64,000 nt of DNA, taken from NCBI GenBank assembly GCA_045606425.1, contig JAZURV010000001.1, positions 6,904-70,903 of the forward strand. The letters run 5' to 3'. How positions within the stretch are numbered: position 1 is the stretch's first letter; the number at the start of each line of letters is the position of its first letter. The notes beneath the pieces were generated by a model. That model saw only the letters and a list, made by a program, of their open reading frames with translations. It did no database searches and had not been told where the DNA came from. Origin of the DNA: Candidatus Enterousia sp. (GTDB lineage Bacteria > Pseudomonadota > Alphaproteobacteria > Rs-D84). This document shows positions 1-64,000 of this stretch, piece by piece. The translations under genes were made by a program, and so were the position numbers.

Positions 1-348
1 AAAGAAGATTTAACTTTTGATTCTTTGGACAAAGTTGAATTTATGCTGAACACAGAATATATTTTTGGCGAATGGGCGCGAAACGAAGATGAAACAAAAA
101 TCAATACTGTTGGCGACATTATAAAACTTATTTATGAAAGAAAAAAGGAAGAGAATGAAAAACAAAAAAAATACGAAAATGAAACAGTGCAGGATAATAT
201 AAAACAACTTTTTGATTTTGCAAACGGGATTCAAAATCTTGAAGTGCGTAAAGAATATCTAAGAAATTTGCGCAAAATTGAATTTGTAATCAAAGAATTG
301 ACAACACCATCGATTCTTGCCAAAATACAGAAATATAAAACAAAGTAG
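1..348 (+). CDS. Acyl-carrier-protein-like domain protein, 5' end cut by the window edge, with a Lys/Glu-rich C-terminal extension
   Basis: Frame 1 is open from base 1. The translation KEDLTFDSLDKVEFMLNTEYIFG contains a carrier-protein-type D-S-L-D phosphopantetheine-attachment motif. Confidence 0.45.
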   Translation, partial: KEDLTFDSLDKVEFMLNTEYIFGEWARNEDETKINTVGDIIKLIYERKKEENEKQKKYENETVQDNIKQLFDFANGIQNLEVRKEYLRNLRKIEFVIKELTTPSILAKIQKYKTK

Positions 349-354
349 GAAGAT

Positions 355-1110
355 ATGGCTGACAAAAACCAAACATTTTCATCAGAAAAGGAATTTTTGG
401 CAAATTATGATGCGTCCGCATTTGACCGACCATCTGTCACAGCAGACGTGTTGATATTTTCTGTGTCAAACAGCGCGGCTGAAAATTGGCGTCGTACCGA
501 CAAGAAATCTTTCAGTGTATTATTGGTTCGACGCGATGATTATCCTGAAATAGGTAAATGGAATTTACCTGGCGGTTTTGTTGGAATCAAAGAAACTGCA
601 TTGGATGCTGCACACAGAATTTTGTGTTCTGAAACTGGGGCCGTCGGCGATATTTACTTGGAACAATTATATACATTTGATGCGCCAAATCGCGATCCGC
701 GAACACGCGTTTTTTCTGTTGCTCATATGGCTTTGGTAAACAAAGATAATCTTCATTATTCGGGGGCACGCGATGCCAAATGGTTTGATATAGAATTTGA
801 TAAAGATAAACTTGTTTTGCGCACTAGCGATTTGATTTTAACCGATAAAGATTTGGCATTTGATCACGCGACAATTATCCGCACTGGCATTGAACGTCTG
901 CGCAATAAAATTGAATACACAGATATAGTATTTGATATGATGCCACGCGAATTTACACTGGGCGAATTGCAACAGGTGTATGAAATAATCTTGGGACGTA
1001 AATTGTTGCCTGCGGCATTTCGCAGAACAATCGCAAACAAAGTTGTTGCGACAGACAAAATGCGTACTGGATCTGGTCATCGTCCATCGGTATTATTTAA
1101 GAAAAAATAA
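355..1110 (+). CDS. NrtR-like Nudix-related transcriptional regulator (Nudix domain plus C-terminal winged helix)
   Basis: Degenerate Nudix box GGFVGIKETALDAAHRILCSETG. The C-terminal FTLGELQQVYEIILGRKLLPAAFRR...GHRPSVLF matches the NrtR-type wHTH tail. Confidence 0.7.
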   Translation: MADKNQTFSSEKEFLANYDASAFDRPSVTADVLIFSVSNSAAENWRRTDKKSFSVLLVRRDDYPEIGKWNLPGGFVGIKETALDAAHRILCSETGAVGDIYLEQLYTFDAPNRDPRTRVFSVAHMALVNKDNLHYSGARDAKWFDIEFDKDKLVLRTSDLILTDKDLAFDHATIIRTGIERLRNKIEYTDIVFDMMPREFTLGELQQVYEIILGRKLLPAAFRRTIANKVVATDKMRTGSGHRPSVLFKKK

Positions 1111-1139
1111 TATATATTTTTCGCTTTGTATTTAATCAA

Positions 1140-1375
1140 TTCAAACCATGTGTGCTGAGAACAGGGGGCCAAGAATTCGTGTTCCTGATGTTTTTTGATC
1201 GTCTAAACCACTTTTGTGTGTGGCCGGTGTGTAAACCGTGTGTAGCAAGGACAACGGAATGGCATAACGGTATTTTGCGGGGTTGAAAAAGTGGTGTAAA
1301 CTGTGTGTAAACACGTTCTGTGTAAACCAAGTGTAAAAAGTTACTCAGAGTAAAACCATATGTGGATAGATTGTT
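1140..1375. repeat. Iteron-like cluster of 6-7 TAAACC-n-TGTGT / GTGTAAAC motifs in an intergenic region
   Basis: Direct reading shows caaaccatgtgtg, ctaaaccacttttgtgtgtgg, gtgtaaaccgtgtgtag, gtgtaaactgtgtgtaaacacg, tgtgtaaaccaagtgtaaaa and gtaaaaccatatgtggata. No convincing coding frame. Confidence 0.6.
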
Positions 1376-1470
1376 AGCGTAAACGGTCAAATTTCTTTTC
1401 TTAATAAGCAGCGGTTATTAGCGCATTTTTTTCAGATAGAGAGTAATGTGGAGGGAACCCTTTGGCGCCG

Positions 1471-1508
1471 TTAACAGTCTGTTGTTCTGCCGACTGAACT
1501 ATGCCCGA
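1471..1508 (-). pseudogene. tRNA-Asn(GUU)-like 5' half (acceptor strand, D-arm and anticodon loop only)
   Basis: The reverse complement TCGGGCATAGTTCAGTCGGCAGAACAACAGACTGTTAA matches the tRNA-Asn D-arm and CTGTTAA anticodon loop. The 3' anticodon-stem strand, T-arm and 3' acceptor strand are absent. Confidence 0.4.
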
Positions 1509-1652
1509 ATAACGCGACATATAATAACCATAAAATCCGCATAAATTAAAAGTATAAATTCGAACAAAATGGTTTTTGCTACAAAAGCTGGCTTGACTTG
1601 CCGTTGGGCGATGAATTATAATTTTACCATTGTATAAAGAAAGGAGTACAAC

Positions 1653-2675
1653 ATGAAATGGGCAGTTTTAATTGTAATTATCTTGGTTTTAGGCGTGTTG
1701 GGGATTTTCTATGTTCCGTCCAACAGATGGGATAATGTGTTTCCGCAAAATCCCAATGTCGTCACACAAAAAGTGCATTTTCACAATCGCTATGGCATTG
1801 AATTGACTGGCGATTTATATATGCCGAAAAATAAAAGCGCAGAAAAATTGCCAGCGATAGCTGTTTCGGGCCCGTTTGGCGCAGTCAAAGAACAATCGTC
1901 GGGTCTGTATGCCCAAGAAATGGCGTCGCGTGGTTTTATAACATTGGCTTTTGACCCATCTTTTACTGGGGAAAGTGGGGGGCGGGTTCGTAATGTTGCG
2001 TCCCCTGATATAAACACCGAAGATTTTTCGGCGGCTGTTGATTACCTGAGCAATCGCAACGATGTTGATTCTGACAAGATAGGTATAATTGGAATTTGCG
2101 GTTGGGGCGGTATGGCGATAAATGCTGCTGCTATGGATACGCGAATCAAGGCCACAGTGGCATCGACTATGTATGACATGACGCGTGTGACTGCCAACGG
2201 ATATTTTGACGCAGATAATAATCCTGATGCGCGTTTTGCGACCAAAAAGGCATTAAACGAACAACGCACCGTCGATTATAAAAATGGCAAATATAAACTG
2301 GCAGGTGGCGTGGTTGACCCGTTGCCAGATGATGCACCACAATTTGTCAAAGACTATTATGCCTATTATAAAACACCGCGTGGGTATCACAAACGTTCGT
2401 TAAATTCGAACAACGGTTGGAACACAACCAGTGCTTTATCATTCATCAACATGCCAATATTGCAACGCAGTGATGAAATCCGCAGTGCTGTGATGGTTGT
2501 GCATGGCGAAAAGGCGCATTCCAGATACTTTGGCGAAGACGCGTTTAAAAAATTGAAGGGCACAAACAAAGAATTGGTAATCGTACCAGGTGCAAATCAT
2601 GTCGATTTGTATGATAATATGGAAAAAATACCGTTTGATAAAATCGAAAAATTTTTCCAGACAAATTTGAAATAA
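1653..2675 (+). CDS. Alpha/beta-fold hydrolase (dienelactone-hydrolase-like, Cys nucleophile) with an N-terminal membrane anchor
   Basis: N-terminal TM helix, nucleophile elbow GICGWGG and a C-terminal HGEKAH...NHVDLYD histidine region. A good RBS (aaaggag) lies upstream. Confidence 0.65.
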   Translation: MKWAVLIVIILVLGVLGIFYVPSNRWDNVFPQNPNVVTQKVHFHNRYGIELTGDLYMPKNKSAEKLPAIAVSGPFGAVKEQSSGLYAQEMASRGFITLAFDPSFTGESGGRVRNVASPDINTEDFSAAVDYLSNRNDVDSDKIGIIGICGWGGMAINAAAMDTRIKATVASTMYDMTRVTANGYFDADNNPDARFATKKALNEQRTVDYKNGKYKLAGGVVDPLPDDAPQFVKDYYAYYKTPRGYHKRSLNSNNGWNTTSALSFINMPILQRSDEIRSAVMVVHGEKAHSRYFGEDAFKKLKGTNKELVIVPGANHVDLYDNMEKIPFDKIEKFFQTNLK

Positions 2676-2700
2676 TTTGCAACGGTTCTATGGTTAAAAA

Positions 2701-2728
2701 AACACCGCGTTGGCGGTGTTTTATTTTG
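2701..2728. terminator. Bidirectional intrinsic terminator between convergent genes
   Basis: Hairpin aacaccgc-gttg-gcggtgtt, flanked by an A-run upstream and a T-run downstream. Confidence 0.6.
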
Positions 2729-2730
2729 GT

Positions 2731-2973
2731 TTATTTCGAAAGGTCATCGTTGCTGATGTATTTGAAAAAGTCCTGGGGCGCGGCATTCGTCGCGTTCAGT
2801 ATTTTTGAAATTGTTTCAGTTGATGGCCAACGGGGCTGACCAAACACGGATGCGCGTTTGCTTTTGTTAAAAGTGGTTGGGTCCAGACCGCTGCGCTTTG
2901 CCAGTGCAGAACACGACATGCCGTGGTCTTGGGCGAACAGTTCAATTGCATGCCAAATTTGATAGTGATTCAT
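2731..2973 (-). CDS. XRE/Cro-type helix-turn-helix transcriptional regulator
   Basis: MNHYQIWHAIELFAQDHGMSCSALAKRSGLDPTTFNKSKR is an HTH_3-like motif. The start was moved to the ATG preceded by aggaaggaaaaa. Confidence 0.6.
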   Translation of the reverse strand: MNHYQIWHAIELFAQDHGMSCSALAKRSGLDPTTFNKSKRASVFGQPRWPSTETISKILNATNAAPQDFFKYISNDDLSK

Positions 2974-3164
2974 GATGTTTTTCCTTCCTTTTTTTGTTGT
3001 GTCTTCCAATCCATGTGGGTATTTTATCATCGTACGATAACATAATCAACAAAAACAACTATAACTAGAAAAGATTCCTGTGTTTTTACGAAATATAAAA
3101 ATATATTGCTATTATTTTTGTATTGTTTCAAAATGTAGATATATGAAAAGAAAAGGGGAAGTCC

Positions 3165-4403
3165 ATGAATAAATATATTTCTGTAATTGCTGTATTGGTT
3201 GTGGCTGGTTGTGCCGGTGGTGGTTCTGGTCCAGATGGACGTTTTCAGGTTTCGTCTGCGTCCCGATATGTCCAGGCAACCGAAGCGGCGGCAGAAAGTA
3301 ATAAAGAATTGACCGGGATGAATTCTGAAATTGTTATTTGCGATGGTGCATGCCCGTCGCATTTGCGTACAATTGGAACGCCGTCACGCGCGCGCAGTTC
3401 TTCGGTTCAACAGGGCGGTGTAAACCTGACTGTATATGATTTGTCTGATGTTAAATTCGATTTTGCCGAAGAGGGCTTTGGTGACACATTCACATTTGTT
3501 GTTGATTCAGATAAAAAGATTGTCGCAATCGATATGAATATCCCAGAAGACGAAATAAACACTGACAATGTTGATGGGTATACTGCGGACTATAATATAA
3601 CCAAGAAAAACGGAAAAATATATTTCAATCGTAATGACGATAATACTTTTTCGGGATTCTTTAATGACAATCGTTATGCAGAAAACGAAAACAACAATCA
3701 GGAAAACAACAACCAAGTAAATAATAATCAAGAAAACAATAACGAACAGGAAATTGACGGTTCTAATTGGGAATTGGCGAAATATACCTATGCGTCAAAG
3801 GGTGGTGACATGGGGTTAAAATATTCTGATTTTGGAAATATTGGAATACACGAAAATAAAAACACAACGAATACTGATGATTCGCGATTGGTTTTTATTG
3901 GTGGATATGATGATGCGAAAAAACTGGATTCTGTGAATCAAGATATAACCCAATCCGATAAATTCGAAGGTTTTGCCACAGGAAATGTGACCGCGATAAA
4001 GAATGGCGAAGGCAGCGGAAAATCACTGAATATTGACGGGGCGGCACAGTTGACATTTGATAAAACAACCAAAGAAACAACCATCAGTGCCCAGTTCGGC
4101 AATTGGTACGATGTTGTTTATACAGAAGATGCCGATACCAAGAAAATAGAATTATCTAATTATCAGGGGTCGGACGATTTCAAAATGTTGACGGCTGAAA
4201 ATGATGGTACGGTGACGATAACAGATACGGGCATAGATTCTGATATTCGTTATTTTGGTGATAACGACAAACCATCAGAAGCAGTCGGTTTAATCCAGGT
4301 CCGCGATTGTAATGGCGCAGAATGCACAAACGATTACGGAACAGCAGATGACCCAAATAAAGAAGTTCGTATGAATATTGGTTTTGGTGTCAAAGATAAC
4401 TAA
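3165..4403 (+). CDS. Surface lipoprotein, putative Slam substrate (TbpB/fHbp-like C-terminal barrel) with an Asn-rich low-complexity linker
   Basis: Signal peptide with lipobox VVAGC, a NENNNQENNNQVNNNQENNNEQE linker and a beta-rich C-terminus ending IGFGVKDN. It sits immediately upstream of a DUF560/Slam gene. Confidence 0.55.
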   Translation: MNKYISVIAVLVVAGCAGGGSGPDGRFQVSSASRYVQATEAAAESNKELTGMNSEIVICDGACPSHLRTIGTPSRARSSSVQQGGVNLTVYDLSDVKFDFAEEGFGDTFTFVVDSDKKIVAIDMNIPEDEINTDNVDGYTADYNITKKNGKIYFNRNDDNTFSGFFNDNRYAENENNNQENNNQVNNNQENNNEQEIDGSNWELAKYTYASKGGDMGLKYSDFGNIGIHENKNTTNTDDSRLVFIGGYDDAKKLDSVNQDITQSDKFEGFATGNVTAIKNGEGSGKSLNIDGAAQLTFDKTTKETTISAQFGNWYDVVYTEDADTKKIELSNYQGSDDFKMLTAENDGTVTITDTGIDSDIRYFGDNDKPSEAVGLIQVRDCNGAECTNDYGTADDPNKEVRMNIGFGVKDN

Positions 4404-4410
4404 ATAATCT

Positions 4411-5766
4411 GTGCAGAAAGTTTTTGTAATTTTATTGACTATTCTGGTGCCGACGATTGTGTCGGCCCAGGTTTCTGTTGAAAAAAAAGGCGATAAAACA
4501 GAAGTCACAATGTCTGCCATAGACGCTGTTAAATTGGCCGGAAACTTAATCGAACATGGCGATATAGAACATGCCCAACAGATATTGACCAAAATGCCCC
4601 AGACAAACAGTCTGCCAGTGGAAATAGAGCGCTGGTTTCTATTGGCGCAAATTGCCCAGCGTCAGGGCGATTATGAAAACGCGATAAAAATATATCGAAA
4701 AATTCTGGATGACCAACCTGATTTAGCGCGTATCCGTTTTGAATTGGCGCTGTGTTATATGCACACGCACCAGTGGTATCGTGCAGACTATCATTTGCGA
4801 CTGGCGATGGCAGGCAAAGATTTGTCGCCCCAGGTAAAACAGATGATGGCTTATTATCGTTATGTAATTCGTCAGAATAAGCGTTGGAACATATGGTTTA
4901 ATTTTGGTGCCGCCCCAGACAGTAATATAAATAACGGCAATGGTGGTGAAGAATGTATCGTGAACGGCTGGGGACGCTTTTGCCGCAATTTGCGCGAACC
5001 AGAATCTGTGGTTGGAACAAATTTGACACTGGGCGGAAATTATGAATTTGTATTGTCTGACCATTGGCGTTGGAAAAGTGATGCGAACATTTATTCAAAC
5101 ACTTACAATAATCATGATTATGATGATTTGTATTTGTCTGCGTCAACTGGTCCGCGTTATATTTGGTCGCGTGGGGATGTATGGTTGGCGGCAATTGGTG
5201 CGCGTCGGTGGTATGGCGGCGAAAAATATAATTATTCATACGGAACAAAATTGGATACCAATTATGATTTTACGCGCAAATTATCTGGCGGATTGTCGTT
5301 GCGATATATGGAAAACAAATATGATGAATATGGGTCTTTCCTGAATGGGAATACATATAATGGTGCATTACGATTTACATATTCACTAAATGCGCGGCTT
5401 TATACTGTTTTCAGGACAGGATTGACCCGCGAAGTGGCTGTAAATCCAATGTATTCATATTGGCAACCAAATTTTGCAATTGGTTTGGGAATTGAAATGC
5501 CGTATGGTTTTCATATTTATGCAGAACCATCATTTTATGCATCTAAATACGACAAACCACAATGGGTTGTCAAAGACGATTCATACACGCAAATCACAGA
5601 ACGCGATTTTGTGCAAAGATACGCACTATCTGTATCAAATAATAAATTTGATGTGTGGGGTTTTGTGCCGACATTTACAATATCTTATACAAAGCGTGAT
5701 TCTAATATTTGGCAAAGAGAATACCATAAAACAACATTGGAATTCACGATGCAGCAACGGTTTTAA
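4411..5766 (+). CDS. Surface lipoprotein assembly modifier (Slam; N-terminal TPR plus DUF560 outer-membrane barrel)
   Basis: GTG start, signal peptide, TPR-like region (QRQGDYENAIKIYRKILDDQPD), then a Tyr/Gly-rich beta-barrel with WNIWFNFGAAPDSNINNG and a terminal Phe. Confidence 0.7.
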   Translation: MQKVFVILLTILVPTIVSAQVSVEKKGDKTEVTMSAIDAVKLAGNLIEHGDIEHAQQILTKMPQTNSLPVEIERWFLLAQIAQRQGDYENAIKIYRKILDDQPDLARIRFELALCYMHTHQWYRADYHLRLAMAGKDLSPQVKQMMAYYRYVIRQNKRWNIWFNFGAAPDSNINNGNGGEECIVNGWGRFCRNLREPESVVGTNLTLGGNYEFVLSDHWRWKSDANIYSNTYNNHDYDDLYLSASTGPRYIWSRGDVWLAAIGARRWYGGEKYNYSYGTKLDTNYDFTRKLSGGLSLRYMENKYDEYGSFLNGNTYNGALRFTYSLNARLYTVFRTGLTREVAVNPMYSYWQPNFAIGLGIEMPYGFHIYAEPSFYASKYDKPQWVVKDDSYTQITERDFVQRYALSVSNNKFDVWGFVPTFTISYTKRDSNIWQREYHKTTLEFTMQQRF

Positions 5767-5843
5767 TCTGTCAGTTTTTTTATTGAAAAAAAATCCCATT
5801 TTTGCTAGGATAATTCTCATAGGATAAAATGTAGGAAAATCAT

Positions 5844-7187
5844 ATGAAATTCAAATTTGCAACAGTTGCGCTGGTTCTGCCGTCAATCGCGTTTGGGGGC
5901 GATGATTGTGCGACCATGCGTCGCGTTCCAGACGGTGTTCAATCTTTGCAAGATGTTATAAATCTGGGGCTGTGTCGAAACCCACAAACGGCGGCTGCAT
6001 ATGCGGCATTGCGTTCCAGTCATTTCAACAAAAATGCGGGCTATGCAAGTTATTTGCCAAATGTTTCTTTGTCTGCCAGTGCCAGCAAGAATTTTGCACA
6101 AAGCGTCGACACAAAAAATCCGAATTATGATTGGGGTTATGGTGCGTCGATTTCTGCATCGTATTTAATTTTTGATTTTGGAAAGCGTTCTTCTGATTTT
6201 GCACAGACTTTGGCGATGTATCGTGCCGCAGGATTTGATTATGATGAAACTGTCCAGAATTTTGTTTATGGTATGGTTGGTTCGTATTATGAATTACTAA
6301 ACGCTGACGCAGATGTAAAATCCGCAGAATCCGCGTTAAAAGTTGCACAAACAGCGAAAGATACTGCCGATAAAAAATTCAAGGCGGGTTCTGTGGCCAA
6401 GGCCGATGTGTACAAGGCTGAAACCACCCTGGCGTCGTCACAGTTGACAATGGAACGGGCAAAAAACAACCGCGAAATAGCCAAGGGTACATTACTGACC
6501 AAATTATCTTTCCCGGCAGACCAGGAAATTGTTATTGCCGATATGTCGTCAACTTTTGGCAGCGAAGCGGAAAACGAAAGCATAGATGAACTGATAAAAA
6601 TCGCGCGTGAAAAAAGACCTGATTTGTTAAAGGCGACGGCAAATAAAGATGCCGCCTGGCACAAACGCAACAGTGCGTTTTTGAAAAATCTGCCGTCAAT
6701 TTCTGCCAATGGCAGCGTGGGTTGGAACGATGACAGATTTCAAGATGTTGTTGCACCAGAAACAAACAAAATGAACGGTTCGATTGGCATTCGTGCGTCG
6801 ATGCCGTTGTTTGCGGGCTTTGCGAATTTGTACGGTTTGCGCGCAGCAGAGGCTGACTATGACCGTGCGAAATATAACGAACAACAAACAAATAACGCCG
6901 CGATGATGGATGTGTTCACCGCATACCAAAATTACAAAACCGCCCAGACGGTTTTAAAACACAGCGAAGCATTATTGAAATCTGCAACAGAAAGCGAACG
7001 CGTCACCGCCGGCATGTATAAAGTAGGCCGCGCAACAATGTTGGATTGGCAGACTGCGCAATCAGAACTGATAAACGCGCAAAAACAAAACAATGCGGCG
7101 AAATACGATTTGTTCGTGAAACGCGCAGCGGTTGCATTGGCAATCGGCGATATTAAATCTGAAATCGAAGGATTGAAAAATGAATAA
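5844..7187 (+). CDS. TolC-family outer-membrane efflux protein
   Basis: Signal peptide and two OEP repeats with typical LN.AD..v..AE..l..A coiled-coil segments. It overlaps the downstream adaptor gene. Confidence 0.85.
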   Translation: MKFKFATVALVLPSIAFGGDDCATMRRVPDGVQSLQDVINLGLCRNPQTAAAYAALRSSHFNKNAGYASYLPNVSLSASASKNFAQSVDTKNPNYDWGYGASISASYLIFDFGKRSSDFAQTLAMYRAAGFDYDETVQNFVYGMVGSYYELLNADADVKSAESALKVAQTAKDTADKKFKAGSVAKADVYKAETTLASSQLTMERAKNNREIAKGTLLTKLSFPADQEIVIADMSSTFGSEAENESIDELIKIAREKRPDLLKATANKDAAWHKRNSAFLKNLPSISANGSVGWNDDRFQDVVAPETNKMNGSIGIRASMPLFAGFANLYGLRAAEADYDRAKYNEQQTNNAAMMDVFTAYQNYKTAQTVLKHSEALLKSATESERVTAGMYKVGRATMLDWQTAQSELINAQKQNNAAKYDLFVKRAAVALAIGDIKSEIEGLKNE

Positions 7188-8364
7188 GAAAAAGAATTGG
7201 ATTTTGCGTCATAAATGGTGGTTTGTTCTGGCGATTGCGCTGTTTGTTGCGGTTTGGGGCATTGGGTTGAATACTAAAAAGGCAACACAAAAGAAATTTG
7301 TCACCATGGACATAACGCGTGGCGATATTTCGCAGACCGTGACTGCGACGGGTGAAATTATGCCGGTAAATACAGTGAATGTTGGGTCCCAGGTATCTGG
7401 CACAATCGAAGAAATTTTTGTTGATTATAATTCGACTGTGAAAAAGGGCGATAAATTATTGACCATTGAACCGTCGGTATTACAGGCATCGGTTGATGAG
7501 GCTAAGGCATCTTTGGACAGCGCGGTTTCGCAACGCAATTATGCAAAAAACGAATACAATCGTAACAAAACACTTTATAACGAAGGCTTTATTGCGCGTT
7601 CTGAAATGGAACAATCACAGATGCAGTACGAACAGGCAGAATCGTCGGTTATTCGTGCGCAATCGCAATATGACAAAGCGGTGACCAATCTGGGATACGC
7701 AACAATTGTGTCGCCGGTTGATGGTACGGTTGTTTCACGCAAAGTGGACAAGGGTCAAACTGTTGCGGCATCTTTCCAGACACCTGATTTGTTTGAAATC
7801 GCCGAAGATTTAACAAAAATGCAGATTGAAACAGCGGTATCAGAGGCGGACATTGGTGTCATAAAGCAGGGTCAACCGGTGACTTTCACAGTTGACGCGT
7901 ATTCGTCTGAAAAATTTATTGGTTCTGTGCGCCAGGTGCGCCTGTCCCCGACAATGACATCGAATGTTGTGGTTTACACAGTTGTAATAGATGTTGATAA
8001 TTCTGATTTGAAACTGATGCCGGGAATGACTGCGTTTGTGACCATTACTGTCAATTCTGCCAAAGACACATGGAAAGCGCAAAATTCCGCATTCTTAGTT
8101 CGCAGTTTTAATGGTATTATCGATGTGTCTGACGAAGCAATAAATCCAAAAAATCACCTGGCGATACAGCGCGACGGGGAAATTATTTTGGTACCATATA
8201 CCAGGGGAATCGCAACCGCCACAGAAACACAAATTATATCTGATGAAATAGAAGAGGGCGATAAAATTGTCATCGGCTATATCGGCCAGGAATCCAAAAA
8301 CAAAAATTCAGGTACCAATAATCGTGGCGGAATGATGGGCGGTCCTGGCGGCGGACCACGCTAA
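7180..8364 (+). CDS. HlyD/MacA-family periplasmic adaptor (membrane fusion protein)
   Basis: N-terminal TM, TATGEIMPVNTVNVGSQVSGTI lipoyl-like motif, coiled-coil hairpin, YATIVSPVDGTVV and a Gly-rich tail. Confidence 0.85.
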   Translation: MNKKKNWILRHKWWFVLAIALFVAVWGIGLNTKKATQKKFVTMDITRGDISQTVTATGEIMPVNTVNVGSQVSGTIEEIFVDYNSTVKKGDKLLTIEPSVLQASVDEAKASLDSAVSQRNYAKNEYNRNKTLYNEGFIARSEMEQSQMQYEQAESSVIRAQSQYDKAVTNLGYATIVSPVDGTVVSRKVDKGQTVAASFQTPDLFEIAEDLTKMQIETAVSEADIGVIKQGQPVTFTVDAYSSEKFIGSVRQVRLSPTMTSNVVVYTVVIDVDNSDLKLMPGMTAFVTITVNSAKDTWKAQNSAFLVRSFNGIIDVSDEAINPKNHLAIQRDGEIILVPYTRGIATATETQIISDEIEEGDKIVIGYIGQESKNKNSGTNNRGGMMGGPGGGPR

Positions 8365-8379
8365 GGCAAAGGTGTCACG

Positions 8380-9126
8380 ATGAAAAGCGCGCCTGTTATA
8401 TCTATGAAAAAAATCTGTAAAAGTTTTCCGCTGGAAATCGGCGGTGCGCAACAGGTTCTGTTCGATATAACTTTTACGATTAAATCGGGTGAATTTGTTG
8501 CAATAATGGGACCATCTGGTTCAGGAAAATCGACCTGTATGAATATTATCGGTGCCCTGGACAGTGCCAGCAGTGGTATTTACGAATTATACGGCAAAGA
8601 TATCACAACACTGACCCCAGATGAATTGGCGACGGTTCGAAACGAATATATTGGATTTGTTTTCCAGAACTTTAATTTATTGCCGAAACGAAATATATTG
8701 GACAATGTGATGTTGCCGCTGATGTATCGTGGCCTGCCGATGAGTGAGCGTTTATCGCGTGCGCGCGAAATGTTGAAATTGGTTGGGTTGGAAAAATTTG
8801 AAACATATTTGCCAACACAATTATCGGGCGGAATGAAACAGCGTGTCGCGATCGCGCGTGCATTGGCGGGAAATCCAAAACTGATTCTGGCAGACGAACC
8901 GACCGGCGCACTGGATTCCAAAATGGGGAATGAAATATTAAAGTTTTTCAAGAAACTAAATAAAGAATTGGGTATAACCATAATAATGATAACCCATGAA
9001 TTTGAAATTGCGCAATATGCGAATCGTGTAATTCATATTTACGATGGGCGCATTACATTTGACGGTCCGATTCCGCGCAACGAATCTGTATTGTTGAAAT
9101 CTGAAAAAAGGGCGCACAAAAAATGA
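8380..9126 (+). CDS. MacB/LolD-type ABC transporter ATP-binding protein
   Basis: Walker A GPSGSGKST, signature LSGGMKQRVAIARAL and Walker B LILADEPTGALD. Confidence 0.9.
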   Translation: MKSAPVISMKKICKSFPLEIGGAQQVLFDITFTIKSGEFVAIMGPSGSGKSTCMNIIGALDSASSGIYELYGKDITTLTPDELATVRNEYIGFVFQNFNLLPKRNILDNVMLPLMYRGLPMSERLSRAREMLKLVGLEKFETYLPTQLSGGMKQRVAIARALAGNPKLILADEPTGALDSKMGNEILKFFKKLNKELGITIIMITHEFEIAQYANRVIHIYDGRITFDGPIPRNESVLLKSEKRAHKK

Positions 9127-10340
9127 CATTCTATGATATAGCACATGAATCCTGGCTGTCGATAAGTGGCAACAAAATGCGTTCATTTTTGACGGTGCTG
9201 GGCATAGTTATTGGTATTATGGCGGTTGTGGTAATGGTTGCGGTTGGTGAAACTGTGCAACAGTCTATCACAGACCAATTTTCATCACTTGGCACAAACA
9301 CAATTATGATTCGCGCAGGCGCAGCGCAAAGCGGTGGTGTGCGGTCTGGGAATCGTATGACATTGACCATGGACGATGTTAAATATATTGCCCAATTGCC
9401 CGATGTCGCGGCGGCCAGCCCAGTCGAAAACAGCGCAGCCCAGGTTGTCTATGGAAATAAAAACTGGGCAACATCTATGGTTGGTGTGTATCCAGGCTAT
9501 GCAATTGTTCAAAACATAGAAATGGAATACGGTTCGTTTATAGATGAATCTGCGATTCGCAACGCGGCGACCTATGTTGTGATTGGGCCGGACACAGCCG
9601 AAGAATTGGGTATGCCCAAAAATCCAGTTGGTGAAATTATTCGTGTCCGCAATACACCATTGACCGTGATAGGTGTGACCAAGGCAAAGGGCGATTCTGC
9701 GATGGGGTCCCAGGACGACATGCTGATTGTGCCGATTACCACATTGAAAAAGCGCATAAACGGTTCGCGTTTTCCAAATTCTGTGAATATGGTTGCGCTG
9801 AAATTGTACCAGGACGCAGACAACAATATTGCCACAGACCAAATCACATCACTTTTGCGCCAGCGTCATAAACTGAAAGACGGCGACGCGGACGATTTTC
9901 AAATCACAGACATGAAACAGGTTATGGAAACAATGTCAACGGTGACAGGCTATCTGACTTTGTTGTTGATTGCGATTGCCGCTGTTTCTTTGTTAGTGGG
10001 GTCAATCGGTATTATGAATATGATGTTGGTGTCTGTGGCGGAAAGAACGCGCGAAATCGGTATTCGAAAGGCTATTGGTGCCCAAGAATCCACAATTGTC
10101 ACCCAGTTTTTATCTGAATCGATTTTGATATCGTTTATTGGTTCTATGTTTGGGCTTGTGCTGGGGGTTGGGTTGTCCCAGGGGGTTGGGCGTTTTATTA
10201 TGCACTATAATGTACCATTTTCAATTTGGCCGGTGGTGGTATCTATATCGGTTGCGATTGTTGTTGGATTGGTTTCTGGGGTAATGCCTGCGATAAAGGC
10301 GGCAAAATTAAACCCAATTGACAGTTTAAGATACGAATAA
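9123..10340 (+). CDS. MacB-type ABC transporter permease (MacB periplasmic domain plus FtsX)
   Basis: N-terminal TM, a large periplasmic domain and a C-terminal FtsX module (ERTREIGIRKAIGA). It overlaps the ATPase stop codon. Confidence 0.85.
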   Translation: MTFYDIAHESWLSISGNKMRSFLTVLGIVIGIMAVVVMVAVGETVQQSITDQFSSLGTNTIMIRAGAAQSGGVRSGNRMTLTMDDVKYIAQLPDVAAASPVENSAAQVVYGNKNWATSMVGVYPGYAIVQNIEMEYGSFIDESAIRNAATYVVIGPDTAEELGMPKNPVGEIIRVRNTPLTVIGVTKAKGDSAMGSQDDMLIVPITTLKKRINGSRFPNSVNMVALKLYQDADNNIATDQITSLLRQRHKLKDGDADDFQITDMKQVMETMSTVTGYLTLLLIAIAAVSLLVGSIGIMNMMLVSVAERTREIGIRKAIGAQESTIVTQFLSESILISFIGSMFGLVLGVGLSQGVGRFIMHYNVPFSIWPVVVSISVAIVVGLVSGVMPAIKAAKLNPIDSLRYE

Positions 10341-10401
10341 AAAACGGTGTCAAAAAATGTGGGGTTTTGCCCGGAATTCCGTGGGGTTGCGGTGTATCAA
10401 A

Positions 10402-10413
10402 AAACCTAGGTTT
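10402..10413. promoter_or_regulatory. Perfect 12-bp palindrome AAACCTAGGTTT (copy 1), a candidate operator
   Basis: Seen directly. An identical copy lies ~106 bp downstream, and both are upstream of the Cys-rich secreted protein gene. Confidence 0.35.
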
Positions 10414-10507
10414 ATGGACCACCCTGTTTGGTGAAAAATGAAAAATAAAAAATCCCAGAAATCTGGGGAAAAATTTTTTGAATTTTTTGAAAAATAATGG
10501 TTGCAAT

Positions 10508-10519
10508 AAACCTAGGTTT
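10508..10519. promoter_or_regulatory. Perfect 12-bp palindrome AAACCTAGGTTT (copy 2), a candidate operator
   Basis: Seen directly, about 50 bp upstream of the ATG at 10572. Confidence 0.35.
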
Positions 10520-10571
10520 TTGGTACAGTTCAAACATAGGAATTTTTAACCAGAAAAAGGAAAGGGAAACC

Positions 10572-11627
10572 ATGAAAAAAATCACATTTTTAACATCGAT
10601 GGTTGCATTGACATTTGCAGTACCTGCAATGGCTGTGCCATCGAATACTTCAAGCACATTTCCATCAAACGGAATTATGGAAGAAGACTATACATACCAA
10701 AATCAGGCAACGGTCACAAACCTGAAAGTATCGTCGGGAACCGCAACAACAACCGCGAATTATGCGAACTGTCCGACGGCGTTCCCGAATTCTGACGAAG
10801 GCGCAACCAGTACCGATGAATGTTATACCGCATGTACAGTTTCCGATTTCCCTGCAAATTCGCATATTGCAAGCGTGACTGGTAAAAACTATTCCGGCGC
10901 AAATGTGACCGACACCTGTGCAATCGCATCATGCGACACGGGTTATCATTTGAATCCTGGCAACCCAGACCTGACCACAATAATCGGCGTGACAGAGGCC
11001 GGCACAGCACACGGATACATAAACCACAGCGGTACATACGACGGCGAAGGTTCAACAACGCAACAAACATACGGTATAACAGCGGCAGATACATGGGGAG
11101 TAGATTACGGCAGTGGCAAAGGCCGTATAACAGGACGGGCATTGTGTAGCACACAAGTGGGTGATAACCAGAATTGGAGCTGGACCAACCCAACAACAAA
11201 TACAACAATGACACCTGAATTTGGTGTAGATGGCGCCCAATACTGTTATTGTCAATTGGACAGTTATACATCGCCCAGTGGTGCCAGCCAAAGCTTGTCT
11301 GCCCCTTGGGTGTTCAACTACAACCTCGGTGACGCGGACAATTGCGCGGACGACTGTGCGGGCAACTGTGCGTACACCCTGCGGGACGATTACTCGGACT
11401 TCCTCGCTTTCCGCGCTGCGGTGTTCGGTTCGCTTGGCGCCTCGGTTGCATCATGTGAAGCGAATGAAATCAGCATCACATGGGCGGACGCGTCTGCGGA
11501 AGATATCGCGGCAAACGACGCAGGTTCTGTCACATACGGTGGCGATATCAGAACGCCAAAGAAAGCAGTCCATAAACCAGGTAAAATCTTTACCGGCTGG
11601 ACATTCAACATACCAAGCGGGAATTAA
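10572..11627 (+). CDS. Secreted Cys-rich protein, paralog 1 (Cys-rich modules plus a C-terminal Listeria-Bacteroides-type repeat)
   Basis: Signal peptide MKKITFLTSMVALTFAVPAMA and RBS aaggaaaggg. The C-terminus YGGDIRTPKKAVHKPGKIFTGWTFN resembles the GYTFTGW repeat. It shares modules with 58096-58842 and 63557-64000. Confidence 0.6.
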   Translation: MKKITFLTSMVALTFAVPAMAVPSNTSSTFPSNGIMEEDYTYQNQATVTNLKVSSGTATTTANYANCPTAFPNSDEGATSTDECYTACTVSDFPANSHIASVTGKNYSGANVTDTCAIASCDTGYHLNPGNPDLTTIIGVTEAGTAHGYINHSGTYDGEGSTTQQTYGITAADTWGVDYGSGKGRITGRALCSTQVGDNQNWSWTNPTTNTTMTPEFGVDGAQYCYCQLDSYTSPSGASQSLSAPWVFNYNLGDADNCADDCAGNCAYTLRDDYSDFLAFRAAVFGSLGASVASCEANEISITWADASAEDIAANDAGSVTYGGDIRTPKKAVHKPGKIFTGWTFNIPSGN

Positions 11628-11636
11628 AAAAACCAC

Positions 11637-11860
11637 AAAAACACCGCCCATTCGGGCGGTTGTTTTTTTGCGCATATACCGTAATGATTTTGCTGTACTT
11701 CGTTTCCAAAACCTTGCTTGTATTCCCCGCCCGGGGCGGGGGGACCACGAAGTGGTGGGGAGGGTTGAAAAAAACGAACAATCTGGGGAACAAAAGACCA
11801 CCCCGTCGCTTCGCGCCACCCCTCCACAGGAGGGGAACTTGCTTTCCCGGGTTCTTTTTT
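11637..11860 (+). repeat. ~225-bp GC-rich composite repeat, copy 1 (terminator hairpin, CCCCGCCC-N-GGGCGGGG / CCACGAAGTGG module, TIR-type end)
   Basis: By eye about 90% identical to the reverse complement of 63311-63535. It ends with AAAAGACCACCCCG...CCCCTCCACAGGAGGGGAACTTG, the same end as the right TIR of the queA insertion. Confidence 0.8.
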
Positions 11861-11883
11861 TAGGTCGTCTTAGGAACACTGCA

Positions 11884-12135
11884 GATTCCCCTCCGCCGGA
11901 GGGGAGGGCCCGCAGGGCGGGGAGGGGTCAAATTAAATTCAGTTTATTAAATCTAACAGATTGCCAGTGCGACGATTTGTGCGTGCCAGATTTTTAAGTT
12001 TTTTATTATATGGATTTATCATATTTTCATCTTATTTATGAAAAATAATGAATTCAATAATAAATTTTTATTTGACCCCTCCCCGTCTTGTCGTCACTGC
12101 GTTCCGCCAATCCACCCCTCCGCCGGAGGGGAATT
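11884..12135. mobile_element. MITE-like non-coding element: two inverted GC-rich ends of the CCCCTCC-N3-GGAGGGG family flanking ~135 bp of AT-rich DNA
   Basis: The left end GATTCCCCTCCGCCGGAGGGGAGGGCCCGCAGGGCGGGGAGGGGTCAAAT and the right end ATTTGACCCCTCCCC...CCACCCCTCCGCCGGAGGGGAAT are inverted. There is no ORF inside. Confidence 0.5.
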
Positions 12136-12159
12136 TAGACTGTGCCAAGAACGGTGCAG

Positions 12160-12232
12160 ATTCCCCGCCCCGGGCGGGGGGGACCACGAAGTGGTGGGGA
12201 GGGTTGAAAAAACGAACAATCTGGAATTGTTG
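12160..12232 (+). repeat. Partial copy of the GC-rich repeat (CCCCGCCCCGGGCGGGGGGGACCACGAAGTGGTGGGGAGGGTTGAAAAAACGAACAATCTGG module)
   Basis: Nearly identical to 11724-11787 and to the reverse complement of 63380-63446. Confidence 0.75.
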
Positions 12233-12292
12233 TATATTCTCGTATTCGCCATGCGCTTCGCTCTGGCGTATCCTTCTGGGCGTTTTCACAAC

Positions 12293-12348
12293 ATAAATTA
12301 AAAACCGGCAAAAGCCGGTTTTGAATTTATGGCGCGCCCAGAAGGATT
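12293..12348 (-). repeat. 56-bp duplicate of the tRNA-Arg 3' end (19 nt) plus its downstream terminator
   Basis: ataaattaaaaaccggcaaaagccggttttgaatttatggcgcgcccagaaggatt is identical to 12466-12521. Confidence 0.85.
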
Positions 12349-12502
12349 GTTTCGCTTCGCTTCACTCCCTTGGCTCATTCGCTGTCGCTCACCGGCATAC
12401 TGCCGTCTGCCTTTCGCCTGCGGGTCGAACCCTCTTGTCGGGTTCTCATCCTTTGGTTGCACCAGATAAATTAAAAACCGGCAAAAGCCGGTTTTGAATT
12501 TA

Positions 12503-12579
12503 TGGCGCGCCCAGAAGGATTCGAACCCTCAACCTTCTGATCCGTAGTCAGATGCTCTATCCAATTGAGCCATGGGCGC
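12503..12579 (-). tRNA. tRNA-Arg(ACG)
   Basis: The reverse complement GCGCCCATGGCTCAATTGGATAGAGCATCTGACTACGGATCAGAAGGTTGAGGGTTCGAATCCTTCTGGGCGCGCCA folds as a cloverleaf with anticodon loop CTACGGA. CCA is encoded. Confidence 0.9.
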
Positions 12580-12623
12580 ATATCGGGGTATATTTTATCC
12601 CTTTTTATCGCGATTGCAAGTTT

Positions 12624-13229
12624 TTATTTCGTTTTTTCTAAATTTTTATTAAATAAATTCGCCATCGGATTGTCGTACAGCATGTGAAAATGTTTGCGAC
12701 ATACAGATTTATATTGCGATGCGCCAACTTCGACCTGGGCGCCGTGGCGAATTATATTTCCATTCGCGTCAAATCTGATGTGGTGCGACGCCATCGTACA
12801 GCAGCGCGGAATTTCACACACAGTTTCCATTGGGTGCAATTCGTCGGCTTCTGCCAATAATTTCGCCGCCGCCGGGAACAGATTTCCATTACTGTCCACC
12901 TTTAGCCCATAGCAAAATATTGTGATTTTTGTGGTGTCTGCAATCTGAACCAGTTTATCTATATCGCGCGGGGAAAAGAATTGTACTTCGTCCACCAACA
13001 AAAACTGAATTCCGGATTTAGGCGTATAATTGCCCAGGTTTTTCAGTGCGATTGCCTTTGTTTTTATTCCTATGCGCGAAACGATGTCTGTATCAGAATC
13101 ACGGTTGTCTGTGGCTGGTTTGATTGCCGCCCATTTATTGTCGGTTCGTGTGAAATTGAATGCGTTTATGCCCAACAAAGCCGATTTAGATGATGCCATC
13201 ACGCCATAATAGAAATGCAATTTTGCCAT
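12624..13229 (-). CDS. tdk: Thymidine kinase
   Basis: MAKLHFYYGVMASSKSALL parallels E. coli Tdk LYFYYSAMNAGKST. VDEVQFF, YGLKVDSNGNLFP and the Cys-rich C-terminal ...SVCRKHF are also present. Confidence 0.8.
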   Translation of the reverse strand: MAKLHFYYGVMASSKSALLGINAFNFTRTDNKWAAIKPATDNRDSDTDIVSRIGIKTKAIALKNLGNYTPKSGIQFLLVDEVQFFSPRDIDKLVQIADTTKITIFCYGLKVDSNGNLFPAAAKLLAEADELHPMETVCEIPRCCTMASHHIRFDANGNIIRHGAQVEVGASQYKSVCRKHFHMLYDNPMANLFNKNLEKTK

Positions 13230-13297
13230 GTTTCTTCCTTTCGTTGTTCTCTCTCGCATTTCCTGTGGTACATATAACCAGATTTCCCCCACATCGG

Positions 13298-13669
13298 TCA
13301 AGATTTCTTTTTATGAAATTTAACAGAAAAACTGCCGTTGTTGATTGGGGCAAAAGAAACAATGAACGGGCTAAGCACACTGTCGGTTGCCCATTGTTGA
13401 AATTTGGTTTTCAATATCCCGCTGGCACCCGTAATAACGGTTGCAGAACGCGTGCCGGACGCGGCAACTTGTTCCAGCATTTGCCAGGCTTCTTCTTCGG
13501 TATGATTGTGAAAGTCTATTGTTGTGTGTTCTGGCGTTGGGGCGTTTGGTTTTGGTATGCGTTTTGACAGTTGTAATTCGTTTCGGACCTGTTTTTTTGT
13601 TGTAATATCATCGGGGACGAAATCGTCCCCAATCATATTTGCGATATCAAAATCATTTAATTGTTTCAT
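13298..13669 (-). CDS. Smr-domain protein
   Basis: IDFHNHTEEEAWQMLEQ...ATVITGASGILK matches the Smr pattern (hDLHG.t..EA ... hIHGkG.G.L). Confidence 0.6.
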   Translation of the reverse strand: MKQLNDFDIANMIGDDFVPDDITTKKQVRNELQLSKRIPKPNAPTPEHTTIDFHNHTEEEAWQMLEQVAASGTRSATVITGASGILKTKFQQWATDSVLSPFIVSFAPINNGSFSVKFHKKKS

Positions 13670-13673
13670 TAAA

Positions 13674-15752
13674 TTATTCTGCCAATGTTCCGACAGACAT
13701 TGTTATACGACGAATGCCAGAACTGATGGATTTTTCTTTGTTGATGCGCGCCTTGATAATTTCGCCAGTATGATAAATGTGTGTTCCGCCACACAATTCG
13801 CACGAAACATCGCCTGCGGTAATGACACGAACCGTGTCGCCGTATTTTTCGCCAAACAGTGCCATCGCACCGCGCTTTTTTGCAGATTCTATATCCATTT
13901 CTTCGTGCGCGACAGGCATATCAGCGTTTATCCATTGGTTGACCAAATCTTCGACAGCCTGTTTTTCTTCTGCGGTCATGGCGCGCCCAAATGAAAAGTC
14001 AAAACGCACAGAATCAGGTGCAACCTTGGAACCGCGTTGTTCAACATCTTCGTTTAACACTTTGCGCAGGGCGGCCTGCAACAAATGCGTTGCAGTGTGT
14101 GCGCGTGCGGTTTGCTGGCGCACATTTTGATTTATTTCAGGCATAATTTCGTCGCCCACAGAAATCGGGGCAACCAGGGTTCCTTTGTGAATAACAACAT
14201 TACCAACACGATTTGTTTCGGCAACATTCATGATTACATCGTCGCCGTGTTTGAATACGCCACTGTCGCCAACCTGACCACCCTGGGTGCCATAGAAAGG
14301 TGTGTGGTCCAGTGCGATTTCAACAGTGTCACCAGCATTTGCCGATTTAATAAATTCTTCACCACGCAAAATTGCCAAAACTTTTGCAGGTGTGTTGGTT
14401 TTTGTTTCATATTTTTCGACATCGATTGTATCAGGCAAATCATTTTGCGATTCCCACAATACGCGTGTTCCACGTGTGTCGGCGCGCGAACGTTCTTTTT
14501 GTTCGTGCATACACTTTTCAAACGCATCAACATCAACGCTGATATTTTTATCGCGCAAAATCATTTGAGTCAAATCAAGTGGAAAACCATAGGTATCAAA
14601 CAGTTTAAACGCAACATCGCCTGGCAAGACATTGTTGTTTACCTTTGGCAATTCAGTTTCCAACAATTTCATACCGTTTTGCAACATGTCTGCGAAAGAG
14701 TTTTCTTCGTTTTTGATAATTTCGACAACGTGTGCGGATTGCGTTTTTAATTCTGGGTATGCATCGCCCATTTCGCGAACTAATGCTGGATACAATGCGG
14801 ATAACAAAGCGCCACGATGTCCCAGAATTTGCCCATGGCGCATCGCACGCCGCAATATTCTGCGAATCACATAGCCGCGGTCAGCATTACTTGGGATAAC
14901 ACCGTCTGCGATGGCAAAACCAACAGCGCGCAAATGGTCTGTGATAACTTTGAAACTTGGTTTGTTATCTTCGGTTTCTTTGACGCCTGTTAAATCGGAC
15001 ACGGCAGATTTCAGATTCACAAACAAATCAGTATCATAATTATCCAATTTGTTCTGCATTATGGACGCGAATCTTTCCAGGCCTGCACCCGTATCAACAT
15101 TTTGCTTTGGCAGTGGCGTCAAAACACCATTTGCGTCGCGGTCATATTGCATAAACACATCGTTCCAGATTTCAACGAAACGACCGCCGTCTTCATCTTT
15201 GCTTCCTGGTAATCCACCCGGAATATCCGGTCCAAAATCATAGTGCATTTCTGTACATGGACCACACGGACCCGTTTCACCCGCAGACCACCAATTATCT
15301 TTATCCAGGCGAATGGCATCTTTGCCTGTAATCTTTTTCCAGATTGCGGTTGCTTCATCATCGCTGACATGAGTTGTAACAACGATTCTGTTCGGGTCCA
15401 GACCAAACACCTTGGTCAGCATTTCCCAAGACATTTCGATTGCGCCTTCTTTGAAATAATCACCAAAAGACCAATTTCCCAACATTTCGAAAAATGTATG
15501 ATGGCGACCATCAAAACCGACATCTTCCAGGTCGTTGTGTTTACCGCCGGCGCGAATACATTTTTGAACATCGGCGACGCGTGGCGCGAACGCAGGTTCT
15601 GTGCCCTGTAAAATACCCTTCCATGGCACCATGCCCGCCACAGTGAATAACAGAGTAGGGTCGTTCGGTATCAGTGACGCAGATGGGACAATTTTGTGTC
15701 CCTTGGATTCAAAATAGTCTAAAAATTGTTTTCTTATTTCATTATAGGTCAT
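13674..15752 (-). CDS. alaS: Alanine--tRNA ligase, short form lacking the C-Ala/DHHA1-type C-terminal domain
   Basis: MTYNEIRKQFLDYFESKGHKIVPSASLIP, FTVAGM, and the editing-domain motifs HTATHLL and CGGTH. The protein ends ~35 aa after CGGTH. Confidence 0.9.
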   Translation of the reverse strand: MTYNEIRKQFLDYFESKGHKIVPSASLIPNDPTLLFTVAGMVPWKGILQGTEPAFAPRVADVQKCIRAGGKHNDLEDVGFDGRHHTFFEMLGNWSFGDYFKEGAIEMSWEMLTKVFGLDPNRIVVTTHVSDDEATAIWKKITGKDAIRLDKDNWWSAGETGPCGPCTEMHYDFGPDIPGGLPGSKDEDGGRFVEIWNDVFMQYDRDANGVLTPLPKQNVDTGAGLERFASIMQNKLDNYDTDLFVNLKSAVSDLTGVKETEDNKPSFKVITDHLRAVGFAIADGVIPSNADRGYVIRRILRRAMRHGQILGHRGALLSALYPALVREMGDAYPELKTQSAHVVEIIKNEENSFADMLQNGMKLLETELPKVNNNVLPGDVAFKLFDTYGFPLDLTQMILRDKNISVDVDAFEKCMHEQKERSRADTRGTRVLWESQNDLPDTIDVEKYETKTNTPAKVLAILRGEEFIKSANAGDTVEIALDHTPFYGTQGGQVGDSGVFKHGDDVIMNVAETNRVGNVVIHKGTLVAPISVGDEIMPEINQNVRQQTARAHTATHLLQAALRKVLNEDVEQRGSKVAPDSVRFDFSFGRAMTAEEKQAVEDLVNQWINADMPVAHEEMDIESAKKRGAMALFGEKYGDTVRVITAGDVSCELCGGTHIYHTGEIIKARINKEKSISSGIRRITMSVGTLAE

Positions 15753-15850
15753 AATAAATTCCTTTTGTCGTTCAATAATAAAATTAAAACAGAACATATT
15801 CAACGATAAAATTACACAAACGGTATTTTTTATGATATAATAATATTGTT

Positions 15851-16345
15851 ATGAATAAAAAACCAGGCTTGCTTTTTACAGTATCGTTATTGGCGATAAT
15901 AATTGTCGCGGCGTCTTTTGATATGAATCTTGGGGGTAATGCACCGATTCGATTGCCAGCGGGCGTAAATCCAGACAGTGTTTTATATGTTTGCCCAATT
16001 GGTGATGGTGCCTGGGTTCAGTTTTCATCTGCGTTGCATATGGTCGGCAGATATGTTTCTTTGTTTTTTGCCTTTATGGTTATTATTTTGGTTTTCAGTT
16101 GGGGCTGGGGGTTGTATCAAAATTTATTAAAGGATAAATTCAGTGCGGACGCCTATAAAAACCCATGGTCTTTAACAAAAATAGTGTTTTGGATGGCGGT
16201 AATATTTTTTGTTTTATTTAAAACACCAGATTATTTCAGAAGTGTCGAAGTCCGCGGACATGGCACAAATTGGACACTTTGTGAAAATACATCTGCCGGC
16301 GCGCGTGCCATCAGACCTAAAAATGTGTCGGCATCAGGAAAATAA
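15851..16345 (+). CDS. Hypothetical integral membrane protein
   Basis: Several hydrophobic helices. No recognisable motif. Confidence 0.45.
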   Translation: MNKKPGLLFTVSLLAIIIVAASFDMNLGGNAPIRLPAGVNPDSVLYVCPIGDGAWVQFSSALHMVGRYVSLFFAFMVIILVFSWGWGLYQNLLKDKFSADAYKNPWSLTKIVFWMAVIFFVLFKTPDYFRSVEVRGHGTNWTLCENTSAGARAIRPKNVSASGK

Positions 16346-16390
16346 AATTTGTCAAGTTTTGCGGTTTTTTGCGCCTTTGAAAGATTTGTC

Positions 16391-16419
16391 TTGACTTAAA
16401 TCGCAGATTTCTCTACGAT
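16391..16419 (+). promoter_or_regulatory. Sigma-70-like promoter upstream of the HU gene (TTGACT-17-TACGAT)
   Basis: Hexamers read directly with 17-nt spacing. This implies a ~115-nt 5' UTR. Confidence 0.4.
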
Positions 16420-16541
16420 TCGGCTAAGCAGTGGAGGCAATGTCTTTGGAAATAAATATTTTCATGGGTATTGTTCCAAGGGCGTTGCCTTTGAAAACTG
16501 CCGGACAACCTTAAAAAACTCTATTATGAAAGGAGATACAC

Positions 16542-16814
16542 ATGAACAAACAAGAATTGATTGAAGCAATTGCAAATGAAGTTGAAGTTACAAAAGCAAC
16601 TGCAGCTGGTTGTTTGGATGCGTTCATCAACACAGTCACAAAAGTATTAAAGAAAAAAGGCGAAGTTCGCTTGGTAGGCTTTGGTACATTTGCAACTGCA
16701 AAACGCAAAGCAACAACAGGCCGCAACCCACAAACAGGTGCTCCAATTAAAATTGCTGCTTCTGTACAACCAAAGTTCCGTCCAGGAAAATCCTTGAAGG
16801 ATGCTTTGAACTAA
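16542..16814 (+). CDS. hupB: DNA-binding protein HU
   Basis: MNKQELIEAIA...GFGTFATAKRKATTGRNPQTGAPIKIAAS..PKFRPGK is the canonical HU/IHF signature. RBS aaaggag. Confidence 0.9.
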   Translation: MNKQELIEAIANEVEVTKATAAGCLDAFINTVTKVLKKKGEVRLVGFGTFATAKRKATTGRNPQTGAPIKIAASVQPKFRPGKSLKDALN

Positions 16815-16838
16815 ATTGTAGTTTGTTTACAAAGGTTA

Positions 16839-16870
16839 AAAACACCTGCATATTTGCGGGTGTTTTTTTT
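16839..16870 (+). terminator. Intrinsic terminator after the HU gene
   Basis: Hairpin aaacacctgc-atat-ttgcgggtgttt followed by a T-run. Confidence 0.7.
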
Positions 16871-16946
16871 GGAAAATTTTCCACTGGCATTTTGATTTTT
16901 TATTGCTAATATTCACATGTGTAATAAAAAACAAAAGGAAGGTATT

Positions 16947-17375
16947 ATGCCAACAAAAAAAACAAACACAAAAAAAACAACAGTTAAAACAACCCCAGTG
17001 ATGGAACATAAATGCGAATGTGGCGAAAACTGCAAATGCCATTGTCACGGGGGCGCACATTGGGTTAAACATGTAATTGTTTGGGCAATTATATTTGCAT
17101 TGGGTATGGTTTGCGGAAAAATGATGAATTGCGGTCATGGCGCAAAACACATGATGAAAAGTCATCCTGTATTTGTGAATGGTTGTTTGGATATGCAATC
17201 CATAAAAAATCCAAAATTGGTTGAAAAATTGGCGGCGGCAGATGTTGACGGGAACGAATGTATTTCTATGGCAGAATACCGTGCTGTAAAAAAAGCGATG
17301 AAGCCAGCACACAAGGGTATGCGTCCGGAACCACAACCAGCACCAGAAGCACCAGAGGCACCTGTCGCAGAATAA
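16947..17375 (+). CDS. Hypothetical membrane protein with a Cys/His-rich N-terminal motif and an EF-hand-like loop
   Basis: HKCECGENCKCHCHGGAHW, one TM helix, the EF-hand-like loop DVDGNECISMAEY and a Pro/Ala/Glu tail. RBS aaaaggaagg. Confidence 0.5.
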   Translation: MPTKKTNTKKTTVKTTPVMEHKCECGENCKCHCHGGAHWVKHVIVWAIIFALGMVCGKMMNCGHGAKHMMKSHPVFVNGCLDMQSIKNPKLVEKLAAADVDGNECISMAEYRAVKKAMKPAHKGMRPEPQPAPEAPEAPVAE

Positions 17376-17397
17376 TAAAAAAATAGCGCAATAAAAA

Positions 17398-17425
17398 CGC
17401 CCCGCAACCGCGGGGTGTTCTTTTA
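17398..17425. terminator. Bidirectional intrinsic terminator
   Basis: Hairpin cgccccgc-aacc-gcggggtg with flanking A and T runs, between convergent genes. Confidence 0.6.
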
Positions 17426-19045
17426 TTTTTCCGGTGTTGTTTGTATCGTGTTCAAATGTTTTCTTTTCACAATCTTTTTTACAACCTGGTTGATTGCGTT
17501 TTTAATCTTTTGTGTTTTCGAATTTTGGGAAAGAAATCTTTCTGCTACAGCTTTGAATTTTTCTGGTAATTTAACAGTCGTCAAAGAACGCGGAAATCCC
17601 AAAAAGTTACCTCCTATTTCAGTGACATTTGGTAAATTTAAATATGTTAAATTATCGTTATGTGATAAAAACCCAAATCCGATTTTTTCAACATTTGGCA
17701 AATCCAATGATGTTAATTGTTCGTTTTGCTTTAAAAAATGTTCTCCTATTTCTTTAACTTTTGGTAAACTTAAAGAGGTTAAATCGGCACAATTATAAAG
17801 GAAATACCCGCCAATTGACACAATTTCTGGTAATTTTATTTCTGTTAACGAACAATTGCTAAATAAAAAATAATCGCGTACTTTCCTAAGTTTTGGCATT
17901 TTAACAGATGTTAACACACGATTATTGGGCATAAAATTATAACCTATATATGTAACATTCGGCAGATTTATGGATTTTAACGTTTTGTTTGAACGCAAAA
18001 AACGACCGGAGATTTTTTCTGCGTTCGGTAACTCTATTCGTGTTAAGCAAGTGTTATTTCCCAGGAAATCTTCTCCTATTTCTTTGATATTTGGTAATTC
18101 CAGTTCAACAATTATCCCATCCTTAATCACAACACGATTGCCGTCATTAGTGGTTATAATTATTTTATCTTTTTCTGTGGTTCTGGTTATTGTTTTTCCG
18201 TTAAATGCTTCACAAAAAACATTATAAGTATCATCATGAATTGGTGATATTATCTTTTTTTCTTTTTCATCCAAAATCAGATAATCCATCATCACCTGAT
18301 AAGCTGTATTTATTTTTGTAATTTTATCGCCAGTAAAATAATAGTTAGGTCCAAAATAAACATTGTCTATTTCATAATTGTATTTTACAAATTGATCTTC
18401 AATCAATCGATAGTTATCTGGTATTTCGACAGTCAAAACATTAAATTGTACACCAAAAAACTTTTGTAATGAATTGGTCAAACCAATAATTATATTATCA
18501 GGATTGTTATTAAATGTTGCATCTGGATTGTTAACACTATGATTATAACGGTTTTTTATAGATATTGCGCCGCCTGTTTTTGGAATCTGAATAGATATAA
18601 CCGATGTTCCATATTCGTCTTGGCGTTCTGGGGAAATGGCGGGTTTTATTTTGTCTGCACCCCGTTTTATCGCATGAATTATATAGTAGTCTTTATATCT
18701 AGTTTCATCGTTAAAAGTGCACAATTCTTCGTCGGGTCGAAAATATTTTTTTATTGAATTTTGTTGTTTAAAATTTGTAACGACAAAGGCATCGTATCCT
18801 GCGCGGTCCAGCAATTCTAGTGGGTCCAATTTTGTGTCATATAATGATGCGGATATTATTTTGTATTGTGACCGAAGCGCATGGACTAATTTTTTGATAT
18901 CTTCGGGGTCGTGTCCCGCGAATTCCAGTATATGTTCAATGTTTGGTATATCCAGCAACTGATTATCACGAATTAGCTTTGCAACGGCTTCCCCATTATG
19001 TTTCTTTAAATTTTTAAAGACCGCGTTCGTATCTATTTGTGCCAT
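17423..19045 (-). CDS. Leucine-rich-repeat protein (about nine 23-aa LRRs at the C-terminus; ~320-aa N-terminal domain of unknown function)
   Basis: Repeats of the type LPNxxxIGxxFLxxNxxLTxhxLP (LPNIKEIGEDFLGNNTCLTRIELPNAEKISGRFL...). Confidence 0.7.
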   Translation of the reverse strand: MAQIDTNAVFKNLKKHNGEAVAKLIRDNQLLDIPNIEHILEFAGHDPEDIKKLVHALRSQYKIISASLYDTKLDPLELLDRAGYDAFVVTNFKQQNSIKKYFRPDEELCTFNDETRYKDYYIIHAIKRGADKIKPAISPERQDEYGTSVISIQIPKTGGAISIKNRYNHSVNNPDATFNNNPDNIIIGLTNSLQKFFGVQFNVLTVEIPDNYRLIEDQFVKYNYEIDNVYFGPNYYFTGDKITKINTAYQVMMDYLILDEKEKKIISPIHDDTYNVFCEAFNGKTITRTTEKDKIIITTNDGNRVVIKDGIIVELELPNIKEIGEDFLGNNTCLTRIELPNAEKISGRFLRSNKTLKSINLPNVTYIGYNFMPNNRVLTSVKMPKLRKVRDYFLFSNCSLTEIKLPEIVSIGGYFLYNCADLTSLSLPKVKEIGEHFLKQNEQLTSLDLPNVEKIGFGFLSHNDNLTYLNLPNVTEIGGNFLGFPRSLTTVKLPEKFKAVAERFLSQNSKTQKIKNAINQVVKKIVKRKHLNTIQTTPEK

Positions 19046-19077
19046 GAATAATCCCTTTCCTTGAAATTAAAGAAAAA

Positions 19078-19581
19078 CTAACCCTTCATAAGTCTTGATT
19101 TACTGCGTTCCCATTCGCGTTGTTTGATGGTTTCGCGTTTATCAACTTTGTTTTTACCGTAACCAATACCCAATAATACTTTTAGTTTCCCGCGGTTGTT
19201 AAAATACATTTTTAACGGGACAATGGTTGCGCCTTTTTCCTGTAATTTTCCAATCATTCGATTGATTTGATTGCGGTGTAACAACAATTGGCGTTGACGG
19301 CGTTCGTCAAAATTTACTATACGATTTGCAGTTGGTAATTTCTGAATTTCAACACCTGCTAGAAACAAGTTGTTTCCGCGTCTTTGTACAAAACCATCAG
19401 CGATGGAAACCAGACCATACCGTACAGATTTGATTTCTGCGCCGGTCAATGAAATGCCGGCCTCTATCGTGTCTTCGATAGAGTACGCAAATCGCGCCTT
19501 GCGATTTTCATTCACCATTCCAGATTTTATAATTTGTCGTACCATGTTGACGATTTTATATGATATTTTCCAATTTGCCAA
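19078..19581 (-). CDS. smpB: SsrA-binding protein SmpB
   Basis: NRKARFAYSIEDTIEAGISLTGAEIKS, LLLHRNQI and the C-terminal basic tail. The exact start is uncertain. Confidence 0.85.
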   Translation of the reverse strand: MANWKISYKIVNMVRQIIKSGMVNENRKARFAYSIEDTIEAGISLTGAEIKSVRYGLVSIADGFVQRRGNNLFLAGVEIQKLPTANRIVNFDERRQRQLLLHRNQINRMIGKLQEKGATIVPLKMYFNNRGKLKVLLGIGYGKNKVDKRETIKQREWERSKSRLMKG

Positions 19582-19590
19582 GGTTTTTTA

Positions 19591-19619
19591 TTGAAAATGC
19601 GCAATCTTGTTGCTATAAT
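19591..19619 (+). promoter_or_regulatory. Strong sigma-70-like promoter (TTGAAA-17-TATAAT)
   Basis: Hexamers read directly. It is divergent from smpB. Confidence 0.55.
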
Positions 19620-19625
19620 TTCATA

Positions 19626-19800
19626 TTGAAAGGAACGGTTGTTCCTTTTTGGGTCAAACAACCCATATCGTACGTGTCAGAGATGACATAAAATATCCCA
19701 ACCACTCTGGTTGGGGATCCGTGAATATATTGAATAAACGGAGCAATACGTATGAATTGTTGTTTGTCCCCAACCGCTTTTTTCTCCGCGGTTGTTTTTT
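19626..19800 (+). ncRNA. Candidate ~175-nt structured RNA or cis-regulatory leader, class unassigned
   Basis: It lies between the promoter above and a terminator (CAACCGC-N10-GCGGTTG plus T6). A long-range stem GGGTCAAACAAC/GTTGTTTGTCCC and the internal hairpins AAAGGAAC/GTTCCTTT and CCCAACC/GGTTGGG are visible. Confidence 0.35.
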
Positions 19801-19831
19801 ATTAAAAAAAGTGCAAAAAGGTGGTGATAAA

Positions 19832-20137
19832 ATGCAGTTTTCGAATATTTCAGAATTGGAATTGGCAAATATATTTGTCCATGCAAAGAAAGAAAAAATA
19901 GAAAAACTGTTGGGTGTCAAAAATTTGAACACCCATATCGCCACCGAAATGGTTTATCGTTTTTTAAGGAAACAATCACCAGATTTCTGGAACGATTATC
20001 AAAACAAATATACTGCGTTATTTGACGAAGTATTCTTTTATATGATTGTGGACGAATTACAAACGCGACAAAATTGTGGTAAAAAATTAGATAGCAATTT
20101 TCGATTTGTTGAACCAAATATCGCCTATGTTTCATAA
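19832..20137 (+). CDS. Hypothetical protein (101 aa)
   Basis: The ATG is preceded by aaaaaggtggtg. The longer ORF-track start would run through the terminator. Confidence 0.45.
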   Translation: MQFSNISELELANIFVHAKKEKIEKLLGVKNLNTHIATEMVYRFLRKQSPDFWNDYQNKYTALFDEVFFYMIVDELQTRQNCGKKLDSNFRFVEPNIAYVS

Positions 20138-20884
20138 TTTTATTCGCGGATAAAGTTTTTTAGTGTTTTCCAACAAAATATTTTCCAAATATTCAATTCG
20201 CAGATTTTTGATTTGTGCCAAAACCCGTGCGGTTTCAATCATCATCGATGGTTCGCAAGTTTTGCCGCGGTATGGTATCGGTGCGCAATAGGGTGCATCC
20301 GTTTCAATCACAATGCGGTCAATTGGAATTTTAGCAAATGTTTCGCGCACAGATTCGCTGTTTTTAAAAGTTAAAATACCACTGGCAGAAAAATAAAAAC
20401 CGCGGTCCAACATTACCCTGGCTAAATCCCAAGAAGATGTAAAACAATGCATAACGCCATGATTTTTGTCGGTTAAAATTGCGGCAGTATCATCTTCTGC
20501 TTCGCGTGTATGTATTGCGACCGGTAAATTGTGCGCCTGTGCGATTCCCAGTTGTTTTTCAAATAATTCGATTTGGGCGTCGCGTGTCTGTGGTTCATAG
20601 TGGTAATCCAGTCCGATTTCGCCCACACCGATAACCAACGGATTGTCTAATATTGCATCTGTTAAATATTCGTATGGGTCTGTGCCGGCGTAATCAGGGT
20701 GAATCCCAGTCGTCACAAAAATATTTTCATGATTTTGTGCGATGTTCAATGCAGATTTTATATCCTTTGGGTCTGCAGTTGCGCAAACCATCGCACCAAT
20801 ACCAGAATTTTTTGCGCGTTCAACAACGGCGTCAACGCCACCGTCGTATTCGTCCGTTAAATGGCAGTGTGTGTCTATAAACAT
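20132..20884 (-). CDS. tatD: TatD-family metal-dependent hydrolase
   Basis: MFIDTHCHL, GEIGLDY, AIHTREA and ETDAPY motifs. Confidence 0.85.
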   Translation of the reverse strand: MFIDTHCHLTDEYDGGVDAVVERAKNSGIGAMVCATADPKDIKSALNIAQNHENIFVTTGIHPDYAGTDPYEYLTDAILDNPLVIGVGEIGLDYHYEPQTRDAQIELFEKQLGIAQAHNLPVAIHTREAEDDTAAILTDKNHGVMHCFTSSWDLARVMLDRGFYFSASGILTFKNSESVRETFAKIPIDRIVIETDAPYCAPIPYRGKTCEPSMMIETARVLAQIKNLRIEYLENILLENTKKLYPRIKL

Positions 20885-21777
20885 TTTTTGATATCGTTGA
20901 TTATTTTGAATATTGTTATATCTGGTTTCAGATTCAATTTGTTTATATCGGCTATCGCACGGTTTGCATCGGGATAAATGTCTGCCAATCCCAAATATGC
21001 AATCGCGTCCAACACAATCCCGTAAAGGGCAGGCGAAATGGCTATGTTTTCTGCAACAGCCATCATATCGCTGGCGTTAGAGTGTTTGTCTTGCAGAACA
21101 TTTAATAAATTTTCGTAAATGATATCGCCACCGGTTGCTTTCAAATTTGCGATTTTACCGAAACTGCCGTTTGATAATTTCAGAATATCTGTGCTTATTT
21201 CTTCATCGCACATAAAACGCACACACAATTCGCGCAATTCAGACATTGTCAACGGGTGCATTTTTTCAACACGTGCGCGTGAACGCACAGTTGGTAATAC
21301 TGCAGACAACTGGTGGGTCACCAATAAAAACAAAGTCTGTTGTGGTGGTTCTTCTAATAATTTCAATATGGCGTTTTCTGCTGCCACAGATAATTCATCA
21401 ACTGCGTCAATTAAAACAACACGCCATTGACCGGACATAGATGACATTTGCATACGGTCAATCATGTGCCGCACAGTGTTGACCGATATCTGTTTTGCAT
21501 CGGATTTAATGTTGCCTTTGTCGTCCAGATTATGCGCCAAATCGATAATAAAGAAATCGCCGACATTTCCGTAAACCTGTTTCGCGATTTTATACGCCAG
21601 TGTTGCTTTCCCGATACCGCGTGGACCGCATAACATCCACACAGGATGAATCGGGTGTGTTTCGCGATTGTCCCATGCGTCCATAAACGTCTTTAATGTG
21701 TCTTGGTGTCCAACCAAGCAATCATTATCCATTGGGTTGGGAAAATCGAACAAGACTTCCTTTTTGCGTGCTGCCAT
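20875..21777 (-). CDS. holB: DNA polymerase III delta' subunit
   Basis: HPVWMLCGPRGIGKATLAYKIAKQV, LLKLLEEPP and SRA(R) sensor motifs. Confidence 0.75.
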   Translation of the reverse strand: MAARKKEVLFDFPNPMDNDCLVGHQDTLKTFMDAWDNRETHPIHPVWMLCGPRGIGKATLAYKIAKQVYGNVGDFFIIDLAHNLDDKGNIKSDAKQISVNTVRHMIDRMQMSSMSGQWRVVLIDAVDELSVAAENAILKLLEEPPQQTLFLLVTHQLSAVLPTVRSRARVEKMHPLTMSELRELCVRFMCDEEISTDILKLSNGSFGKIANLKATGGDIIYENLLNVLQDKHSNASDMMAVAENIAISPALYGIVLDAIAYLGLADIYPDANRAIADINKLNLKPDITIFKIINDIKKCL

Positions 21778-21778
21778 A

Positions 21779-22957
21779 TTATTTGCCCCCCAACGCCACG
21801 GATATATTTTTAATCAAACGACCAAAGAACAATATTTTACGAACTTTGTTTTTTGCAACCAACGGAATGCGTTTTATGACATCGCCATTTTTTTCGATAA
21901 CAACTTCGCCGATTTTCTGCCCAGCGCGTACAGGGGCACTGATTGGTTCGTTATAACGCGCCAAAACACGAATGTTTTTTAATGATTCTTCGCGGGGCAA
22001 AGTAATCGCGACATTTTCATCAACTGTGGCTTCGACTGTTTGTTTTACACCATACCACACAGGAACCGAAACCAACACATCGCTCGGTTTATAGAATACT
22101 TTTGTTTGGGTGTTTTTATAACCATGGTTTAACAATTTTTTCATTTCTTCGGCCAATGCGTCATGCCCGCGCCCACGAAAACCGTTTATAACACCAATCA
22201 GCCGCCGTCCCCCGACCCGTGCACTGGCAACCATTCCGTACCCACCGTCATCAGTGTGTCCTGTTTTTAATCCGTCAGCACCAGGCATTGAAAATAATAA
22301 TTTGTTATAATTCAGTGTATGTGTGCGTGTCCATTCTCCGCACCATTCGGTTTTTGAATCGCCAAATTCAAATCGTTTTGTTGCAAACATTGGATATATA
22401 TCAGGATATTCATCTATAATATATTTTGCCAATATTCCCAATTCTTTCGATGTCATTAAATTGTTTTCGTGGGGCAGGCCACTGGCATTGCCGAATGTAG
22501 ATTTTTCCATACCGATTTCGCGTGCTTTTTTAGTCATTAAATCTGTAAATTTAGATTCGTCACCGGCAAAATGTTCTGCCACAACCACAGATGCGTCACC
22601 TGCAGATAATACGATTATACCCAAAATTGCATCGCGCACAGTGATTTTCTGTCCGTTTACCAGGCACAATTTGCTGGCGGGATACCACAATGGGTTTTTA
22701 TAATCTGCGTTTTCAGATGCAGTCAGTAAATCGTCCATATTCAATTTCCCAGATTTTATCGCGTCAAATAAAACGGTCAGTGTCATCAGTTTCAACATGG
22801 ACGAAGGCGCCATCAGGTTATCTGCATTTTTAGATACAATTTCCATGCCGCTGTCGTAATCCAATAAATAGGCAGATTTAGCGTTTGTCTGAAATTCTGT
22901 GGCATTTGTTGCGCCACAAATCAAACACGATAATAAAATCAGGAACTTTTTAATCAT
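21779..22957 (-). CDS. D-alanyl-D-alanine carboxypeptidase (PBP5/6 family, S11)
   Basis: Signal peptide, SxxK (PSSMLKLMT), KTGHT and a C-terminal PBP5_C-like domain. Confidence 0.8.
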   Translation of the reverse strand: MIKKFLILLSCLICGATNATEFQTNAKSAYLLDYDSGMEIVSKNADNLMAPSSMLKLMTLTVLFDAIKSGKLNMDDLLTASENADYKNPLWYPASKLCLVNGQKITVRDAILGIIVLSAGDASVVVAEHFAGDESKFTDLMTKKAREIGMEKSTFGNASGLPHENNLMTSKELGILAKYIIDEYPDIYPMFATKRFEFGDSKTEWCGEWTRTHTLNYNKLLFSMPGADGLKTGHTDDGGYGMVASARVGGRRLIGVINGFRGRGHDALAEEMKKLLNHGYKNTQTKVFYKPSDVLVSVPVWYGVKQTVEATVDENVAITLPREESLKNIRVLARYNEPISAPVRAGQKIGEVVIEKNGDVIKRIPLVAKNKVRKILFFGRLIKNISVALGGK

Positions 22958-23056
22958 AATGCCAAAATCATAGCAATAATAATGTCCTTTTCCAACAATT
23001 TTTTATAAAAAAATACGCGGTGTTAAAAACCGCGTATTTACAACGAAAAAAGACAA

Positions 23057-23647
23057 CTAGCGTGTTTTTTGATTTTCGGTTGGTAAAACAAAGGCGGCAC
23101 CTTCGTTCTTTACACACAATAACACTTTTTGCAAAAATTCTGGATTTTTTTCCGCATGTTTTTTGATAACTGCCAAAATACCCTTTTCTGCATGTTTTTT
23201 GACTTCTTCTAAATCAATATTGTGGATGTCGTCCATGATTTTCAAAATTTGATTTTGTTCTTCTTTGCTTAAATCGTTGCAAATGATGGCAGCAATTTTC
23301 TGTAATTGTTTTGGGTCATTCAAAACAGGTCTGAATGTTTTCAATTCAGGATAACGCGAAAACACATTTTGCAGATATTTTTGTGTCAAAGAATTTACTT
23401 TTTTATTGACTGTTTTTGGAAAATATACAGTGCAAAAACCAGCCATCAGCGCAGACACAACAATAACCAACATGCAAAGTGTGTGTGTAAAATAGCCGTT
23501 TTCAACAATTTGTTTGTTCTGGTGATTTTCTTGTACTAATTTTGCTTCTTTGATGGCGTAATTTGCTGCAATACCACCCAATCCCAGAAACATGACGCCC
23601 CCGGCATAAGATGTTGCCAAATATTTGTTTAATAATTTATTTTTCAT
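23057..23647 (-). CDS. Hypothetical two-TM membrane protein, tandem paralog A
   Basis: Shares architecture and motifs with 23662-24279 (KYLQNVFSRYPELKTF versus KYIKQFMTKHPDLKIF). Confidence 0.5.
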   Translation of the reverse strand: MKNKLLNKYLATSYAGGVMFLGLGGIAANYAIKEAKLVQENHQNKQIVENGYFTHTLCMLVIVVSALMAGFCTVYFPKTVNKKVNSLTQKYLQNVFSRYPELKTFRPVLNDPKQLQKIAAIICNDLSKEEQNQILKIMDDIHNIDLEEVKKHAEKGILAVIKKHAEKNPEFLQKVLLCVKNEGAAFVLPTENQKTR

Positions 23648-23661
23648 TTTTTATCCTTTTT

Positions 23662-24279
23662 TTATCTAGTGTGTTGTTGAATTGTATTTTGTGGCACATA
23701 AATCATATCCGCATGCGCAATAACAGAATATAAATTGCCGGCGAATTCTGGGTGCAGCGCAACATGGTTGTTTATGATTTTCAAAATCTGTTTTTGTGCG
23801 ATGGAAATTTGCTTTGTTGTAATGCTGTGAATTGCCGCATCGTGCAAATCGTATTTTTCATACACGCGTAATTTTCTTTGCAGATTGTGCACAATATTTA
23901 AAACCTGCTTTTGTTCAGATTCGCGCAGGCTGGTTGCCAAAAATTTTGCTACATCGTTCATGGCTTTTTTGTTATAAAGCACTTTTTCAAAAATTTTTAA
24001 ATCGGGGTGCTTCGTCATAAATTGCTTTATGTATTTGCTGGTGATACGGTCAGAAAACTTTTTGCTGTTGTTATATACGGCCACGCCCCATATCGCCCAT
24101 ATAATCATTGTTACAGACGCTATGGCCAACAATGCGATGTTGCTGGGGCTGACTTTTTCTGATTTTATGTCATGGGCCGCTTCATATGATAAAGGTACCC
24201 CAAACAGAAAAACAACAGCAATCAGTGCCGGCATGGTTTTTTGTAAAACAAATGTATTCAAAATTTTGTTCGATTGCAT
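23662..24279 (-). CDS. Hypothetical two-TM membrane protein, tandem paralog B
   Basis: Paralogous to 23057-23647. Confidence 0.5.
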   Translation of the reverse strand: MQSNKILNTFVLQKTMPALIAVVFLFGVPLSYEAAHDIKSEKVSPSNIALLAIASVTMIIWAIWGVAVYNNSKKFSDRITSKYIKQFMTKHPDLKIFEKVLYNKKAMNDVAKFLATSLRESEQKQVLNIVHNLQRKLRVYEKYDLHDAAIHSITTKQISIAQKQILKIINNHVALHPEFAGNLYSVIAHADMIYVPQNTIQQHTR

Positions 24280-24372
24280 ATATGCATCCTTTTATTATCG
24301 GAAAGATTTTAGACTAATAAAAACATTTGTCAAGCGTTATTTGCTGTGTCATAAAATGATTTATTGTCAAAC

Positions 24373-24466
24373 CATGCAACTTTGTTGCTCTGACCCATCC
24401 CTTCATCCCGCCCGTTAAAACCAAAAACCCACCAAAAGGCGGGTTTTAAAGTTTTAATCTGGCGGA
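24373..24466 (-). repeat. Direct-repeat copy R1a: a copy of the ~90 bp flanking the 3' end of tRNA-Ser, including the first 7 nt of the tRNA 3' end
   Basis: catgcaactttgttgctctgacccatcccttcatcccgcc...aaaaggcgggttttaaagttttaatctggcgga differs at only a few positions from 38828-38923. Confidence 0.85.
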
Positions 24467-24495
24467 CCAAAATTCTGTTGCACAAATTTCCATAC

Positions 24496-25101
24496 CTAAA
24501 TATGCGAATTTTGCTGGATGATGCTTTGCAATACAAAACCATATTTTACGACAGGTGTTTCATTAGACGCAGCCAGAAAATCGTTTTTTGTAATATCGAT
24601 ATCTGTTGATTTATCGGCTGTAATTTTTATTGCATGTACAGAAGTATATTTATCCATTAATAAATCAAGACAATCTTTTGCATTTATACGAACCAATCCG
24701 GCAACTTCGTCAGGTTGAAAATGGAAATCTGTAAATCCGGTCGGTAATTTATTTGCATAAATATGCGCAAATGCACGATCATGCCAATTTTTTTGTGGTT
24801 TGTCTTGCCGCCAAAATACGATATCTAATGCGACAGCATTTGATGCATCGGTGTTAATACCGATTTCTTCGAATATTTCGCGACGGAAAGCATCGCGCAC
24901 TGTTTCCCCCGCCAATACATGCCCAGATGCGGTAGTATATAGCTTACCAGAATCTGCACGAATTTGAAAATATATATTCCCATCATCGTCATACATCCAA
25001 CAATGTACGGTCTTATGCCATAATCCGTTGCGATGAACAGTATCACGAGATTCTGTTCCGATTTTATTCATGTATTCATCATAAATATCAAGATATTCCA
25101 T
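24496..25101 (-). CDS. NUDIX hydrolase
   Basis: Canonical Nudix box GHVLAGETVRDAFRREIFEEIG. Confidence 0.8.
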   Translation of the reverse strand: MEYLDIYDEYMNKIGTESRDTVHRNGLWHKTVHCWMYDDDGNIYFQIRADSGKLYTTASGHVLAGETVRDAFRREIFEEIGINTDASNAVALDIVFWRQDKPQKNWHDRAFAHIYANKLPTGFTDFHFQPDEVAGLVRINAKDCLDLLMDKYTSVHAIKITADKSTDIDITKNDFLAASNETPVVKYGFVLQSIIQQNSHI

Positions 25102-25183
25102 AAAATCTCCTTTGCCTGGTATATGATAATAAAACAGAAAGAAAAATGAAATAAAAAAACACCCTTGGCAATTTTTTTTAAAT

Positions 25184-25222
25184 TTTAATCTGGCGGGTCA
25201 GAAGATATTCGAAAGGTCGGAT
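25184..25222 (-). repeat. Degenerate junction copy: ttttaatctggcgg followed by a tRNA-3'-end-like T-loop fragment
   Basis: The reverse complement cgacctTTCGAATatCTTCtgacccGCCA parallels the tRNA-Ser 3' end caagggTTCGAATccCTTCatctccGCCA. It lies where the AT-rich cluster begins. Confidence 0.45.
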
Positions 25223-25438
25223 TTTTTTGCCACGTGTGCGAATTTCTTCTTTTTATACAAAGTGTATTGCCATGATATTTTTTAACCCCACAAAAGCCAA
25301 AATTTCGAATGTTTCCAGGGATTGTTTTTATAAAAAATATGTTGTACAAATATTGGTGTCTTATAAAAACGTGCATATCGTTTGGCATATAAACAAGAAC
25401 GTCGAAAAGGTAGAATATAGAGCAGTTTTGTTACCGGA

Positions 25439-26281
25439 TTAACAAGATGGTAAAAACAACCAATTATATTCTGGAAATGTTATAGGTTTATCGTATCCCA
25501 AATCACGCAATATTTGTATAACTTCTTCTGCATGACAGGGCAAGTAGTCGTGACAATATGCAGGAAAACTTTCTATGAAGATAGCGGGTTTGTATTTTTT
25601 TATCGTATTTATCATTCCTTTCAAAACTTCCGTTTCAAAGCCCTCAACATCTATTTTAACGAAATCTATCTTTTTCAAATTTAATTTAAAGCTATCCAAA
25701 GATACTATTTTAAAACTAAATTTATTTTTTGTGTTCGATGTTTTTATACTTGTTCCGCCAATATTATCAGATGCCATAAAATCAATTTCTCCGTTCCCGC
25801 AATCGTGCCCCAGACCGACATTATATGTGGTCACAATTTTATCAAGATTATTTATTTTAATGTTGTTTCTCAGCATTCTGAAAGTTTCCTGAACCGGTTC
25901 AAAAGCAATTACACGCTTTGCACCGCCGATTGTTGCAAAAAACACCGAATGATTACCGATATTTGCGCCGATGTCCAATATGGTGGCGTTTTTTGGTAAA
26001 TATTTCAACAGAGTGTAAAGGATGTCTTGCTCAAAAAATTTAGATGTGTTCACGATAGTGCGTTGTATTACGTCCCACGGATACAAAGGGCAATACATTT
26101 TTACAGAATTTGGCATCGTAAAAACATCACCGTTTTGTATCAAAGACATTTTTCTGCAAATCGTATCCGTATCAGAAAAGACAGGAATATATTTTGGTAA
26201 TATACTGTGCTTCCGTTGGAATTTGCGGCGTTTGTCTTTTGATATAATAAAAAAAGATATTGTTTTCAGTATGCCTTTCAT
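25439..26281 (-). CDS. FkbM-family methyltransferase
   Basis: ILDIGANIGNHSVFFA...AFEP...IDFVKIDVEGFE motifs. Confidence 0.75.
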   Translation of the reverse strand: MKGILKTISFFIISKDKRRKFQRKHSILPKYIPVFSDTDTICRKMSLIQNGDVFTMPNSVKMYCPLYPWDVIQRTIVNTSKFFEQDILYTLLKYLPKNATILDIGANIGNHSVFFATIGGAKRVIAFEPVQETFRMLRNNIKINNLDKIVTTYNVGLGHDCGNGEIDFMASDNIGGTSIKTSNTKNKFSFKIVSLDSFKLNLKKIDFVKIDVEGFETEVLKGMINTIKKYKPAIFIESFPAYCHDYLPCHAEEVIQILRDLGYDKPITFPEYNWLFLPSC

Positions 26282-26299
26282 GGTGTCTCCATATTGTGT

Positions 26300-26953
26300 T
26301 TAATATATTTCTATTTTTTTATCCCAATCAATGTCGTGCTTTACAATTTTTGCAGGATTTCCCGCAACAACTGTATTTGTTTCATAGAATGCCTTTGATA
26401 CAACAGCAGAATTTGCGACAACCGAGTTGTTTGGAATTTTTGCCCGTTTTGTCAAGATGGCATTTGCGCCAATCCAACAATGATCGCCGATGGTCAAAGA
26501 ATCCCGTGGAATATTTATAACCTGTTTTGTTTTTTTATCAATCAGCGCATGAAAATCAGACGCCCATATTTGAACGCCACTTGAAATCAAACATTCTTTG
26601 CCAATATTACATTTTGCACCGGAGGATATATAGATGTGTATTTCTTGGATATATGTGTTGTCATCAATACAAAGATAATTACCGTTTCCACGTTCCATCA
26701 ATATATCTGTATCGTTAAACATACAATTTTTGCCCAATTTTATAACATTATCATCGGATAATATCGTGATGTTTATATTTGCGGGGTTTAACGGAAGCCC
26801 CACATAAATTCTGTTATTATTCCCATGTATTTTGATTTTTCCCAATTTGCGAATTTCTTGGCGGCCCAACTTAAAAAGTTTGTCGTCTACAACAGCAGCG
26901 ATAATGTTGTTTTTACCATTGATATCAAATTTATTAAAACCGAATATTGACAT
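26300..26953 (-). CDS. Hexapeptide-repeat (LbH) acetyltransferase
   Basis: IGDHCWIGANAILTKRAKIPNNSVVANSAVVSK...VVAGNPAKIV. Confidence 0.75.
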   Translation of the reverse strand: MSIFGFNKFDINGKNNIIAAVVDDKLFKLGRQEIRKLGKIKIHGNNNRIYVGLPLNPANINITILSDDNVIKLGKNCMFNDTDILMERGNGNYLCIDDNTYIQEIHIYISSGAKCNIGKECLISSGVQIWASDFHALIDKKTKQVINIPRDSLTIGDHCWIGANAILTKRAKIPNNSVVANSAVVSKAFYETNTVVAGNPAKIVKHDIDWDKKIEIY

Positions 26954-27049
26954 ATTGTATTGTATTGTAATTTATGGTGTCGGTTTTTCAAGCTTTTTCT
27001 TGATATTTGATACTTTGTGTACAATCATAATAAAAAAAGAGGTTTTGCA

Positions 27050-27811
27050 ATGATCCCAAAAATTTCCGTTTTTATGCCCGCGTATAATTCAGAAGCATTT
27101 ATAGCAGAGGCCATAGAAAGTATTTTAAATCAAACTTTCAAAGATTTTGAGTTTATAATAATAAATGATGGTTCCACAGATAATACGTGGAATATAATAC
27201 AAAAATATGCAAAACAAGATGACAGAATTCGTGCGTATTCCAGATGTAAAAACAAAGGAATTGTTTGTACGGCAAATGAAGGTTTTGACCTGGCTAGGGG
27301 TGAATATATTGCCCGCATGGACAGCGATGATGTGTCTTTGCCAGAACGTTTTGAAAAACAGATAACATATATGGATGAACATCCGGATGTCGGGCTGCTT
27401 GGGGCATGGACACAATATTTTCCGGGATTTGATATTTCCAAACGGCCAGAGAATATAGATTTGTTTTATCTGTTAAAAGATTGTCCGGTGGACCAACCTG
27501 TTGTAATGATAAGAAAATCAGTCATAGATAAATATAATTTACGATATGATGGAGATTATTTGGCATGTGAAGATCAAGAATTATGGTTCAGATTGATCAA
27601 GGTTTCCAAAATAGCAAACTTGCAAGAATTGTTATTGAAGCACAGATGGCATGGAAATAATATATCAATCAAAATGGGCGATGTTCAACAACAAAATATT
27701 CAAAAAATTCGAAAACAGATTTTAAATTTCATAACAACATCCCCAGAACAGCAAGATGCTATAGCTAAGATTATACCAGAAATGTTTGAGCCCTTGGTAT
27801 TAAAATCTTGA
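27050..27811 (+). CDS. Family 2 glycosyltransferase
   Basis: ISVFMPAYNSEAFIAEAIESILNQTFKDFEFIIINDGSTD and ARMDSDD motifs. Confidence 0.85.
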   Translation: MIPKISVFMPAYNSEAFIAEAIESILNQTFKDFEFIIINDGSTDNTWNIIQKYAKQDDRIRAYSRCKNKGIVCTANEGFDLARGEYIARMDSDDVSLPERFEKQITYMDEHPDVGLLGAWTQYFPGFDISKRPENIDLFYLLKDCPVDQPVVMIRKSVIDKYNLRYDGDYLACEDQELWFRLIKVSKIANLQELLLKHRWHGNNISIKMGDVQQQNIQKIRKQILNFITTSPEQQDAIAKIIPEMFEPLVLKS

Positions 27812-27857
27812 CAACTATATATTTTGTGCTATATGTATAAAAACAAATGGCAAGAAC

Positions 27858-29309
27858 ATGAAATTTGAAGATGGCACCACTTTGATACAATTATCTGATA
27901 ATGTGTACTGTTTAAATAATGCTTATCGTCAGTCGCAAATTTTTGGTGACCGCACATTAAAAGCTGTTTTTGAAAATTTATCCAAAAATAATTATGTAAA
28001 TTCTGATAGTTACAATATACTGTTACATAATAATTTTTTAACAAATCAAAGACCAGATGTATACAAGCAAAAATTATTGCAAGATTCTGTTAAATATAGT
28101 ATACAACCAAAATTTAATTTGTTGCGAATTTTGCTGACTGATGTTTGTAATTTAAATTGTGATTATTGCAAAGTTATAAAATTAATAGATGCGCCGTCGG
28201 CGAAACCAACACAACCAGAACGTTTAGAAAAGGCTATAAAGTTTTTCTTTGAAAATTCTACTGCGGCAGAACCAAAAATAATTCATATTACTGGTGGTGA
28301 ACCCACGTTATTTTTTGACAGTATAAGACAAATAATACAATTCAAAAATACTTATGCACGTCCAAATGAAAATTGTTGGATTGTTGTTGGAACAAACGCG
28401 ATTGCTATAACTCCGGAAAAAGCACGTTTTTTCGCTGATAATAACATGAAATGTATTGTGTCAATGGACGGACCAGAACAAGTACATAATATTTTACGAA
28501 AAAATCATGCTGGTCAGGGAACATGGTCACAGGTCGATAAAAATATTAAATTGTTGCAATCTTTTGGTGTAGAAATATCTATTTCTGCTGTGATGGGAAA
28601 ACATACAATTTATCAGGCCGATGAAAATATCTCTTTTTTGATAAATGAATATAATCCAACTGGCCTAGGTATTAACTTTATGAAGCCACCGACTACAAAT
28701 TCTAGCGATTATAAATATTTAATTGATGAAAAATTATACGCAGAAACAATGTATAGATTACATCAAAAATATCGTACGCGTGGCGTGTTTTTTGAGCTTA
28801 TTTTCAGACACTTAGAGCCTTTTGTAAAACAAAATTTCAGATTTCATGATTGTGGGGCAGCGGCCAGCCAAAATTTGAATATAGATGCCAAGGGCAATAT
28901 CGGACCCTGTAAGTCATTTTTGTTGTGGAACAAGATGGCAATGAAAGATATAAATATCCAAGAATATAGCAATATTGTATCTGAAAATTGGGAAAGACGC
29001 TCACCAATTCATTTCGAACCATGTCAAAATTGTTCATGTATTGGTATATGTGGAAATGGGTGTGCATATGATGCTTTTATCAATAACCGAGATATGTTGG
29101 CCATAGATACCAGGGGCTGTAAATATGTAAAATGTTTTTATGATTTGTTTTTAAAAGATTTATATGAAATATCGTGCAAAACACATGAGGGGCAAAATAT
29201 TTTTGTGCCATCTCAAGCGGACAGACAACAAATGTTAGGAAATGTAAAGGAAATTCAAAATTCTTTAAGTTATTCAATTGGACACCAAACGAAACATTTT
29301 CAAAAATGA
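27858..29309 (+). CDS. Radical SAM/SPASM-domain enzyme with a ~95-aa N-terminal extension (possible PqqD-like peptide-recognition element)
   Basis: CNLNCDYC (CX3CX2C at residues 97-104), ITGGEPTL, and the SPASM-type Cys clusters CGAAASQNLNIDAKGNIGPC and CQNCSCIGICGNGCAYDA. The N-terminal YCLNNAYRQSQIFGDRTLKAVFENL resembles an RRE. Confidence 0.75.
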   Translation: MKFEDGTTLIQLSDNVYCLNNAYRQSQIFGDRTLKAVFENLSKNNYVNSDSYNILLHNNFLTNQRPDVYKQKLLQDSVKYSIQPKFNLLRILLTDVCNLNCDYCKVIKLIDAPSAKPTQPERLEKAIKFFFENSTAAEPKIIHITGGEPTLFFDSIRQIIQFKNTYARPNENCWIVVGTNAIAITPEKARFFADNNMKCIVSMDGPEQVHNILRKNHAGQGTWSQVDKNIKLLQSFGVEISISAVMGKHTIYQADENISFLINEYNPTGLGINFMKPPTTNSSDYKYLIDEKLYAETMYRLHQKYRTRGVFFELIFRHLEPFVKQNFRFHDCGAAASQNLNIDAKGNIGPCKSFLLWNKMAMKDINIQEYSNIVSENWERRSPIHFEPCQNCSCIGICGNGCAYDAFINNRDMLAIDTRGCKYVKCFYDLFLKDLYEISCKTHEGQNIFVPSQADRQQMLGNVKEIQNSLSYSIGHQTKHFQK

Positions 29310-29908
29310 TAAAAAGAAGTACTTTGTTTTCTGTTTTAATAACTGGATACAGTATTTTAAATCGACGCAAAAACTTTGTGCATAATTTTAGCCATAGTAA
29401 ACGTGTTTTTTATAATAATATATGTATTTTGGGGGTGCGTGCGATTCCTTTCCTTCGCGTTTTATTATTGACTTCGATATGGCATGATGTTGGACAAAGT
29501 GATTTTAAACAACAGGCTAAATATCATCATATATATTCTGCCAGATTATTCAAATATTTTACCAAAGAAAATAAATACACAGATATCGTTGTGAATATAA
29601 TTTTATGTCACAGAAATCGTGGTGCAAATGCGCAATATTGCCCAAAAACATTATTACAACAGGCCTTTTTTGATGCTGATAAATTGGACGTGTTAAATAT
29701 ACCACGGTCAAAAAAATTGATAAAAATGTATTCGCGTGGTTTTTCATGTGGTGAATTTAATATCAAAGATACAATTCGTTTTTGGGAAGATTTTATCACA
29801 AATGGTGAAAATATTTTATTTTTAGAAAAATCTAAGAAATTATTCTGTCAAAGAAAAAATGCTTTCGTAAAATTTATATCCGAAATCAAAGGAAAATATA
29901 ATGTCTGA
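29306..29908 (+). CDS. HD-domain phosphohydrolase
   Basis: An H...HD...H...D pattern (IWHDVGQ, YHHIYSA, ILCHRNRG, FFDADKLD). ATGA overlap with the radical SAM gene. Confidence 0.55.
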   Translation: MIKRSTLFSVLITGYSILNRRKNFVHNFSHSKRVFYNNICILGVRAIPFLRVLLLTSIWHDVGQSDFKQQAKYHHIYSARLFKYFTKENKYTDIVVNIILCHRNRGANAQYCPKTLLQQAFFDADKLDVLNIPRSKKLIKMYSRGFSCGEFNIKDTIRFWEDFITNGENILFLEKSKKLFCQRKNAFVKFISEIKGKYNV

Positions 29909-31268
29909 TATGGAGAAAGTAGAAATTACAAATATGGATGTTTTTTTTGATTATATTAAAAAACATTTTTTTACCGGCATCATAGATCAGCACTATTTAT
30001 TAAACAACACGCCGAACGGTGTATTGAATTCCATTTTAGAATCGTTAAAACAAGAGTTGTCGCCTGATAATGTAAAACAAATAAAAAATATATTGTTTTA
30101 CAAATGGATTTATACAAATGGTATGAAATCTTTGTTGCTGGACCAACAATCAGATTATATTGTAAAAACGGATGCAGGATATGAATTTGTGCCAAGGCAA
30201 GAACTTTACGGACATTTATTACAAATCAAAGATTATTTTGATTATATGATAGATTTTTATATTAAAAAAAATATGTCTTATAAATTGAAATTGGCCCTGT
30301 TTACATCGGAAACATTTGAATCTGCGTTTCGCAAGGCCAATATTGAATTTGAAAAACGGGTAAAAAGAAATTCTGCGTTGGGCATAGATAATGAAAAAAA
30401 TATTTTAATGCATCTTGATAATGAATATAAGCTTGTAAAATTAAACACAGTGTATGATTTGGATTATGAAGGGTTATGTATCGGGCACTGTATTGGCGAG
30501 GGTATCTTGGACAAAGAAATAAATGATAAAAAATCAACAATAACAGTTTGTTCTTTGCGTAAAGATATGTTGATGAAAGAACGCATATCTGGAAAAAACA
30601 TAATTCGGTCAATACCTTTTGCTTCAATTGTCATAGATCGTTTTGAAAAACGTCTAAACGGAAAATTATATGGCAATGTAATTTCCATTGAAGGACATAT
30701 CGCAGGCACAGTAAGATATTATCTTAAAAACAAATTGGAAAAACAAGATGCATGGAAAGGCAGATTTCCACCATACGTTCATGCCACGCCAATATCAAAC
30801 GAAGAAATTATATTTCGTGATACAGAATTACAACAAACACTGATAAATTTATTTATGCAAAACGAATTGGTAATATGTGGCGAAAGAAAATATACGCCAT
30901 GTTTGACCAAAGATTATAATATTGGTATGCCAACAACATATTCTGTACGCGTTAAAAACCAAGATGATTTAATTCGCGTCGCCAGTCACGGATTTCATCA
31001 TATTGTTGTCCCGTCATATGATATTTTTGTGTCAACAATTCAACCGATTAAGGTGGAAACTTTTGATAACAAAAATACAATAGATATAACAAAAGCTGGA
31101 ACATACGATTTAACAGAATTGCAAAATTTAAATACAATAAATGTTTTTGCGAATTGTGTGACAATATATTGTTATAATTGTAATAATTTACAACGTGTGA
31201 ATCGTTCGCCGGATACAAATGTGTTGATGGAGCGTAATAAATATAATATTATACAAAATATTCGTTAA
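29901..31268 (+). CDS. Hypothetical protein with a PcfJ-like central motif
   Basis: LDYEGLCIGHCIGEGIL ... ITVCSLR resembles the EG..M.HCV ... I.SiR core of PcfJ-like (PF14284) proteins, from memory. It overlaps the HD gene by 8 nt. Confidence 0.35.
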   Translation: MSDMEKVEITNMDVFFDYIKKHFFTGIIDQHYLLNNTPNGVLNSILESLKQELSPDNVKQIKNILFYKWIYTNGMKSLLLDQQSDYIVKTDAGYEFVPRQELYGHLLQIKDYFDYMIDFYIKKNMSYKLKLALFTSETFESAFRKANIEFEKRVKRNSALGIDNEKNILMHLDNEYKLVKLNTVYDLDYEGLCIGHCIGEGILDKEINDKKSTITVCSLRKDMLMKERISGKNIIRSIPFASIVIDRFEKRLNGKLYGNVISIEGHIAGTVRYYLKNKLEKQDAWKGRFPPYVHATPISNEEIIFRDTELQQTLINLFMQNELVICGERKYTPCLTKDYNIGMPTTYSVRVKNQDDLIRVASHGFHHIVVPSYDIFVSTIQPIKVETFDNKNTIDITKAGTYDLTELQNLNTINVFANCVTIYCYNCNNLQRVNRSPDTNVLMERNKYNIIQNIR

Positions 31269-31279
31269 GGGATGTTTCA

Positions 31280-32149
31280 ATGAAAATATACAAAGATGGA
31301 TGGTTAAAAACCGACGGCAAACACAAGATTTATTATATGCAATTGGGCAATCCAAATGGGATTCCGGTTTTGTCTTTTCATGCTGGTCCTGGTGATTGTT
31401 CATGGGCGGGATTTTATGATTTTTTGGACGAAACAAAGTATAATATTATAACATTCGATCAGCGTGGTTGTGGAAAATCTGAACCGTTCGGTGAAATCGC
31501 GGATAATACAACCGACAAAATTTTGACCGATGCAAAGGAGTTGTTGGATTTTATAGGGATTCGCGAAAAATGTATTTTATTCGGTGGATCATGGGGCTCT
31601 GCATTGGCGTTGTCTTTTGGCGCCAGATATCCAGACACAACAAAATCATTGGTGTTGTCAAATGTTCTGTTGGGGCGTCATCACGATTTAAAAAAACTTA
31701 TGTGTGATTTAAAAATTTTTAAGCCATTATCAAATTACAATGTTGATGAAAGTAATATATTTTTGAAAATAAAACATGCAATACAAAATAATGACATTGA
31801 ATTTATATCAAAATACAATGATTATGAAATATACAAATACACTTTTCATAAAAATAACGGATTAAAAACAAATTTAGCTGGTAAAGATTTTTTGCAAAAA
31901 CGTCTATATTGTCATTTTTTATGTAATAATTTATTTTTGCCGGATAATGGTATTGTGGATGAATTGACCGCGCTATCGGGAAAGCCGATTTATTTGGTGC
32001 ACAATAAATACGACCCAATATGTAATATAGAACAGGCGCATCTTTTAAAAAAACTGTTGCCACAAACCGAATTGGTCGTGTTAAATAAACGTGGACATGG
32101 GGGCGATTTTCAAATTGACACAATTAAAAAATTCTTTAAAAAAGCTTAA
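31280..32149 (+). CDS. Prolyl aminopeptidase-type alpha/beta hydrolase (S33)
   Basis: FHAGPG, FDQRGCGKSEP and GGSWGSALAL motifs. Confidence 0.75.
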   Translation: MKIYKDGWLKTDGKHKIYYMQLGNPNGIPVLSFHAGPGDCSWAGFYDFLDETKYNIITFDQRGCGKSEPFGEIADNTTDKILTDAKELLDFIGIREKCILFGGSWGSALALSFGARYPDTTKSLVLSNVLLGRHHDLKKLMCDLKIFKPLSNYNVDESNIFLKIKHAIQNNDIEFISKYNDYEIYKYTFHKNNGLKTNLAGKDFLQKRLYCHFLCNNLFLPDNGIVDELTALSGKPIYLVHNKYDPICNIEQAHLLKKLLPQTELVVLNKRGHGGDFQIDTIKKFFKKA

Positions 32150-33341
32150 TATATGCCTGGTTTACCCTGGATATCCACCATACGAACGGGAGTCTGGGGG
32201 AATTGCATCTTATGTCCAAGAAAATGTAAGGTTTTTAACCGCCATGGGGCATAATGTTGTTGTTATTTCGCGTGCACCGGATATATCGCATGTTATAGAA
32301 ACAAATACCGATAAAACAAAAATAATATATTTGCCTCATTTTCTGCCGCGCATCTGCAAATTTTTTACCCCGCTAAAATTTAATAAATATGGTGCATATT
32401 TTTATTCATACAAAGCATATAAACAATTAAAAAAAATAGAAAAAGAAAATCATATTCACTTTGATGTCATCGAAACCAGCGATTGGGGCGGCGAAGGTTA
32501 TTTCTTTGTAAAAAAATTCCAAGACAGGACAATTATAAAATGTGACACCCCCAGTTTTATATCGGAATCATACAACCCCAACAATCCAGCGTATCTAAGT
32601 TCTTTTGTAAAGAAATTGGAACAAAGAACATTATTGAATGCGAAAAACATTGTCACAAACAGCAAAATTTTGATGCAAAAAATCTGTGCTGTGTTGCACA
32701 AAGATTTACCATTCACATTGGTACAATTGTCAATAAAAACAACACCAATTAAAAAAACAAAATACACCAATAAATTTTCAAAAAACAATCCAATGAAAAT
32801 AATATTTTCTGGTCGCATAGAAGAACGCAAAGGGATTTTTGGTTTAATAGATGCTATAAAACAACTTCGAAAAAAAGGATTGTATATAGAACTTCATTGC
32901 TTTGGTGCGACAACGCCAATGAAACATACGGACAGTATAACACTATTAAAAAACGAGGGGTATAGTTGGCTCCATTTTTATGGACAAATTCCCAGAGACC
33001 AAATAATGAAAGAATATAAAAATTACGATTTGTGTGTTGTGCCGTCAGTGTTTGATAGTTTTTGTCTGACAGCATTAGAAGCGATATTTTCAAAAATTCC
33101 AACTATAGTTTCCGATACAACAGGCATTTCAGATTTAATATCGGATAAATTTCTTGTCTTCTCTTTTCCCATAGATATTATATCAAAAATAAATGATGTG
33201 TATTTTAATTACGCATCCTATGCAAGAAAGACAGATTTGGTATTGAATGATTTACTTTGTAAAACCGATAGGGCAAATATCGATCGTATGACATATTATT
33301 TTAAAATCGCCAAACAAAATAATTTAAAATCAAAGTGTTAA
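32091..33341 (+). CDS. GT4-family (GT-B) glycosyltransferase; start uncertain
   Basis: ICLVYPGYPP...GGIASYV N-terminus and C-terminal PSVFDSFCLTALEAIFSKIPTIVSD. The ORF start overlaps the preceding gene. Confidence 0.7.
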   Translation: MDMGAIFKLTQLKNSLKKLNICLVYPGYPPYERESGGIASYVQENVRFLTAMGHNVVVISRAPDISHVIETNTDKTKIIYLPHFLPRICKFFTPLKFNKYGAYFYSYKAYKQLKKIEKENHIHFDVIETSDWGGEGYFFVKKFQDRTIIKCDTPSFISESYNPNNPAYLSSFVKKLEQRTLLNAKNIVTNSKILMQKICAVLHKDLPFTLVQLSIKTTPIKKTKYTNKFSKNNPMKIIFSGRIEERKGIFGLIDAIKQLRKKGLYIELHCFGATTPMKHTDSITLLKNEGYSWLHFYGQIPRDQIMKEYKNYDLCVVPSVFDSFCLTALEAIFSKIPTIVSDTTGISDLISDKFLVFSFPIDIISKINDVYFNYASYARKTDLVLNDLLCKTDRANIDRMTYYFKIAKQNNLKSKC

Positions 33342-33605
33342 CCATAACTTGTTTGATAAAAGCACAAAAACCTGTCTGTGTTTAAAAATCGAAAATATGC
33401 CAATTATTTCTATCTTAAGATATTTGTTTCAATATCTTATGCTTTAACATATTTGTATCACTCATATATAATCTTTTAGTTGCCGAACCCTAAAAAAAAC
33501 ATATCTATTCAGGAGAAAACCGGCATTGGGATTTTGGGCAAGGTATATAAATTGCGAGAATTTGGGTTGGTTGGGTGCAAGTGGCGATATACATTGGAAA
33601 CATCA

Positions 33606-33688
33606 TGGGTAAAATCTGCCAGAAACGGGGCGAAAAAGAACATCCCGCGGAATTACCACGGGATGTCTAAACTTAGTGGCGGAGATGA
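33606..33688. repeat. 83-bp perfect direct repeat, copy A (contains tRNA-Ser 3'-end sequence on the minus strand; tRNA identity continues to ~33697)
   Basis: tgggtaaaatctgccagaaacggggcgaaaaagaacatcccgcggaattaccacgggatgtctaaacttagtggcggagatga is identical to 38651-38733. Confidence 0.9.
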
Positions 33689-33900
33689 AGGGATTCCATC
33701 GGCTTTCGCCTACGGGGCAACCGTAACGACTATGAGTAAACGAAAACGAGTGTTTACGAAGTTTGAGTGCTAACGAATGCCGCGTAGGACAAAGTCCGAG
33801 GGATTTTGGTGCGTTTGCACTTCCAAAATCTACTTGTTGTCGAACCCTGCAACTGCGTTGCAAACGATTCAAATCTGCCAATATCTCCGCCAAAAATTAG
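33689..33900. other. ~210-bp non-coding segment bounded by inverted copies of the tRNA-Ser 3' core (TGGCGGAGAT ... ATCTCCGCCA), with several local hairpins
   Basis: Hairpins GTAAAC/GTTTAC, GATTTTGG/CCAAAATC and GCAAC/GTTGC, followed by the terminator-like ccccgcaaaagcgggg at 33901-33916. Confidence 0.4.
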
Positions 33901-34160
33901 CCCCGCAAAAGCGGGGTAAATTCCTGGCGGAGTTGTAAGAAAGAACGGTATTAGATATGATAACTACAGGGTATTTACAGGGAATTTTTACGAAAAACAA
34001 CCAGTTTTACCATAAGTCGTGCTGCTGTAACGCTGTAAAATCGCCACTTTTACAAAAAATTCCCTACTTAAAAAGCAGGGAATTACTTCGCATTAACAGG
34101 GAATTTTGTTTTGCAATTTTGTAAAAATCACAGTTTTGTAAAATGTGTTTAACAAAAATG

Positions 34161-34189
34161 TTGATTTTGTTGTTTTTGTAAAGTATAAT
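34161..34189 (+). promoter_or_regulatory. Sigma-70-like promoter of the ATPase-protease operon (TTGATT-17-TATAAT)
   Basis: Hexamers read directly. RBS aaaaagggg follows, then the ATG at 34215. Confidence 0.5.
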
Positions 34190-34214
34190 GTTATTAAACA
34201 AAAAGGGGCTTTAT

Positions 34215-35564
34215 ATGGCATCTGAAACACTTATATCACGTCCAGAATATACAAACAAGCTGAAAAACTGGCTTGGTCAAACCGACCTTGTAAAAATAGT
34301 TACAGGGGTTCGTCGTTGTGGAAAATCTAAATTATTAGAATTGTTTGGTTTGGATCTTTTGTTTGGTAACGTTGCCACTAGTGACCATATACTATCTATA
34401 AACTTGGAAGATCCAGTTTTGACAGGCAAAATAGGTTTGAAACTGAATTCTGATGGTTTGCTGCAAGATTATCAAACGTTATTGGATTATATATTATCAA
34501 AAGTCAAAGATGATAAAACATACTATGTTTTCATAGACGAAGTTCAACTTGTAGAAAATTGGCAGGTAGTAGCTAATGGATTACGTATGCGTGGCAACAT
34601 AGATGTATATTTAACTGGATCTAATGCATATATGTTTTCCGGCGATATAGCAAATTCTTTTGGTGGACGTTATGTTGAAATAAAAATGCAACCGCTATCT
34701 TTTGCAGAATATTTCAGCTTTTATAGTCAGAGTTTTAATCATCAAATAAAGAAACGTGAAGATTTAGAAAAACATCGTAATCCTTACGCTATATATGAAG
34801 ATTATATCCATGAAAGTGGCTTTCCACAGGTGCAAAAGTTGGTGCACATGGATGATAAACAGGTTATAACAGATTATCTGATGGATACCGTGTTCCGAAA
34901 TGCTATACAGAAAGACATAGTAAAACGTTTTAATATAGCTAGCGACAATAAATTAGATGTCGTGACAAGATATTTGTTTGATAATATAGGGCGTGATACT
35001 TCTGTGCGTAATATAGAACGCTGTTTAAAAGATGCGGGTTATAATATATCTGCACCAACAATAGACACATACATAAAAGGATTATTGGATAGTTTCTTGA
35101 TGTATAAATGCGAAAGATACGATGTCAAAGGTAAAAAAATATTAAGTGGTGATGCAAAATATTATGTGGTCGATGCAGGTTTGCGTTACGCATTATTGGG
35201 CGACAAAGATACAGATGCTGGTCGTATACTGGAAAATGTTGTGTATCTTGAATTGATACGTCGTGGATATAACGTGTCTGTGGGTAAAATACAAACACAA
35301 GTAAGAAACGAAGAAGGCAAGGCTGAACGCAAAACAATAGAAGTCGATTTCGTGGCAACCAAGCCAGGTGGACAGGTAGAATATTATCAAGTTGCGTGGG
35401 GTGTTTTGAATAATGAAGATGTTGCAAAACGCGAATATGCATCATTGGAACAAATAAAAGATAATTATCCAAAATACTTGTTAACTATGGATTATGGTTC
35501 TGGCGAACAAAACGGCATAAAACGTCTAAATGTTTTGGAATGGTTGTTAAATATGGAACATTAA
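34215..35564 (+). CDS. AAA-family ATPase (AAA_14 plus DUF4143 architecture)
   Basis: Walker A GVRRCGKS and Walker B YVFIDEVQ. The C-terminal IEVDFVATKPGG.VEYYQVAW resembles the nuclease-fold-like DUF4143 tail. Confidence 0.7.
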   Translation: MASETLISRPEYTNKLKNWLGQTDLVKIVTGVRRCGKSKLLELFGLDLLFGNVATSDHILSINLEDPVLTGKIGLKLNSDGLLQDYQTLLDYILSKVKDDKTYYVFIDEVQLVENWQVVANGLRMRGNIDVYLTGSNAYMFSGDIANSFGGRYVEIKMQPLSFAEYFSFYSQSFNHQIKKREDLEKHRNPYAIYEDYIHESGFPQVQKLVHMDDKQVITDYLMDTVFRNAIQKDIVKRFNIASDNKLDVVTRYLFDNIGRDTSVRNIERCLKDAGYNISAPTIDTYIKGLLDSFLMYKCERYDVKGKKILSGDAKYYVVDAGLRYALLGDKDTDAGRILENVVYLELIRRGYNVSVGKIQTQVRNEEGKAERKTIEVDFVATKPGGQVEYYQVAWGVLNNEDVAKREYASLEQIKDNYPKYLLTMDYGSGEQNGIKRLNVLEWLLNMEH

Positions 35565-36530
35565 ATGTCTGAAGGATTAATTTACTGTATAAGCCCTGTA
35601 TTATACCATGATGTATCTACTGAATATTCTTATAGAAGAGGAACGGCTTTTTATACGCAGTATTCAGAACGATTGTTTGCCATAACGGCCAGTCATTGTA
35701 TAGAGAAAAATGATATTAATAATTTGTTTTTAGGTTTAAATCCAAGTAAAAGACGGAATTATAAAATTCCATTAAACAAACAGATTAATGTTAATTACAC
35801 AGATGGTGCAGAAATTGATTCTGATATCAGAATATTTGAGATAGATCAAATATCTATTATGAAAAATTTAGCAGAAAGAACCCAAATTAGATCATATGAT
35901 GACATGGTTAAAGAAATTAGATGTACTCCTTTAGCAAAACGATTATTAAAAAAATATAAAAATCAACCAGAAAAATTTCGTGAAGCATTGATGAAAACAA
36001 CAATGTTTAAAACTATACACGGAAGACAACTTGATGAAATTGAAGATTCGCTTGAAAAAGCTGACACGTCTTTGGCGGATATAAAAACATTGGAATTAAC
36101 AAAAGATATTATTCTACAACCAGGAGATCCTTTTGCTGCTGTTGGTTTTCCAACGGAGCCATCTGGGGACAAACTTAAAATGACAGATGATGGAAAAATT
36201 ACGGGTTGGCATTTTTCATATGCGGAATGTGATCTTACATATATTGAAACACATCAAAAATGTGGTGATTATGTTTTTTCTTACGATAAATCTTTAGATT
36301 TAAATGGTTTTAGCGGTGGACCAGTAGTAGGCGCAAATAATAAAGTTATAGGTGTTTTAAGTTGGGGAGAAAAAGAGAAAGGGCTGGTATATGTTACGCC
36401 AAGTGTGAATGTAATAAAAGCTATTGATAGTATAGTCAAAAATACGCCAGATGAATTTTCTTTATGCACAGATATACCATCTGGTATAGAACAAGAATTG
36501 TTAAAATTGATTTATAAAAAAATTGATTAG
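35565..36530 (+). CDS. Trypsin-like (S1/chymotrypsin-fold) serine protease with a ~100-aa helical insertion
   Basis: His motif ITASHC, Asp candidate SDIRIFEID and Ser motif GFSGGPV. The start codon abuts the ATPase stop (TAAATG). Confidence 0.65.
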   Translation: MSEGLIYCISPVLYHDVSTEYSYRRGTAFYTQYSERLFAITASHCIEKNDINNLFLGLNPSKRRNYKIPLNKQINVNYTDGAEIDSDIRIFEIDQISIMKNLAERTQIRSYDDMVKEIRCTPLAKRLLKKYKNQPEKFREALMKTTMFKTIHGRQLDEIEDSLEKADTSLADIKTLELTKDIILQPGDPFAAVGFPTEPSGDKLKMTDDGKITGWHFSYAECDLTYIETHQKCGDYVFSYDKSLDLNGFSGGPVVGANNKVIGVLSWGEKEKGLVYVTPSVNVIKAIDSIVKNTPDEFSLCTDIPSGIEQELLKLIYKKID

Positions 36531-36644
36531 CAGACAGTACACGTTTTCTGCGGCAAAATCATTTTCAACAAAAAAATGAATATAAAAAATATTTTTGTAC
36601 TTTCTTGCACCGAATCGTGATTTTTGCTATTTTTATTACAAAGG

Positions 36645-36680
36645 AAAGGAAGATTGCTAAACAAAGCGCTTCCTTTTTTG
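36645..36680 (+). terminator. Intrinsic terminator after the protease gene
   Basis: Hairpin gaaaggaag-N16-cttccttt followed by a T-run. Confidence 0.5.
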
Positions 36681-36742
36681 TTTAATAAGTTTAACACGGA
36701 GAGATAACAAAAGGGGGGAGAAAGAAGGAAAGGAGGTGTACA

Positions 36743-38062
36743 ATGAGTGCACTAGTATTTGAAAATTTAAAAGTTGCGGATGTTCATGGTTATGAACATA
36801 ACGCAAAAACACATCCTGAATCTCAGGTACAACAGATTATATCTTCTATAACCAAATTTGGTTTTAATAATCCAATATTAATCGATGAAAACAATGAAAT
36901 TATCGCGGGCCATGGTCGTTTTTTGGCTGCTCAGGCAATGAATCTGGAAACTGTTCCAACGATAAAGCTTTCACATTTAACGGATGCGCAAAAACGCGCT
37001 TATAGATTGGCAGATAATAAGATTGCCGAAAATGGCGGCTGGAATAAAGAATTGCTAAGCCTTGAAATCAAAGATTTAGAAAAAATATGCCTGGACGATA
37101 ACTTTGTAATTCAAGATATCGGATTTAATGATGCGGAATTAGATTCAATCATTAACTTCACAGATGCAAAACCAATCAATCAGAAAACCAATGCTGTGCC
37201 ATTTATCCCAGAAGATGAAATCATATCCAAACCTGGTGATATATGGCAATTGGGCAAACATCGCATTATTTGTGGCGATAGTTTAAACTCAGATACATTT
37301 GTGAAACTGTTTGATGGTAAAAAGGCAGATATGGTTCTGCAAGATCCACCATATAATGTGAAAATTGATGGGCACGTCTGCGGTTCAGGTACGGTAAAGC
37401 ATAAAGAATTCGCAATGGCATCGGGGGAAATGACCACAAATGAATTCACAAAGTTTTTGGAAACCAATTTCAATCTATGTAAACAGTATTCCAATGATGG
37501 TTCTTTGCACTATAACTTTATGGATTGGCGTCATGTTTTGGAAATCACAACCGCGGGTAAGAATGTATTTGATAAATTCATCAATATGTGCGTATGGGTA
37601 AAAACATCTGGTGGTATGGGCAGTTTATACAGAAGCCAACACGAACTATGTTTTATATTCCAAAATGGCAAACAATCACATAATAACAACGTCCAATTGG
37701 GTAAATATGGCAGATACAGAACCAATGTATGGCAATACCCAGGCGTAAATGCGTTTGGCAAACACAAAGACGAAATACAAATGCATCCAACGGTTAAACC
37801 CGTAGAAATGATGAAAGATGCGATATTGGATGTATCCAAACGTGGCGATATTGTGTTAGATTGTTTCCTTGGTTCAGGTAGCACTTTAATTGCCTGCCAA
37901 CAATCTGGGCGTATTTGTTATGGCATAGAATATGAACCGCTTTATATAGATACAACAATACGGCGCTTTCAGAATTTATTCGGCATAGATGCGATAAATT
38001 TATCCGTCAACAAAACATACAACGAATTATTGAAAGAATACAAAGGGGGAAATAATGTCTGA
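36743..38062 (+). CDS. ParB-like nuclease domain fused to a beta-class DNA methyltransferase (N6-A or N4-C)
   Basis: ParBc N-terminus (NPILIDENNEIIAGHGRFLAA...RAYRLADNKI), DPPYN (motif IV), then the later DCFLGSGST (motif I). Confidence 0.8.
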   Translation: MSALVFENLKVADVHGYEHNAKTHPESQVQQIISSITKFGFNNPILIDENNEIIAGHGRFLAAQAMNLETVPTIKLSHLTDAQKRAYRLADNKIAENGGWNKELLSLEIKDLEKICLDDNFVIQDIGFNDAELDSIINFTDAKPINQKTNAVPFIPEDEIISKPGDIWQLGKHRIICGDSLNSDTFVKLFDGKKADMVLQDPPYNVKIDGHVCGSGTVKHKEFAMASGEMTTNEFTKFLETNFNLCKQYSNDGSLHYNFMDWRHVLEITTAGKNVFDKFINMCVWVKTSGGMGSLYRSQHELCFIFQNGKQSHNNNVQLGKYGRYRTNVWQYPGVNAFGKHKDEIQMHPTVKPVEMMKDAILDVSKRGDIVLDCFLGSGSTLIACQQSGRICYGIEYEPLYIDTTIRRFQNLFGIDAINLSVNKTYNELLKEYKGGNNV

Positions 38063-38459
38063 TTATGAAATAGGATATGGTCGCCCACCAAAATCAACAC
38101 GGTTTAAACTAGGTCAATCTGGTAATCCAAAGGGTCGTAAAAAAGGTTCTATGAATCTTGATACGATTTTGATGAAGGCTTTGGATGCGAAAATAACCGT
38201 TGAAACACCAGCCGGTACAAAGCGTATTACTAAAAAAGAAGCGATAGCTATGAGATTGGTAAACAAAGCGGCTATGGGCGATCCTAAATCAATACAAACA
38301 CTGTTGCCTTGGATGTCTAAAGTAGAAGAACGCAACAAATTAATCGCGCAAAAGTTAGAAGATGTAACCGAACAAGATGATATGATAATAAAAGGTTTTA
38401 TAGATGGTATCAGGACGAATAACGCCGCAACGTCAACTGCAAGCAATATTGAGGAATAA
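38055..38459 (+). CDS. DUF5681-type phage protein (small-terminase-like)
   Basis: GYGRPPKSTRFKLGQSGNPKGRKKG is the hallmark N-terminus of this family. It precedes a large-terminase fragment. Confidence 0.6.
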   Translation: MSDYEIGYGRPPKSTRFKLGQSGNPKGRKKGSMNLDTILMKALDAKITVETPAGTKRITKKEAIAMRLVNKAAMGDPKSIQTLLPWMSKVEERNKLIAQKLEDVTEQDDMIIKGFIDGIRTNNAATSTASNIEE

Positions 38460-38715
38460 CTTTAAAAGTTTTGTTATCAAGGTATTTCAAACAGTATCGA
38501 ATGATACATACCTTGATAACTGGCATATAGACGTTGTGTGTAATGAAATAGAACAAATGATATCTGGTAAAAATACAAGATTGATTGTTAATTTGCCACC
38601 ACGTAATATGAAATCCATTATTTGTTCTGTTGCATTACCTGCGTATTTGTTGGGTAAAATCTGCCAGAAACGGGGCGAAAAAGAACATCCCGCGGAATTA
38701 CCACGGGATGTCTAA
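38404..38715 (+). pseudogene. Phage terminase large subunit, N-terminal fragment truncated at the 83-bp direct repeat
   Basis: DNWHIDVVCNEIEQMISGKNTRLIVNLPPRNMKSIICSVALPAYLLGK is a terminase N-terminal ATPase motif. The frame then runs into repeat copy B and stops. Confidence 0.6.
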
Positions 38716-38733
38716 ACTTAGTGGCGGAGATGA
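38651..38733. repeat. 83-bp perfect direct repeat, copy B
   Basis: Identical to 33606-33688. Confidence 0.9.
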
Positions 38734-38827
38734 TTTTTTCTTGATAAACAATAATAAAAATCTATAAAAACTCGTATTAAAAAACTCCGTTTTTATGATT
38801 TTTCTAATTGTTCATCTGCGGATTGGT

Positions 38828-38923
38828 CATGCGCAACTTTGTTGCTCTGACCCATCCCTTCATCCCGCCTGTTAAAACCAAAAACCCGCCAAAAGGCGGG
38901 TTTTAAAGTTTTAATGTGGCGGA
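38828..38923 (-). repeat. Direct-repeat copy R1b (native 3' flank of tRNA-Ser, including its terminator)
   Basis: Near-identical to 24373-24466. It contains the hairpin aaaacccgcc-aaaa-ggcgggtttt. Confidence 0.85.
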
Positions 38924-39007
38924 GATGAAGGGATTCGAACCCTTGATACCGTTGCCGGTATACCACATTTCCAATGTGGCGCACTAGACCAACTATGCGA
39001 CATCTCC
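38917..39007 (-). tRNA. tRNA-Ser(GGA)
   Basis: The reverse complement GGAGATGTCGCATAGTTGGTCTAGTGCGCCACATTGGAAATGTGGTATACCGGCAACGGTATCAAGGGTTCGAATCCCTTCATCTCCGCCA has a long variable arm and anticodon loop TTGGAAA. Confidence 0.9.
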
Positions 39008-39015
39008 GGATTTTT

Positions 39016-39399
39016 TTATTCTTCGTCTTCTGATGCGTCTGGGGTATCGTCTTCGGCGGCGGCATCTGCTGCATCTGCATCGTCCATTAACGAATTTTCC
39101 AATTCAGCATCTATTTCGCGCAACATAGGGTCTTCGCTGGCAATTTCCAATGAAGAATCTGCTTCGATTGCGGTCGGTGTATCTTTATAAGACTGTACAA
39201 ATTCGTGACGAACCTGATTGACATCTAATTTTCCACTGGCGATTTCGCGCAGGGCAACAACTGTCAATTTATCATTGGTTTTTTCAACGACTGGTGTTGC
39301 GCCACCATTCAAATCGCGAACGCGCTGAGATGCCAGCATTCCCAGTTCATAACGGCTTTCTACAAACGGTAAAGTGTCAGAATTTGTTACACGTGCCAT
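39016..39399 (-). CDS. rpoZ: DNA-directed RNA polymerase omega subunit
   Basis: MARVTNSD...SRYELGMLASQRVRDL plus an acidic C-terminal tail. Confidence 0.8.
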   Translation of the reverse strand: MARVTNSDTLPFVESRYELGMLASQRVRDLNGGATPVVEKTNDKLTVVALREIASGKLDVNQVRHEFVQSYKDTPTAIEADSSLEIASEDPMLREIDAELENSLMDDADAADAAAEDDTPDASEDEE

Positions 39400-39472
39400 A
39401 ATAAAATCCTTTGTTGAAATATTTTATATCCACGATATAATGACCCAAAGGCGTACAAAAATCAAGAAAAAA

Positions 39473-40705
39473 ATGAATATCAGAACATTATCTTTTGGTT
39501 GTCGTTTGAATGCGATAGAATGTGAAAAGATTTCGACAATGTTGTCGGGCGTTGTTGACAATGCGATTGTTGTGAATACTTGTTCTGTCACAGCAGAGGC
39601 AGAACGTCAGTGTGCGCAAACCGTGCGGCGTATTTCGCGTGAAAACCCAAATGCAGTAATTTTTGTGTCGGGGTGTGGCGCGACGCGCAATCCAGGATTG
39701 TTTTCTGAAATACAACGCGTAATTGTGATAGACAACAAAGACAAAATGAATTTACAGGTGTATATTGCCGCGTTAAAAAATGCTGATATAGACCCAAAAA
39801 CATCACATATAGACATTTTTAAATCAAACGAAGACAAATTATCAAAGAAATTTATCAGGGTTCAAAATGGTTGTAATCACGATTGCACATATTGTATAAC
39901 GCGATTTTTGCGCGGGCCGAATATTTCATACCCATATGCTGAAATTTTATCGGACGCGCGTGTTGCGGTTGCAAACGGCTTTTATGAATTGGTTCTGACC
40001 GGGGTCGATACTGCATCATATTTAACGCGCGATGAAAACGGTGAAATATTTATGTTGGATGATTTGTGTGCGTCACTGTTGCGCGATGTGCCAGAAATGA
40101 AACATTTGCGCCTGTCGTCCATAGACCCTGCGTCGCCGACTGTCCCGCGCATTATTGAAATTATGAAACAGGATTCGCGATTTATGCCACATCTGCATTT
40201 GTCGATGCAGTCTGGGTGTGATACGATATTGCGGGCGATGCGTCGCCGGCATGATGCAACCAAATTGCGCGAATTGGTGCGCCTGGTGGACGGTGTGGTT
40301 TCGTTCAGCGCGGATATAATCTGTGGTTTCCCGGGCGAAACAGACGAATTATTTAATGAAACCGCGGAATTGGTTCGCGAAATAGGGCTGATAAATGTAC
40401 ATGCGTTTCCGTTTTCGCCGCGTCCTGGAACCGTTGCGGCAGATATGCCAAACCAGATAAATCATGCGATATCTAAAAAACGCGTAAAAATTATTTACGA
40501 TATTGTCGCGCAGAACAGATTGCAATTTATGACGAAACAAATCGGAAAAACAGTGTCTGTCTTAATCGAAGAAAATAACACCGGTCGCACGCCTGACGAT
40601 ATAGATGTAAAAATATCAGGTGCCAAAATCGCAAATAAAACAATATGTAATGTTAAATTGACAGGTATTGAAAACGAATCTTTCGTTGGGGTAATATCTG
40701 CCTAG
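39473..40705 (+). CDS. MiaB/MtaB-family radical SAM methylthiotransferase (MtaB-like)
   Basis: UPF0004 N-terminus LSFGCRLN, CNHDCTYC, and a TRAM-like C-terminus. Confidence 0.8.
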   Translation: MNIRTLSFGCRLNAIECEKISTMLSGVVDNAIVVNTCSVTAEAERQCAQTVRRISRENPNAVIFVSGCGATRNPGLFSEIQRVIVIDNKDKMNLQVYIAALKNADIDPKTSHIDIFKSNEDKLSKKFIRVQNGCNHDCTYCITRFLRGPNISYPYAEILSDARVAVANGFYELVLTGVDTASYLTRDENGEIFMLDDLCASLLRDVPEMKHLRLSSIDPASPTVPRIIEIMKQDSRFMPHLHLSMQSGCDTILRAMRRRHDATKLRELVRLVDGVVSFSADIICGFPGETDELFNETAELVREIGLINVHAFPFSPRPGTVAADMPNQINHAISKKRVKIIYDIVAQNRLQFMTKQIGKTVSVLIEENNTGRTPDDIDVKISGAKIANKTICNVKLTGIENESFVGVISA

Positions 40706-41238
40706 TCTGAATCGACATCGGATTGTGTTGCGATGATTATATGTTCGATAATATCAGAATCTTTGTCGTGTATGTTGACTTTTTTTGATGGTTTTACATC
40801 TTTGTTTTCCAATTCATCGAATATGTTGTTCAATTTTTGTATAGAACTGTTTGCGCAACCGCGGCCGCGCCATGATAATATTTCATTATTGTTTGTTCTG
40901 TCGATTATTGAAACATTGAAATTCCACCACCAAAACCCATTAAAGGCGCACCAAATCGGACGCAGTATTTCGTTGCGTTCTTTTACATTGACTGCATATT
41001 TTGCATTATTCGGAATGCTATAGGCTTCTTTACCAGATAACTCGGACACGCGAATCAGTTTGCCAACGCTTACATTGTATCCGCGTTTTTCCATTACTTC
41101 TTTGACAGAGCGCGCCATAGAATAGCCTGCGCGTGGTGCATAAATCAGTTCACGTGTATCCAGTGTATGTGGTTTATAATATACACTGTTGCAACCCGAA
41201 ACGACAAAACACAATAAAACAATAACAAATGTGCGCAT
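40702..41238 (-). CDS. Hypothetical lipoprotein
   Basis: MRTFVIVLLCFVVSGC lipobox. Confidence 0.5.
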   Translation of the reverse strand: MRTFVIVLLCFVVSGCNSVYYKPHTLDTRELIYAPRAGYSMARSVKEVMEKRGYNVSVGKLIRVSELSGKEAYSIPNNAKYAVNVKERNEILRPIWCAFNGFWWWNFNVSIIDRTNNNEILSWRGRGCANSSIQKLNNIFDELENKDVKPSKKVNIHDKDSDIIEHIIIATQSDVDSD

Positions 41239-41337
41239 GAATAAATTCCTTTTTTGGGATTCTAGCCCATTGTGGAAATTTAAATCAAGCATAAAAAAAC
41301 CGCCGTGCAGGCGGTTTCGTTTGATTTGTTGTGCGCA

Positions 41338-42243
41338 TTAAATACTGTCTGCGTTGACCCATTTGCCGGCCTTTAACAGACCTGGTGCCATACCTTTTTC
41401 GCTGCGCAAAGAATCTATTACGCGGCGCGCATTTGCTGCGTCCAAATCTATAATACGAACCTTGTACATGTCACCTTCGCGAACAACAGTTGCATTTCCG
41501 TATGGTGCCAATTCGCGTGCCAGTGCGTTTGCGTTATCTTCGCTGTAAACTGCGGCAACCTGTACACTGTAATCGCCGGCTGCTGCAAGTGGTGCAGGTG
41601 CCGTGGCTGGTGCTGTTTCAACAACGGTTGCTGTTTCAACTGTCACTGGTGCCGCTGCAACCGGGGCAGGTTCTGTTTTTGCGACTTCGCCCAATGTTGC
41701 GTTTTTCACAGTGGTTGATTCATTTGGCAATACCTGAATTTGAACCTTTGCAGTGCCATTCATACCGATTTGTTGTGCCGCTGCTGTGGATAAATCCATA
41801 ATACGAGTATTTACGAATGGACCACGGTTGTTTACACGCACAACCACGGAATTTCCATTGTCCAAATTGGTCACCTTTACAATAGATGGCAAAGGCAAAG
41901 TTTTACTGGTTGCGACCAATTGGTTTGAATCGAATGTTTCGCCATCGCTGGTCTTAGAACCATTCAGTTCCACCGGAACGATACCTGCGATACCTGTTTG
42001 ATTATATGTCAAATCTTCGCCTGGGATATATTGTACATCTTCGATTTTATATGGGCTGCCGATGTAGTATTTGGGTGCTGCTGCCATCAAATAGGCATCG
42101 GTATTCAAATTATTTTGTGCTGGCGCCAATTGTTCTTCTTCGAATCCTGCGTCGCCGTATTGCGCGTTATTACCAGAAGAATTTAAATCCATACAGCCCG
42201 CGACCAGGGCGGTCAAAACTGTCAAAGATACGATTTTTTTCAT
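41338..42243 (-). CDS. rlpA: Septal ring lytic transglycosylase RlpA (DPBB domain plus C-terminal SPOR domain)
   Basis: Lipobox LVAGC, NGSKTSDGETFDSNQLVATSKTLPLPSIVKVTNLDNGNSVVVRVNNRGPF, and SPOR-like YSVQVAAVYSEDNA. Confidence 0.85.
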   Translation of the reverse strand: MKKIVSLTVLTALVAGCMDLNSSGNNAQYGDAGFEEEQLAPAQNNLNTDAYLMAAAPKYYIGSPYKIEDVQYIPGEDLTYNQTGIAGIVPVELNGSKTSDGETFDSNQLVATSKTLPLPSIVKVTNLDNGNSVVVRVNNRGPFVNTRIMDLSTAAAQQIGMNGTAKVQIQVLPNESTTVKNATLGEVAKTEPAPVAAAPVTVETATVVETAPATAPAPLAAAGDYSVQVAAVYSEDNANALARELAPYGNATVVREGDMYKVRIIDLDAANARRVIDSLRSEKGMAPGLLKAGKWVNADSI

Positions 42244-42349
42244 ATTCTCACTCCTTGTTGTGGGATAATTGTTTTTATCTCATAATAGCATTCTATCATA
42301 AAAAAGGGGTGTTTGCAAATTTTATTTTGTGTTTCCCTGGCAGAATTGT

Positions 42350-42832
42350 TTATCTGACATGCAATAGAGATTTTTTCTGCAAAGACGATATAAGTGTTTT
42401 AATTTCTGGTATAGCCGTATCATCAAAAGACGGTACAATTATCGAACGCAACCGTGTATCAGAAAATCTTATTGAATACGTGGGATTAACAGGGTCGTTA
42501 TGTGATATGTGTAACACAAACAGCGTTGGGACCATAAAAAAAGTTGTTTTATCTTTGTTATGGTATATTTTTTTATGGTTGTATTTATTAACAATAGACG
42601 TCAGGTCATCAACAAGAATACCTACTGTTTTATCAAGACTAGGCCAATCTTTAGTTTGGGGTACCGTAAAAAGACCGTAATGTCCGTTGTTTTCCCAAAT
42701 AACAGGGTGACCGTTGTTTAAGGTATAGGCGCCAACAACAGGATTGTAAGTTAGCATAAAATGAAAATAGTTGTATGTTTCGTACACCATTTTATCAATC
42801 GGCATATCTAACAATTGTTTTGGTATAGGCAT
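42350..42832 (-). CDS. Hypothetical protein
   Basis: An ORF with plausible composition. No motif recognised. Confidence 0.4.
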   Translation of the reverse strand: MPIPKQLLDMPIDKMVYETYNYFHFMLTYNPVVGAYTLNNGHPVIWENNGHYGLFTVPQTKDWPSLDKTVGILVDDLTSIVNKYNHKKIYHNKDKTTFFMVPTLFVLHISHNDPVNPTYSIRFSDTRLRSIIVPSFDDTAIPEIKTLISSLQKKSLLHVR

Positions 42833-42933
42833 CGCGCTACCTTGCTCTAAGATGTTTTTCTTGCTTATACTAACAAAACTTGTTTAAAAGTCAAGTTGGT
42901 TCAGATTTCTTTACCAAGAAAGTTTTATCGCTT

Positions 42934-44400
42934 TTATTTTATTAAAAACCTGTCGATTATGAAAACGGTTGGCAAATACAGCAATCCAAACACCGCAATC
43001 GCGATCCCCAGTACAAACACATTCGAAATGTTTATCATGCTAAGCCCGTACCCCAACACGGTTGCAATCAGGACAAACACGAACATTGCCAATATAGTTT
43101 TTGAATTCGTTTTCACCAATCCGCGTTTGCGACACACGCGTCCCAAAAGGTAATTTTTCACATACCCACTGACCACCACACCAACAGGAATTGACAGGTA
43201 CCCAATTATTGGGAATAACGCCAGATAAATCACTGTTGCCACGCCCAGTGAAATAATGCTGGTACGGACGGGGGTGTTTACATCTTGGGACGCATAAAGG
43301 GTTTTGCTGTAAATCTGGCTTATCAACATTGCGGGCAACACTAAACATTGAATCTTTATCGCGTTGGCGACCGCGATGGTTGAATCGTGGGTCCATGCAC
43401 CGTGTTGGAACAAAATGCGAATAATTGGTTCTGCCAAAACAAACAACCCAACCATGCACGGTATAATCAGCATCATAGACCGGCGCATAGAAGAATTTTG
43501 TTGCAGATATACACTGCGCATATTGCCATCGGTCAATGCTTTCGAAATGGAAGAAATCAAGACAGTCCCAACCGCCAACCCAATCATCGCAAATGGTAAT
43601 TGTACCATGCGGTCTGAATAATACAGCCACGATACAGCGCCTGATTGCCAACTGGCGACCAATGTTCCAACTATGATAGTTATTTGATAGAATCCGGAAC
43701 CGACCAAACTGACACCAAATCTTTTAAACATGCTTTTAATCTGGGCGTTCCAGTGCGGTATAATTAAACGCAATCCAAAATGTTTGGCGCGTATTCGTTG
43801 CCACATGACCAGGAACTGTATAATTCCGGACAAAACGACTGTTGCCGCCATGACATAAATAATATACTGATTTCCGTATAACACAGATGCGCCCAGCGCA
43901 CATATCAACATAACATTTAATAACACAGGCATAAACGCAGCCAATAAAAAGCGTGAATGCGCATTAAGGACAGCGGACAAAAACGCTGCGCCACAAATAA
44001 ATATAACATAAAAGAACATTATTCGCGCAATCGTGACGGTCAGTTGCATCTTGCCAGGGTCTTCTGAAAAACCGGGCGCCAATATCCATACAACCAGTGG
44101 CATAAATATTTCAAATACTATGGTCAAACCTAGCAATATAACCATCAGCCATGAAAACACATTTTTTGCGAACCCCTGGTCTTTCTTCATGTCGGTGTAC
44201 ATTGGGATAAATATAGCGGACAGCGCGCCTTCGCCCAGTAAATCGCGAAACAGGTTTGGCAATTTGAACGCCGCAAAGAAGATGTCAGACATGCGTCCTG
44301 CGCCCAGGAATCGTGCAATCAACATGTCGCGAATAAAACCAAAAATACGACTGATACCCGTCATAGCGCCAACACCGAATATATTTTTTCCTAATTTCAT
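42934..44400 (-). CDS. murJ: Lipid II flippase MurJ
   Basis: SRIFGFIRDMLIARFLGAG..SDIFFAAFKLPNLFRDLLGEGALSAIFIP. Confidence 0.9.
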   Translation of the reverse strand: MKLGKNIFGVGAMTGISRIFGFIRDMLIARFLGAGRMSDIFFAAFKLPNLFRDLLGEGALSAIFIPMYTDMKKDQGFAKNVFSWLMVILLGLTIVFEIFMPLVVWILAPGFSEDPGKMQLTVTIARIMFFYVIFICGAAFLSAVLNAHSRFLLAAFMPVLLNVMLICALGASVLYGNQYIIYVMAATVVLSGIIQFLVMWQRIRAKHFGLRLIIPHWNAQIKSMFKRFGVSLVGSGFYQITIIVGTLVASWQSGAVSWLYYSDRMVQLPFAMIGLAVGTVLISSISKALTDGNMRSVYLQQNSSMRRSMMLIIPCMVGLFVLAEPIIRILFQHGAWTHDSTIAVANAIKIQCLVLPAMLISQIYSKTLYASQDVNTPVRTSIISLGVATVIYLALFPIIGYLSIPVGVVVSGYVKNYLLGRVCRKRGLVKTNSKTILAMFVFVLIATVLGYGLSMINISNVFVLGIAIAVFGLLYLPTVFIIDRFLIK

Positions 44401-44472
44401 AACAAAACCTATTTTTTACTTTTATTTTTATATGTCTTTCATTATACTGCGAATACAAAAGGAATTTCAAGC

Positions 44473-45192
44473 ATGAAAAAAATTGCAGTGTTATTGTGTT
44501 GTTTGCCGTTGTTGTATGCGTGTGGTGGCGGGGAAGAAATCAAACCAGAACGCCCATTGGAAGATATCTATGCAGATGCGTACAAAGAATTCAATAAAAA
44601 GCACTATGAAGAAGCGGCAGATTTATTTCAAACTGCGGAATCTCAGTATCCGTCTAACCCCTGGTCTGCAGATGCGCTGGTTATGATGGCGTATTCGCGT
44701 TATATGGACAATGATTTTGCAGGCGCAATTCTGGCGATTGACAGATATATGCGATTTCACCCTGGACATAAAGATGTGCCATATATGATGTATTTGCGCG
44801 GTATGTGTTATTATCGCCAGGTCAGTGATGTTCGCCGTGACCCTGAAATGTCTGCGTTTGCCCTGCAACAGTTTCAGCAATTGGTCCAGCGGTTCCCGCA
44901 CAGTGAATATGCTAAAAACGCAGAAAACAAAATAATTATCCTAAAAAACTATATCGCAGGCAAGGTTATGTATGCTGCGCGTAACGATATGGATAACGAA
45001 AATTGGACATCGGCGATAACGCGTCTGCAATCTGTTGTGGCAACTGCCCAGGAAACAGTCATGACACCCGAAGCGATGTTCCGGTTGACAGAATGTTATA
45101 CTGCAATCGGGTTGCCAGAACAGGCGGCGGGTTTTGCAAAAATGTTGCGTAAAAATTTCCCAGATAATGAATGGACAAAAAAGTTAAAATAA
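44473..45192 (+). CDS. bamD: Outer membrane protein assembly factor BamD
   Basis: Lipobox LLYACGG. TPR-like repeats with PWSADALVMMAYSRYM and HPGHKDVPYMMYLRGMCYY. Confidence 0.85.
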   Translation: MKKIAVLLCCLPLLYACGGGEEIKPERPLEDIYADAYKEFNKKHYEEAADLFQTAESQYPSNPWSADALVMMAYSRYMDNDFAGAILAIDRYMRFHPGHKDVPYMMYLRGMCYYRQVSDVRRDPEMSAFALQQFQQLVQRFPHSEYAKNAENKIIILKNYIAGKVMYAARNDMDNENWTSAITRLQSVVATAQETVMTPEAMFRLTECYTAIGLPEQAAGFAKMLRKNFPDNEWTKKLK

Positions 45193-45195
45193 AAA

Positions 45196-45220
45196 AACCG
45201 CAAATTGCGGTTTTTTTTAT
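45196..45220. terminator. Bidirectional intrinsic terminator
   Basis: Hairpin aaccgcaaattgcggtt flanked by A7 and T8. Confidence 0.7.
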
Positions 45221-45960
45221 CTTTGTTTTTCAATCAGGTCTTTGATAAATAAATCAACAGGCACTGGTGCTGCTGGGGTTGGCCCGCTTTGTCCGTTATA
45301 ATGGCTTGCCTGGTTTTCGTTATACTGTTTGCGTTCACCACGGAATTCGTCGTAGTATATTTGACCAATACGCATATATGGGTAAACAACAGTTGGATGA
45401 AGGACGCGAATTTCCAACGTCCATGTTCCGCAGAATCCGTCATCACCACGACCTGCGGTATGGTGGTTTAATATAAAATTGCGACCTAAACTTGATTTCC
45501 CATCTATGTATGGGAACAGATTATAGGTTTCTGTATATTCAACAGTAGAAGCCAGATATCCAAATTGCGGGTTTAAAATCGCGCCAGTTTCAGGAATTTC
45601 GAATTCTATGGTTGCTTTTTCTTTTGTTGGATCGATTAAGAATTTAGGGTTACGAAAGTCGTATTCTGGATTTGCGTGTTCGCAACACATGTATGCGCCC
45701 CTACCATTATAGTCATCATAAAACCAATCACGCATAGAATATTCTTTGCCTGGCTTATATGGAATATAAGGGCGCATGCCGTTTGGAATGGTATCTTTGT
45801 AAACTTTAAATATTGGTGACAAATGCAAATCATAACTATTGGACCCTAAACACCTTTCGTCAAAAGGCTTTATGATAATATTGGGTCTGCCGTATTCACC
45901 GGGATTGGCAGGGTTATTTAATTTCATTTGTCTTAAAATTTCTGGACCGCTTAACTGCAT
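45217..45960 (-). CDS. dcd: dCTP deaminase family protein (long form with an internal insertion)
   Basis: DGKSSLGRNFILNHHTAGRGDDGFCGTWTLEI matches the G.SS.gR.G...H.tAg..DpGf.G..TLE core. Confidence 0.7.
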   Translation of the reverse strand: MQLSGPEILRQMKLNNPANPGEYGRPNIIIKPFDERCLGSNSYDLHLSPIFKVYKDTIPNGMRPYIPYKPGKEYSMRDWFYDDYNGRGAYMCCEHANPEYDFRNPKFLIDPTKEKATIEFEIPETGAILNPQFGYLASTVEYTETYNLFPYIDGKSSLGRNFILNHHTAGRGDDGFCGTWTLEIRVLHPTVVYPYMRIGQIYYDEFRGERKQYNENQASHYNGQSGPTPAAPVPVDLFIKDLIEKQR

Positions 45961-46072
45961 AGTTGTTTTTCCTTATCGGTTGGTCTCTCTCTGTCCCAGA
46001 AAACATAACACAGAAATGTTTCTTTGCAAGGTTTTTGTTGTGTTTTCAAAAACTTGTGCTATTCTTGCGGGT

Positions 46073-46963
46073 ATGACAAAGACTTATTCGGGTTTTATAG
46101 CAATTGTCGGTCCAACCAATGCCGGCAAATCTACACTTGTGAACCAAATTATGGGGCGCAAGGTTTCTATTGTGTCGCACAAAGTGCAAACAACCCGTAC
46201 GCGTTTGCGTGCAATAAAGATGGTTGGCGACCGTCAGTTGATATTTGTTGATACACCGGGCGTTTTTAAACCGTCGCGCAGATTGGACAGGGCGATGGTC
46301 GGTGCAGCGATGTCTGCACTGGACGATGCTGATGCGGTTTTGTTGGTTGTTGATGCCCAGAAAGGAATCACACAAACTGTTTGTGATTTGGTTGAAAAAA
46401 TTAAATCACATAAAAACCTGTTTGTTGCATTGAACAAGGTCGATTCAATCGGGAAATTGACGCTTTTGCCAATGGTGGATAAATTGTCAAAAATGGCAAG
46501 TTTCAACGACATATTTATGATTTCTGCACTAAAAGATGAAGGTGTTTCAGAAATGCTGAAATCGTTGGCAAATGTCATGCCAGAATCGCCATATTTGTTT
46601 GCGGAACATGATGCAATCGATGTTCCAGATATGCTTTATTTATCAGAATTGACGCGTGAAAAGATATACAAATATATTCACCAAGAATTGCCGTATCACA
46701 TAAATGTTGTGACTGAAAAAGTCGAACAAGATGACGAAGGTGTTCTGGAAATATATCAAAAAATAGTTGTTCAAAATGCCGCGCACAAAAAAATAGTTGT
46801 TGGTCGTGGTGGTGAACAGTTAAAGAAAATTGGGACTGCGGCGCGTCATGATATCCAGGACCAATGGGGGGTAAATGCGCGTCTGCATTTATTTGTTCGT
46901 GTTGAAGAAAACTGGGAAGATGTCGCAGAAAACTATACCGACCAAGGATTAGAGTTTAAATAG
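46073..46963 (+). CDS. era: GTPase Era
   Basis: GFIAIVGPTNAGKSTL (G1), DTPG (G3), NKVD (G4) and a KH-domain C-terminus with VVGRGGEQLKKIG. Confidence 0.9.
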   Translation: MTKTYSGFIAIVGPTNAGKSTLVNQIMGRKVSIVSHKVQTTRTRLRAIKMVGDRQLIFVDTPGVFKPSRRLDRAMVGAAMSALDDADAVLLVVDAQKGITQTVCDLVEKIKSHKNLFVALNKVDSIGKLTLLPMVDKLSKMASFNDIFMISALKDEGVSEMLKSLANVMPESPYLFAEHDAIDVPDMLYLSELTREKIYKYIHQELPYHINVVTEKVEQDDEGVLEIYQKIVVQNAAHKKIVVGRGGEQLKKIGTAARHDIQDQWGVNARLHLFVRVEENWEDVAENYTDQGLEFK

Positions 46964-46977
46964 AAAAAGGATACACA

Positions 46978-47214
46978 ATGAAATATACAGAAAAAGAAGT
47001 TAATGCAATCATTAATAAAACTATTCGTAAAGAACGCAGAATTGCATCGGCACTGATATTTTTGTCGGGAATAATGGGAATTTTGGCGGGCAAATGTTCT
47101 AATCCGGTTCCGAACCGCGAAGTTAAATCGGGCATTGTGTCGGCTGATTCCGCAAAGGGTTTTCAACCTGGGGATACAATAAAGGTTATTTTGATAAAAG
47201 AAAAACAAAGATAA
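46978..47214 (+). CDS. Small membrane-anchored protein, tandem paralog 1
   Basis: MKYTEKEVN...FQPGDTIKVILIKEKQR. It is part of a ~250-bp tandem duplication. Confidence 0.5.
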   Translation: MKYTEKEVNAIINKTIRKERRIASALIFLSGIMGILAGKCSNPVPNREVKSGIVSADSAKGFQPGDTIKVILIKEKQR

Positions 47215-47227
47215 AAAAGGATACACA

Positions 47228-47452
47228 ATGAAATATACAGAAAAAGAAGTTAATAAAACTATTCGTAAAGAACGCGGGATTGCGTCGATCTTGATGCTTT
47301 CTTGCTTTGCAATTGGTATGTTGGCAGAAAGGTGTTCCAATACAACTGCGAATAGAGATGTCAAATCTGGTGTTGTGGCTGCTGATTCTGCCAAAAGTTT
47401 TCAACCTGGCGATACAATTAAAGTTATTTTGATAAAAGAAAAACAAAGATAA
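47228..47452 (+). CDS. Small membrane-anchored protein, tandem paralog 2
   Basis: Near-identical N- and C-termini to 46978-47214. Confidence 0.5.
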   Translation: MKYTEKEVNKTIRKERGIASILMLSCFAIGMLAERCSNTTANRDVKSGVVAADSAKSFQPGDTIKVILIKEKQR

Positions 47453-47465
47453 AAAAGGAATCATA

Positions 47466-47855
47466 GTGAAAAAAATAAATTATAAATTGTTGGCACTGAT
47501 GCCAATGTTTGTTTTGACGGGCTGTGGCGAAAAGCATGTGCATAAAAATATTGTCATAGGCAAAGCGTCTGTTGGCAACGACAAGATTTTCTCTGTCAAA
47601 GACATCAAAACGCGCGAAGAAAGGGTTTTCAGAATAGGTACCGGTCTGAATGCCAGAAGTGATTTTGATTTCTTTAAAATTGGTGATACAATATCCATTT
47701 ATACGGGCGGCGTATATCGTTCTGAAAAATATTATCAGACAAATGCAGTTTTGAATTCTGGCGAATTTGGAATGTCTTATAATTCTGATTTGATTGCCGC
47801 CAGACGTAAACAGCAAAAAATTGGTATGATGAACCAAAACACAAAACAAAGATAA
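47466..47855 (+). CDS. Small lipoprotein, distantly related to the two preceding genes
   Basis: GTG start, lipobox VLTGC, a FKIGDTISIY motif and a KQR C-terminus. Confidence 0.5.
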   Translation: MKKINYKLLALMPMFVLTGCGEKHVHKNIVIGKASVGNDKIFSVKDIKTREERVFRIGTGLNARSDFDFFKIGDTISIYTGGVYRSEKYYQTNAVLNSGEFGMSYNSDLIAARRKQQKIGMMNQNTKQR

Positions 47856-47856
47856 A

Positions 47857-49344
47857 ATGCTGTGTACATCTGATTTTGATTTTGAATTGCCGGGCGAACT
47901 GATTGCGTCGCATCCATTGCATGACCGTGATGCGTCGCGTATGTTGGTTGTAAACGCCGGCAAAACAGATGATAAACATATTCGTGATATAGTTTCTTTT
48001 ATTAAACCTGGCGATGTGGTTGTTTTTAATAATTCGCGTGTTATACCTGCGCGTTTTGATGCGGGTGGGCATGAAATAACATTGCATACATCTGTCAATG
48101 ACAAAGACTGGTGGGGGCTGTGTAAAAAATTCAATAAAATCAACATTGGTGATACGCTGACAATGGTTGACGGGACGGCTTTGACTGTGTTGGATAAAGA
48201 TGACGAAAGTGGACTTTTGTTGCACTTTAATTGTGATAATGTTTTTGATTTGTTGAATAAATATGGGAAAATGCCATTGCCACCATATATGAAACGCGAA
48301 GAAGAAACCGAAGATAGAGAGCGTTATCAAACCGTATATGCTGACTCGTTGGGGTCTATGGCGGCGCCAACCGCAGGACTTCATTTTACAGATGATTTGT
48401 TAAAAGAAATCGAAAAAGCCGGCGCAAAGATTGTAAAAATTACATTACATGTTGGCGCGGGCACATGGATGCCGGTAAAAACCGAAAATCTGAACGAACA
48501 CAAAATGCACAGCGAATGGTGCTGTATTACACCAGAACAAGCGGAAATTATAAATAATGCAAAGCGTGTTATTGCGGTTGGCACAACATCTATGCGCACA
48601 TTGGAAAGCGCCCATCAATTAGTGTTGAAAAGTCAAGTTCCCCTCCTGCGGAGGGGTGCCCGCAGGGCGGGGTGGTCTTTTGAAAAAGGTAAGTTTGGGG
48701 TTAATTTTGATTTGCCTTTTAATAAAAATCTTGCAGAACGTGCAAAACAATTGCGAAAAGCAGGCAGTTTACCAGAAGCATTGTTATGGAAAGAATTAAA
48801 GGGAAAACAAATCAACGGTCTTGATTTCGACAGACAAAAAGTTATTGGAAATTATATCATAGATTTTTTCTGTGAAGAACTTGGTATAGTTATCGAAATA
48901 GACGATAAATCTCATGATATGAAAGAAAAGTATGACGAAAACAGAGACAAATATTTAAAAAATCTCGGTCTTGAAATAATTCATATATCGGCAAAAGATG
49001 TGTTAAAAGACCCGGTGGGGGTTGCAAACTGGTTAAAGACCACCCTGGCCGTTGGCCACCCCTCCGCAGGAGGGGAACTTGCATCGCTGCAGGAAAAAAT
49101 GTGTGTCCCACGTGTTCAACCAATATGCCAAACCACAGATATATTTATCACACCGGGCTATAAATTTGGTGCGGTTGATGTGTTGTTGACGAATTTCCAT
49201 TTGCCAAAATCGACATTATTCATGTTGGTATCTGCATTTGCAGGACTGGACGAAATGAAAGCCGCCTATAAACACGCGGTTTCGGAAAAATACAGATTTT
49301 TCAGTTATGGTGATTGTTGTTTGTTGTTCAAAAAGGATGAATAA
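47857..49344 (+). CDS. queA: S-adenosylmethionine:tRNA ribosyltransferase-isomerase (QueA) carrying a ~150-aa in-frame insertion
   Basis: SDFDFELPGELIASHPL..RDASRML at the N-terminus; VGTTSMRTLESA, TDIFITPGYKF, NFHLPKSTLFMLVSAF and YRFFSYGD in the C-terminal part. It is 495 aa, whereas E. coli QueA is 356 aa. Confidence 0.85.
   Translation: MLCTSDFDFELPGELIASHPLHDRDASRMLVVNAGKTDDKHIRDIVSFIKPGDVVVFNNSRVIPARFDAGGHEITLHTSVNDKDWWGLCKKFNKINIGDTLTMVDGTALTVLDKDDESGLLLHFNCDNVFDLLNKYGKMPLPPYMKREEETEDRERYQTVYADSLGSMAAPTAGLHFTDDLLKEIEKAGAKIVKITLHVGAGTWMPVKTENLNEHKMHSEWCCITPEQAEIINNAKRVIAVGTTSMRTLESAHQLVLKSQVPLLRRGARRAGWSFEKGKFGVNFDLPFNKNLAERAKQLRKAGSLPEALLWKELKGKQINGLDFDRQKVIGNYIIDFFCEELGIVIEIDDKSHDMKEKYDENRDKYLKNLGLEIIHISAKDVLKDPVGVANWLKTTLAVGHPSAGGELASLQEKMCVPRVQPICQTTDIFITPGYKFGAVDVLLTNFHLPKSTLFMLVSAFAGLDEMKAAYKHAVSEKYRFFSYGDCCLLFKKDE
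48634..49081 (+). mobile_element. TIR-bounded cassette encoding a DUF559 / Vsr-like endonuclease domain, inserted in-frame in queA
   Basis: Left end CAAGTTCCCCTCCTGCGGAGGGGTG... and right end ...CACCCCTCCGCAGGAGGGGAACTTG are inverted (25 nt perfect, ~47 nt imperfect). The interior encodes LPFNKNLAERAKQLRK..LPEALLWKELKGKQINGLDFDRQKVIGNYIIDFFCEELGIVIEIDDKSHD. Confidence 0.6.
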
Positions 49345-49346
49345 AC

Positions 49347-50615
49347 ATGAAATACGAACCAACTTCTCATAAACTTTCTAATGGTGTCACTGTTATATTA
49401 GACCCGATGGACATAGAAACTGTGGCTGTCAAAATACGTTTTGCAACAGGCAGTCGTGATGAAAAAACCGAAAATTACGGTATCACACACTTTTGTGAAC
49501 ATATGCTGGTCAAAGGAACCAAAAGATTTGCATCTCGCAAAGATTTGAAAGATTTTATAGACAACAAAGGCGGCCAATTTAACGCATCTACTTCTGATCG
49601 CTCTTTGCAATTACATGGTCGAATAATCGCGGAAAACACAAATGATTTACTAGAATTGTTTGCAGATATGTTGCAAAATTCTGTGTTTGATAATCAAAAA
49701 ATAGAAATTGAACGCGGTGTAATTTTAGACGAAAGACGCCAATCTGTGTGTTCCATTAAGCGCAAATTTTGGGATCTTGTAGATACAAGTTTGTTCAGTC
49801 ATTCTCATTTTCGAACTATTGGCAGTGAAGAGAACATAAAATCTTTTACTCGCGAACAAATGCTGAATTGGTTGAACGAACGTTTATCTGCGCAAAATTG
49901 TATAATATGTATATCTGGACGCATAAACGATAAAGAAAAACTTTTGGAAAAATTAGAAAGTTTGTACGGCTTTTTGCCAAATCGTCAAGTGTCAACAAAC
50001 AAAGAATTAAAATATACGCCGTGTGATAAATTTTCTTATGATTCAAGTTTAAAAAATGTACGGATATGTATTGCTTTTCCATATATTCGTCCTGATACAT
50101 ATGAAAATATATTTAAAGATATCGCAGAATCAAAGTTTCGTAAATATCTGTCCCAAGAATTAAACGAAGCACTTCGTCATCAAAACGGATTAGTGTACGG
50201 ACTTGGGGTGTCTAGTTATGGCAACGAAATAAATGGTGTGCGTGGCATAGAAACAGAAACTTCGCCAGAAAATTTGGAACGTGTGGTGGCTTTAATTGCA
50301 CGAACAGCATATCGTGTATATTACAAAGATAAAATAACCCAACAAGTAATTGACAGAATCACTAACAGTCATAAACTTGCAGATGCAGATTTTCTGGAAA
50401 ATGCATCGCAACGACGTGATCTTTTAATCGCAAATTGGGCAGATTTTGGCGTTTTATATGAATATAATCGTATCATAGAGATGGACAGAGCCACATGTGT
50501 CAAAGATGTAATAGAAGCGTCCACGGGCTTTTTTGATGGGCCTATGTCAATTATAAGTTTTGGTGCAGAACACAGTTTAGATTTACGTCAAATCTGGATT
50601 GATAATTTTAAATAA
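49347..50615 (+). CDS. M16-family (pitrilysin/insulinase-like) zinc peptidase
   Basis: HxxEH motif in GITHFCEHMLVKGT. Confidence 0.8.
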   Translation: MKYEPTSHKLSNGVTVILDPMDIETVAVKIRFATGSRDEKTENYGITHFCEHMLVKGTKRFASRKDLKDFIDNKGGQFNASTSDRSLQLHGRIIAENTNDLLELFADMLQNSVFDNQKIEIERGVILDERRQSVCSIKRKFWDLVDTSLFSHSHFRTIGSEENIKSFTREQMLNWLNERLSAQNCIICISGRINDKEKLLEKLESLYGFLPNRQVSTNKELKYTPCDKFSYDSSLKNVRICIAFPYIRPDTYENIFKDIAESKFRKYLSQELNEALRHQNGLVYGLGVSSYGNEINGVRGIETETSPENLERVVALIARTAYRVYYKDKITQQVIDRITNSHKLADADFLENASQRRDLLIANWADFGVLYEYNRIIEMDRATCVKDVIEASTGFFDGPMSIISFGAEHSLDLRQIWIDNFK

Positions 50616-50624
50616 GGAAATGTA

Positions 50625-52156
<1,532 letters not shown>

Positions 52157-52217
52157 AAATCACTTGAAAAGCACGCGAATATTTTTATAAGATAAACTTA
52201 AACCAAGGGGGAATCTT

Positions 52218-53204
52218 ATGCCAAAAAAACAAATCGAAGTTATTGACCGTGGCGGTGCCAAAACTGTCGCAAAGAAACCATCTGTTATAAAAATGACAAA
52301 GCGCACTTTTGCGATAGTGTCTGTGATATGGTTGTTGTTTGTTGCGTGGTTTCCATTGTATGTAAAGAATCATTATGCGGGTCCGATTAAAAAGTCAATG
52401 GTTGTATCCATGTTTTTTGATTTACAAAGAAATATTCAAGAGCAATATCAAAGATTGTTGGACGGAATAAAAGATTCTATAAATCTGGAAAAACCTGTCG
52501 CGATAGCAATAGAAAAAGTAAAAATTGTCGAAGGTGGCGTTGCAAAAGTGACCGATACAACGGCCAAAGCAAAAGAGCAGACAAACAAAGTTAAACAAGA
52601 AACAAAAAAAGTTTCTGCGATAACCGGTTTGGCGAATAAATTTGGGATTAAAACTGGCGAAATCGACAAAGCGGTAGAAGAAACAAACAAAGCCGTTGCT
52701 GTTGCAGATAAAAATATTGCAAAGGTTGATGCGGTTGCAGAACAAGTAAATAAAAAACTGGATTCTGTTAAAACCGAATTGGTAAAGGTTTCACAAATCG
52801 AAGTCGATAAAATGATTGACGAAGCCGTCAAAAAGCAATTGGATAAAAATACAGGTTTGGGAACAACATTGTTGACCAATTATGGCATCAAACATGTTTA
52901 TCCGTGGCGTCCGTCAAGTTGGCCTGTGGCAACCAAGATTTATAATGATTTGGAAAAATCAAATCTGGGTGTAGTGCAAATTCTGACCAATACGGTGAAC
53001 AAATACTTTAATTATGTTGCATGGGGTCTGGTGATTGCCGCGTGGGCATTGGGCGTCTTGATATGGGGTTTTGCATTTTCAAAGGTAAACCTGTTCTTGA
53101 AACCGTTCCTGGTGTGTCCGCGTTGTGGTCATACAATTGCAGATAAACGAACTGCGCTCGGCTTGTTGCGCGCGTTTCAACCTTGGAAATGGTTTGGAAT
53201 ATAA
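52218..53204 (+). CDS. Hypothetical membrane protein with a central coiled coil and a C-terminal CPRC motif
   Basis: N-terminal TM, a Lys/Ala/Val heptad-like region, two C-terminal TM helices and CPRCGH. Confidence 0.45.
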   Translation: MPKKQIEVIDRGGAKTVAKKPSVIKMTKRTFAIVSVIWLLFVAWFPLYVKNHYAGPIKKSMVVSMFFDLQRNIQEQYQRLLDGIKDSINLEKPVAIAIEKVKIVEGGVAKVTDTTAKAKEQTNKVKQETKKVSAITGLANKFGIKTGEIDKAVEETNKAVAVADKNIAKVDAVAEQVNKKLDSVKTELVKVSQIEVDKMIDEAVKKQLDKNTGLGTTLLTNYGIKHVYPWRPSSWPVATKIYNDLEKSNLGVVQILTNTVNKYFNYVAWGLVIAAWALGVLIWGFAFSKVNLFLKPFLVCPRCGHTIADKRTALGLLRAFQPWKWFGI

Positions 53205-53232
53205 TAAAACACCGCCCGTTCGGGCGGTTTTT
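53205..53232 (+). terminator. Intrinsic terminator
   Basis: Hairpin caccgccc-gttc-gggcggt followed by T5. Confidence 0.7.
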
Positions 53233-53249
53233 AATTTGGAATAGTTTTT

Positions 53250-53528
53250 TTATCTTGATTTTGTAACGCATTTTACAGCAATGTTTGTGAACAGTTCGCA
53301 TTTCTTTGTTATCAAATCTGAATTGTAAGATAAAGGGAACACGATGTCGACGACATCGGCGCCGTACTGATTTTTTGTTGCGGTTACGGTTATTTCTTTT
53401 TCGGCCGTCAAAGCGTTATATAAAGGGCATTCGGCCAATGGTTTAGAACAAAGTGCTGGACAGAGGTTGCCCATATTGCAACCAGTGACAGGATTCTTTG
53501 CGCGAAAGTTAATATATTTTGCCTTCAT
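53250..53528 (-). CDS. Hypothetical small Cys-containing protein
   Basis: ORF only. Confidence 0.35.
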   Translation of the reverse strand: MKAKYINFRAKNPVTGCNMGNLCPALCSKPLAECPLYNALTAEKEITVTATKNQYGADVVDIVFPLSYNSDLITKKCELFTNIAVKCVTKSR

Positions 53529-53586
53529 TTTTTTAATCTGCTTGTGTTCAAAGAAACATAAAACACCCTTTCGGGTGTTTAAATTC

Positions 53587-53663
53587 TGGTGCGAGCAAAG
53601 GGGCTCGAACCCTCGACCTCAACCTTGGCAAGGTTGCGCTCTAGCCAACTGAGCTACGCTCGC
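53587..53663 (-). tRNA. tRNA-Gly(GCC)
   Basis: The reverse complement GCGAGCGTAGCTCAGTTGGCTAGAGCGCAACCTTGCCAAGGTTGAGGTCGAGGGTTCGAGCCCCTTTGCTCGCACCA has anticodon loop TTGCCAA. Confidence 0.9.
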
Positions 53664-53711
53664 ATTGCCTGCACATTCTGACATACTTTTTTGTACAATG
53701 CAAGTATTTTT

Positions 53712-54167
53712 TTATTTTTGTTTTTCCATCGCTGCCCGCAGTGCTTTAATAAAAGGACTGACGCGCGGGTCGTTCAGGTCAAGAACACGACCGGCCTGTC
53801 TGAATTGAATGGATTCATAATCCGTCGTGCACATAATGATGGGTGCCTGAACAGGTTTGTTTTTTTGGTCTTTTCTGTTTGGGTTGACCGGTTTTTGTTG
53901 TTCTAGATATGCCACTATTGCACCAACGCGTCCGTCGTTTTCTATGGCATACCAATCTGCTTCGGATATGGCTATGTTAAATTTTTCTTCTAATTTCATG
54001 TGCGCTTCGACAGAATCCAATGAATCGAACCCCAGGTCTTTAAAGATATTATCTGTGCTTTTCAGGTTTGGATACGAATTAAAGTGTTTTATGTCAAACA
54101 AAACGCGTGCCACCATATCATGAATTTGTTGTTTTGATAAATATTTGTCATTTTGTTTTTTTTCCAT
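53712..54167 (-). CDS. Acyl-carrier-protein-like protein with a ~70-aa C-terminal extension
   Basis: FKDLGFDSLDSVEAHMKLEEKFNIAI is a canonical ACP Ser-attachment motif. The extension has no recognised motif. Confidence 0.6.
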   Translation of the reverse strand: MEKKQNDKYLSKQQIHDMVARVLFDIKHFNSYPNLKSTDNIFKDLGFDSLDSVEAHMKLEEKFNIAISEADWYAIENDGRVGAIVAYLEQQKPVNPNRKDQKNKPVQAPIIMCTTDYESIQFRQAGRVLDLNDPRVSPFIKALRAAMEKQK

Positions 54168-54424
54168 TTTTATACTCCGTGTGTGGGTTAAATCAGATTG
54201 TCTTTGCACTATATCAGCCCTAACAACTTTGTCAATTTTTTTGCCTGATAAAAAACAGTTGAAAAATTTGGATTTATATTATAAAATTGACCCAGAAAAA
54301 AACAGAAGCAGAACAATGTTAAACATAAAACGCTTTTTTGAATAATCAGGTGCGACCATAAACAAACAAATGTGGCGGGCGCACTTTATGTGTCCGTTTT
54401 TTTAAATAACCAAGGGAAAAAACA

Positions 54425-55891
54425 ATGTCAGAAAACGCAACTATATCAACAAACGAACTGCAGGCCCGCCTGCAAAAGGTTGAAAATATAAAACAGCGCG
54501 ACGGTGTCGTTTGGAAAGATAAATTTGATCGTACACATACCATTGAACAGGCGCGCGAATTGCCTGATGACACCCCGGTTGTGTTGTGTGGGCGTGTGAC
54601 GGCTTTGCGTTGGTTGGGCAAACTGATGTTTGGGCGCATTTATGATATCAACGGCGAAATTCAGTTTTCTATGTCCCGCGAAGAATTGGGTGAAGAAAAC
54701 TATAAATTTATGAAGGCGAATGTGGACCTGGGGGATTTTATAGGTATTACCGGCACGCTGTATCATACAACCGCAGGGGAATTGACCGTAAGGGTTTCAA
54801 AATATGAAATTTTGGCAAAGGCTTTGCGTCCACTGCCTGAAAAATATCATGGTTTGACAGATACCGAAACGCGTTATCGCCAAAGATATCTGGACATTAT
54901 TTCGAATCCAGATGCGCGCAACGCGTTGCTGGGACGTTTCAAGATGACGCAGTATTGGCGTGATTTTATGAATGCGAACGGTTTCTTAGAAATCGAAACA
55001 CCTGTTATGCAAAATATTGCATCTGGTGCGGCGGCAAAACCTTTTACAACACATCACAACGCCCTGGACGCAGATTTTCAGTTGCGTATTTCGCCTGAAT
55101 TATTCTTGAAACAGGCGATTGGTGCCGGTTTTGACCGTGTGTATGAGGTTGCCAAAGATTTCCGTAACGAAGGCATGGACGCGATGCACCTGCAGGAATT
55201 TACCATGGTTGAATGGTATGCCGCATATTGGGATTATAAAAAGAATATGCAATTCACATGGGATTTGATACAAAATCTGATTCAGAAATGCCGTGGTACA
55301 TTACAGATTGAATACCAGGGCACACCGCTGGATTTTTCGTCGTATGAAACAATGGATTATACTGCAAAGATGAACGAATTGTTTGGTTGCAATATTCTGG
55401 ATTTTGACGATGTAGATAAATTGCGTCAACAATTGGTTGATAATGGTATGTTCCCGGCGGGCGAATTGGACGATTTAAAATCTATACCGACATTGGTGGA
55501 TTATGTTTATAAACGCAAAATCCGCGGTGATATAATTAAACCTACATTCTTGTATAACTATCCGACATATATGGTGCCACTGGCGCGTCACAGTGACAGC
55601 GACGACAGATGTCTGGACATGTTCCAGTTGTTGGTGTGTGGTGCCGAAATATGCAAAGGCTATTCAGAATTGGTCAATCCAATTCAGCAATTGGCGGCGT
55701 TCGAAGAACAGGCAAAAAATATCGCCGGCGGTGACGAAGAAGCCTTTAACCCAGATAACGATTTTGTTCGTTCGATGGAACATGGTTTTCCACCGATTTC
55801 TGGTGTCGGTATGGGCGTGGACAGATTGGCGTCAATTATATTTGACCAACCAACACTGCGCGATGTCATATTGTTCCCGATAATGAAATAG
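54425..55891 (+). CDS. lysS: Lysine--tRNA ligase (class II)
   Basis: OB-fold N-terminus, RYRQRYLD, FLEIETP, FRNEG and the GMGVDRL motif 3 region. Confidence 0.9.
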   Translation: MSENATISTNELQARLQKVENIKQRDGVVWKDKFDRTHTIEQARELPDDTPVVLCGRVTALRWLGKLMFGRIYDINGEIQFSMSREELGEENYKFMKANVDLGDFIGITGTLYHTTAGELTVRVSKYEILAKALRPLPEKYHGLTDTETRYRQRYLDIISNPDARNALLGRFKMTQYWRDFMNANGFLEIETPVMQNIASGAAAKPFTTHHNALDADFQLRISPELFLKQAIGAGFDRVYEVAKDFRNEGMDAMHLQEFTMVEWYAAYWDYKKNMQFTWDLIQNLIQKCRGTLQIEYQGTPLDFSSYETMDYTAKMNELFGCNILDFDDVDKLRQQLVDNGMFPAGELDDLKSIPTLVDYVYKRKIRGDIIKPTFLYNYPTYMVPLARHSDSDDRCLDMFQLLVCGAEICKGYSELVNPIQQLAAFEEQAKNIAGGDEEAFNPDNDFVRSMEHGFPPISGVGMGVDRLASIIFDQPTLRDVILFPIMK

Positions 55892-55904
55892 GAAAGGATT
55901 TTTC

Positions 55905-57320
55905 ATGATAACATCTAATGAATCATCAGATGTGTTCAGTCTGGTTAAATCGCATGATGTAAAAAACCTGCGCGCGATTGACGAAGCGTTTGATTCGGGG
56001 CGTATAGACGCGGCAACCCGTGATTATTTGACGACATTGTACACTGATTCAATGGACAATTTCCGCGAAGTGTTTTTGTACATCGGAAAATGTTTTGGTG
56101 CGCCAAAGGCGGCGGTCCATGCGTACGATTATGAAACAGATTCTGTATTAAATAAACAAATCACAATTTCAGACATAAATCCGTTGGAACCTTATTTGGT
56201 GAATCATCGTCTGGACGAAGACCCAATGCGAAATCAGTTCTTTGCCACCACGCGTGGACATCAGATTGATTTGGCGGTTTCGTCAATAGTGACTGTTATA
56301 ATCGGTGCGCAAAAAAGCATTTCGCGCGCATTGGATAAAATAACTGGCAAATATTACACGGATTATGTCGACGAAGTTGCCCAGACTGCATACACTGTTA
56401 TCGGCCGCACAAAACCAATTGCATCTGCGCGTGCGATATCTGACAAAATTCACGAAAAATTCGGAAAGACCTTTATAACCGATGCGTCAACCAATGTATT
56501 GGCGATAATTGGTTCAGGACACGAAAAAATAGCCGCTGAATTGGTGCGTGCGTTGGATAAAATTCGTACACCGTACGCACGATTAGAAGATGTCTGGCGC
56601 GTTAAATGTTTGTTTGACCTGGTCCCCCAGGCGCGTACTTTTATCGAACGCATTTGCAACATGTGGCCGGACAAGATTATTGCTGTACGTGACAAATTTT
56701 TTGATATTACGAATCCGCGTGGATATCGTGATGCAAAACTGATATTGAATATTGGCACATCAGACCGTGTTATTCCGATGGAGATTATTTGTAATGTCCG
56801 AACATTTTTTGAATTTGAACACCAGACGCACGGTGTGTATGAAAAGGCCAGAAAGAAACAAAAATCTGATGACCCAAAGAAAATTGTCCCGGGAAAGTTC
56901 GAAAATATCACGGAAACCCTGCATCTGGAAGGAATCAAAAAATACAACGCGATAATATGCGACTGTGTCGAAGATTTATTTGACAGAATAGGTTGGAACA
57001 TTTTGTACAGTTTGGGACACGAAGACAAATTGTTCGAAGGATTTCCGCGCATATCGACAATTTATTATCCGAAAAAAATCACGGATATTATTATGGAAAA
57101 GGTTGATAATGCCGTTGAAAACGAGGTTTTTTACGTTGAAAATGCACCGGCAAAATTGACCAAAGACCAAGAAATCCGGATTTTCCGTTGGATGGCGCGG
57201 TTTATATTGGTGTCTGCGATGCCGTATTCCAATTCGAATTGGACAGTAAACACAGACACAATGGGCGGAAAATTCTTTAATTTTATTATGAAAGAAGTCC
57301 TGCGTTATTATAAAAAATAG
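55905..57320 (+). CDS. RelA/SpoT-fold (alarmone-synthetase-like nucleotidyltransferase) domain protein with unique N- and C-terminal regions
   Basis: QKSISRALDKITGK, EDVWRVKCLF, PRGYRDAKLILNI and PMEIICNVRTFFEFEHQTHGVYEKARK parallel the RSH motifs (K..SI..K, D..G.R, GY.S.H, vEIQIRT....WA..EH..YK). Confidence 0.5.
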   Translation: MITSNESSDVFSLVKSHDVKNLRAIDEAFDSGRIDAATRDYLTTLYTDSMDNFREVFLYIGKCFGAPKAAVHAYDYETDSVLNKQITISDINPLEPYLVNHRLDEDPMRNQFFATTRGHQIDLAVSSIVTVIIGAQKSISRALDKITGKYYTDYVDEVAQTAYTVIGRTKPIASARAISDKIHEKFGKTFITDASTNVLAIIGSGHEKIAAELVRALDKIRTPYARLEDVWRVKCLFDLVPQARTFIERICNMWPDKIIAVRDKFFDITNPRGYRDAKLILNIGTSDRVIPMEIICNVRTFFEFEHQTHGVYEKARKKQKSDDPKKIVPGKFENITETLHLEGIKKYNAIICDCVEDLFDRIGWNILYSLGHEDKLFEGFPRISTIYYPKKITDIIMEKVDNAVENEVFYVENAPAKLTKDQEIRIFRWMARFILVSAMPYSNSNWTVNTDTMGGKFFNFIMKEVLRYYKK

Positions 57321-57324
57321 TCGC

Positions 57325-57356
57325 CAGGGGACAGGATTTTGTCCCCTGTGTTTTTT
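57325..57356 (+). terminator. Intrinsic terminator after the RelA/SpoT-fold gene
   Basis: Hairpin caggggac-aggatttt-gtcccctg followed by a T-run. Confidence 0.7.
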
Positions 57357-57449
57357 CTTGCGTTTTGTTTTGATTTTAATGTAGAATGTAATCAGGTTGT
57401 TGATGGAACTTTTGCAACGACCATAACCCTGCATAAAAAGGATACAATT

Positions 57450-57791
57450 ATGCGTCAAGGAAAGGTAAAATGGTATAACGGCAAAAAATGTTTTGGTTTT
57501 ATTGCCCCAGACACCCCAAATGAAGACGGAAATACAGATGATGTGTTCGTGCATTCGTCTGCATTAAAGGCGGCAGATATTCGCTTTTTGAATGAAAACG
57601 ATATTGTTGAATTTGATGAAGAGGTTCGTAACGGAAAATTATCTGTGACGACTTTGAAACTGATTCAGCGCGACGAAGAATCTGCAAAAAGATTTCAGGA
57701 ACGCCGTGCAGAACGTCGTCGTGCACGCGAAGAACGCAAACACCACGAAGAAAAGAAAGAACGTCACGGTTTTGCATTCTGGAAAAAATAA
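57450..57791 (+). CDS. Cold-shock-domain protein with an Arg/Glu-rich C-terminal extension
   Basis: GKVKWYNGKKCFGFI (RNP1) and DVFVHSS (RNP2), then RFQERRAERRRAREERKHHEEKKER. Confidence 0.85.
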   Translation: MRQGKVKWYNGKKCFGFIAPDTPNEDGNTDDVFVHSSALKAADIRFLNENDIVEFDEEVRNGKLSVTTLKLIQRDEESAKRFQERRAERRRAREERKHHEEKKERHGFAFWKK

Positions 57792-57900
57792 TTTTGATTT
57801 TTACAGTTATAACCGCCCATTTGGGCGGTTTTTTGTTGCGCGTAAATATATTTCGTTTTTTTTGCTTTCTTTCATTGTTTAAATGTGGTAAAATATAACT

Positions 57901-58095
57901 GTCGGCAAGGATTTTGTCGATGGGACTACAAACCCGTTTCAGATGGCGTCCATGATGACGTAAAAAACTCCAACCAAGGATTGGGTTGGAGGGTCGCAAA
58001 ATATGTTGAATATGCGCGCAATTTCTATCTGAATTGTTTGTAGCCTCCAACCGCCTGAATTTTTCCGGTGGTTTTTTGTTCAAAAGGGGGATTTT
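57901..58095 (+). promoter_or_regulatory. ~195-nt 5' leader with mutually exclusive hairpins and a terminator (candidate riboswitch or attenuator) upstream of Cys-rich paralog 2
   Basis: An extended -10 (TGGTAAAAT) lies at 57886-57894. GGTTGGAG at ~57985 can pair with CTCCAACC at ~57966 or with CCTCCAACC at ~58037. The latter is part of the terminator AACCGCC-N11-GGTGGTT plus T6. Confidence 0.35.
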
Positions 58096-58842
58096 ATGCG
58101 ACGGATGTTTTTCGCAATATTTTGTTTGTTGGGGATATTTAATAATGGCGCATTTGCCGCCGTGTGTGATGCAGGATATTATAATGATAATGGTACATGC
58201 ACAGAATGTTCCGGATTTCGATATTGCCCTGGCGATGATATTGCACACGATTGCCCATCTGTGAAAGAGCACCAGCGTACAACATTCCCTGATGGTTATG
58301 ATGTTATAAAAACGCAAAATGTTTCTGGTGTAGGTGGTGGGAAAACTATTAACAAATGTAACGTTATTCATCATCTAGAAGACAGAAGGGGTTTTGTACT
58401 TGATTATGCTTCTTATAACGAATCCACACAAGAATATGACAAGACTTGGCTAACATTCTGGTATTCTGTAAACCCTGGTTATTATTTAAGCGAAAGGGGT
58501 TCGTGTGGTACATACGCATATTACAAACAGGTAAACAAATGCCCGGCAGGTTCGTATTGTCCTGGTAAATCAAAAGTTTATTGTGATTCCAGCAACCAGT
58601 CAGTCGTTCATACCACAACATTTGGTATCGAAGCATGCCCAGAAGGGTATTGGTCAAACGATGGTGCATCAGAATGCACCGGGAACACAATCCAGATAAA
58701 TTGGGATAACACGGAACAAAGTGATATCACGGCAAATGATGCAGGAACTGTGATATATGGTGGTGATATACGCACCCCGCGCGCCGCCAGACACATTTCT
58801 GGCAAGGTTTTTACAGGCTGGACATTCAATACACCGGAATAA
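58096..58842 (+). CDS. Secreted Cys-rich protein, paralog 2 (ephrin-receptor/VSP-like C..G.Y....C..C repeats plus a C-terminal Listeria-Bacteroides-type repeat)
   Basis: Signal peptide; CDAGYYNDNGTCTECSGFRYCPG, CPAGSYCPG and CPEGYWSNDGASEC; C-terminal YGGDIRTPRAARHISGKVFTGWTFN. Confidence 0.6.
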   Translation: MRRMFFAIFCLLGIFNNGAFAAVCDAGYYNDNGTCTECSGFRYCPGDDIAHDCPSVKEHQRTTFPDGYDVIKTQNVSGVGGGKTINKCNVIHHLEDRRGFVLDYASYNESTQEYDKTWLTFWYSVNPGYYLSERGSCGTYAYYKQVNKCPAGSYCPGKSKVYCDSSNQSVVHTTTFGIEACPEGYWSNDGASECTGNTIQINWDNTEQSDITANDAGTVIYGGDIRTPRAARHISGKVFTGWTFNTPE

Positions 58843-58904
58843 TATTAAATATTGTTGTTGACAAAATAAGAATCTGCACTATATTTGTCAACAAAGGATA
58901 TAAG

Positions 58905-59738
58905 ATGTTTGGCAAATTGGTAATTTCTTTCAAAATAACAAATTGGTGCAATTTAAATTGTGCGCATTGTTGTGAAAATTCTGGACCAAACAGCCCAAAA
59001 CGATTTATGTCGTTACATCAAATCGACGAATATTTGTGCGAATTCAATGAATTGCCGTATCGTCTGTCAGAAAATGTTGTTATCGGCGGTGGCGAAGGGC
59101 TAAGCCCTTATTTGTTTGGTAATTTTGATTACATCCCAGATGTTTTGTCGATGATAAATTCACAAAATGGCGTAACCACAATAAAAACAAATGGTGTATG
59201 GGCGGCGGATAAATCCCGTGCCAGAACGATATTGAAAAGTTTGGCCACCACTGCGCACAAGATGGGCAAACTGGTCGATTTGGACATATCAATAGACGAA
59301 TTTCATAATAATATACCGGCCGTTGCGAATTTGTTTTCAGAAATATTGTCTGATGAATATATTACTGTGGCGGTCAGACCGATTTTTGCGGGTTTCAAAA
59401 CGCTGGGGTCTGCGGTGGCTTTGGTTAAACTAAAAAAAGAATTAAATGCCCGCAAAATATTGGTTGAACAAAAATCAAATGGTGATTGGTGTGTGTACAA
59501 TGAATTTGGAACAGGCATTCATGTCCCGACAGATTATGATAATGAAATTTTCGACATTGGGCGTGCAAAAAATACAAATGTTTTCACATATCGCTATCAA
59601 GAACCAGGTCTGATAAGTGTCAACAGTCTTCAAATTGACGGTAACGATAATGCAATTTTGAATAATTTTTACAAAACAAAAATCAACGGTAGGCCACTGG
59701 AAAATGTGGTCAAAAGCCTGATTCAAAGGGCAAAATAA
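58905..59738 (+). CDS. Small radical SAM protein (no SPASM domain), function unknown
   Basis: NWCNLNCAHC (CX3CX2C near the N-terminus) and GGGEGL. Confidence 0.65.
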   Translation: MFGKLVISFKITNWCNLNCAHCCENSGPNSPKRFMSLHQIDEYLCEFNELPYRLSENVVIGGGEGLSPYLFGNFDYIPDVLSMINSQNGVTTIKTNGVWAADKSRARTILKSLATTAHKMGKLVDLDISIDEFHNNIPAVANLFSEILSDEYITVAVRPIFAGFKTLGSAVALVKLKKELNARKILVEQKSNGDWCVYNEFGTGIHVPTDYDNEIFDIGRAKNTNVFTYRYQEPGLISVNSLQIDGNDNAILNNFYKTKINGRPLENVVKSLIQRAK

Positions 59739-60659
59739 TTAGTTGTCATTGTTGTTTGCCATCGGGTGTGCATGATTATATACGTCCATAATTTCCGCCA
59801 TGTTTACTTTGGTATATAATTGCGTGGTGGAAAGTGACGAATGCCCCAATAATTCCTGTAATGCACGCAAATCTGCGCCGCCCGCCAATAATGCCGTCGC
59901 AAAAGTATGTCGCAACGCATGTGGCGTCACATAGTCTGGCAATTGTAAATAATGACGCAGATTTTCGATAACTTTTTCCGCCATGCGCGCAGACATCGGC
60001 AGACCGCGAACACTGCGAAACAGCGGTTCATCGCCACGCGTCCCAAAAGGATTTAATCGCGTATATTTTTCAATCGCAACATATACCGCTGGCAACACCG
60101 GCACAATGCGTTCTTTGTTGCCTTTGCCGACAATGCGCAGCGATTCAGGTCTGTTTACGACATCGATGTTTTTCAACGATAACACTTCGCTGATACGCAA
60201 ACCGCATCCGAATATCAACACCACCAACGCCCAATCGCGCGCCGCAATCCATGGTTCGTTCATATCGATTGCGCGAATTGCGTCGTGCATATCTGAAACA
60301 TCAGTGGTTTCGATTGCTTTGGATAATTTTCGTTCAACCTTTGGTGCAGATATTATTCCAATTGCGTCGTTTTGGATGTTCTTTTGTTTTGCTAACCATT
60401 TATAGAAAGTGCGCAGTGATGATAATGCGCGTGCTGTCGATTTGTGTGTCAATTCGCGTCGCGCACGGTCTGCCATCCATGAACGAAATGTAATCGTGTC
60501 GCACCTTGCGATATCGCTTAAATCTGTGCGCCCATCATTAAATCGTGCAAAAAATTTTATAAAATCATGAATGTCGTTTTCGTATGCCGTTGCAGTGTGC
60601 GTCGAATAATTTTTCGTATTCAACAAATATTCTACAAATTCAGCAATTACTTCGTTCAT
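59739..60659 (-). CDS. Tyrosine recombinase, XerC/XerD family
   Basis: HALRHTFATALLAGGADLRALQELLGHSSLSTTQLYTKV and an upstream ARDWALVVLIFGCGLRISE motif. Confidence 0.85.
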   Translation of the reverse strand: MNEVIAEFVEYLLNTKNYSTHTATAYENDIHDFIKFFARFNDGRTDLSDIARCDTITFRSWMADRARRELTHKSTARALSSLRTFYKWLAKQKNIQNDAIGIISAPKVERKLSKAIETTDVSDMHDAIRAIDMNEPWIAARDWALVVLIFGCGLRISEVLSLKNIDVVNRPESLRIVGKGNKERIVPVLPAVYVAIEKYTRLNPFGTRGDEPLFRSVRGLPMSARMAEKVIENLRHYLQLPDYVTPHALRHTFATALLAGGADLRALQELLGHSSLSTTQLYTKVNMAEIMDVYNHAHPMANNNDN

Positions 60660-61393
60660 TTTATTTCAAAAGTTGCGGATACCGTCACTGTTATTTCTGT
60701 GTCTTTGCCAACAATGCTGCCACCTGTATCAAAAGATTCAGCGGTTGCCAGCGCCATTTTTGCGCCCATTAAACGATAATTTGCCACGGGTCTTTCACCA
60801 TAAGAAACATTGTCATAAGATACAGACAACAATTTTCCCGCTTTTAATTTATCGCCAGAAACCAATGCGTCGGCGCGTGCGCGTGCGTCGTCCAGCGCCA
60901 CAGACAAACATTTATCCAACGCAGGTTTTAATGCTTCGCTGGATGTGAACATGCGCAGATTTTCTGTAAACACATCTGGTTGACCTGCAAATTTATTCAA
61001 CACAGATTCGATAATTTCAGGGTTGTTCGCAGAAACTTCGATTGCGATACGCGTTTCGATACCCAGGTTTTCAGATTTTTGTAATTCGTGATTCCATTCT
61101 GTTTTTTCATACGAATTAAATTCTGTGGTTTGCATTTTAACATCGATGGTTTTCAAATAATCTGTAATTTCAGCCATCTTGTCAGTTGCCATTTTCATAG
61201 ATTTTGCGGCGTTTTTATCCAAAGTTGTCACACGCAAAGTAATCGCAGTTCTGTCCTTTGCGACAGATGTTAAACATTCGCCACTTACATTTATTTTGCG
61301 AATTTCAACGGGCTTTTTCACAAAATCAAAAACCAGCGACACAACCGCGCCGAATCCAATGACAGACAAAATCCAGATAATATATTTTTTCAT
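60656..61393 (-). CDS. SIMPL-domain (DUF541 / BP26-like) periplasmic protein
   Basis: N-terminal anchor, with size and pattern (...ITVTVSATFEIK end) typical of SIMPL proteins. Confidence 0.6.
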   Translation of the reverse strand: MKKYIIWILSVIGFGAVVSLVFDFVKKPVEIRKINVSGECLTSVAKDRTAITLRVTTLDKNAAKSMKMATDKMAEITDYLKTIDVKMQTTEFNSYEKTEWNHELQKSENLGIETRIAIEVSANNPEIIESVLNKFAGQPDVFTENLRMFTSSEALKPALDKCLSVALDDARARADALVSGDKLKAGKLLSVSYDNVSYGERPVANYRLMGAKMALATAESFDTGGSIVGKDTEITVTVSATFEIK

Positions 61394-61414
61394 GTTCTCT
61401 CTCCTGTTGTTGTT

Positions 61415-62407
61415 TTAGCCTAACATTTTCTTTTTAACTTTTGCGATGGTTTTTGACGCGACAAATCCTGCGCGTTTTGCACCGTTAGCCAAAATTGCAT
61501 CTATTTCAGATTTGTTTGCCAACAATCTTTCGTATTCTGCGCGTGGTTTGGATAATACAGAATCCATCTTTTCAAACAAGATTGTTTTTGCTTCGCCGTA
61601 TCCCATGCCGCCGTCTAGAAACCGTTTGCGTAATGCTGCGATTTCTGTTTCGTTTGCAAAGAATCTATAAATCTGGAATATTGTAGATTCATCTGGATTT
61701 TTTGATTCTTCTGGTGTTTTGGAATCGGTAATAATCCGCATGACCTTTTTCTTTAATTCGTTGCTGGGACACAAAAGCGGTATTGTGTTATCATAAGATT
61801 TGCTCATTTTCCGTCCGTCCAGACCAGGAATAATACCGGCTGTTTCGCCAATTACTGGTTCGGGCAATTTGAATGTTTCGCCATAAATATTATTAAAATA
61901 TCCGGCGATATCACGCGCGAATTCGACATGTTGTTTTTGGTCTTTGCCGACCGGTACTATGTCCGAATTATACAGCAAAATATCCGCCGCCATCAAAATA
62001 GGGTATGTGTACAATCCCATATTGACCCCGGCATCAACATCTTCGCCAATTTCAGTATTCTTTTCAACGCGTGCCTTGTAAGAATGGGCGCGATTCATCA
62101 AACCCTTTGGCGTCACATTCATTAAAAATTCAGATAATTTATAAATTTCATCTATATCAGATTGGCGGAACAAAACGGTGTTTTCCAAATTCAGCCCCAT
62201 CGCAATCATCAACGCTGCGATTTCATAGGTATGTTGTTTTATGGCCTGCGCATCTTTTTCTGCATTTAACGCGTGCAAATCAGCAATAAACATAATTGTT
62301 TTATGGTTTTGTGATAAATCAATCAATGGCTTCAACGCCCCCAAATAGTTTCCGATGTGAGGGGTGCCTGTTGGTTTTATTCCAGTTAAAACAATTTTGT
62401 CGTCCAT
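61415..62407 (-). CDS. trpS: Tryptophan--tRNA ligase
   Basis: GIKPTGTPHIGNYLGA (HIGH) and KMSKS. Confidence 0.9.
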   Translation of the reverse strand: MDDKIVLTGIKPTGTPHIGNYLGALKPLIDLSQNHKTIMFIADLHALNAEKDAQAIKQHTYEIAALMIAMGLNLENTVLFRQSDIDEIYKLSEFLMNVTPKGLMNRAHSYKARVEKNTEIGEDVDAGVNMGLYTYPILMAADILLYNSDIVPVGKDQKQHVEFARDIAGYFNNIYGETFKLPEPVIGETAGIIPGLDGRKMSKSYDNTIPLLCPSNELKKKVMRIITDSKTPEESKNPDESTIFQIYRFFANETEIAALRKRFLDGGMGYGEAKTILFEKMDSVLSKPRAEYERLLANKSEIDAILANGAKRAGFVASKTIAKVKKKMLG

Positions 62408-62465
62408 TTTTCATAACCTTTTTCGTTGAATAAATTATAACAATATCTTGCGGGGAAAGCAATAA

Positions 62466-62491
62466 AAAATCCCGCGAATGTGCGGGATTTT
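62466..62491 (-). terminator. Intrinsic terminator downstream of rpsD
   Basis: Hairpin aatcccgc-gaatgt-gcgggatt with a T-run on the minus strand. Confidence 0.65.
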
Positions 62492-62509
62492 AAACCAACC
62501 ATATTCACA

Positions 62510-63142
62510 TTAGCGTGAATAGAATTCGACGACCAATTCCGGTTGCATTTGCACTGGATATGGAACATCGTCAAACGCAGGAACGCGTGTAAATGTTGCA
62601 GTGAAATTCGCACTGTCCACTGTGATATAGTCTGGGAAATTGCGTTCGCCAGATTCCAAAGCCAACACGACCAACGGCATTTGTTTTGCTTTTTCACTGA
62701 CAGTGATAACATCGCCTGGATTTACACGATACGAAGCAATTTTAACGCGTTTGCCATTGACATAGATGTGACCATGGCTGACCAATTGACGGGCAGAAAA
62801 CACTGTTGGTGCCAATTTTGAACGGTAAACAACTGCGTCCAAACGGCGTTCCAACAAACCAATAAGGTTTTCAGGTGCGTCACCACGCATATTTTCTGCT
62901 TCTGCATAATAGGCATGGAATTTCTTTTCGCCGATATTACCATAATAACCTTTCAGGGTCTGTTTTGCGCGCATCTGTTTTGCATAATCAGACGAAGATG
63001 CCCCACGGGAAGTTGGCCCATGTTGACCCGGTTTGTATTTGCGTTTATTAAACGGGGATTTAGCCTGGCCCCACAGGTTGACACCCAATGAACGACCAAT
63101 TTTTAATTTACGTGTGCTGCGTTTTGCACCAGCTCTTGCCAT
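62510..63142 (-). CDS. rpsD: 30S ribosomal protein S4
   Basis: [20 protein letters not shown]... and the S4-domain [14 protein letters not shown]...[13 protein letters not shown]. Confidence 0.9.
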
Positions 63143-63310
63143 AATTTTTTCCTTTTAGTTTTTGGTTTTTCGTATGCCGAACATTTCACAGAATCCTTAT
63201 CACAGACGGGACCAAAAGACACCGTTGTTTAATCAGTTCTGGTTATCCAGCGGTGCCTATGATATATTATTTTTTTCGCAAAATCAAGCGTTTTTGTTGG
63301 TTTTGGAATA

Positions 63311-63535
63311 AAAAAGAACCCGGGAAAGCAAGTTCCCCTCCTGCGGAGGAGTGGCGGAACGCCGGGGTGGTCTTTTGTTTTCCAGATTGTTCGTTTTTTT
63401 CAACCCTCCCCCCCACTTCGTGGTCCCCCCCCCGCCCTGGGCGGGGAATACAAGCAAGGTCTCGGAAACGAAGTACACCGAAACCGTTGCGGTATATGCG
63501 CAAAAAAACAACTGCCCGTGTGGGCGGTGTTTTTT
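63311..63535 (-). repeat. ~225-bp GC-rich composite repeat, copy 2 (inverted relative to 11637-11860)
   Basis: Its reverse complement aligns end to end with copy 1. It contains CAAGTTCCCCTCCTGCGGAGGAGTGGCGGAACGCCGGGGTGGTCTTTTG (TIR-type end) and a C9 run. Confidence 0.8.
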
Positions 63536-63556
63536 GCATTTGGTATTATGTTAATA

Positions 63557-64000
63557 TTACTGAATCGACCCGTACAGCCCCTCGCGCAGGGCGGAGCTGC
63601 CCTGGGCGTTGTTGCCGCAGCCGCCCGCACAAAGCCCGGCACATACGTCAGCCGAAGAGCTCGAGTAGCCGAACACCCAAGGCGATTGTGCAGATATTGG
63701 GTCACCATTTGTTGGTGTGAAATTATCCATACGACACCAACAATTTATACCCGTGCCAGATTCATCAGGGGCGCCAGTTGCACCCTGGGTTGTCCCCGCG
63801 GTCGATGAACACAGCGATGTTCCGGTTATTGTTCCATAATTGAATGTCACGCTCCATGATGTACCAGAGTCTGTATATGCGCTTCCGTTTGTATTGACAT
63901 TTTCCATCAACACAGCCAATGGATTTACAAATGTCCAACCGGTAAAGATTTTACCCGGTTTGTGAACCGCTTTCCGTGGCGTTCTGATATCGCCACCGTA
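63557..64000 (-). CDS. Secreted Cys-rich protein, paralog 3 (3' part; the frame is open to the window edge)
   Basis: The reverse strand reads YGGDIRTPRKAVHKPGKIFTGWTF..., then ...INCWCRMDNFTPTNGDPISAQSPWVFGYSSSSADVCAGLCAGGC, homologous to the CYCQLD...SAPWVFNY...CADDCAGNC module of paralog 1. Confidence 0.6.
   Translation of the reverse strand, partial: YGGDIRTPRKAVHKPGKIFTGWTFVNPLAVLMENVNTNGSAYTDSGTSWSVTFNYGTITGTSLCSSTAGTTQGATGAPDESGTGINCWCRMDNFTPTNGDPISAQSPWVFGYSSSSADVCAGLCAGGCGNNAQGSSALREGLYGSIQ

Follow-up and report, generated by a model that had tools for sequence, protein, structure and literature searches.

Double-hairpin-ended elements beside tRNA-Arg in Candidatus Enterousia, putative gene-less relatives of a DUF559 nuclease cassette in queA

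Introduction

Short GC-rich palindromes that occur as inverted pairs and so form long hairpins are known from the REPIN/REP-RAYT systems, in which gene-less copies are numerous, the same palindromes also border a nuclease gene that is present in a few copies, this gene lies at a conserved locus, and no target-site duplication is made (PMC3116915). The elements described here were found in a 64,000-nucleotide stretch of the genome of Candidatus Enterousia sp. (hereafter the window) and share all of these traits, the conserved locus being uvrB-tsaE, but their nuclease is a DUF559, Vsr-like PD-(D/E)XK nuclease and not a HUH Y1 transposase, their ends are double hairpins of about 49 nt, and copies lie in frame inside genes. 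The term REPIN-like, applied in a sequence-only reading of this DNA, is apt for the inverted-pair architecture only, as no RAYT linked to the elements was found among 40 ORFs scanned in the 64-kb window.

The Rickettsia palindromic elements (RPEs) likewise reside in a reduced-genome alphaproteobacterial host, are palindromic and about 100–150 bp long, and are in many cases inserted in frame in tolerant loops of housekeeping genes, with no known target-site duplication or transposase (PMC10969869). The elements of the window resemble them in these respects, but share no sequence similarity with them and have a nuclease cassette with common ends, whereas no coding partner of RPEs is known. The motif GTCATTGCGAG, an RPE-like core and not the full RPE consensus, has 0 matches in the window. 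The same motif neighbours some modules in loci of metagenome-assembled genomes (MAGs).

Classical MITEs (Correia, ERIC) are non-coding, multicopy elements of 100–450 bp with terminal inverted repeats and a longer coding relative, and the present elements are similar in all of this, but no target-site duplication is seen, the coding relative is devoid of a DDE transposase, and conservation of the ends extends beyond sequence to structure. There is also a likeness to the GC clusters and double-hairpin elements in mitochondria of yeast and Allomyces. These too are GC-rich hairpins in an AT-rich genome and recombination hot spots, and they form intergenic arrays, lie inside genes and border mobile endonuclease ORFs that are in frame, but they are organellar and unrelated in sequence, and their endonucleases are of the LAGLIDADG or GIY-YIG type, not DUF559. 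IS200/IS605 and their palindrome-associated derivatives also have hairpins at their ends, follow a single-strand logic and leave no target-site duplication, but their hairpins are subterminal, lie on one strand and are not mutual inverted repeats, and they depend on a TnpA Y1 transposase, of which none is linked to the present elements.

A role as homing endonucleases is known for Vsr-like nucleases, which may be located within genes (PMC3239194, PMC2677866). The 'EDxHD' homing endonucleases (I-Bth0305I; PMC3239194, PMC2677866) have the same nuclease fold, are selfish genes inside host genes and have hairpins upstream of the start codon; however, they occupy group I introns, inteins or the space between the split-intein halves of phage genes, and contain NUMOD DNA-binding domains, whereas the cassette of the window is translated through, has inverted double-hairpin borders and has gene-less derivatives. 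For DUF559 itself, a protein of this family was found to cause DNA damage in vivo (PMC12907096), and its genes are over-represented among those that are inversion-flanked (PMC9881135). No description of a DUF559-linked double-hairpin element was found in the literature, and this kind of element is apparently widespread and undescribed.

The array beside tRNA-Arg

The 1-kb interval at 11–12 kb of the window has a GC content of 0.52, compared to 0.29–0.46 in nearly all other 1-kb intervals, in agreement with the earlier observation of GC-rich palindromic modules in an AT-rich genome. This GC-rich stretch is a tandem pile-up of two complete gene-less elements and one solo end at a permissive spot adjoining a tRNA gene. 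It lies between the surface-protein gene ORF376 and tRNA-Arg, that is between convergent transcription units, and the features of the region are as follows:

10497–11627, plus strand: gene of a Cys-rich secreted/surface protein, ORF376 (ORF call), whose 3' end the array adjoins
11638–11670, plus strand: intrinsic terminator of ORF376 (ACCGCCC-ATTC-GGGCGGT, then a T run)
11722–11840: element A, 119 bp (covariance-model matches of 27.1 and 72.1 bits; fold)
11722–11769, plus strand: left end of element A, CCCCGCCC variant (27.1 bits)
11792–11840, minus strand: right end of element A, canonical (72.1 bits)
11883–12136: element B, 254 bp (covariance-model matches of 31.4 and 28.3 bits; inverted ends)
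11883–11931, plus strand, and 12074–12136, minus strand: ends of element B, the inverted repeat reaching outward to 11866–12153
12158–12225, plus strand: solo left end C, CCCCGCCC variant (26.1 bits; 92% identity to the left end of A)
12284–12348, minus strand: duplicate of the tRNA-Arg 3' part, last 19 nt and terminator (95% identity to 12457–12521)
12503–12579, minus strand: tRNA-Arg(ACG)

According to the covariance-model matches, the array consists of a convergent pair, a second convergent pair and a solo end (→← →← →), which makes it tandem and not nested, as had been proposed. The proposal that all 656 bp from 11637 to 12292 are built from modules stands for about 440 bp, which modules and elements cover. 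The hairpin at 11638–11670 is not a member of the repeat family but the intrinsic terminator of ORF376, and 12226–12292 is ancestral intergenic DNA that is also found in relatives. ORF376 has a signal-peptide-like start at an internal MKKITF and gave no match in a Pfam search.

The ends of element A differ in subtype and it may therefore be two abutting solo ends. Element B conforms to its first description as an element of about 250 bp with inverted ends and an AT-rich interior devoid of a Pfam-supported ORF; as this interior matches neither the cassette nor any of the collected loci and has no homolog among them, it contains no recognisable DUF559 remnant. The partial module noticed at 12160–12232 is indeed a repeat of 11725–11787 with 92% identity, and solo end C coincides exactly with the right edge of a block that is absent from relatives.

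On the tRNA side, a third tRNA-Arg fragment, GCCCAGAAGGAT, is found at about 12268–12279, and the fragment copies mark the surroundings of the array as a hot spot of integration or rearrangement. That the array was brought in as cargo of an island integrated at tRNA-Arg is rejected, because no more than 173 nt separate the partial tRNA copies and both are on the same side of the array as the tRNA gene, so that they do not bracket it. Folding, which the sequence-only reading had suggested as a check for the units, is far stronger for the whole stretch than for shuffled sequences (z = -7.9), and the array is probably without host function beyond this incidental strong secondary structure.

A further element is located near the end of the window:

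63330–63449: element A', 120 bp (covariance-model matches of 60.2 and 18.5 bits)

The 225-bp composite unit at 11637–11860 recurs in inverted orientation at 63310–63534 with 80–91% identity, as had been seen, but this is not an independent insertion. The homology runs on into coding sequence (11535–11605 matches 63930–64000 with 90% identity), and A' is an inverted paralogous copy of A that belongs to the tail of a second, paralogous surface-protein gene, located upstream of rpsD. The 63.3-kb copy has therefore to be regarded as a segmental duplicate, and the recurrence is segmental duplication or gene conversion of the 3' tails shared by the two paralogous genes. The CCCCGCCC end of A' contains the C9 run that had been noticed (about 63421–63429), which has 6 and 7 residues in the other two copies. 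The convergent pairs of 119, 254 and 120 bp resemble MITEs in size and ends and contain no Pfam-supported ORF.

Structure of the end modules

Each end is a double-hairpin module of about 49 nt in three pieces, the first being TTCCCC(T/G)CC-N3-GG(A/C)GGGG, with the canonical 7-bp hairpin CCCCTCC-N3-GGAGGGG, the second a hairpin of 4–5 bp with free sequence, constrained pairing and mostly a C-GNA-G triloop, and the third the inner motif GGGG(T/A)GG. The covariance model R1, built from an alignment of the 49-nt end module, finds nine modules in the window, which form four convergent pairs and one solo end. The count of six canonical hairpins given earlier holds with five exact copies (11819, 11888, 12115, 48640 and 49059) and one with a single mismatch (63335), and the three copies of CCCGCCC-N-GGGCGGG are found at 11726, 12164 and 63431; for neither motif is any copy expected by chance (0 in 100 shuffles for the former, 0 expected for the latter). 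The modules are a true repeat family and not a product of chance.

Pairing in the second hairpin is conserved independently of its sequence. Compensatory changes are found at three of the five pairs, 95% of the cells are paired as compared to only 49–63% when sliding partners are used as control, and covariation amounts to 0.225 versus 0.056 in shuffles, none of 500 shuffles reaching 0.225. Of 65 ends, 35 have a GNA loop and 56 a C-G closing pair. In addition, synonymous divergence is 0.00–0.20 within modules, which comprise only 13–16 codons, versus 0.46–0.69 in adjacent codons. This suggests that modules are constrained as nucleic acid and conserved even at synonymous positions, but gene conversion among copies could also explain the low divergence. 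One module is followed by a T-rich tail and most modules are without a T run. Among Rfam families none matched the units; only tRNAs reached the gathering score, and nothing credible appeared at E <= 10 in 11500–12700.

A DUF559 cassette in frame within queA

The coding relative of the gene-less elements is found within queA (47857–49344):

48635–49080, plus strand: DUF559 cassette, 446 bp (PF04480 inside PF02547; ends of 67.2 and 63 bits)
48635–48681 and 49034–49080: left and right end of the cassette, both canonical

The cassette is in frame and no stop codon interrupts the insert, and PF04480 is recognised with E = 1e-25 (90.1 bits versus a cutoff of 20.6). One and the same covariance model matches the right end of element A (about 72 bits) and both ends of the cassette (67.2 and 63 bits), which bears out the claim that non-coding copies and the queA cassette have their ends in common, and element A and the resident cassette have one end subtype, GGGGTGGTCTTTTG, in common.

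Purifying selection acts on DUF559, with dN/dS of 0.06–0.15. It aligns to 3HRL (E = 1.7e-13) including the D...ExD...H residues, and the D, ExD and H columns are invariant across DUF559 homologs. The predicted model (pLDDT 91) matches the fold of 3HRL and of the homing-endonuclease domain of I-Bth0305I, 3R3P, the latter with a Foldseek probability of 1.0. By selection, homology and predicted fold the protein therefore looks functional as a putative Vsr-like PD-(D/E)XK nuclease. An intein or a group I intron is rejected as explanation of the insert, as Rfam found no intron or ribozyme in it, no intein motifs were seen by eye, the frame is uninterrupted and the borders are inverted repeats.

Across loci, queA alleles are found empty, with a solo 27-nt hairpin, with back-to-back ends or with a cassette, and three different DUF559 cassettes in queA are inserted at different nucleotides and in different frames. 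Three DUF559 lineages in the same queA loop are an indirect hint that an empty allele may be cleaved and the cassette copied into it. Modules are found in frame at queA sites 1, 1b and 2, in a mutS-like gene and in others including aminoacyl-tRNA synthetases, in both orientations and with the host protein retained; related hairpins are present in aminoacyl-tRNA synthetases of Bacteroidota.

Distribution and presence/absence alleles

The exact 19-base end is found at more than 116 loci in genome collections, so that the modules are by no means confined to the loci of the window. The loci are mainly from MAGs of gut and rumen Alphaproteobacteria, mostly Ca. Enterousia and relatives with several copies per MAG, and two-ended elements in them measure 105–134, 322–339 and 437–444 bp. 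A scan of 2.9 million viral contigs gave a single match, which speaks against carriage of the family by phages. A plasmid protein search returned only distant DUF559 homologs (<60% identity) with unhelpful annotation.

The relation of the ends to DUF559 extends to other DUF559 flanks. Near-identical ends are found at DUF559 genes of Chlorobaculum (L207) and of the assembly L211, which have an hsdS-like gene on one side and hsdR on the other, and Alphaproteobacteria and Chlorobi have the same junction of the right-end module with the 3' end of the ORF. Of 120 DUF559 homologs, which come from many phyla, 76 contain the translated hairpin at a terminus. One short element of L211 is a deletion derivative in which about 27 nt from the end of the DUF559 ORF are still present. 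A DUF559 gene lies in the surrounding 8-kb piece at only 7 of 116 module-bearing loci, five of the seven being the queA site, and most module copies are therefore far from any nuclease gene. The cassettes of the lineage are found at few, partly conserved places, queA and uvrB-tsaE, which fits vertical inheritance as well as mobility.

Modules are present or absent at the same site among relatives and strains. None of 44 tRNA-Arg/thymidine-kinase loci of relatives has the hairpin, and L123 and L124 lack the block 10345–12229, with tRNA-Arg followed directly by the macB-like gene (10344 of the window). Two strain contigs with 95% identity (L001 and L002) lack element A'; they were obtained with RpsD, the only exact-protein look-up to give strain contigs, as thymidine kinase, the MacB-like permease and QueA fused to DUF559 gave no match. 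Contig L119 of the same species ends at the tRNA-Arg repeat. Repeats of such a kind break metagenome assemblies and can mis-join them. The presence/absence variation, the wide spread of the ends and their occurrence at other DUF559 genes contradict each of the three observations by which the sequence-only reading was to be refuted.

By inspection no target-site duplication was detected in 15 two-ended elements, and no insertion-site consensus was found. No filled and empty site could be matched to the nucleotide, and both the exact ends and the lack of a duplication are as judged by inspection. Because no target-site duplication is seen, the elements are not classical MITEs, and their first designation as such does not hold in the strict sense, the coding relative being a Vsr-like nuclease and not a transposase.

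Origin of the array

How could the same ends come to border a nuclease gene, gene-less elements and solo hairpins? The best explanation, to which we assign a probability of about 0.55, is that the array consists of non-autonomous double-hairpin-ended relatives of the selfish DUF559 (Vsr-like) nuclease cassette in queA. The modules would be the cis sites of this cassette, whose protein is a putative DUF559 (Vsr-like, PD-(D/E)XK) nuclease that may recognise the hairpin ends in extruded or single-stranded form and nick or cut there. Copies would then spread via repair or recombination and not by DDE transposition, and such a mode of spread would account for the absent target-site duplication. Cassettes could lose their interior by deletion to yield short gene-less elements, and recombination between palindromic ends could yield solo hairpins. 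As the modules are GC-rich they contain no stop codons, and copies would therefore survive in frame in tolerant gene loops as in queA. Mobilisation by the DUF559 nuclease and the mode of insertion are what we infer from these patterns, and we know of no activity on hairpin DNA for any DUF559 protein.

A broader version, which we hold tentatively and consider possible, is that the array may be the local trace of an undescribed multi-phylum class of mobile elements, in which a DUF559 gene is placed within double-hairpin ends of the formula CCCCTCC-N3-GGAGGGG, covarying GNA-triloop hairpin, GGGGTGGTC. By acting on these hairpin ends, the nuclease of this class would propagate its own gene, gene-less derivatives of REPIN-like form and insertions that lie in frame in housekeeping genes, such as queA and mutS in Alphaproteobacteria.

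Alternatively, the modules could spread alone or by another enzyme (an IS200/IS605-type Y1 or a RAYT) with DUF559 as passenger, or they could be control or boundary parts of a homing gene, an RBS-sequestering hairpin and a terminator, left behind or copied by recombination with no action of the nuclease. We consider this rather unlikely, but several observations are in its favour: DUF559 is absent nearby at 94% of the module-bearing loci, the symmetric inverted-pair architecture is that of REPINs, hairpin 1, in which GGAGG pairs with CCUCC, precedes the start codon of DUF559 by 5–11 nt in L207 and L211, the ATG sits in the loop of hairpin 2 in L199 and L203, and free-standing Vsr-like homing genes carry RBS-sequestering hairpins (PMC2677866). 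Against it, the right end, which Alphaproteobacteria and Chlorobi join to the ORF in the same way, has no obvious role in expression, and the cassette and short elements of one genome have a common end subtype; that no Y1 transposase was found among the 40 ORFs scanned is weak evidence, as the scan covered only 64 kb.

It is improbable that the modules are host-serving elements of the REP/BIME type (terminators or insulators, stabilisers of mRNA 3' ends or protein-binding sites) kept by selection, with the array strongly insulating tRNA-Arg and the surface-protein gene, which converge on it, from each other. The position of the array exactly between these units, its folding (z = -7.9), the conservation at synonymous sites and the T-rich tail of one module would be consistent with such a role, but both flanking genes already have canonical terminators, most modules lack a T run, occur in both orientations and lie in frame inside coding regions, and close relatives are without modules at the same locus.

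Very improbable are small structured RNA genes or riboswitch-like elements: the covarying hairpin and the strong folding would suit them, but there is no Rfam match even at E <= 10, the near-palindromic modules fold alike on both strands and occur in either orientation and inside ORFs, and the C-GNA-G triloops favour DNA hairpins, GNA triloops being typical of DNA mini-hairpins. Equally improbable is a local segmental duplication or an assembly artefact in place of a dispersed family. The paralogous gene tails with the 225-bp unit and its inverted copy, and the end of contig L119 at the tRNA-Arg repeat, would agree with it, but gene-tail duplication leaves elements B and C and the queA cassette unexplained, and its family-wide version is contradicted by the end module being present inside conserved genes and in independent assemblies, which number more than 116. 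Integron attC-like sites are rejected because there is neither an integrase nor an ORF array.

Implications

DUF559 proteins are very common, annotated as 'endonuclease domain-containing protein', and to our knowledge without established function. That DUF559 travels with conserved double-hairpin ends provides a testable role, that of a nuclease acting on hairpin ends, and through this linkage palindromic repeats of a class for which no enzyme had been at hand gain a candidate. For the RPEs, the in-frame palindromes of reduced-genome Alphaproteobacteria, we know of no mobilising activity described in 25 years, and here a related lifestyle shows RPE-type behaviour with a coding partner attached. 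If true, the proposed mechanism would constitute a PD-(D/E)XK-based functional analogue of REPIN-RAYT and a candidate answer to how RPE-type elements move. In practical terms, the repeats fragment metagenome assemblies of the Rs-D84/Enterousia lineage and give rise to proteins of chimeric appearance, the QueA-DUF559 fusion among them, to which annotators should be alert, and they may explain why DUF559 genes have been flagged as inversion targets.

A dispersed family of double-hairpin modules

The array region lies between a 376-codon ORF and the convergently oriented tRNA-Arg(ACG) gene, and its GC content (0.52 at 11-12 kb, where almost all other 1-kb windows have 0.29-0.46) agrees with the sequence-only reading, which had noticed a GC-rich stretch amid AT-rich DNA. 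The six CCCCTCC-N3-GGAGGGG hairpins that it had counted are five exact copies and one with one mismatch, and the three further hairpins are copies of CCCGCCC-N-GGGCGGG; shuffled sequences contained neither. A repeat finder likewise recovered 11637-11860 in inverted orientation at 63310-63534, and it also returned 11884-12135 as a stretch with inverted ends and 12160-12232 as a partial repeat. No ORF of the array stretch had family support and no Rfam family matched it.

Alignment of 49 ends (46 from related genomes, three from the window) defines a module of about 49 nt that reads, from outside to inside, AAGTT, CCCCTCC-N3-GGAGGGG (hairpin 1), TG, a second hairpin and CGGGGTGGTC(TTT). Scanned with a covariance model built from this alignment, the window shows nine full modules and nothing further above noise: eight make up four convergent pairs and the ninth stands alone.

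Modules of the window and features flanking the array
10497-11627, +, Cys-rich ORF, 376 codons, signal peptide, no Pfam hit
11638-11670, intrinsic terminator of this ORF, outside the repeat family
11722-11769, +, module, 27.1 bits (element A, convergent pair, 119 bp)
11792-11840, -, module, 72.1 bits (element A)
11883-11931, +, module, 31.4 bits (element B, convergent pair, 254 bp; inverted repeat reaching outward to 11866-12153)
12074-12136, -, module, 28.3 bits (element B)
12158-12208, +, module, 26.1 bits (solo end C, single module)
12226-12292, ancestral intergenic DNA, outside the repeat family
12503-12579, -, tRNA-Arg(ACG)
48635-48681, +, module, 67.2 bits (queA cassette, convergent pair, 446 bp)
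49034-49080, -, module, 63.0 bits (queA cassette)
63330-63376, +, module, 60.2 bits (element A', convergent pair, 120 bp)
63399-63449, -, module, 18.5 bits (element A')

The array thus reads →← →← → and is tandem, not nested as first described, and the interval 11637-12292 proposed for it does hold the modules, with the terminator and the ancestral intergenic DNA to be taken out. Three end subtypes are told apart by the inner motifs GGGGTGGTCTTT, GGGGAGGGTTGAAA and GGGGAGGGGTCAAAT; since element A mixes two of them, it may consist of two abutting solo ends. Directly after the CCCCGCCC hairpin a G/C homopolymer measures 6, 7 and 9 bases in the three copies (11737-11743, 12172-12179 and 63421-63429, the last being the run already noticed in the composite unit), which is a slippage-prone tract within the module.

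The family is real and widespread, and its dispersal, which the first reading had proposed, is borne out by a search of a genome collection with the exact 19-base end AAGTTCCCCTCC-N3-GGAGGGG, yielding more than 116 loci. Among the matches listed, most are metagenome-assembled genomes (MAGs) of gut, rumen or termite Alphaproteobacteria (Ca. Enterousia, 'Rickettsiales', RUG and UBA bins), with several loci per MAG, conservation of the module beyond the fixed search pattern, arrays resembling that of the window in Ca. Enterousia, and strict two-ended elements of 105-134, 322-339 and 437-444 bp. The nearest nucleotide matches of the window among those listed are such MAGs (L046, 84%; L068, 91% over 746 nt). 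The order Rs-D84, to which Ca. Enterousia is assigned, has genomes below 1 Mb (PMC12306168). Viral contigs gave one match to the end. In the listed Bacteroidota matches another downstream motif accompanies the hairpin; in three of them (L038, L052, L095) CCCCTCC-N3-GGAGGGG is followed by TTAGGGGAGGC, in frame in ORFs resembling leucyl-, valyl- or isoleucyl-tRNA synthetases, as identified by eye from motifs only, suggesting that in-frame colonisation of housekeeping genes extends beyond Alphaproteobacteria. Many double-hairpin ends in MAG loci (L028, L040, L060, L090, L103, L112) directly adjoin GTCATTGCGAGC-type motifs, of which the window has none and which we take to be reminiscent of Rickettsia palindromic elements.

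We found no description of this element in the literature. REPIN-RAYT systems come closest in architecture and RPEs in behaviour, but the family does not appear to have the defining features of either. The earlier label of MITE- or REPIN-like holds in a loose sense at most, as those of classical MITEs are lacking too and neither a target-site duplication nor a target consensus was seen at the elements.

Structural constraint on the ends

How are the ends maintained? The sequence of hairpin 2 varies while its pairing is kept: three of its five pairs are changed on both sides, 95% of cells are paired (49-63% when the partners are slid), and the covariation score of 0.225, against 0.056 in shuffles, was reached by none of 500. 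Hairpin 1 is fixed by the search pattern and therefore uninformative on constraint either way. Single modules fold as predicted and the whole array folds with z = -7.9 against shuffles. The loop of hairpin 2 is GNA in 35 of 65 ends and its closing pair C-G in 56 of 65. C-GNA-G triloops are exceptionally stable as DNA mini-hairpins, a property that speaks for the module acting as single-stranded or cruciform DNA.

Gain and loss at tRNA-Arg, in queA and at 63.3 kb

The array varies in presence, as had been anticipated. In relatives, 44 thymidine-kinase/tRNA-Arg loci, together about 260 kb, lack such hairpins, and in two loci (L123, L124) a macB-like gene follows almost directly after the tRNA-Arg terminator, identifying 10345-12229 as an indel that comprises the surface-protein gene and the array and ends on the right with solo module C. 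In addition, the 3' end of tRNA-Arg (GCCCAGAAGGAT...) is present in three partial copies at 12268-12521. Two of these include the entire terminator and form a direct repeat of 65 nt, spaced 173 nt apart around a 108-nt insert with a T-arm-like GGGTTCGACCC; relatives have one copy fewer, which points to recurrent integration, excision or duplication at the tRNA gene.

Alleles of queA range from empty to cassette-bearing.

QueA insertion sites
Site 1 (after ASRMLVV), empty: window, L046, L104
Site 1, solo end: L091
Site 1, right end abutting left end: L078
Site 1, DUF559 cassette: L035; proteins P0019, P0020, P0024, P0026
Site 2, empty: L078, L104
Site 2, single in-frame 27-nt hairpin: L067
Site 2, cassette type a: window, L046, L085
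Site 2, cassette type b, at another nucleotide and in another reading frame of the same module: L035, L022
Site 2, distant DUF559 (36% identity): L091
Third site (after ARFDA), solo module: L035

By this allele series, the same tolerant QueA loops appear to have been struck by several independent events. A mutS-like ORF (L043) carries a further in-frame hairpin insertion. A tandem duplication at 46964-47471, directly upstream of queA, comprises two small ORFs of 78 and 74 aa that share the start MKYTEKEVN... and 78-89% DNA identity.

The composite unit at 63.3 kb has another origin. Its inverted copy is real and had been read as a recurrence of the unit itself, yet homology runs on into coding sequence (11535-11605 versus 63930-64000, 90%), and in both copies a paralogous surface-protein gene is followed in order by a terminator, a spacer of about 55 nt, an element and a T-rich tail. 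A 95%-identical strain (L001, L002) has another gene allele and another terminator upstream of rpsD and lacks element A', homology to the window restarting at about 63300. The recurrence is therefore the shared tail of paralogous genes, a segmental duplication or gene conversion in a variable gene family, and not a second insertion. The genes encode a Cys-rich secreted protein family with the C-terminal end GDIRTPxKAVHKPGKIFTGWTF (10497-11627; 63558-64000, at the window edge; L001:1-870; L002:3-761); its alleles differ upstream of rpsD between strains 95% identical elsewhere, and it looks like a hypervariable surface-protein cassette.

Elsewhere in the window, the tRNA-Ser(GGA) 3' end and 91 nt downstream (38833-38923) are directly repeated at 24376-24466 (97% identity), with a partial third copy at 25175-25203, and an 83-nt repeat is 100% identical at 33606-33688 and 38651-38733. 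The DNA in between (GC 0.29-0.34), within 24376-39007, codes for glycosyltransferases, a radical SAM enzyme, an FkbM methyltransferase, an AAA_14/DUF4143 ATPase, a trypsin-like protease and a ParB_N-fused DNA methylase, and resembles an island inserted at tRNA-Ser.

The DUF559 partner

The queA insert matches PF04480 (E = 1e-25), and its alignment to 3HRL covers the D...ExD...H residues. The PDB entries that best fit a model based on 36 homologs (pLDDT 91) are 3HRL and 3R3P (probability 1.0), the latter being the catalytic domain of homing endonuclease I-Bth0305I; Vsr structures match more weakly. Foldseek also placed the fold in several mitochondrial ribosome proteins of an apicomplexan (Toxoplasma 9i05 chains) and a ciliate (Tetrahymena 6z1p), with probabilities of 0.75-1.0. 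Between species dN/dS is 0.06-0.15 for the DUF559 part, not far from the 0.02-0.07 of queA itself, and synonymous divergence is 0.00-0.20 in the modules (only 13-16 codons) versus 0.46-0.69 in neighbouring codons. DUF559 thus seems to be maintained as protein and the ends as nucleic acid.

That non-coding copies share their ends with the DUF559 cassette, as first proposed, is corroborated by the covariance model, which detects both, and by other loci. In Chlorobaculum (L207, 1455-2000) and in L211 (1440-2140) DUF559 forms part of a type I restriction-modification operon, placed between an hsdS-like gene and hsdR, with near-identical ends (left ATTCCCCTCCTTTGGAGGGGTGCCCGAAGGGCGGGGTGGTC, right GACCACCCCGCCCTGACGGGCACCCCTCCAGAGGAGGGGAAT) and tandem copies of the terminal hairpin; L211 also has a short two-ended element that retains the last ~27 nt of the DUF559 ORF, indicating a deletion derivative. 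A translated hairpin (PPxEG, PSxGG or PLxxRG) stands at a terminus in 76 of 120 sampled DUF559 homologs from many phyla. Relatives carry stand-alone DUF559 homologs (67-71% identity) at a conserved place between uvrB and tsaE; in two of them (L199:2900-3400, L203:3000-3520) a right-end-like module, 18-21 nt and a left end lie upstream, the annotated ATG falls in the hairpin-2 loop, and the stop codon is not followed by a module. The same back-to-back order of ends is found in queA of L078, and the spacers share a GTGCAGA-like motif with junctions of the window's array; one possibility is a tandem or circle junction.

A possible mode of spread

Symmetric structured hairpins make up the ends, and the protein they accompany is a Vsr-like nuclease, whose relatives include a homing endonuclease (PMC3239194; PMC2677866). 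A DUF559 protein damages DNA in vivo (PMC12907096), and DUF559 genes are enriched among genes with flanking invertible repeats (PMC9881135). Together with the lack of a target-site duplication, this leads us to favour a selfish cassette whose nuclease would act on hairpin ends and whose copies would spread via repair or recombination. Internal deletion could then yield gene-less derivatives, and recombination between the palindromic ends solo hairpins. Against a simple nuclease cassette speaks that, among the matches listed, DUF559 lies within the 8-kb piece at only 7 of 116 module loci. A short distance upstream of several DUF559 start codons, hairpin 1 also pairs CCUCC with GGAGG, a Shine-Dalgarno core, and may therefore double as a translational control element. 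Taken alone, the array looks like an ordinary graveyard of repeats; it is of value as an entry point to the family of DUF559 double-hairpin cassettes.

Follow-up and report, generated by a model that had tools for sequence, protein, structure and literature searches.

The interval 24376-38923 of the window (the whole 64-kb stretch of DNA analysed here) is probably a real composite island, horizontally acquired at a tRNA-Ser(GGA) hotspot by repeated insertions. This agrees with the original prediction from the sequence, and three observations bear it out: a near-empty junction in related genomes, a deviating GC content, and the presence of the island's modules elsewhere in the genus.

The locus and its relatives

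The insertion target and the first backbone gene beyond the island are:

38917-39007, minus strand: tRNA-Ser(GGA), the insertion target (ARAGORN; Rfam RF00005, 59.7 bits)
23662-24279, minus strand: backbone gene for a 205-aa membrane protein, the first one outside the island

The 3' end of the tRNA reads TGGCGGAGATGAAGGGATTC on the plus strand of the window. The backbone order rpoZ, tRNA-Ser, membrane protein, PBP5 is kept in five congeners (G002, G008, G001, G046 and G081), with homologues of the 205-aa protein lying between tRNA-Ser and PBP5 in G002, G008 and G081. The gap inside this backbone is 14.6 kb here versus 1.5-4.8 kb in the five congeners, and none of the island genes is found in their gaps: this is the near-empty junction from tRNA-Ser/rpoZ to the membrane protein that had been proposed as a check. 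The GC profile, also proposed, deviates as well: the island has 33.4% GC (0.4th percentile; genome 40.1%), and the 8.2-kb cluster within it, predicted to be markedly AT-richer, is with 31.9% the lowest of 1,590 8-kb windows of the genome. The predicted division into three parts is correct (a Nudix gene at 24496-25101, the cluster at 25439-33341 and a phage-like remnant at 33.9-38.7 kb). Every module has near-identical copies at tRNA-Ser genes of other species, in particular at tRNA-Ser(TGA), in line with the predicted serial integration at one tRNA gene. Duplicated 3' ends are found at 16 of the 42 tRNAs of this genome, which is a metagenome-assembled genome of 15 contigs, so that the order of the repeat-bounded pieces is as assembled.

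Non-coding mini-elements at the tRNA end

The main direct repeat, predicted as ~90 bp (24373-24466 and 38828-38923), is real and consists of 91 nt at 24376-24466 and 38833-38923, with 97% identity and a spacing of 14,457 bp; the next-best copy genome-wide, after tRNA-Ser(tga) on a different contig, is just 82% identical. We reject the reading that the island generated it as an attachment-site duplication: both copies represent the tRNA-proximal half of a small non-coding mini-element (A-type) whose cargo half is dispersed genus-wide. The A-type unit, a second mini-element (C-type) and their flanks are:

38734-38916: A-type non-coding mini-element, 183 nt, directly after tRNA-Ser(GGA)
38885-38900: A-type trailer and terminator stem-loop
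38853-38869: A-type inverted copy of its own tRNA's 3' end
38825-38852: A-type hairpin 2
~38743-38815: A-type hairpin 1, long and AT-rich
38833-38923: D1b, copy of the 91-nt repeat on the tRNA side, made up of the final 7 nt of the tRNA and the proximal half of the A-type unit
24376-24466: D1a, the outer 91-nt copy, consisting of an old, truncated A-type mini-element and a 7-nt relic, TGGCGGA
38722-38733: 12-nt tRNA 3'-end repeat TGGCGGAGATGA, the distal A-type flank and tRNA side of the phiB junction
33697-33924: C-type non-coding mini-element, ~230 nt, also containing cargo
33901-33916: C-type trailer and terminator
33883-33892: C-type inverted tRNA-end copy
33840-33849: C-type T-arm copy
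33677-33696: exact 20-nt tRNA 3'-end repeat (T-loop to CCA), the distal flank of the C-type mini-element

Within this genome, the A-type unit is also found behind tRNA-Ser(tga), Tyr and Gln, and genus-wide behind eight tRNA kinds; every copy has an inverted copy of its own tRNA's end, and compensatory changes occur at 16 of 31 consensus pairs. The cargo half of the unit is matched 13 times in this genome and also in 68 of 80 congeners. The original prediction had named dispersed elements as the finding that would speak against it; because the cargo half is dispersed and the other half is specific to tRNA-Ser(GGA), this description fits one half of the unit only. The terminator stem of D1a has a mismatch, and beyond D1a no similarity is left. 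At the other end of the unit, a short core noted earlier at 38722-38733 turned out to be an exact 12-nt copy of the tRNA 3' end, and a 12-13-nt tRNA-end repeat is found at the equivalent place in G074, G041 and G006.

Sequence homologous to the C-type element directly follows tRNA-Ser(GGA) in four genomes (G008, G001, G041 and G046), and its architecture is that of inserts at at least 14 other tRNAs. The neighbouring tRNA-end copy (19-22 nt at 33676-33697 in the original prediction) is exactly 20 nt, with 0 expected by chance in shuffles. It belongs to the C-type element and is not a phage att site.

A remnant of a serine-recombinase element

phiB, 4.8 kb long, is what is left of a phage-like element whose recombinase is of the large serine type. 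Its parts are:

33925-33932: TGGCGGAG, common core at the distal phiB junction
33933-34187: far end (left arm of attP), in which CAGGGAATT-type motifs are reiterated
34188-35564, plus strand: AAA_14/DUF4143 ATPase (Pfam; PADLOC candidate system PDC-S01, E = 2.9e-126)
35565-36530, plus strand: trypsin-like protease (Pfam), directly after the ATPase
36743-38062, plus strand: ParB-N and N6/N4 DNA methyltransferase (Pfam; PADLOC MTase_II)
38055-38459, plus strand: DUF5681 protein (Pfam PF18932, E = 1.9e-20)
38404-38650, plus strand: terminase large-subunit stub, first 82 codons (phrog_4758 and phrog_38)
38651-38721: D2b, attP right arm, with its own terminator at 38685-38711

D2b is part of an 83-nt perfect repeat (33606-33688 and 38651-38733) that was overlooked earlier and includes the short copies then noted at 33.6 and 38.7 kb. 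Arms homologous to D2b abut tRNA-Ser in G089, G008, G009 and G003. G089 and G008 have fuller phi elements at tRNA-Ser(TGA), G083 has one at tRNA-Ser(GGA), and each of the three encodes a large serine recombinase of 530-535 aa ~2.5 kb from the tRNA junction. Amino acid identities between G089 and the window are 93.9% for the methylase (92% with G008), 93.8% for the terminase stub (aligned with the beginning of a full-length 492-aa gene) and 96% for the Nudix protein, versus 69% for the backbone PBP5; the ATPase is 95.8% identical in the phi element of G008, and the far end is 84% identical to that of G089 at the nucleotide level. The DUF5681 protein is present in 23 of 81 genus genomes, this one included. 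The copy in the window has lost 12-18 kb internally, so that the terminase is cut and the recombinase gene is gone. Neither here nor in the fuller phi copies could capsid, portal or tail genes be recognised, and what is labelled 'phage' may in fact be a phage-derived island or a satellite. The ATPase/protease pair (34188-36530) is a candidate for defence cargo.

As predicted, the island interval contains no integrase gene, that is, no tyrosine or serine recombinase gene. A phi-type recombinase is absent from the window and from this whole genome, where the sole Resolvase-domain match is a 198-aa protein outside the interval; mobility here is therefore historical or helper-dependent.

An uninterrupted attP (arm-TGGCGGAG-far end) is found in a viral contig from IMG/VR (L138), where it adjoins recombinase, methylase, DUF5681 and terminase genes as well as CAGGGAATT-type motifs. 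The far-end junction ...ACAACTCCGCCA is identical in G000, G089 and G008, and the junction of far end and TCCGCCA seen at 33925-33932 recurs in G089 and G008. An integrase recognising the 19-nt AATCCCTTCATCTCCGCCA, as suggested originally, is replaced by a large serine recombinase with the 8-nt common core TGGCGGAG, within which strand exchange would take place. There are five TGGCGGAG sites in the window, all at module junctions (0.73 expected; five never reached in shuffles). One of them had been noted before, but 2 nt off (33927-33934 instead of 33925-33932). By themselves, the bare 7-mers (24460 and 25191) lack significance (30 matches to TGGCGGR versus 12.5 expected); they count only because a conserved trailer adjoins each.

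Cargo units without an integrase

The two remaining units comprise:

33451-33676: second attP right arm D2a (33606-33676) and a 56-codon gene stub (minus strand)
25439-33341: low-GC transferase/radical-SAM cargo cluster (Pfam, NCBIfam)
25191-25222: degenerate tRNA-3'-end-like sequence TGGCGGGTCAGAAGATATTCGAAAGG..., distal end of the cluster unit
24467-25190, minus strand: Nudix cassette, 0.7 kb, with a degenerate trailer/terminator at ~25150-25190
24496-25101, minus strand: Nudix hydrolase gene (Pfam PF00293)

The cluster encodes an FkbM methyltransferase, a hexapeptide acetyltransferase, GT2, a radical-SAM/SPASM maturase, an HD protein, a 455-aa protein of unknown function, a prolyl-aminopeptidase-like hydrolase and GT4. 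It is 97.8% identical at the nucleotide level in G002, where it is placed after tRNA-Ser(TGA); its distal end is conserved there too, and the homology stops exactly at TGGCGGG. The copy predicted at 25184-25222 is confirmed as TTTTAATCTGGCGG (25183-25196), beyond which a degenerate tRNA-end-like stretch that includes TTCGAAT extends to ~25222. The 56-codon stub is a piece of the first gene of a phi-type element (tblastn against the G089 ORF 19871-21034: 41% over 56 aa). The attP arm of the unit is only ~76% identical to the G002 arm and its cargo is 98% identical; inter-element recombination has therefore also shaped the island.

The Nudix cassette occurs in 13 of 81 genus genomes (this one included). 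In five (G089, G010, G013, G067 and G000) it is flanked on both sides by CCGCCA-type relics (the distal one in G067 reads TCGCCA), and the sequence past the distal relic differs in each of the five; in the remaining genomes a tRNA-Ser, a phi far end or an A-type unit is nearby.

Build-up of the island

The best explanation, and a likely one, is that the island grew as one element after another inserted at the final bases of tRNA-Ser(GGA), (C)TCCGCCA. Every incoming element would supply a trailer and terminator for the tRNA and displace older material outward. Counted from the tRNA, the layers would be: (1) the 183-nt A-type mini-element, then the 12-nt tRNA-end repeat; (2) phiB with both attP arms, the ATPase/protease pair, the ParB-methylase, the DUF5681 protein and 82 terminase codons; (3) the ~230-nt C-type mini-element, then the 20-nt tRNA-end repeat; (4) an 8.5-kb unit without integrase (second attP arm, gene stub, low-GC cluster and degenerate tRNA-end-like far end); (5) the 0.7-kb Nudix cassette; and (6) D1a, the truncated older A-type mini-element. 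The order of events would follow this layering, and the integrase-less units (the cluster unit and the Nudix cassette) may have been moved in trans by such a serine recombinase.

This order is, however, ambiguous. Because the A-type unit is ancestral at tRNA-Ser(GGA) in many species, the tRNA-adjacent copy may be the oldest rather than the youngest layer, and its distal 12-nt repeat the place where the island is nested. An A-type unit with a duplicated proximal half (D1, cargo, 12-nt repeat, D1') would then have come first, modules would have entered the distal 12-nt pseudo-site, and the 91-nt repeat would be older than the island. We consider such nesting possible but rather unlikely. G074, G081, G089 and G006 have the A-type unit immediately behind tRNA-Ser(GGA), tandem D1-cargo-D1' arrangements are found in G081, G089, G050 and G041, and D1a and D1b are 97% identical, with between-species copies at 71-83%; but the pseudo-site has only 12 nt of tRNA, a poor half-site for a serine recombinase, and the 20-nt repeat of the C-type element exceeds what it could supply. 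Between the tRNA and D1 there is a phi element in G009 and a GNAT cassette in G002, both of which therefore entered at the real tRNA end, and four to five consecutive insertions at the pseudo-site with zero at the intact tRNA site seem unlikely.

It is improbable that the locus is instead a flexible region in which blocks were swapped by homologous replacement through conserved flanks or dispersed repeats, the tRNA-end fragments being passive passengers. The ~76% identical arm beside the 98% identical cluster implies that recombination within elements does occur, the A cargo and D2 arms are dispersed repeats that provide homology, and the tRNA-Ser locus is a synteny breakpoint also in G083, G089, G041 and G050; but several genomes independently show module homology ending precisely at TGGCGG, the same modules are found at two tRNA-Ser genes whose flanks are unrelated, and an uninterrupted attP and a cognate recombinase exist. 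That the order arose when a metagenome bin of mixed strains was mis-joined at its 83-nt and 91-nt repeats is very improbable: the genome is a 15-contig assembly, several A-cargo copies lie at contig ends and the G008 contig breaks exactly at the tRNA-Ser 3' end, but each type of junction present here is found again in other, independently assembled genomes (phi far end then mini-element in G008; arm then cluster in G002; tRNA, then A unit and 12-13-nt repeat in G074, G041 and G006), and mis-joining leaves the terminase deletion junction unexplained.

Comparison with known systems

Successive insertion at the tRNA end resembles the growth of Prochlorococcus tycheposons, tRNA-proximal additive genomic islands of small streamlined genomes, which grow beside the tRNA because newcomers integrate there and shove older elements inward; their element maps label tRNA-Ser(TGA), and 27 of 937 elements have a large serine recombinase (Hackl et al., bioRxiv 10.1101/2020.12.28.424599). 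Shared features are the small genome, tRNA-side growth, scattered partial tRNA copies and degenerate elements, and cargo with defence and surface-modification genes. Unlike in tycheposons, the element traced here relies on a serine rather than a tyrosine recombinase and has just an 8-nt core in common with the extreme 3' end of the tRNA, two different tRNA-Ser genes serve as targets for the same elements, and non-coding mini-elements of 180-230 nt alternate with gene-carrying layers, without a demonstrated integrase or replication module of the tycheposon type.

Temperate elements of the phiC31, Bxb1 and SPbeta type have a large serine recombinase close to attP, and their attL and attR share a very short common core only, without long att duplications; such classical elements mostly integrate in protein-coding genes. 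The phi recombinase (~535 aa, Resolvase and Recombinase domains) is likewise near attP and has a very short common core, again without long att duplications, but its target is a tRNA gene end and trailer, and phi has no recognised structural phage genes and no identified recombination directionality factor. In the CIMEs of Streptococcus thermophilus ICESt1/ICESt3, tandem accretion occurs by site-specific integration beside a resident element, and derivatives that have kept their att sites but no integrase could be mobilised through the recombinase of a related element. The tandem arrays here are similar, with integrase-less units carrying att sites that were possibly mobilised in trans (as suggested by near-identical copies at two tRNA genes), but recombinase class and target differ. 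Like integron cassette arrays, the locus has single-gene cassettes (Nudix here, GNAT in G002) divided by short structured sites; unlike integrons, it lacks an IntI integrase and attI, its separators are tRNA-end relics and terminators, and its cassettes lie downstream of a tRNA rather than of a cassette promoter.

The island is of an already known, ordinary type, but its layering is unusually legible here, in a gut bacterium with a very small genome. The same repeats could now undo it: ordinary homologous recombination between the 91-nt repeats could delete the whole island, and that between the 83-nt repeats could delete phiB and the C-type element together.

The island at tRNA-Ser(GGA)

The interval beside tRNA-Ser(GGA) is a tRNA-linked genomic island: it contains copies of the tRNA 3' end, it is absent in relatives, its composition is deviant, and a gene for its own integrase is missing. 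The tRNA gene is on the minus strand, and therefore 'downstream' of it means lower coordinates. The island lies directly 3' of the gene, and partial copies of the tRNA 3' end mark its internal as well as its outer boundaries.

Features of the island and the adjoining tRNA gene (window positions)
24376-24466: D1a, copy of a 91-nt direct repeat, 97% identical to D1b (repeat finder)
24496-25101: Nudix hydrolase gene
25439-33341: low-GC cluster with genes for an FkbM methyltransferase, a hexapeptide acetyltransferase, a GT2 glycosyltransferase, a radical-SAM/SPASM maturase, an HD protein, a 455-aa protein of unknown function, a prolyl-aminopeptidase-like hydrolase and a GT4 glycosyltransferase
33606-33688: D2a, copy of an 83-nt perfect repeat (repeat finder)
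34188-38715: phage-like remnant (phiB), with genes for an ATPase, a protease, a ParB-N6/N4 methylase and a DUF5681 protein, and the start of a large terminase gene (initial 82 codons only)
34188-36530: within phiB, the AAA_14/DUF4143 ATPase, then the trypsin-like protease
38651-38733: D2b, second copy of the 83-nt perfect repeat (repeat finder)
38833-38923: D1b, second copy of the 91-nt direct repeat, its final 7 nt being the tRNA end (repeat finder)
38917-39007, minus strand: tRNA-Ser(gga) (ARAGORN and Rfam)

The 20-nt tRNA end, TGGCGGAGATGAAGGGATTC, has an exact second copy at 33677-33696 (chance expectation 0), and TGGCGGAG occurs five times in the 64 kb (0.73 expected), always at an island junction. 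The 7-mers at 24460 and 25191 are non-significant by themselves; they are given weight because a conserved trailer adjoins them. The repeat copies of the original prediction are present, with two coordinates wrong by 1-2 nt; its internal tRNA-end copies captured the last 12-20 nt of what the repeat finder recovers as the 83-nt perfect repeat.

The genome (G000; a MAG of 933 kb in 15 contigs) has a GC content of 40.1%. The island, at 33.4%, falls at the 0.4th percentile of 14-kb windows, and the gene cluster, at 31.9%, is the minimum among 1,590 8-kb windows of the genome, so the GC profile agrees with the predicted compositional deviation. For the ATPase of phiB, PADLOC gives a match to the candidate defence system PDC-S01 (E = 2.9e-126). 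A related element in the congener G008 encodes an ATPase 95.8% identical to it, and no homologue of the trypsin-like protease was found in that element. A search of 33300-34250 and the rest of the window against Rfam brought only three tRNAs to threshold and no other RNA family.

The same locus in related genomes

Close relatives come from the gut of ruminants and horses; they are MAGs that bear the label Candidatus Enterousia or Alphaproteobacteria bacterium. The backbone order rpoZ, tRNA-Ser(GGA), variable gap, membrane protein, PBP5, holB is kept in five of them (G002, G008, G001, G046 and G081), where the gap spans 1.5-4.8 kb and holds other genes, the island genes being absent at that site. 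G081 is nearly empty: the tRNA gene is followed by a mini-element, 1.2 kb and then the membrane protein gene. These five genomes thus supply the near-empty junction that an integrated island predicts. Other species have different cargo after tRNA-Ser(GGA), phage-like genes among it, and this variety makes the site a genus-wide hotspot. In four genomes (G083, contig C1; G089, contig C4, locus L111; G041, locus L114; G050, locus L115) the PBP5-holB block is on the rpoZ side, next to a MiaB-like gene, so the tRNA-Ser locus is also a breakpoint of synteny. Exact-protein look-ups with rpoZ, Nudix and PBP5 returned no conspecific contig on record.

G002 also has a single-gene cassette at tRNA-Ser(GGA) (locus L038, 568-1393), with a layout like that of the Nudix cassette: a 155-nt insert, a 23-nt tRNA-end repeat and one GNAT acetyltransferase gene, followed by D1 sequence.

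A serine-recombinase element family

The closest relative of the DUF5681/terminase/methylase block is found in G089, in an element that follows tRNA-Ser(TGA) and reads tRNA, D2-like arm, ~21 kb, far end, Nudix gene; its far end is homologous to window 33924-34106. The methylase, terminase stub and Nudix proteins of G089 and the window are 93.9%, 93.8% and 96% identical, whereas PBP5 is only 69% identical, a contrast that points to recent horizontal transfer. Further copies of this element family (phi) occur at tRNA-Ser(TGA) in G008 and at tRNA-Ser(GGA) in G083. All three copies encode a serine recombinase of 530-535 aa, ~2.5 kb from the tRNA junction; that of G089 (534 aa) matches phrog_95, 'integrase', with E = 2.5e-96, and a copy in G018 is truncated (363 aa, PF00239 and PF07508).

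No gene matching PF00589 or PF00239 was found in the island interval, which accordingly is without an integrase of its own, as had been noticed from the sequence. Compared with fuller copies, the window copy has lost a stretch of 12-18 kb, from terminase codon 82 up to the arm, and with it the recombinase gene, which is present in those copies (G089, G008, G083 and the IMG/VR contig L138, IMGVR_UViG_3300029904_000303).

L138 has the attP form: its genes run recombinase, uninterrupted arm-TGGCGGAG-far end (2560-2680, beside the recombinase), methylase, DUF5681, terminase. The two ends of integrated copies are therefore parts of one site, and the core common to attP and tRNA is TGGCGGAG. The far-end junction, ending in ACAACTCCGCCA, is identical in G000, G089 and G008, the sequence beyond it differs, and the junctions of the three genomes have only (C)TCCGCCA in common; the serine recombinase would cross over within TGGCGGAG. 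Next to the core (window 33933-34187; L138 2620-2800) lie the motifs CAGGGAATT and CAGGGTATTTACAGGGAAT, whose conservation extends to G089 and to the attP region of the IMG/VR contig; a regulator or a directionality factor may bind there.

'Phage-like' is as far as the evidence on these elements goes. PHROGs scans of the G089 copy and part of L138 recognised no capsid, portal or tail genes: the sole head, packaging or tail match is the large terminase, plus a weak terminase-small match on an ABC-type ATPase, and the remaining matches are to the recombinase, a helicase, ABC transporters and proteins of unknown function.

A tyrosine integrase was rejected as the engine, as none lies near tRNA-Ser(GGA) in G000 or the 12 relatives searched. 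The only tyrosine recombinases of G000 are two Xer-like and two ~400-aa proteins, all at other loci, and the two ~400-aa integrases belong to other elements, one of them flanked by 45-nt tRNA-Asn repeats. On contig C15 of G000, outside the window, an exact 45-nt repeat of the tRNA-Asn 3' part (65-140 and 17749-17793) brackets almost the whole 17.9-kb contig, with a ~395-aa tyrosine integrase at 15615-16802; C15 is read as a classical integrated element or else as a circular contig.

Mobile units without an integrase

The gene cluster has a counterpart in G002. The 455-aa protein has a 98%-identical homologue there, on a different contig, and the window from 25191 to ~33500 is 97.8% identical at the nucleotide level to a block after tRNA-Ser(TGA), where it is bordered by a D2-type arm on one side and by the same degenerate tRNA-end-like sequence on the other; the homology ends exactly at TGGCGGG. 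After the arm, the window retains a 56-codon stub of the first phi gene. The cluster of G018 fills the same cargo slot, from arm to recombinase gene. Because of the G002 copy, the phi-gene stub and the G018 cargo slot, the cluster unit looks like a phi-type element that kept both ends while cargo took the place of its body.

The G018 cluster itself (locus L043, 1138-13721) is a different transferase/radical-SAM cluster, with an attP arm on one side and a truncated gene for a serine recombinase on the other; it includes a seryl-tRNA-synthetase-like gene, glycosyltransferases and a radical-SAM enzyme 48% identical to that of the window.

The 83-nt repeat is the shared remainder of two attP arms of the same type plus the tRNA end, limited by the terminase deletion on the left and by mini-element boundaries on the right, and requires no special mechanism; since two copies of one arm explain it, we rejected a special event. 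Its perfect identity does call for recent origin or gene conversion, because the arm of the cluster unit and that of G002 are only ~76% identical: it suggests either two nearly identical elements of recent origin or gene conversion.

The Nudix gene is present in 13 of 81 genomes, G000 included. CCGCCA-type relics are found on both sides of it in five (G089, G010, G013, G067 and G000; the distal relic of G067 reads TCGCCA), and the trailer past the distal relic is different in each; in the remaining genomes the gene is near tRNA-Ser, an A-type unit (see below) or a phi far end. Units of this kind, without an integrase, would presumably be mobilised in trans.

Non-coding mini-elements at tRNA 3' ends

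Between the tRNA gene and a 12-nt repeat there is a 183-nt unit (38734-38916; A-type). Its outer 99 nt have 13 matches in G000 and matches in 68 of 80 congeners. In G000 it also follows tRNA-Ser(tga), tRNA-Tyr(gta) and tRNA-Gln(ctg), and each copy has the end of its own tRNA repeated on the distal flank, with an inverted copy inside that forms a ~40 bp palindrome with the terminator; the same own-tRNA rule holds across the genus, where the unit follows eight kinds of tRNA. Its cargo (window 38743-38852) consists of a long AT-rich hairpin and a second hairpin, with compensatory changes in 16 of 31 pairs (alignment of the window copy and 16 others in the genus, at eight tRNA species). The 91-nt repeat corresponds to the half of this unit nearest the tRNA, with its trailer, its terminator, the inverted copy and the initial 21 nt of cargo. 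D1a is a truncated A-type copy; no remnant of further cargo was found past it, similarity there being no higher than for shuffled sequences. A second mini-element of related design (C-type) is made up of 33697-33924 and the 20-nt repeat, with homologues of 33697-33924 directly after tRNA-Ser(GGA) in G008, G001, G041 and G046.

A tRNA's own 3'-end repeat (score at least 15 of 24, within 450 nt downstream) was found for 16 of 42 tRNAs of G000, compared with 0 of 40 on the upstream side and 0 of 210 for random windows; the repeats are 15-24 nt long and lie 80-450 nt downstream. The inserts at these 16 tRNAs have a new trailer and terminator, an inverted tRNA end, a T-arm copy ending in TTCGA, cargo of one of several types, and the repeat. 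An example within the window is tRNA-Arg(acg) (12503-12579), whose 3' end recurs as a 19-nt repeat at ~12330-12348.

Candidate movers were sought in 21 genomes, and neither IS110-type (bridge-RNA) nor IS200/IS605-type (hairpin-guided) transposases were found. A possible promoter in the A-type cargo, TTGATA-16-TATAAA, was discarded; no transcript is claimed, because the promoter scan makes no call and the pair lies inside the conserved long hairpin. The A-type unit has no match in the GenBank phage collection.

We propose, tentatively and with less than even confidence, that the tRNA-end fragments of the island are the local sign of an apparently undescribed system that extends over the genome and consists of small non-coding elements (~130-230 nt, each leaving behind a 12-21-nt tRNA-end repeat) that insert at many tRNA 3' parts, each insertion rebuilding a clean tRNA end. 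The restored end would be a new target for serine-recombinase elements, and rebuilt ends would allow integrase-less cassettes (cluster unit, Nudix, GNAT) to build up and to move from one tRNA-Ser gene to another. If true, genomes of ~0.9 Mb would in effect possess a system of cassette accretion that is anchored on tRNA ends. Gene-less mini-elements that carry their own target's end, at ~40% of tRNA genes, merit separate study.

Order of insertion

The layers of the island would have arisen by successive entry at the tRNA, the newcomer each time being next to it: from youngest to oldest, the A-type unit, phiB, the C-type unit, the cluster unit, the Nudix cassette and D1a. Alternatively, the island may be nested in an old A-type unit, within its distal repeat, a reading that draws on the A-type unit being ancestral beside tRNA-Ser(GGA) in many species and often found as D1-cargo-D1', and on the close likeness of D1a and D1b (97%). 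We consider entry at the tRNA more likely, because the serine recombinase depends on a genuine tRNA half-site, because the C-type unit has a 20-nt tRNA repeat, and because a phi element in G009 and the GNAT cassette in G002 are found between the tRNA and D1.

Relation to known systems

In the model for Prochlorococcus, integration takes place at a tRNA: incoming elements displace older ones inward, partial tRNAs remain behind, and a few of the elements have large serine recombinases (bioRxiv 10.1101/2020.12.28.424599). The layering of our island fits this published model, and the type of island is therefore already known. It differs from tycheposons in that no tycheposon-clade tyrosine recombinase for the island tRNA was found near tRNA-Ser(GGA) in G000 and 12 relatives, from integrons in that no IntI and attI were found beside the cassettes (the genome's tyrosine recombinases lie at other loci), and from tailed temperate phages in the lack of recognisable capsid, portal and tail genes in the G089 copy or the L138 part. 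It shares with large-serine-recombinase elements a contiguous attP and a short core; the recombinase itself (of the ~450-700 aa type), beside attP, is found in the relatives only. Less usual are the core of 8 nt at the very end of the tRNA, used at two different tRNA-Ser genes, the integrase-less units that have both ends, and the alternation with gene-less mini-elements that copy their target.

It is likely, on these sequence comparisons, that the engine is a serine recombinase whose site of action is the final 8 bases common to the tRNA-Ser genes, and concrete attP and attB sequences are now defined and open to direct testing. The island gives a layer-by-layer view of how a gut-symbiont genome of 0.93 Mb gains and sheds foreign genes at one tRNA, the genes exchanged being those for surface/peptide-modification enzymes, a candidate anti-phage ATPase/protease pair, a methylase and a Nudix hydrolase.

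Follow-up and report, generated by a model that had tools for sequence, protein, structure and literature searches.

Does a gene pair that looks like a working operon in fact constitute a system? This question is raised by an ATPase gene and a protease gene that abut at positions 34,161 to 36,680 of the window (the 64,000 nt stretch of Candidatus Enterousia sp. DNA analysed here). The initial annotation regarded them as a self-contained two-gene operon in a mobile island and as a candidate defence or abortive-infection module. Both genes proved intact, with ORFs as described. Nevertheless, the reading that we favour as likely is that they are two independently inherited accessory genes lying side by side in a decayed tRNA-Ser prophage, with the protease in a variable slot. 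The features of the locus are collected in Table 1.

Table 1. Features of the island carrying the ATPase and protease genes (positions in the window)
Feature	Position	Strand	Evidence
Left att-like repeat: 70 nt tRNA-Ser terminator hairpin, then 21 nt equal to the tRNA-Ser 3' end	33606..33696		Repeat search, sequence reading
Conserved 5' control region of the ATPase cassette	34110..34214	+	Homology start, alignment, promoter scan, motif count
AAA_14 + DUF4143 ATPase, PADLOC PDC-S01 match	34215..35564	+	Pfam, PADLOC, homologues, residue conservation
Variable cargo slot	35565..36546		blastn breakpoints, junction alignments
Cytoplasmic S1 (chymotrypsin-fold) serine protease, 321 aa	35565..36530	+	Pfam, family profile, AlphaFold, Foldseek
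Backbone spacer common to L002 and L023, including hairpin and U-run	36547..36742	+	88-90% identity to L002/L023; RNA fold
ParB_N + N6/N4 DNA methyltransferase (N6_N4_Mtase), 439 aa	36743..38062	+	Pfam; PADLOC MTase_II 9e-85
DUF5681 protein, 134 aa, just upstream of the terminase large-subunit gene	38055..38459	+	Pfam 2e-20; phrog_26239; same order in L023
Terminase large subunit (TerL) fragment	38404..38715	+	phrog_4758 2e-17
Right 83-nt repeat copy: terminator hairpin and 13 nt of tRNA-Ser 3' end	38651..38733		Repeat search
tRNA-Ser(GGA), integration target of the island	38917..39007	-	ARAGORN, Rfam

The ATPase ORF extends from 34188 to 35564. Its most upstream ATG overlaps with the -10 box, and the ribosome-binding site AAAGGGG and the start ATGGCA are kept in each of the four homologous cassettes that were aligned; translation therefore almost certainly begins at the ATG at 34215 and yields 449 aa, the length also given by the public gene call. 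The intact Walker motifs and the DUF4143 C-terminus that had been read from the sequence were confirmed: Pfam assigned AAA_14 (PF13173, 2e-29) to residues 35-175 and DUF4143 (PF13635, 1e-18) to residues 241-404, and GVRRCGKS (Walker A) and FIDEVQ (Walker B) are conserved in the best 120 homologues of a protein that has more than 7984. A PADLOC comparison, suggested at the outset, returned the defence candidate PDC-S01 (HMM PDLC04787, E=2.9e-126, residues 10-455, model positions 6-408 of 412). The remark that this is not a named system has to be qualified, since the ATPase half is already named on its own. In its source PDC-S01 is a single-gene, candidate-level entry (bioRxiv 10.1101/2024.01.29.577857; PMC12988326), and published descriptions give it as an ATPase joined to a PD-(D/E)xK domain (PMC12988326, PMC3424549). 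The C-terminal domain of the window ATPase, of the PD-(D/E)xK fold, carries the motifs EVDFV and YYQVAW; nuclease activity of this DUF4143 domain is uncertain, because in its subfamily YYQVAW stands where (D/E)xK is usual. The ATPase may use NTP to drive the sensing or cutting of nucleic acid. No solved structure was found for it, and neither the ATPase nor the protease has a family in NCBIfam or a match in PHROGs.

In the protease the motifs TASHC (H44), DSDIRIF (D87) and GFSGGPV (S250) align through the family profile with His57, Asp102 and Ser195 of granzyme. This substantiates the S1 signatures noted earlier, including the candidate Asp. Across the family H44 and S250 hardly vary, and most members keep D87; the protease is predicted to be active. 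Pfam detected Trypsin (1e-8) in the C-terminal half only. The AlphaFold model (pLDDT 84, pTM 0.83) consists of two beta-barrels with helices between them at residues 95-172; the helical insertion claimed for the protein is therefore present, but it measures about 78 aa and not about 100. Foldseek returned only generic chymotrypsin-fold matches (HtrA, DegS, DegP, elastase and trypsin), at probability 1.0 to elastase, trypsin, HtrA and DegS and with a TM-score of up to 0.72 on target length, and the insert itself matched no structure in the PDB or BFVD. No signal peptide was seen on inspection, residues 9-16 being modelled as a strand within barrel 1, in agreement with the cytoplasmic location that had been proposed. 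A PDZ domain was found neither by Pfam nor in the model.

Upstream of the ATPase, TTGATT (34161-34166) and TATAAT (34184-34189) are spaced by 17 nt, and the promoter scan scored 10 of 12 matches at 34161-34189. Promoter-type matches are not enriched in the AT-rich DNA of the window (11 found versus 16.7 expected), so conservation across contexts is better evidence for this promoter than the scan. In the alignment of four genomic contexts both hexamers, the AAAGGGG site and the TTTTGTAAA motifs, of which three precede the ATPase (at 34117, 34134 and 34174), are nearly invariant. This upholds the promoter originally assigned to the pair, read here as a sigma-70 promoter belonging to the ATPase cassette. 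The TTTTGTAAA repeats are candidates for an operator that the cassette possibly carries. The stop codon of the ATPase and the start codon of the protease abut in TAAATG (35562-35567), as had been reported. Because the protease starts at this junction and no promoter lies between the genes, it would be read from the ATPase transcript, and the two genes are probably co-transcribed from the conserved promoter; translation of the protease would then probably occur by re-initiation after the ATPase stop. The pair's own terminator, also part of the initial description, stands less firmly. RNA folding predicted a hairpin with a U-run at about 36642-36680 (z=-3.3), but the consensus terminator scan called none on the + strand, and the hairpin belongs to the shared spacer rather than to the protease insert. 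It may terminate the ATPase-protease transcript.

The ATPase and the protease lie in a decayed prophage integrated at tRNA-Ser. An 83-nt stretch of the left repeat is a 100% direct repeat of 38651-38733, another stretch of 21 nt recurs at 38916-38936, and the terminator hairpin in the left repeat was called on the - strand (33667-33639). The TerL fragment is cut at 38650, where the right repeat begins; in L023, a related island, the gene is intact and encodes 493 aa. The methyltransferase with its ParB_N domain, the DUF5681 protein, the TerL fragment and the 83-nt repeats with their tRNA-Ser 3' fragment together bear out the prophage remnant next to a ParB-methyltransferase, and the repeats and the tRNA-Ser target bear out the mobile island. 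The same tRNA, 94.5% identical, is found in L021 at 2.8 kb from its ATPase cassette. No restriction-enzyme partner of the ParB-methyltransferase was present among the ORFs of the 33.3-39.1 kb island. The G+C-rich stretch at 33400-33900 was considered as an RNA gene and rejected: Rfam gave nothing meaningful, and the stretch holds the tRNA-Ser 3' fragment and the terminator repeat.

The boundaries of homology around the ATPase bear on its mode of inheritance. Homology of the window to L006, L009, L021 and L022, which have unrelated flanks, starts at 34106-34120 and ends at 35530-35566, and with all six other ATPase contexts it runs from about 105 nt before the ATG to the stop codon. These alignments indicate that the ATPase moves between genomes as a one-gene cassette ending at its stop codon. 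That the same boundaries recur in six other contexts, all without the protease, argues for a single-gene unit. The six lineages lacking the protease are L002-5 (95% identity), L023-24 (at least 90%), L006-8 (82%), L021 (78%), L009-11 (76%) and L022 (67%). A short ORF that follows the L022 ATPase was examined as a possible protease start and proved to be unrelated.

The closest of these islands delimit a variable slot that opens at the ATPase stop and closes at the spacer preceding the ParB-methyltransferase, within island flanks that are 89-93% identical. According to blastn the left break at the ATPase stop (35564-35566) and the right break at 36546-36555 are the same for three alleles: the S1 protease in the window, a 26-nt hairpin-bearing spacer without protease in L002-L005, and 1.56 kb encoding a convergent PtuA/AriA-like ABC ATPase in L023/L024 (PADLOC match of the L023 gene). 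Islands of the L002 type, found in four separate metagenome assemblies, have an intact ATPase and no protease. L002 is itself a more decayed remnant. A comparison of its spacer with the 5' and 3' ends of the protease for relics of a deletion gave only very short matches. The protease probably arrived in the slot by insertion rather than being deleted elsewhere, an event in which it would have taken the place of the left arm of the hairpin found downstream of the ATPase in L002. Its donor was probably more AT-rich; at 0.174, GC3 of the protease is below that of the ATPase (0.26) and of the methyltransferase (0.327).

Relatives of the protease were then considered. A word-indexed homologue search retrieved the protease itself and one relative only; the family was revealed by an exhaustive HMMER search, which gave 18 representatives at E<=1e-10 among 1.84 billion representative proteins. 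A 5-sequence alignment led to two genome and two metagenome loci. At 30-40% identity, the closest relatives stand alone and outside tail modules, adjoining a Fic/SoFic-like (PDC-S04-like) gene in L012, a Type III REase-like helicase in L013, a SNF2 helicase in L001 and a CI-like repressor in L014, so that the neighbours are of defence type in three of the four (L012, L013 and L001). A distant clade (P0190, P0142, P0191 and P0192) is homologous over its full length including the insert (pairwise E=1e-16). In three tail modules (L016-L018) its gene lies between a gpK-like NlpC/P60 gene and a gpJ-like gene, its start overlapping the preceding gene and its stop abutting the start of the next. To our knowledge a tail module is no described position for a trypsin-like protease. 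No homologue of the window protease or of P0190 was found in cultured phages; plasmids yielded no match, nor did IMG/VR contigs with three sub-alignments. The family is absent from close relatives of the source genome.

When the surroundings of these relatives were searched by tblastn with the window ATPase and by Pfam on the larger ORFs, no DUF4143 ATPase was detected within 6 kb at four to five close-clade and five distant-clade loci with readable flanks. About nine other loci of the family were thus covered; upstream of the L001 gene there are 25 nt, ending in an ORF, and L019 and L020 are contigs of 2-3 kb. Neither the 1.84 billion representative proteins nor the loci that could be reached from them yielded a second ATPase-protease pair, and no paper on a DUF4143-protease pairing was found in the literature. 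The suggestion of a conserved two-gene system, which was to be checked by the conservation of the two genes as neighbours, was therefore not sustained: none of the six ATPase lineages and none of the readable protease loci, a small sample, has the pair, and the two genes co-occur at no other examined locus. Since the position of the protease is empty or otherwise filled in relatives and the ATPase is a catalogued single-gene candidate, a conserved system is without evidence. The abutting TAAATG and the lack of a promoter between the genes count against independence, as this is how a working pair is expected to look. If they are independent, each gene would act alone as prophage-carried conflict cargo, the protease being a stand-alone enzyme of phage origin.

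The same junction and single conserved promoter also favour a newly assembled defence module, in which the PDC-S01 ATPase would sense infection and activate the protease, or be licensed by proteolysis, and the protease would kill or arrest the cell. Such a pairing might be too young to be seen elsewhere. Neither protein has lost its active site, the pair lies in a prophage-borne, defence-like setting, with a PtuA-like ATPase in the same slot of L023, and only about nine other protease loci could be examined. The logic of an NTPase sensor with a protease, put forward at the outset as recurrent in anti-phage systems, is established for trypsin-like proteases, which defence systems have repeatedly acquired (PMC12799240, PMC12642450). 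Yet no second pair is known from the proteins and loci searched, and the ATPase stays intact without the protease in its closest relatives. The known modules combine a sensor-fused protease with a latent effector (MBL, alpha/beta-hydrolase, Pepco or EACC1), and by ORFs and Pfam none of these genes adjoins the pair, which is flanked by the ParB-methyltransferase; the closest alpha/beta-hydrolase (31280-32149) belongs to a glycan-type cluster at a distance of 3.4 kb, beyond the att-flanked island. Finally, the one PDC-S01 representative assayed gave no protection against T4, T5 or T7 (bioRxiv 10.1101/2024.09.26.614923). We consider a young module unlikely.

Less probable still is that prophage decay left the protease behind as a relic of phage morphogenesis, a tail-associated enzyme with no host role and no link to the ATPase. 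The island is a prophage remnant and a homologous full-length clade resides in three tail modules, but the window gene lies upstream of the packaging module and outside any tail module, its closest relatives are stand-alone and non-tail, and its ORF is intact with the full triad. Moreover, the more complete relative L023 has a different gene at this position, which marks it as a cargo slot and not a structural one. Prohead proteases are of the S78/U35, S49 or ClpP type and lie next to portal and capsid genes; this identity was rejected, as the fold is of the chymotrypsin type, there is no PHROG match and the remnant has no portal or capsid gene. The Foldseek matches to the protease domains of HtrA, DegS and DegP could suggest a housekeeping or secreted quality-control enzyme that by chance lies beside a generic ATPase. 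This is very improbable, given the missing signal peptide and PDZ domain, a family of only 18 representatives in 1.84 billion that close relatives of the genome lack, the att-flanked island and the absence of an NCBIfam family.

A further idea, rather unlikely but worth stating, is that the helical-insert protease is the founding member of an undescribed phage-derived cytoplasmic S1 family with two uses, as a tail-module component between gpK-like and gpJ-like genes and as stand-alone cargo of defence hotspots, and that it may here be starting to couple to the PDC-S01 ATPase. A captured cargo protease, if real, might for example cleave tail or assembly proteins of an incoming phage, or a host target, and so abort infection; coupling, if real, would offer a snapshot of a single-gene candidate recruiting a protease effector. 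The analysis separates 'adjacent and co-transcribed' from 'a system', a distinction of importance for any search of raw sequence for defence modules. The slot with its three alleles (empty, S1 protease, PtuA-like ATPase) in prophages of gut Alphaproteobacteria is the kind of site that yields new defence genes. The very rare S1 family with a conserved inter-barrel helical insert and one clade in phage tail modules is a modest lead, and the conserved promoter and repeated TTTTGTAAA with which the very abundant PDC-S01 candidate travels give a handle on its regulation. These three leads would change current understanding only if experiments showed activity.

Compared with known systems, the locus resembles the sensor-protease-effector modules (trypsin-MBL in Hachiman, Avs, Lamassu and DRT; canu; Pepco; EACC1) in that a trypsin-like cytoplasmic protease lies beside an NTPase in a mobile, defence-like setting, and PADLOC gave weak matches of the protease to RT-Protease_XI (1e-11) and LmuA (4e-9), confined to the catalytic C-terminal half. 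It differs in that the protease stands alone, without fusion to a sensor, has a helical insert without structural match between its barrels, and has a neighbour that is not conserved; a module of the trypsin-MBL type was therefore rejected, an adjacent effector gene also being absent. With the PA-clan S1 proteases (chymotrypsin, HtrA, V8) the window protease shares the double beta-barrel, the His-Asp-Ser order and the TAxHC and GxSGGP motifs, whereas it is cytoplasmic, lacks a disulfide-rich or zymogen N-terminus as well as a PDZ domain, and carries an inter-barrel insertion that is conserved across its small family. From PDC-S01 nothing essential separates the window ATPase, apart from YYQVAW at the usual (D/E)xK position in its subfamily: its two domains are arranged alike, the HMM matches it over the full length, and it is a single gene with its own promoter, transferred as a unit. 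Prophages and satellites of the P2/P4-like type contain variable hotspots for defence and other cargo. The island differs from these in that only three alleles have been observed and in belonging to a different, uncultured phage family of gut Alphaproteobacteria, but it resembles them in that conserved flanks, the ATPase on one side and the ParB-methyltransferase with the terminase on the other, bracket unrelated alternative cargo, including a PtuA/AriA-like ABC ATPase.

The gene for the AAA_14/DUF4143 ATPase and that for the S1 protease directly 3' of it abut at a TAA|ATG junction, as the initial annotation had described. It had also suggested checking whether the two are neighbours across genomes. 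Within the DNA available, no protease homologue was found near the ATPase in any of six ATPase lineages, comprising loci whose ATPase is 95% (L002-L005), at least 90% (L023, L024), 82% (L006-L008), 78% (L021), 76% (L009-L011) or 67% (L022) identical to that of the window. Among protease relatives with readable flanks, none had a DUF4143 ATPase within 6 kb; the protease loci examined were few and several lay on short contigs. When the window was aligned with cassettes in unrelated flanks (L006, L009, L021 and L022), homology started at 34106-34120 and ended at 35530-35566, the stop codon of the ATPase. This implies that the inherited unit consists of the promoter and one gene, the ATPase.

The most informative result is one slot with three alleles. 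Three sets of islands with 89-93% identical flanks differ only from the ATPase stop codon to window position 36546-36555. In the window the slot holds 0.98 kb, exactly the protease gene; in L002-L005 (four separate assemblies) it holds a 26-nt hairpin, GCCGCAGAAATCTGCGGC, of which the window retains the right arm only; and in L023 and L024, a more complete prophage with TerL intact, it holds 1.56 kb with a convergent gene for a 478-aa ABC ATPase (PtuA/AriA match, 1e-38). In L023 the latter is a solo gene, and a reverse transcriptase gene directly follows that of TerL (PADLOC RT 7e-39, with weaker DRT UG17-type matches); both are apparently additional cargo of this prophage family. The core genes for SmpB, TatD, the DNA polymerase III delta' subunit and PBP5 are ~76% identical to L002 and the ATPase island is 90-93% identical, so that the island is more alike between these genomes than the genomes themselves. 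This contrast suggests that related gut Alphaproteobacteria have recently exchanged the island horizontally. The GC3 of the protease gene (0.174) is much below that of its neighbours (0.26 and 0.327). Together, the three alleles, the contrast in identity and the low GC3 indicate that this prophage family has a variable cargo slot with interchangeable fillings, of which the protease is one. Most likely the protease came by insertion; its deletion in L002 is a formal, less probable alternative.

The island is bounded by 83-nt perfect direct repeats, consisting of the tRNA-Ser terminator hairpin followed by the tRNA-Ser 3' end; the left copy reaches 21 nt of tRNA identity. Besides the ATPase and the protease it carries a ParB_N/N6_N4 methyltransferase, a DUF5681 protein and a terminase large-subunit (TerL) fragment that breaks off precisely at the repeat, and no integrase is left within the island. 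The att-like repeats, the TerL fragment and the tRNA-Ser target bear out the annotated location in a mobile prophage remnant. The island is a decayed integrative element; judging by its structure, tRNA-Ser may have been the site of two integrations, successive or in tandem, with deletions afterwards. GTGGCGGAGATGA occurs in three copies in all, and a 183-nt stretch separates a 13-nt partial att from the intact tRNA. To the left, at 24-33 kb and outside the island, lies a glycan-type gene cluster; its GT4 also clears the Pfam cut-off for 'GT4-conflict' (PF20706, 48.9 bits), and the ~23.7-33.6 kb block is absent as a whole from the syntenic relative L002.

Positions of the features discussed (window coordinates unless a locus is named)
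Feature	Position	Strand
Core genes compared with L002	19079-23018	
GT2, radical SAM, HD-domain, 455-aa protein without family match, alpha/beta-hydrolase, GT4	27017-33341	+
Island	33689-38650	
83-nt direct repeats	33606-33688; 38651-38733	
Left repeat copy, extended	33606-33696	
GTGGCGGAGATGA regions	33606-33696; 38651-38733; 38916-38936	
Stretch between partial att and tRNA	38734-38916	
tRNA-Ser(GGA), intact	38917-39007	-
ATPase island compared with L002	33925-36999	
TTTTGTAAA, three direct copies	34117-34182	
TTTTGTAAA, further copy	34049-34057	-
TTGATT-17-TATAAT	34161-34189	
ATPase ORF	34188-35564	+
ATPase start, almost certainly	34215	+
ATPase EVDFV...YYQVAW motif	35340-35400	
Protease ORF (321 aa)	35565-36530	+
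Predicted hairpin and U-run	near 36642-36680	
L001, end of upstream ORF	1-29	
L023, ABC ATPase	7347-8783	-
L023, reverse transcriptase	12256-13287	-
Tail-module protease homologue, L016	5897-6718	
Tail-module protease homologue, L017	4953-5774	
Tail-module protease homologue, L018	6001-6627	

The ATPase start was placed at the ATG listed because the ORF's first ATG coincides in part with the -10 hexamer, 4/4 aligned homologous cassettes keep the RBS AAAGGGG and ATGGCA, and the protein is 449 aa long in the public gene call. Pfam matches were obtained to AAA_14 (2e-29) and, at the C-terminus, DUF4143 (1e-18). The family is very large (>7984 matches at E<=1e-20, many ~60% identical), and Walker A (GVRRCGKS) and Walker B (FIDEVQ) are conserved among the best 120 of these homologues. 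The ATPase matches PADLOC PDC-S01 over its full length (E=2.9e-126), conforms to all sequence criteria of PDC-S01 and is, by sequence, a member. PADLOC had been recommended initially as a check; it lists this half as a single-gene candidate, so that the ATPase is already catalogued, and not the pairing. The literature characterises PDC-S01 as an ATPase with a fused PD-(D/E)xK domain and ranks it fourth among the commonest defence calls in prokaryotes (PMC12988326); the PD-(D/E)xK superfamily list includes DUF4143 (PMC3424549). One PDC-S01 representative, assayed in E. coli B, did not protect against T4, T5 or T7 (bioRxiv 10.1101/2024.09.26.614923). At residues 376-394 the PD-(D/E)xK-type motif reads EVDFV...YYQVAW, without acidic-x-Lys, instead of D...ExK, and this form is kept in the 120 closest homologues. 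Nuclease catalysis is therefore uncertain; the nuclease-fold domain may lack catalytic activity or rely on other residues.

Pfam sees only the C-terminal half of the protease (Trypsin 1e-8, Trypsin_2 2e-7). With a protease-family profile both halves aligned to granzymes, H44/D87/S250 corresponding to His57/Asp102/Ser195, in line with the annotated S1 signatures. In a confident AlphaFold model built from a 19-sequence alignment (pLDDT 84, pTM 0.83), helices occupy residues 95-172 between two beta-barrels. Foldseek searches of PDB and BFVD with this model gave generic chymotrypsin-fold matches only (elastase, trypsin, HtrA, DegS), with TM-scores on query length <=0.49 because nothing in the matched structures corresponds to the insert. 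The protease lacks a signal peptide, since its N-terminal residues form a strand of barrel 1. The initial description of the genes is correct, as ORFs, motifs, fold and N-terminus agree; the helical insertion, put at ~100 residues, is nearer 78.

The TTGATT-17-TATAAT site has 10/12 consensus matches, and such matches are not enriched in the AT-rich DNA here (11 found versus 16.7 expected). The ~105 nt 5' of the ATPase start, including both hexamers, three TTTTGTAAA motifs and the RBS, are nearly invariant across cassettes from four genomic contexts. This comparative conservation is stronger evidence for the putative promoter than the consensus match, and the site proposed initially is retained on it. 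The three direct TTTTGTAAA copies span 66 nt and overlap the promoter, the third extending into the -10 box; cassettes in four unrelated genomic contexts retain them, and they may serve as an operator. The whole window has 8 copies versus 4.4 expected. The terminator ascribed to the pair is weakly supported: the terminator scan called none on the + strand 3' of the protease, and the hairpin with U-run predicted by folding belongs to the backbone, because its spacer DNA is common to islands without the protease.

The protease family is tiny: a search of 1.84 billion proteins gave 18 representatives at E<=1e-10, rising to 68 at E<=1e-3. Close relatives (30-40% identity) are stand-alone genes, found divergent from a Fic-MerR gene matching SoFic/PDC-S04 (L012), divergent from a Type III REase-like helicase (PADLOC 1e-169) with an integrase-like gene downstream (L013), convergent with an SNF2 helicase (L001) and downstream of a CI-like repressor (L014). 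The contig of L001, the closest relative, begins 25 nt 5' of the gene; the upstream ORF ends in ...EFEFEENE, unlike the conserved C-terminus of the window ATPase subfamily, and its TGA overlaps the GTG start (GTGA). A distant clade (P0190, P0142, P0191 and P0192) aligns end to end with the window protease, insert included (pairwise E=1e-16), and retains the catalytic His and Ser motifs. In three contigs (L016-L018) its gene lies among those for a DUF1833 minor tail protein, a gpK-like NlpC/P60 protein and a gpJ-like central tail fibre, between the latter two; its start overlaps the preceding gene and its stop abuts the next start. The J-like protein has an N-terminal match to phrog_32 'tail assembly protein'. 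To our knowledge, a trypsin-like protease at this tail-operon position is not a described feature. The family is therefore of phage origin or has a phage branch. A prohead protease, a possibility raised initially, was rejected as the identity of the window protease.

Judged on the observed architecture, motifs, fold, boundaries and missing co-occurrence, the ATPase and the protease are probably independent cargo genes side by side. Both would be transcribed from the conserved ATPase promoter, the protease being translated by re-initiation at TAA|ATG, and we infer that each product acts alone: the ATPase as an NTP-dependent module on nucleic acid, the protease as an active cytoplasmic endopeptidase whose inter-barrel insert probably gates or targets the active site. 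The tight junction would also suit a newly formed working pair, which we consider unlikely in view of the six lineages without the protease. That the protease is a stranded morphogenesis gene would agree with its tail-module homologues; it does not occupy the tail-module position, and this origin seems more doubtful still. A housekeeping protease, compatible with the generic fold, is highly improbable for an occupant of a variable prophage slot.

The defence module proposed initially is borne out in part. Its surroundings are mobile and of defence type, and the ATPase counts as a defence candidate; a system made up of both genes is not supported by the evidence. The combination of a sensor NTPase with a trypsin-like protease is known from Hachiman, Avs, Lamassu and DRT modules (PMC12799240, PMC12642450), and the window arrangement is similar in this logic. 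In those modules, however, the protease is fused to or conserved beside the sensor and a latent effector gene is adjacent, whereas the window protease is neither and no such gene adjoins the pair, which thus lacks both testable defining features of sensor-protease modules. The two genes are a PDC-S01 gene and, occupying a cargo slot, a member of a rare subfamily of S1 proteases, both of known kinds.
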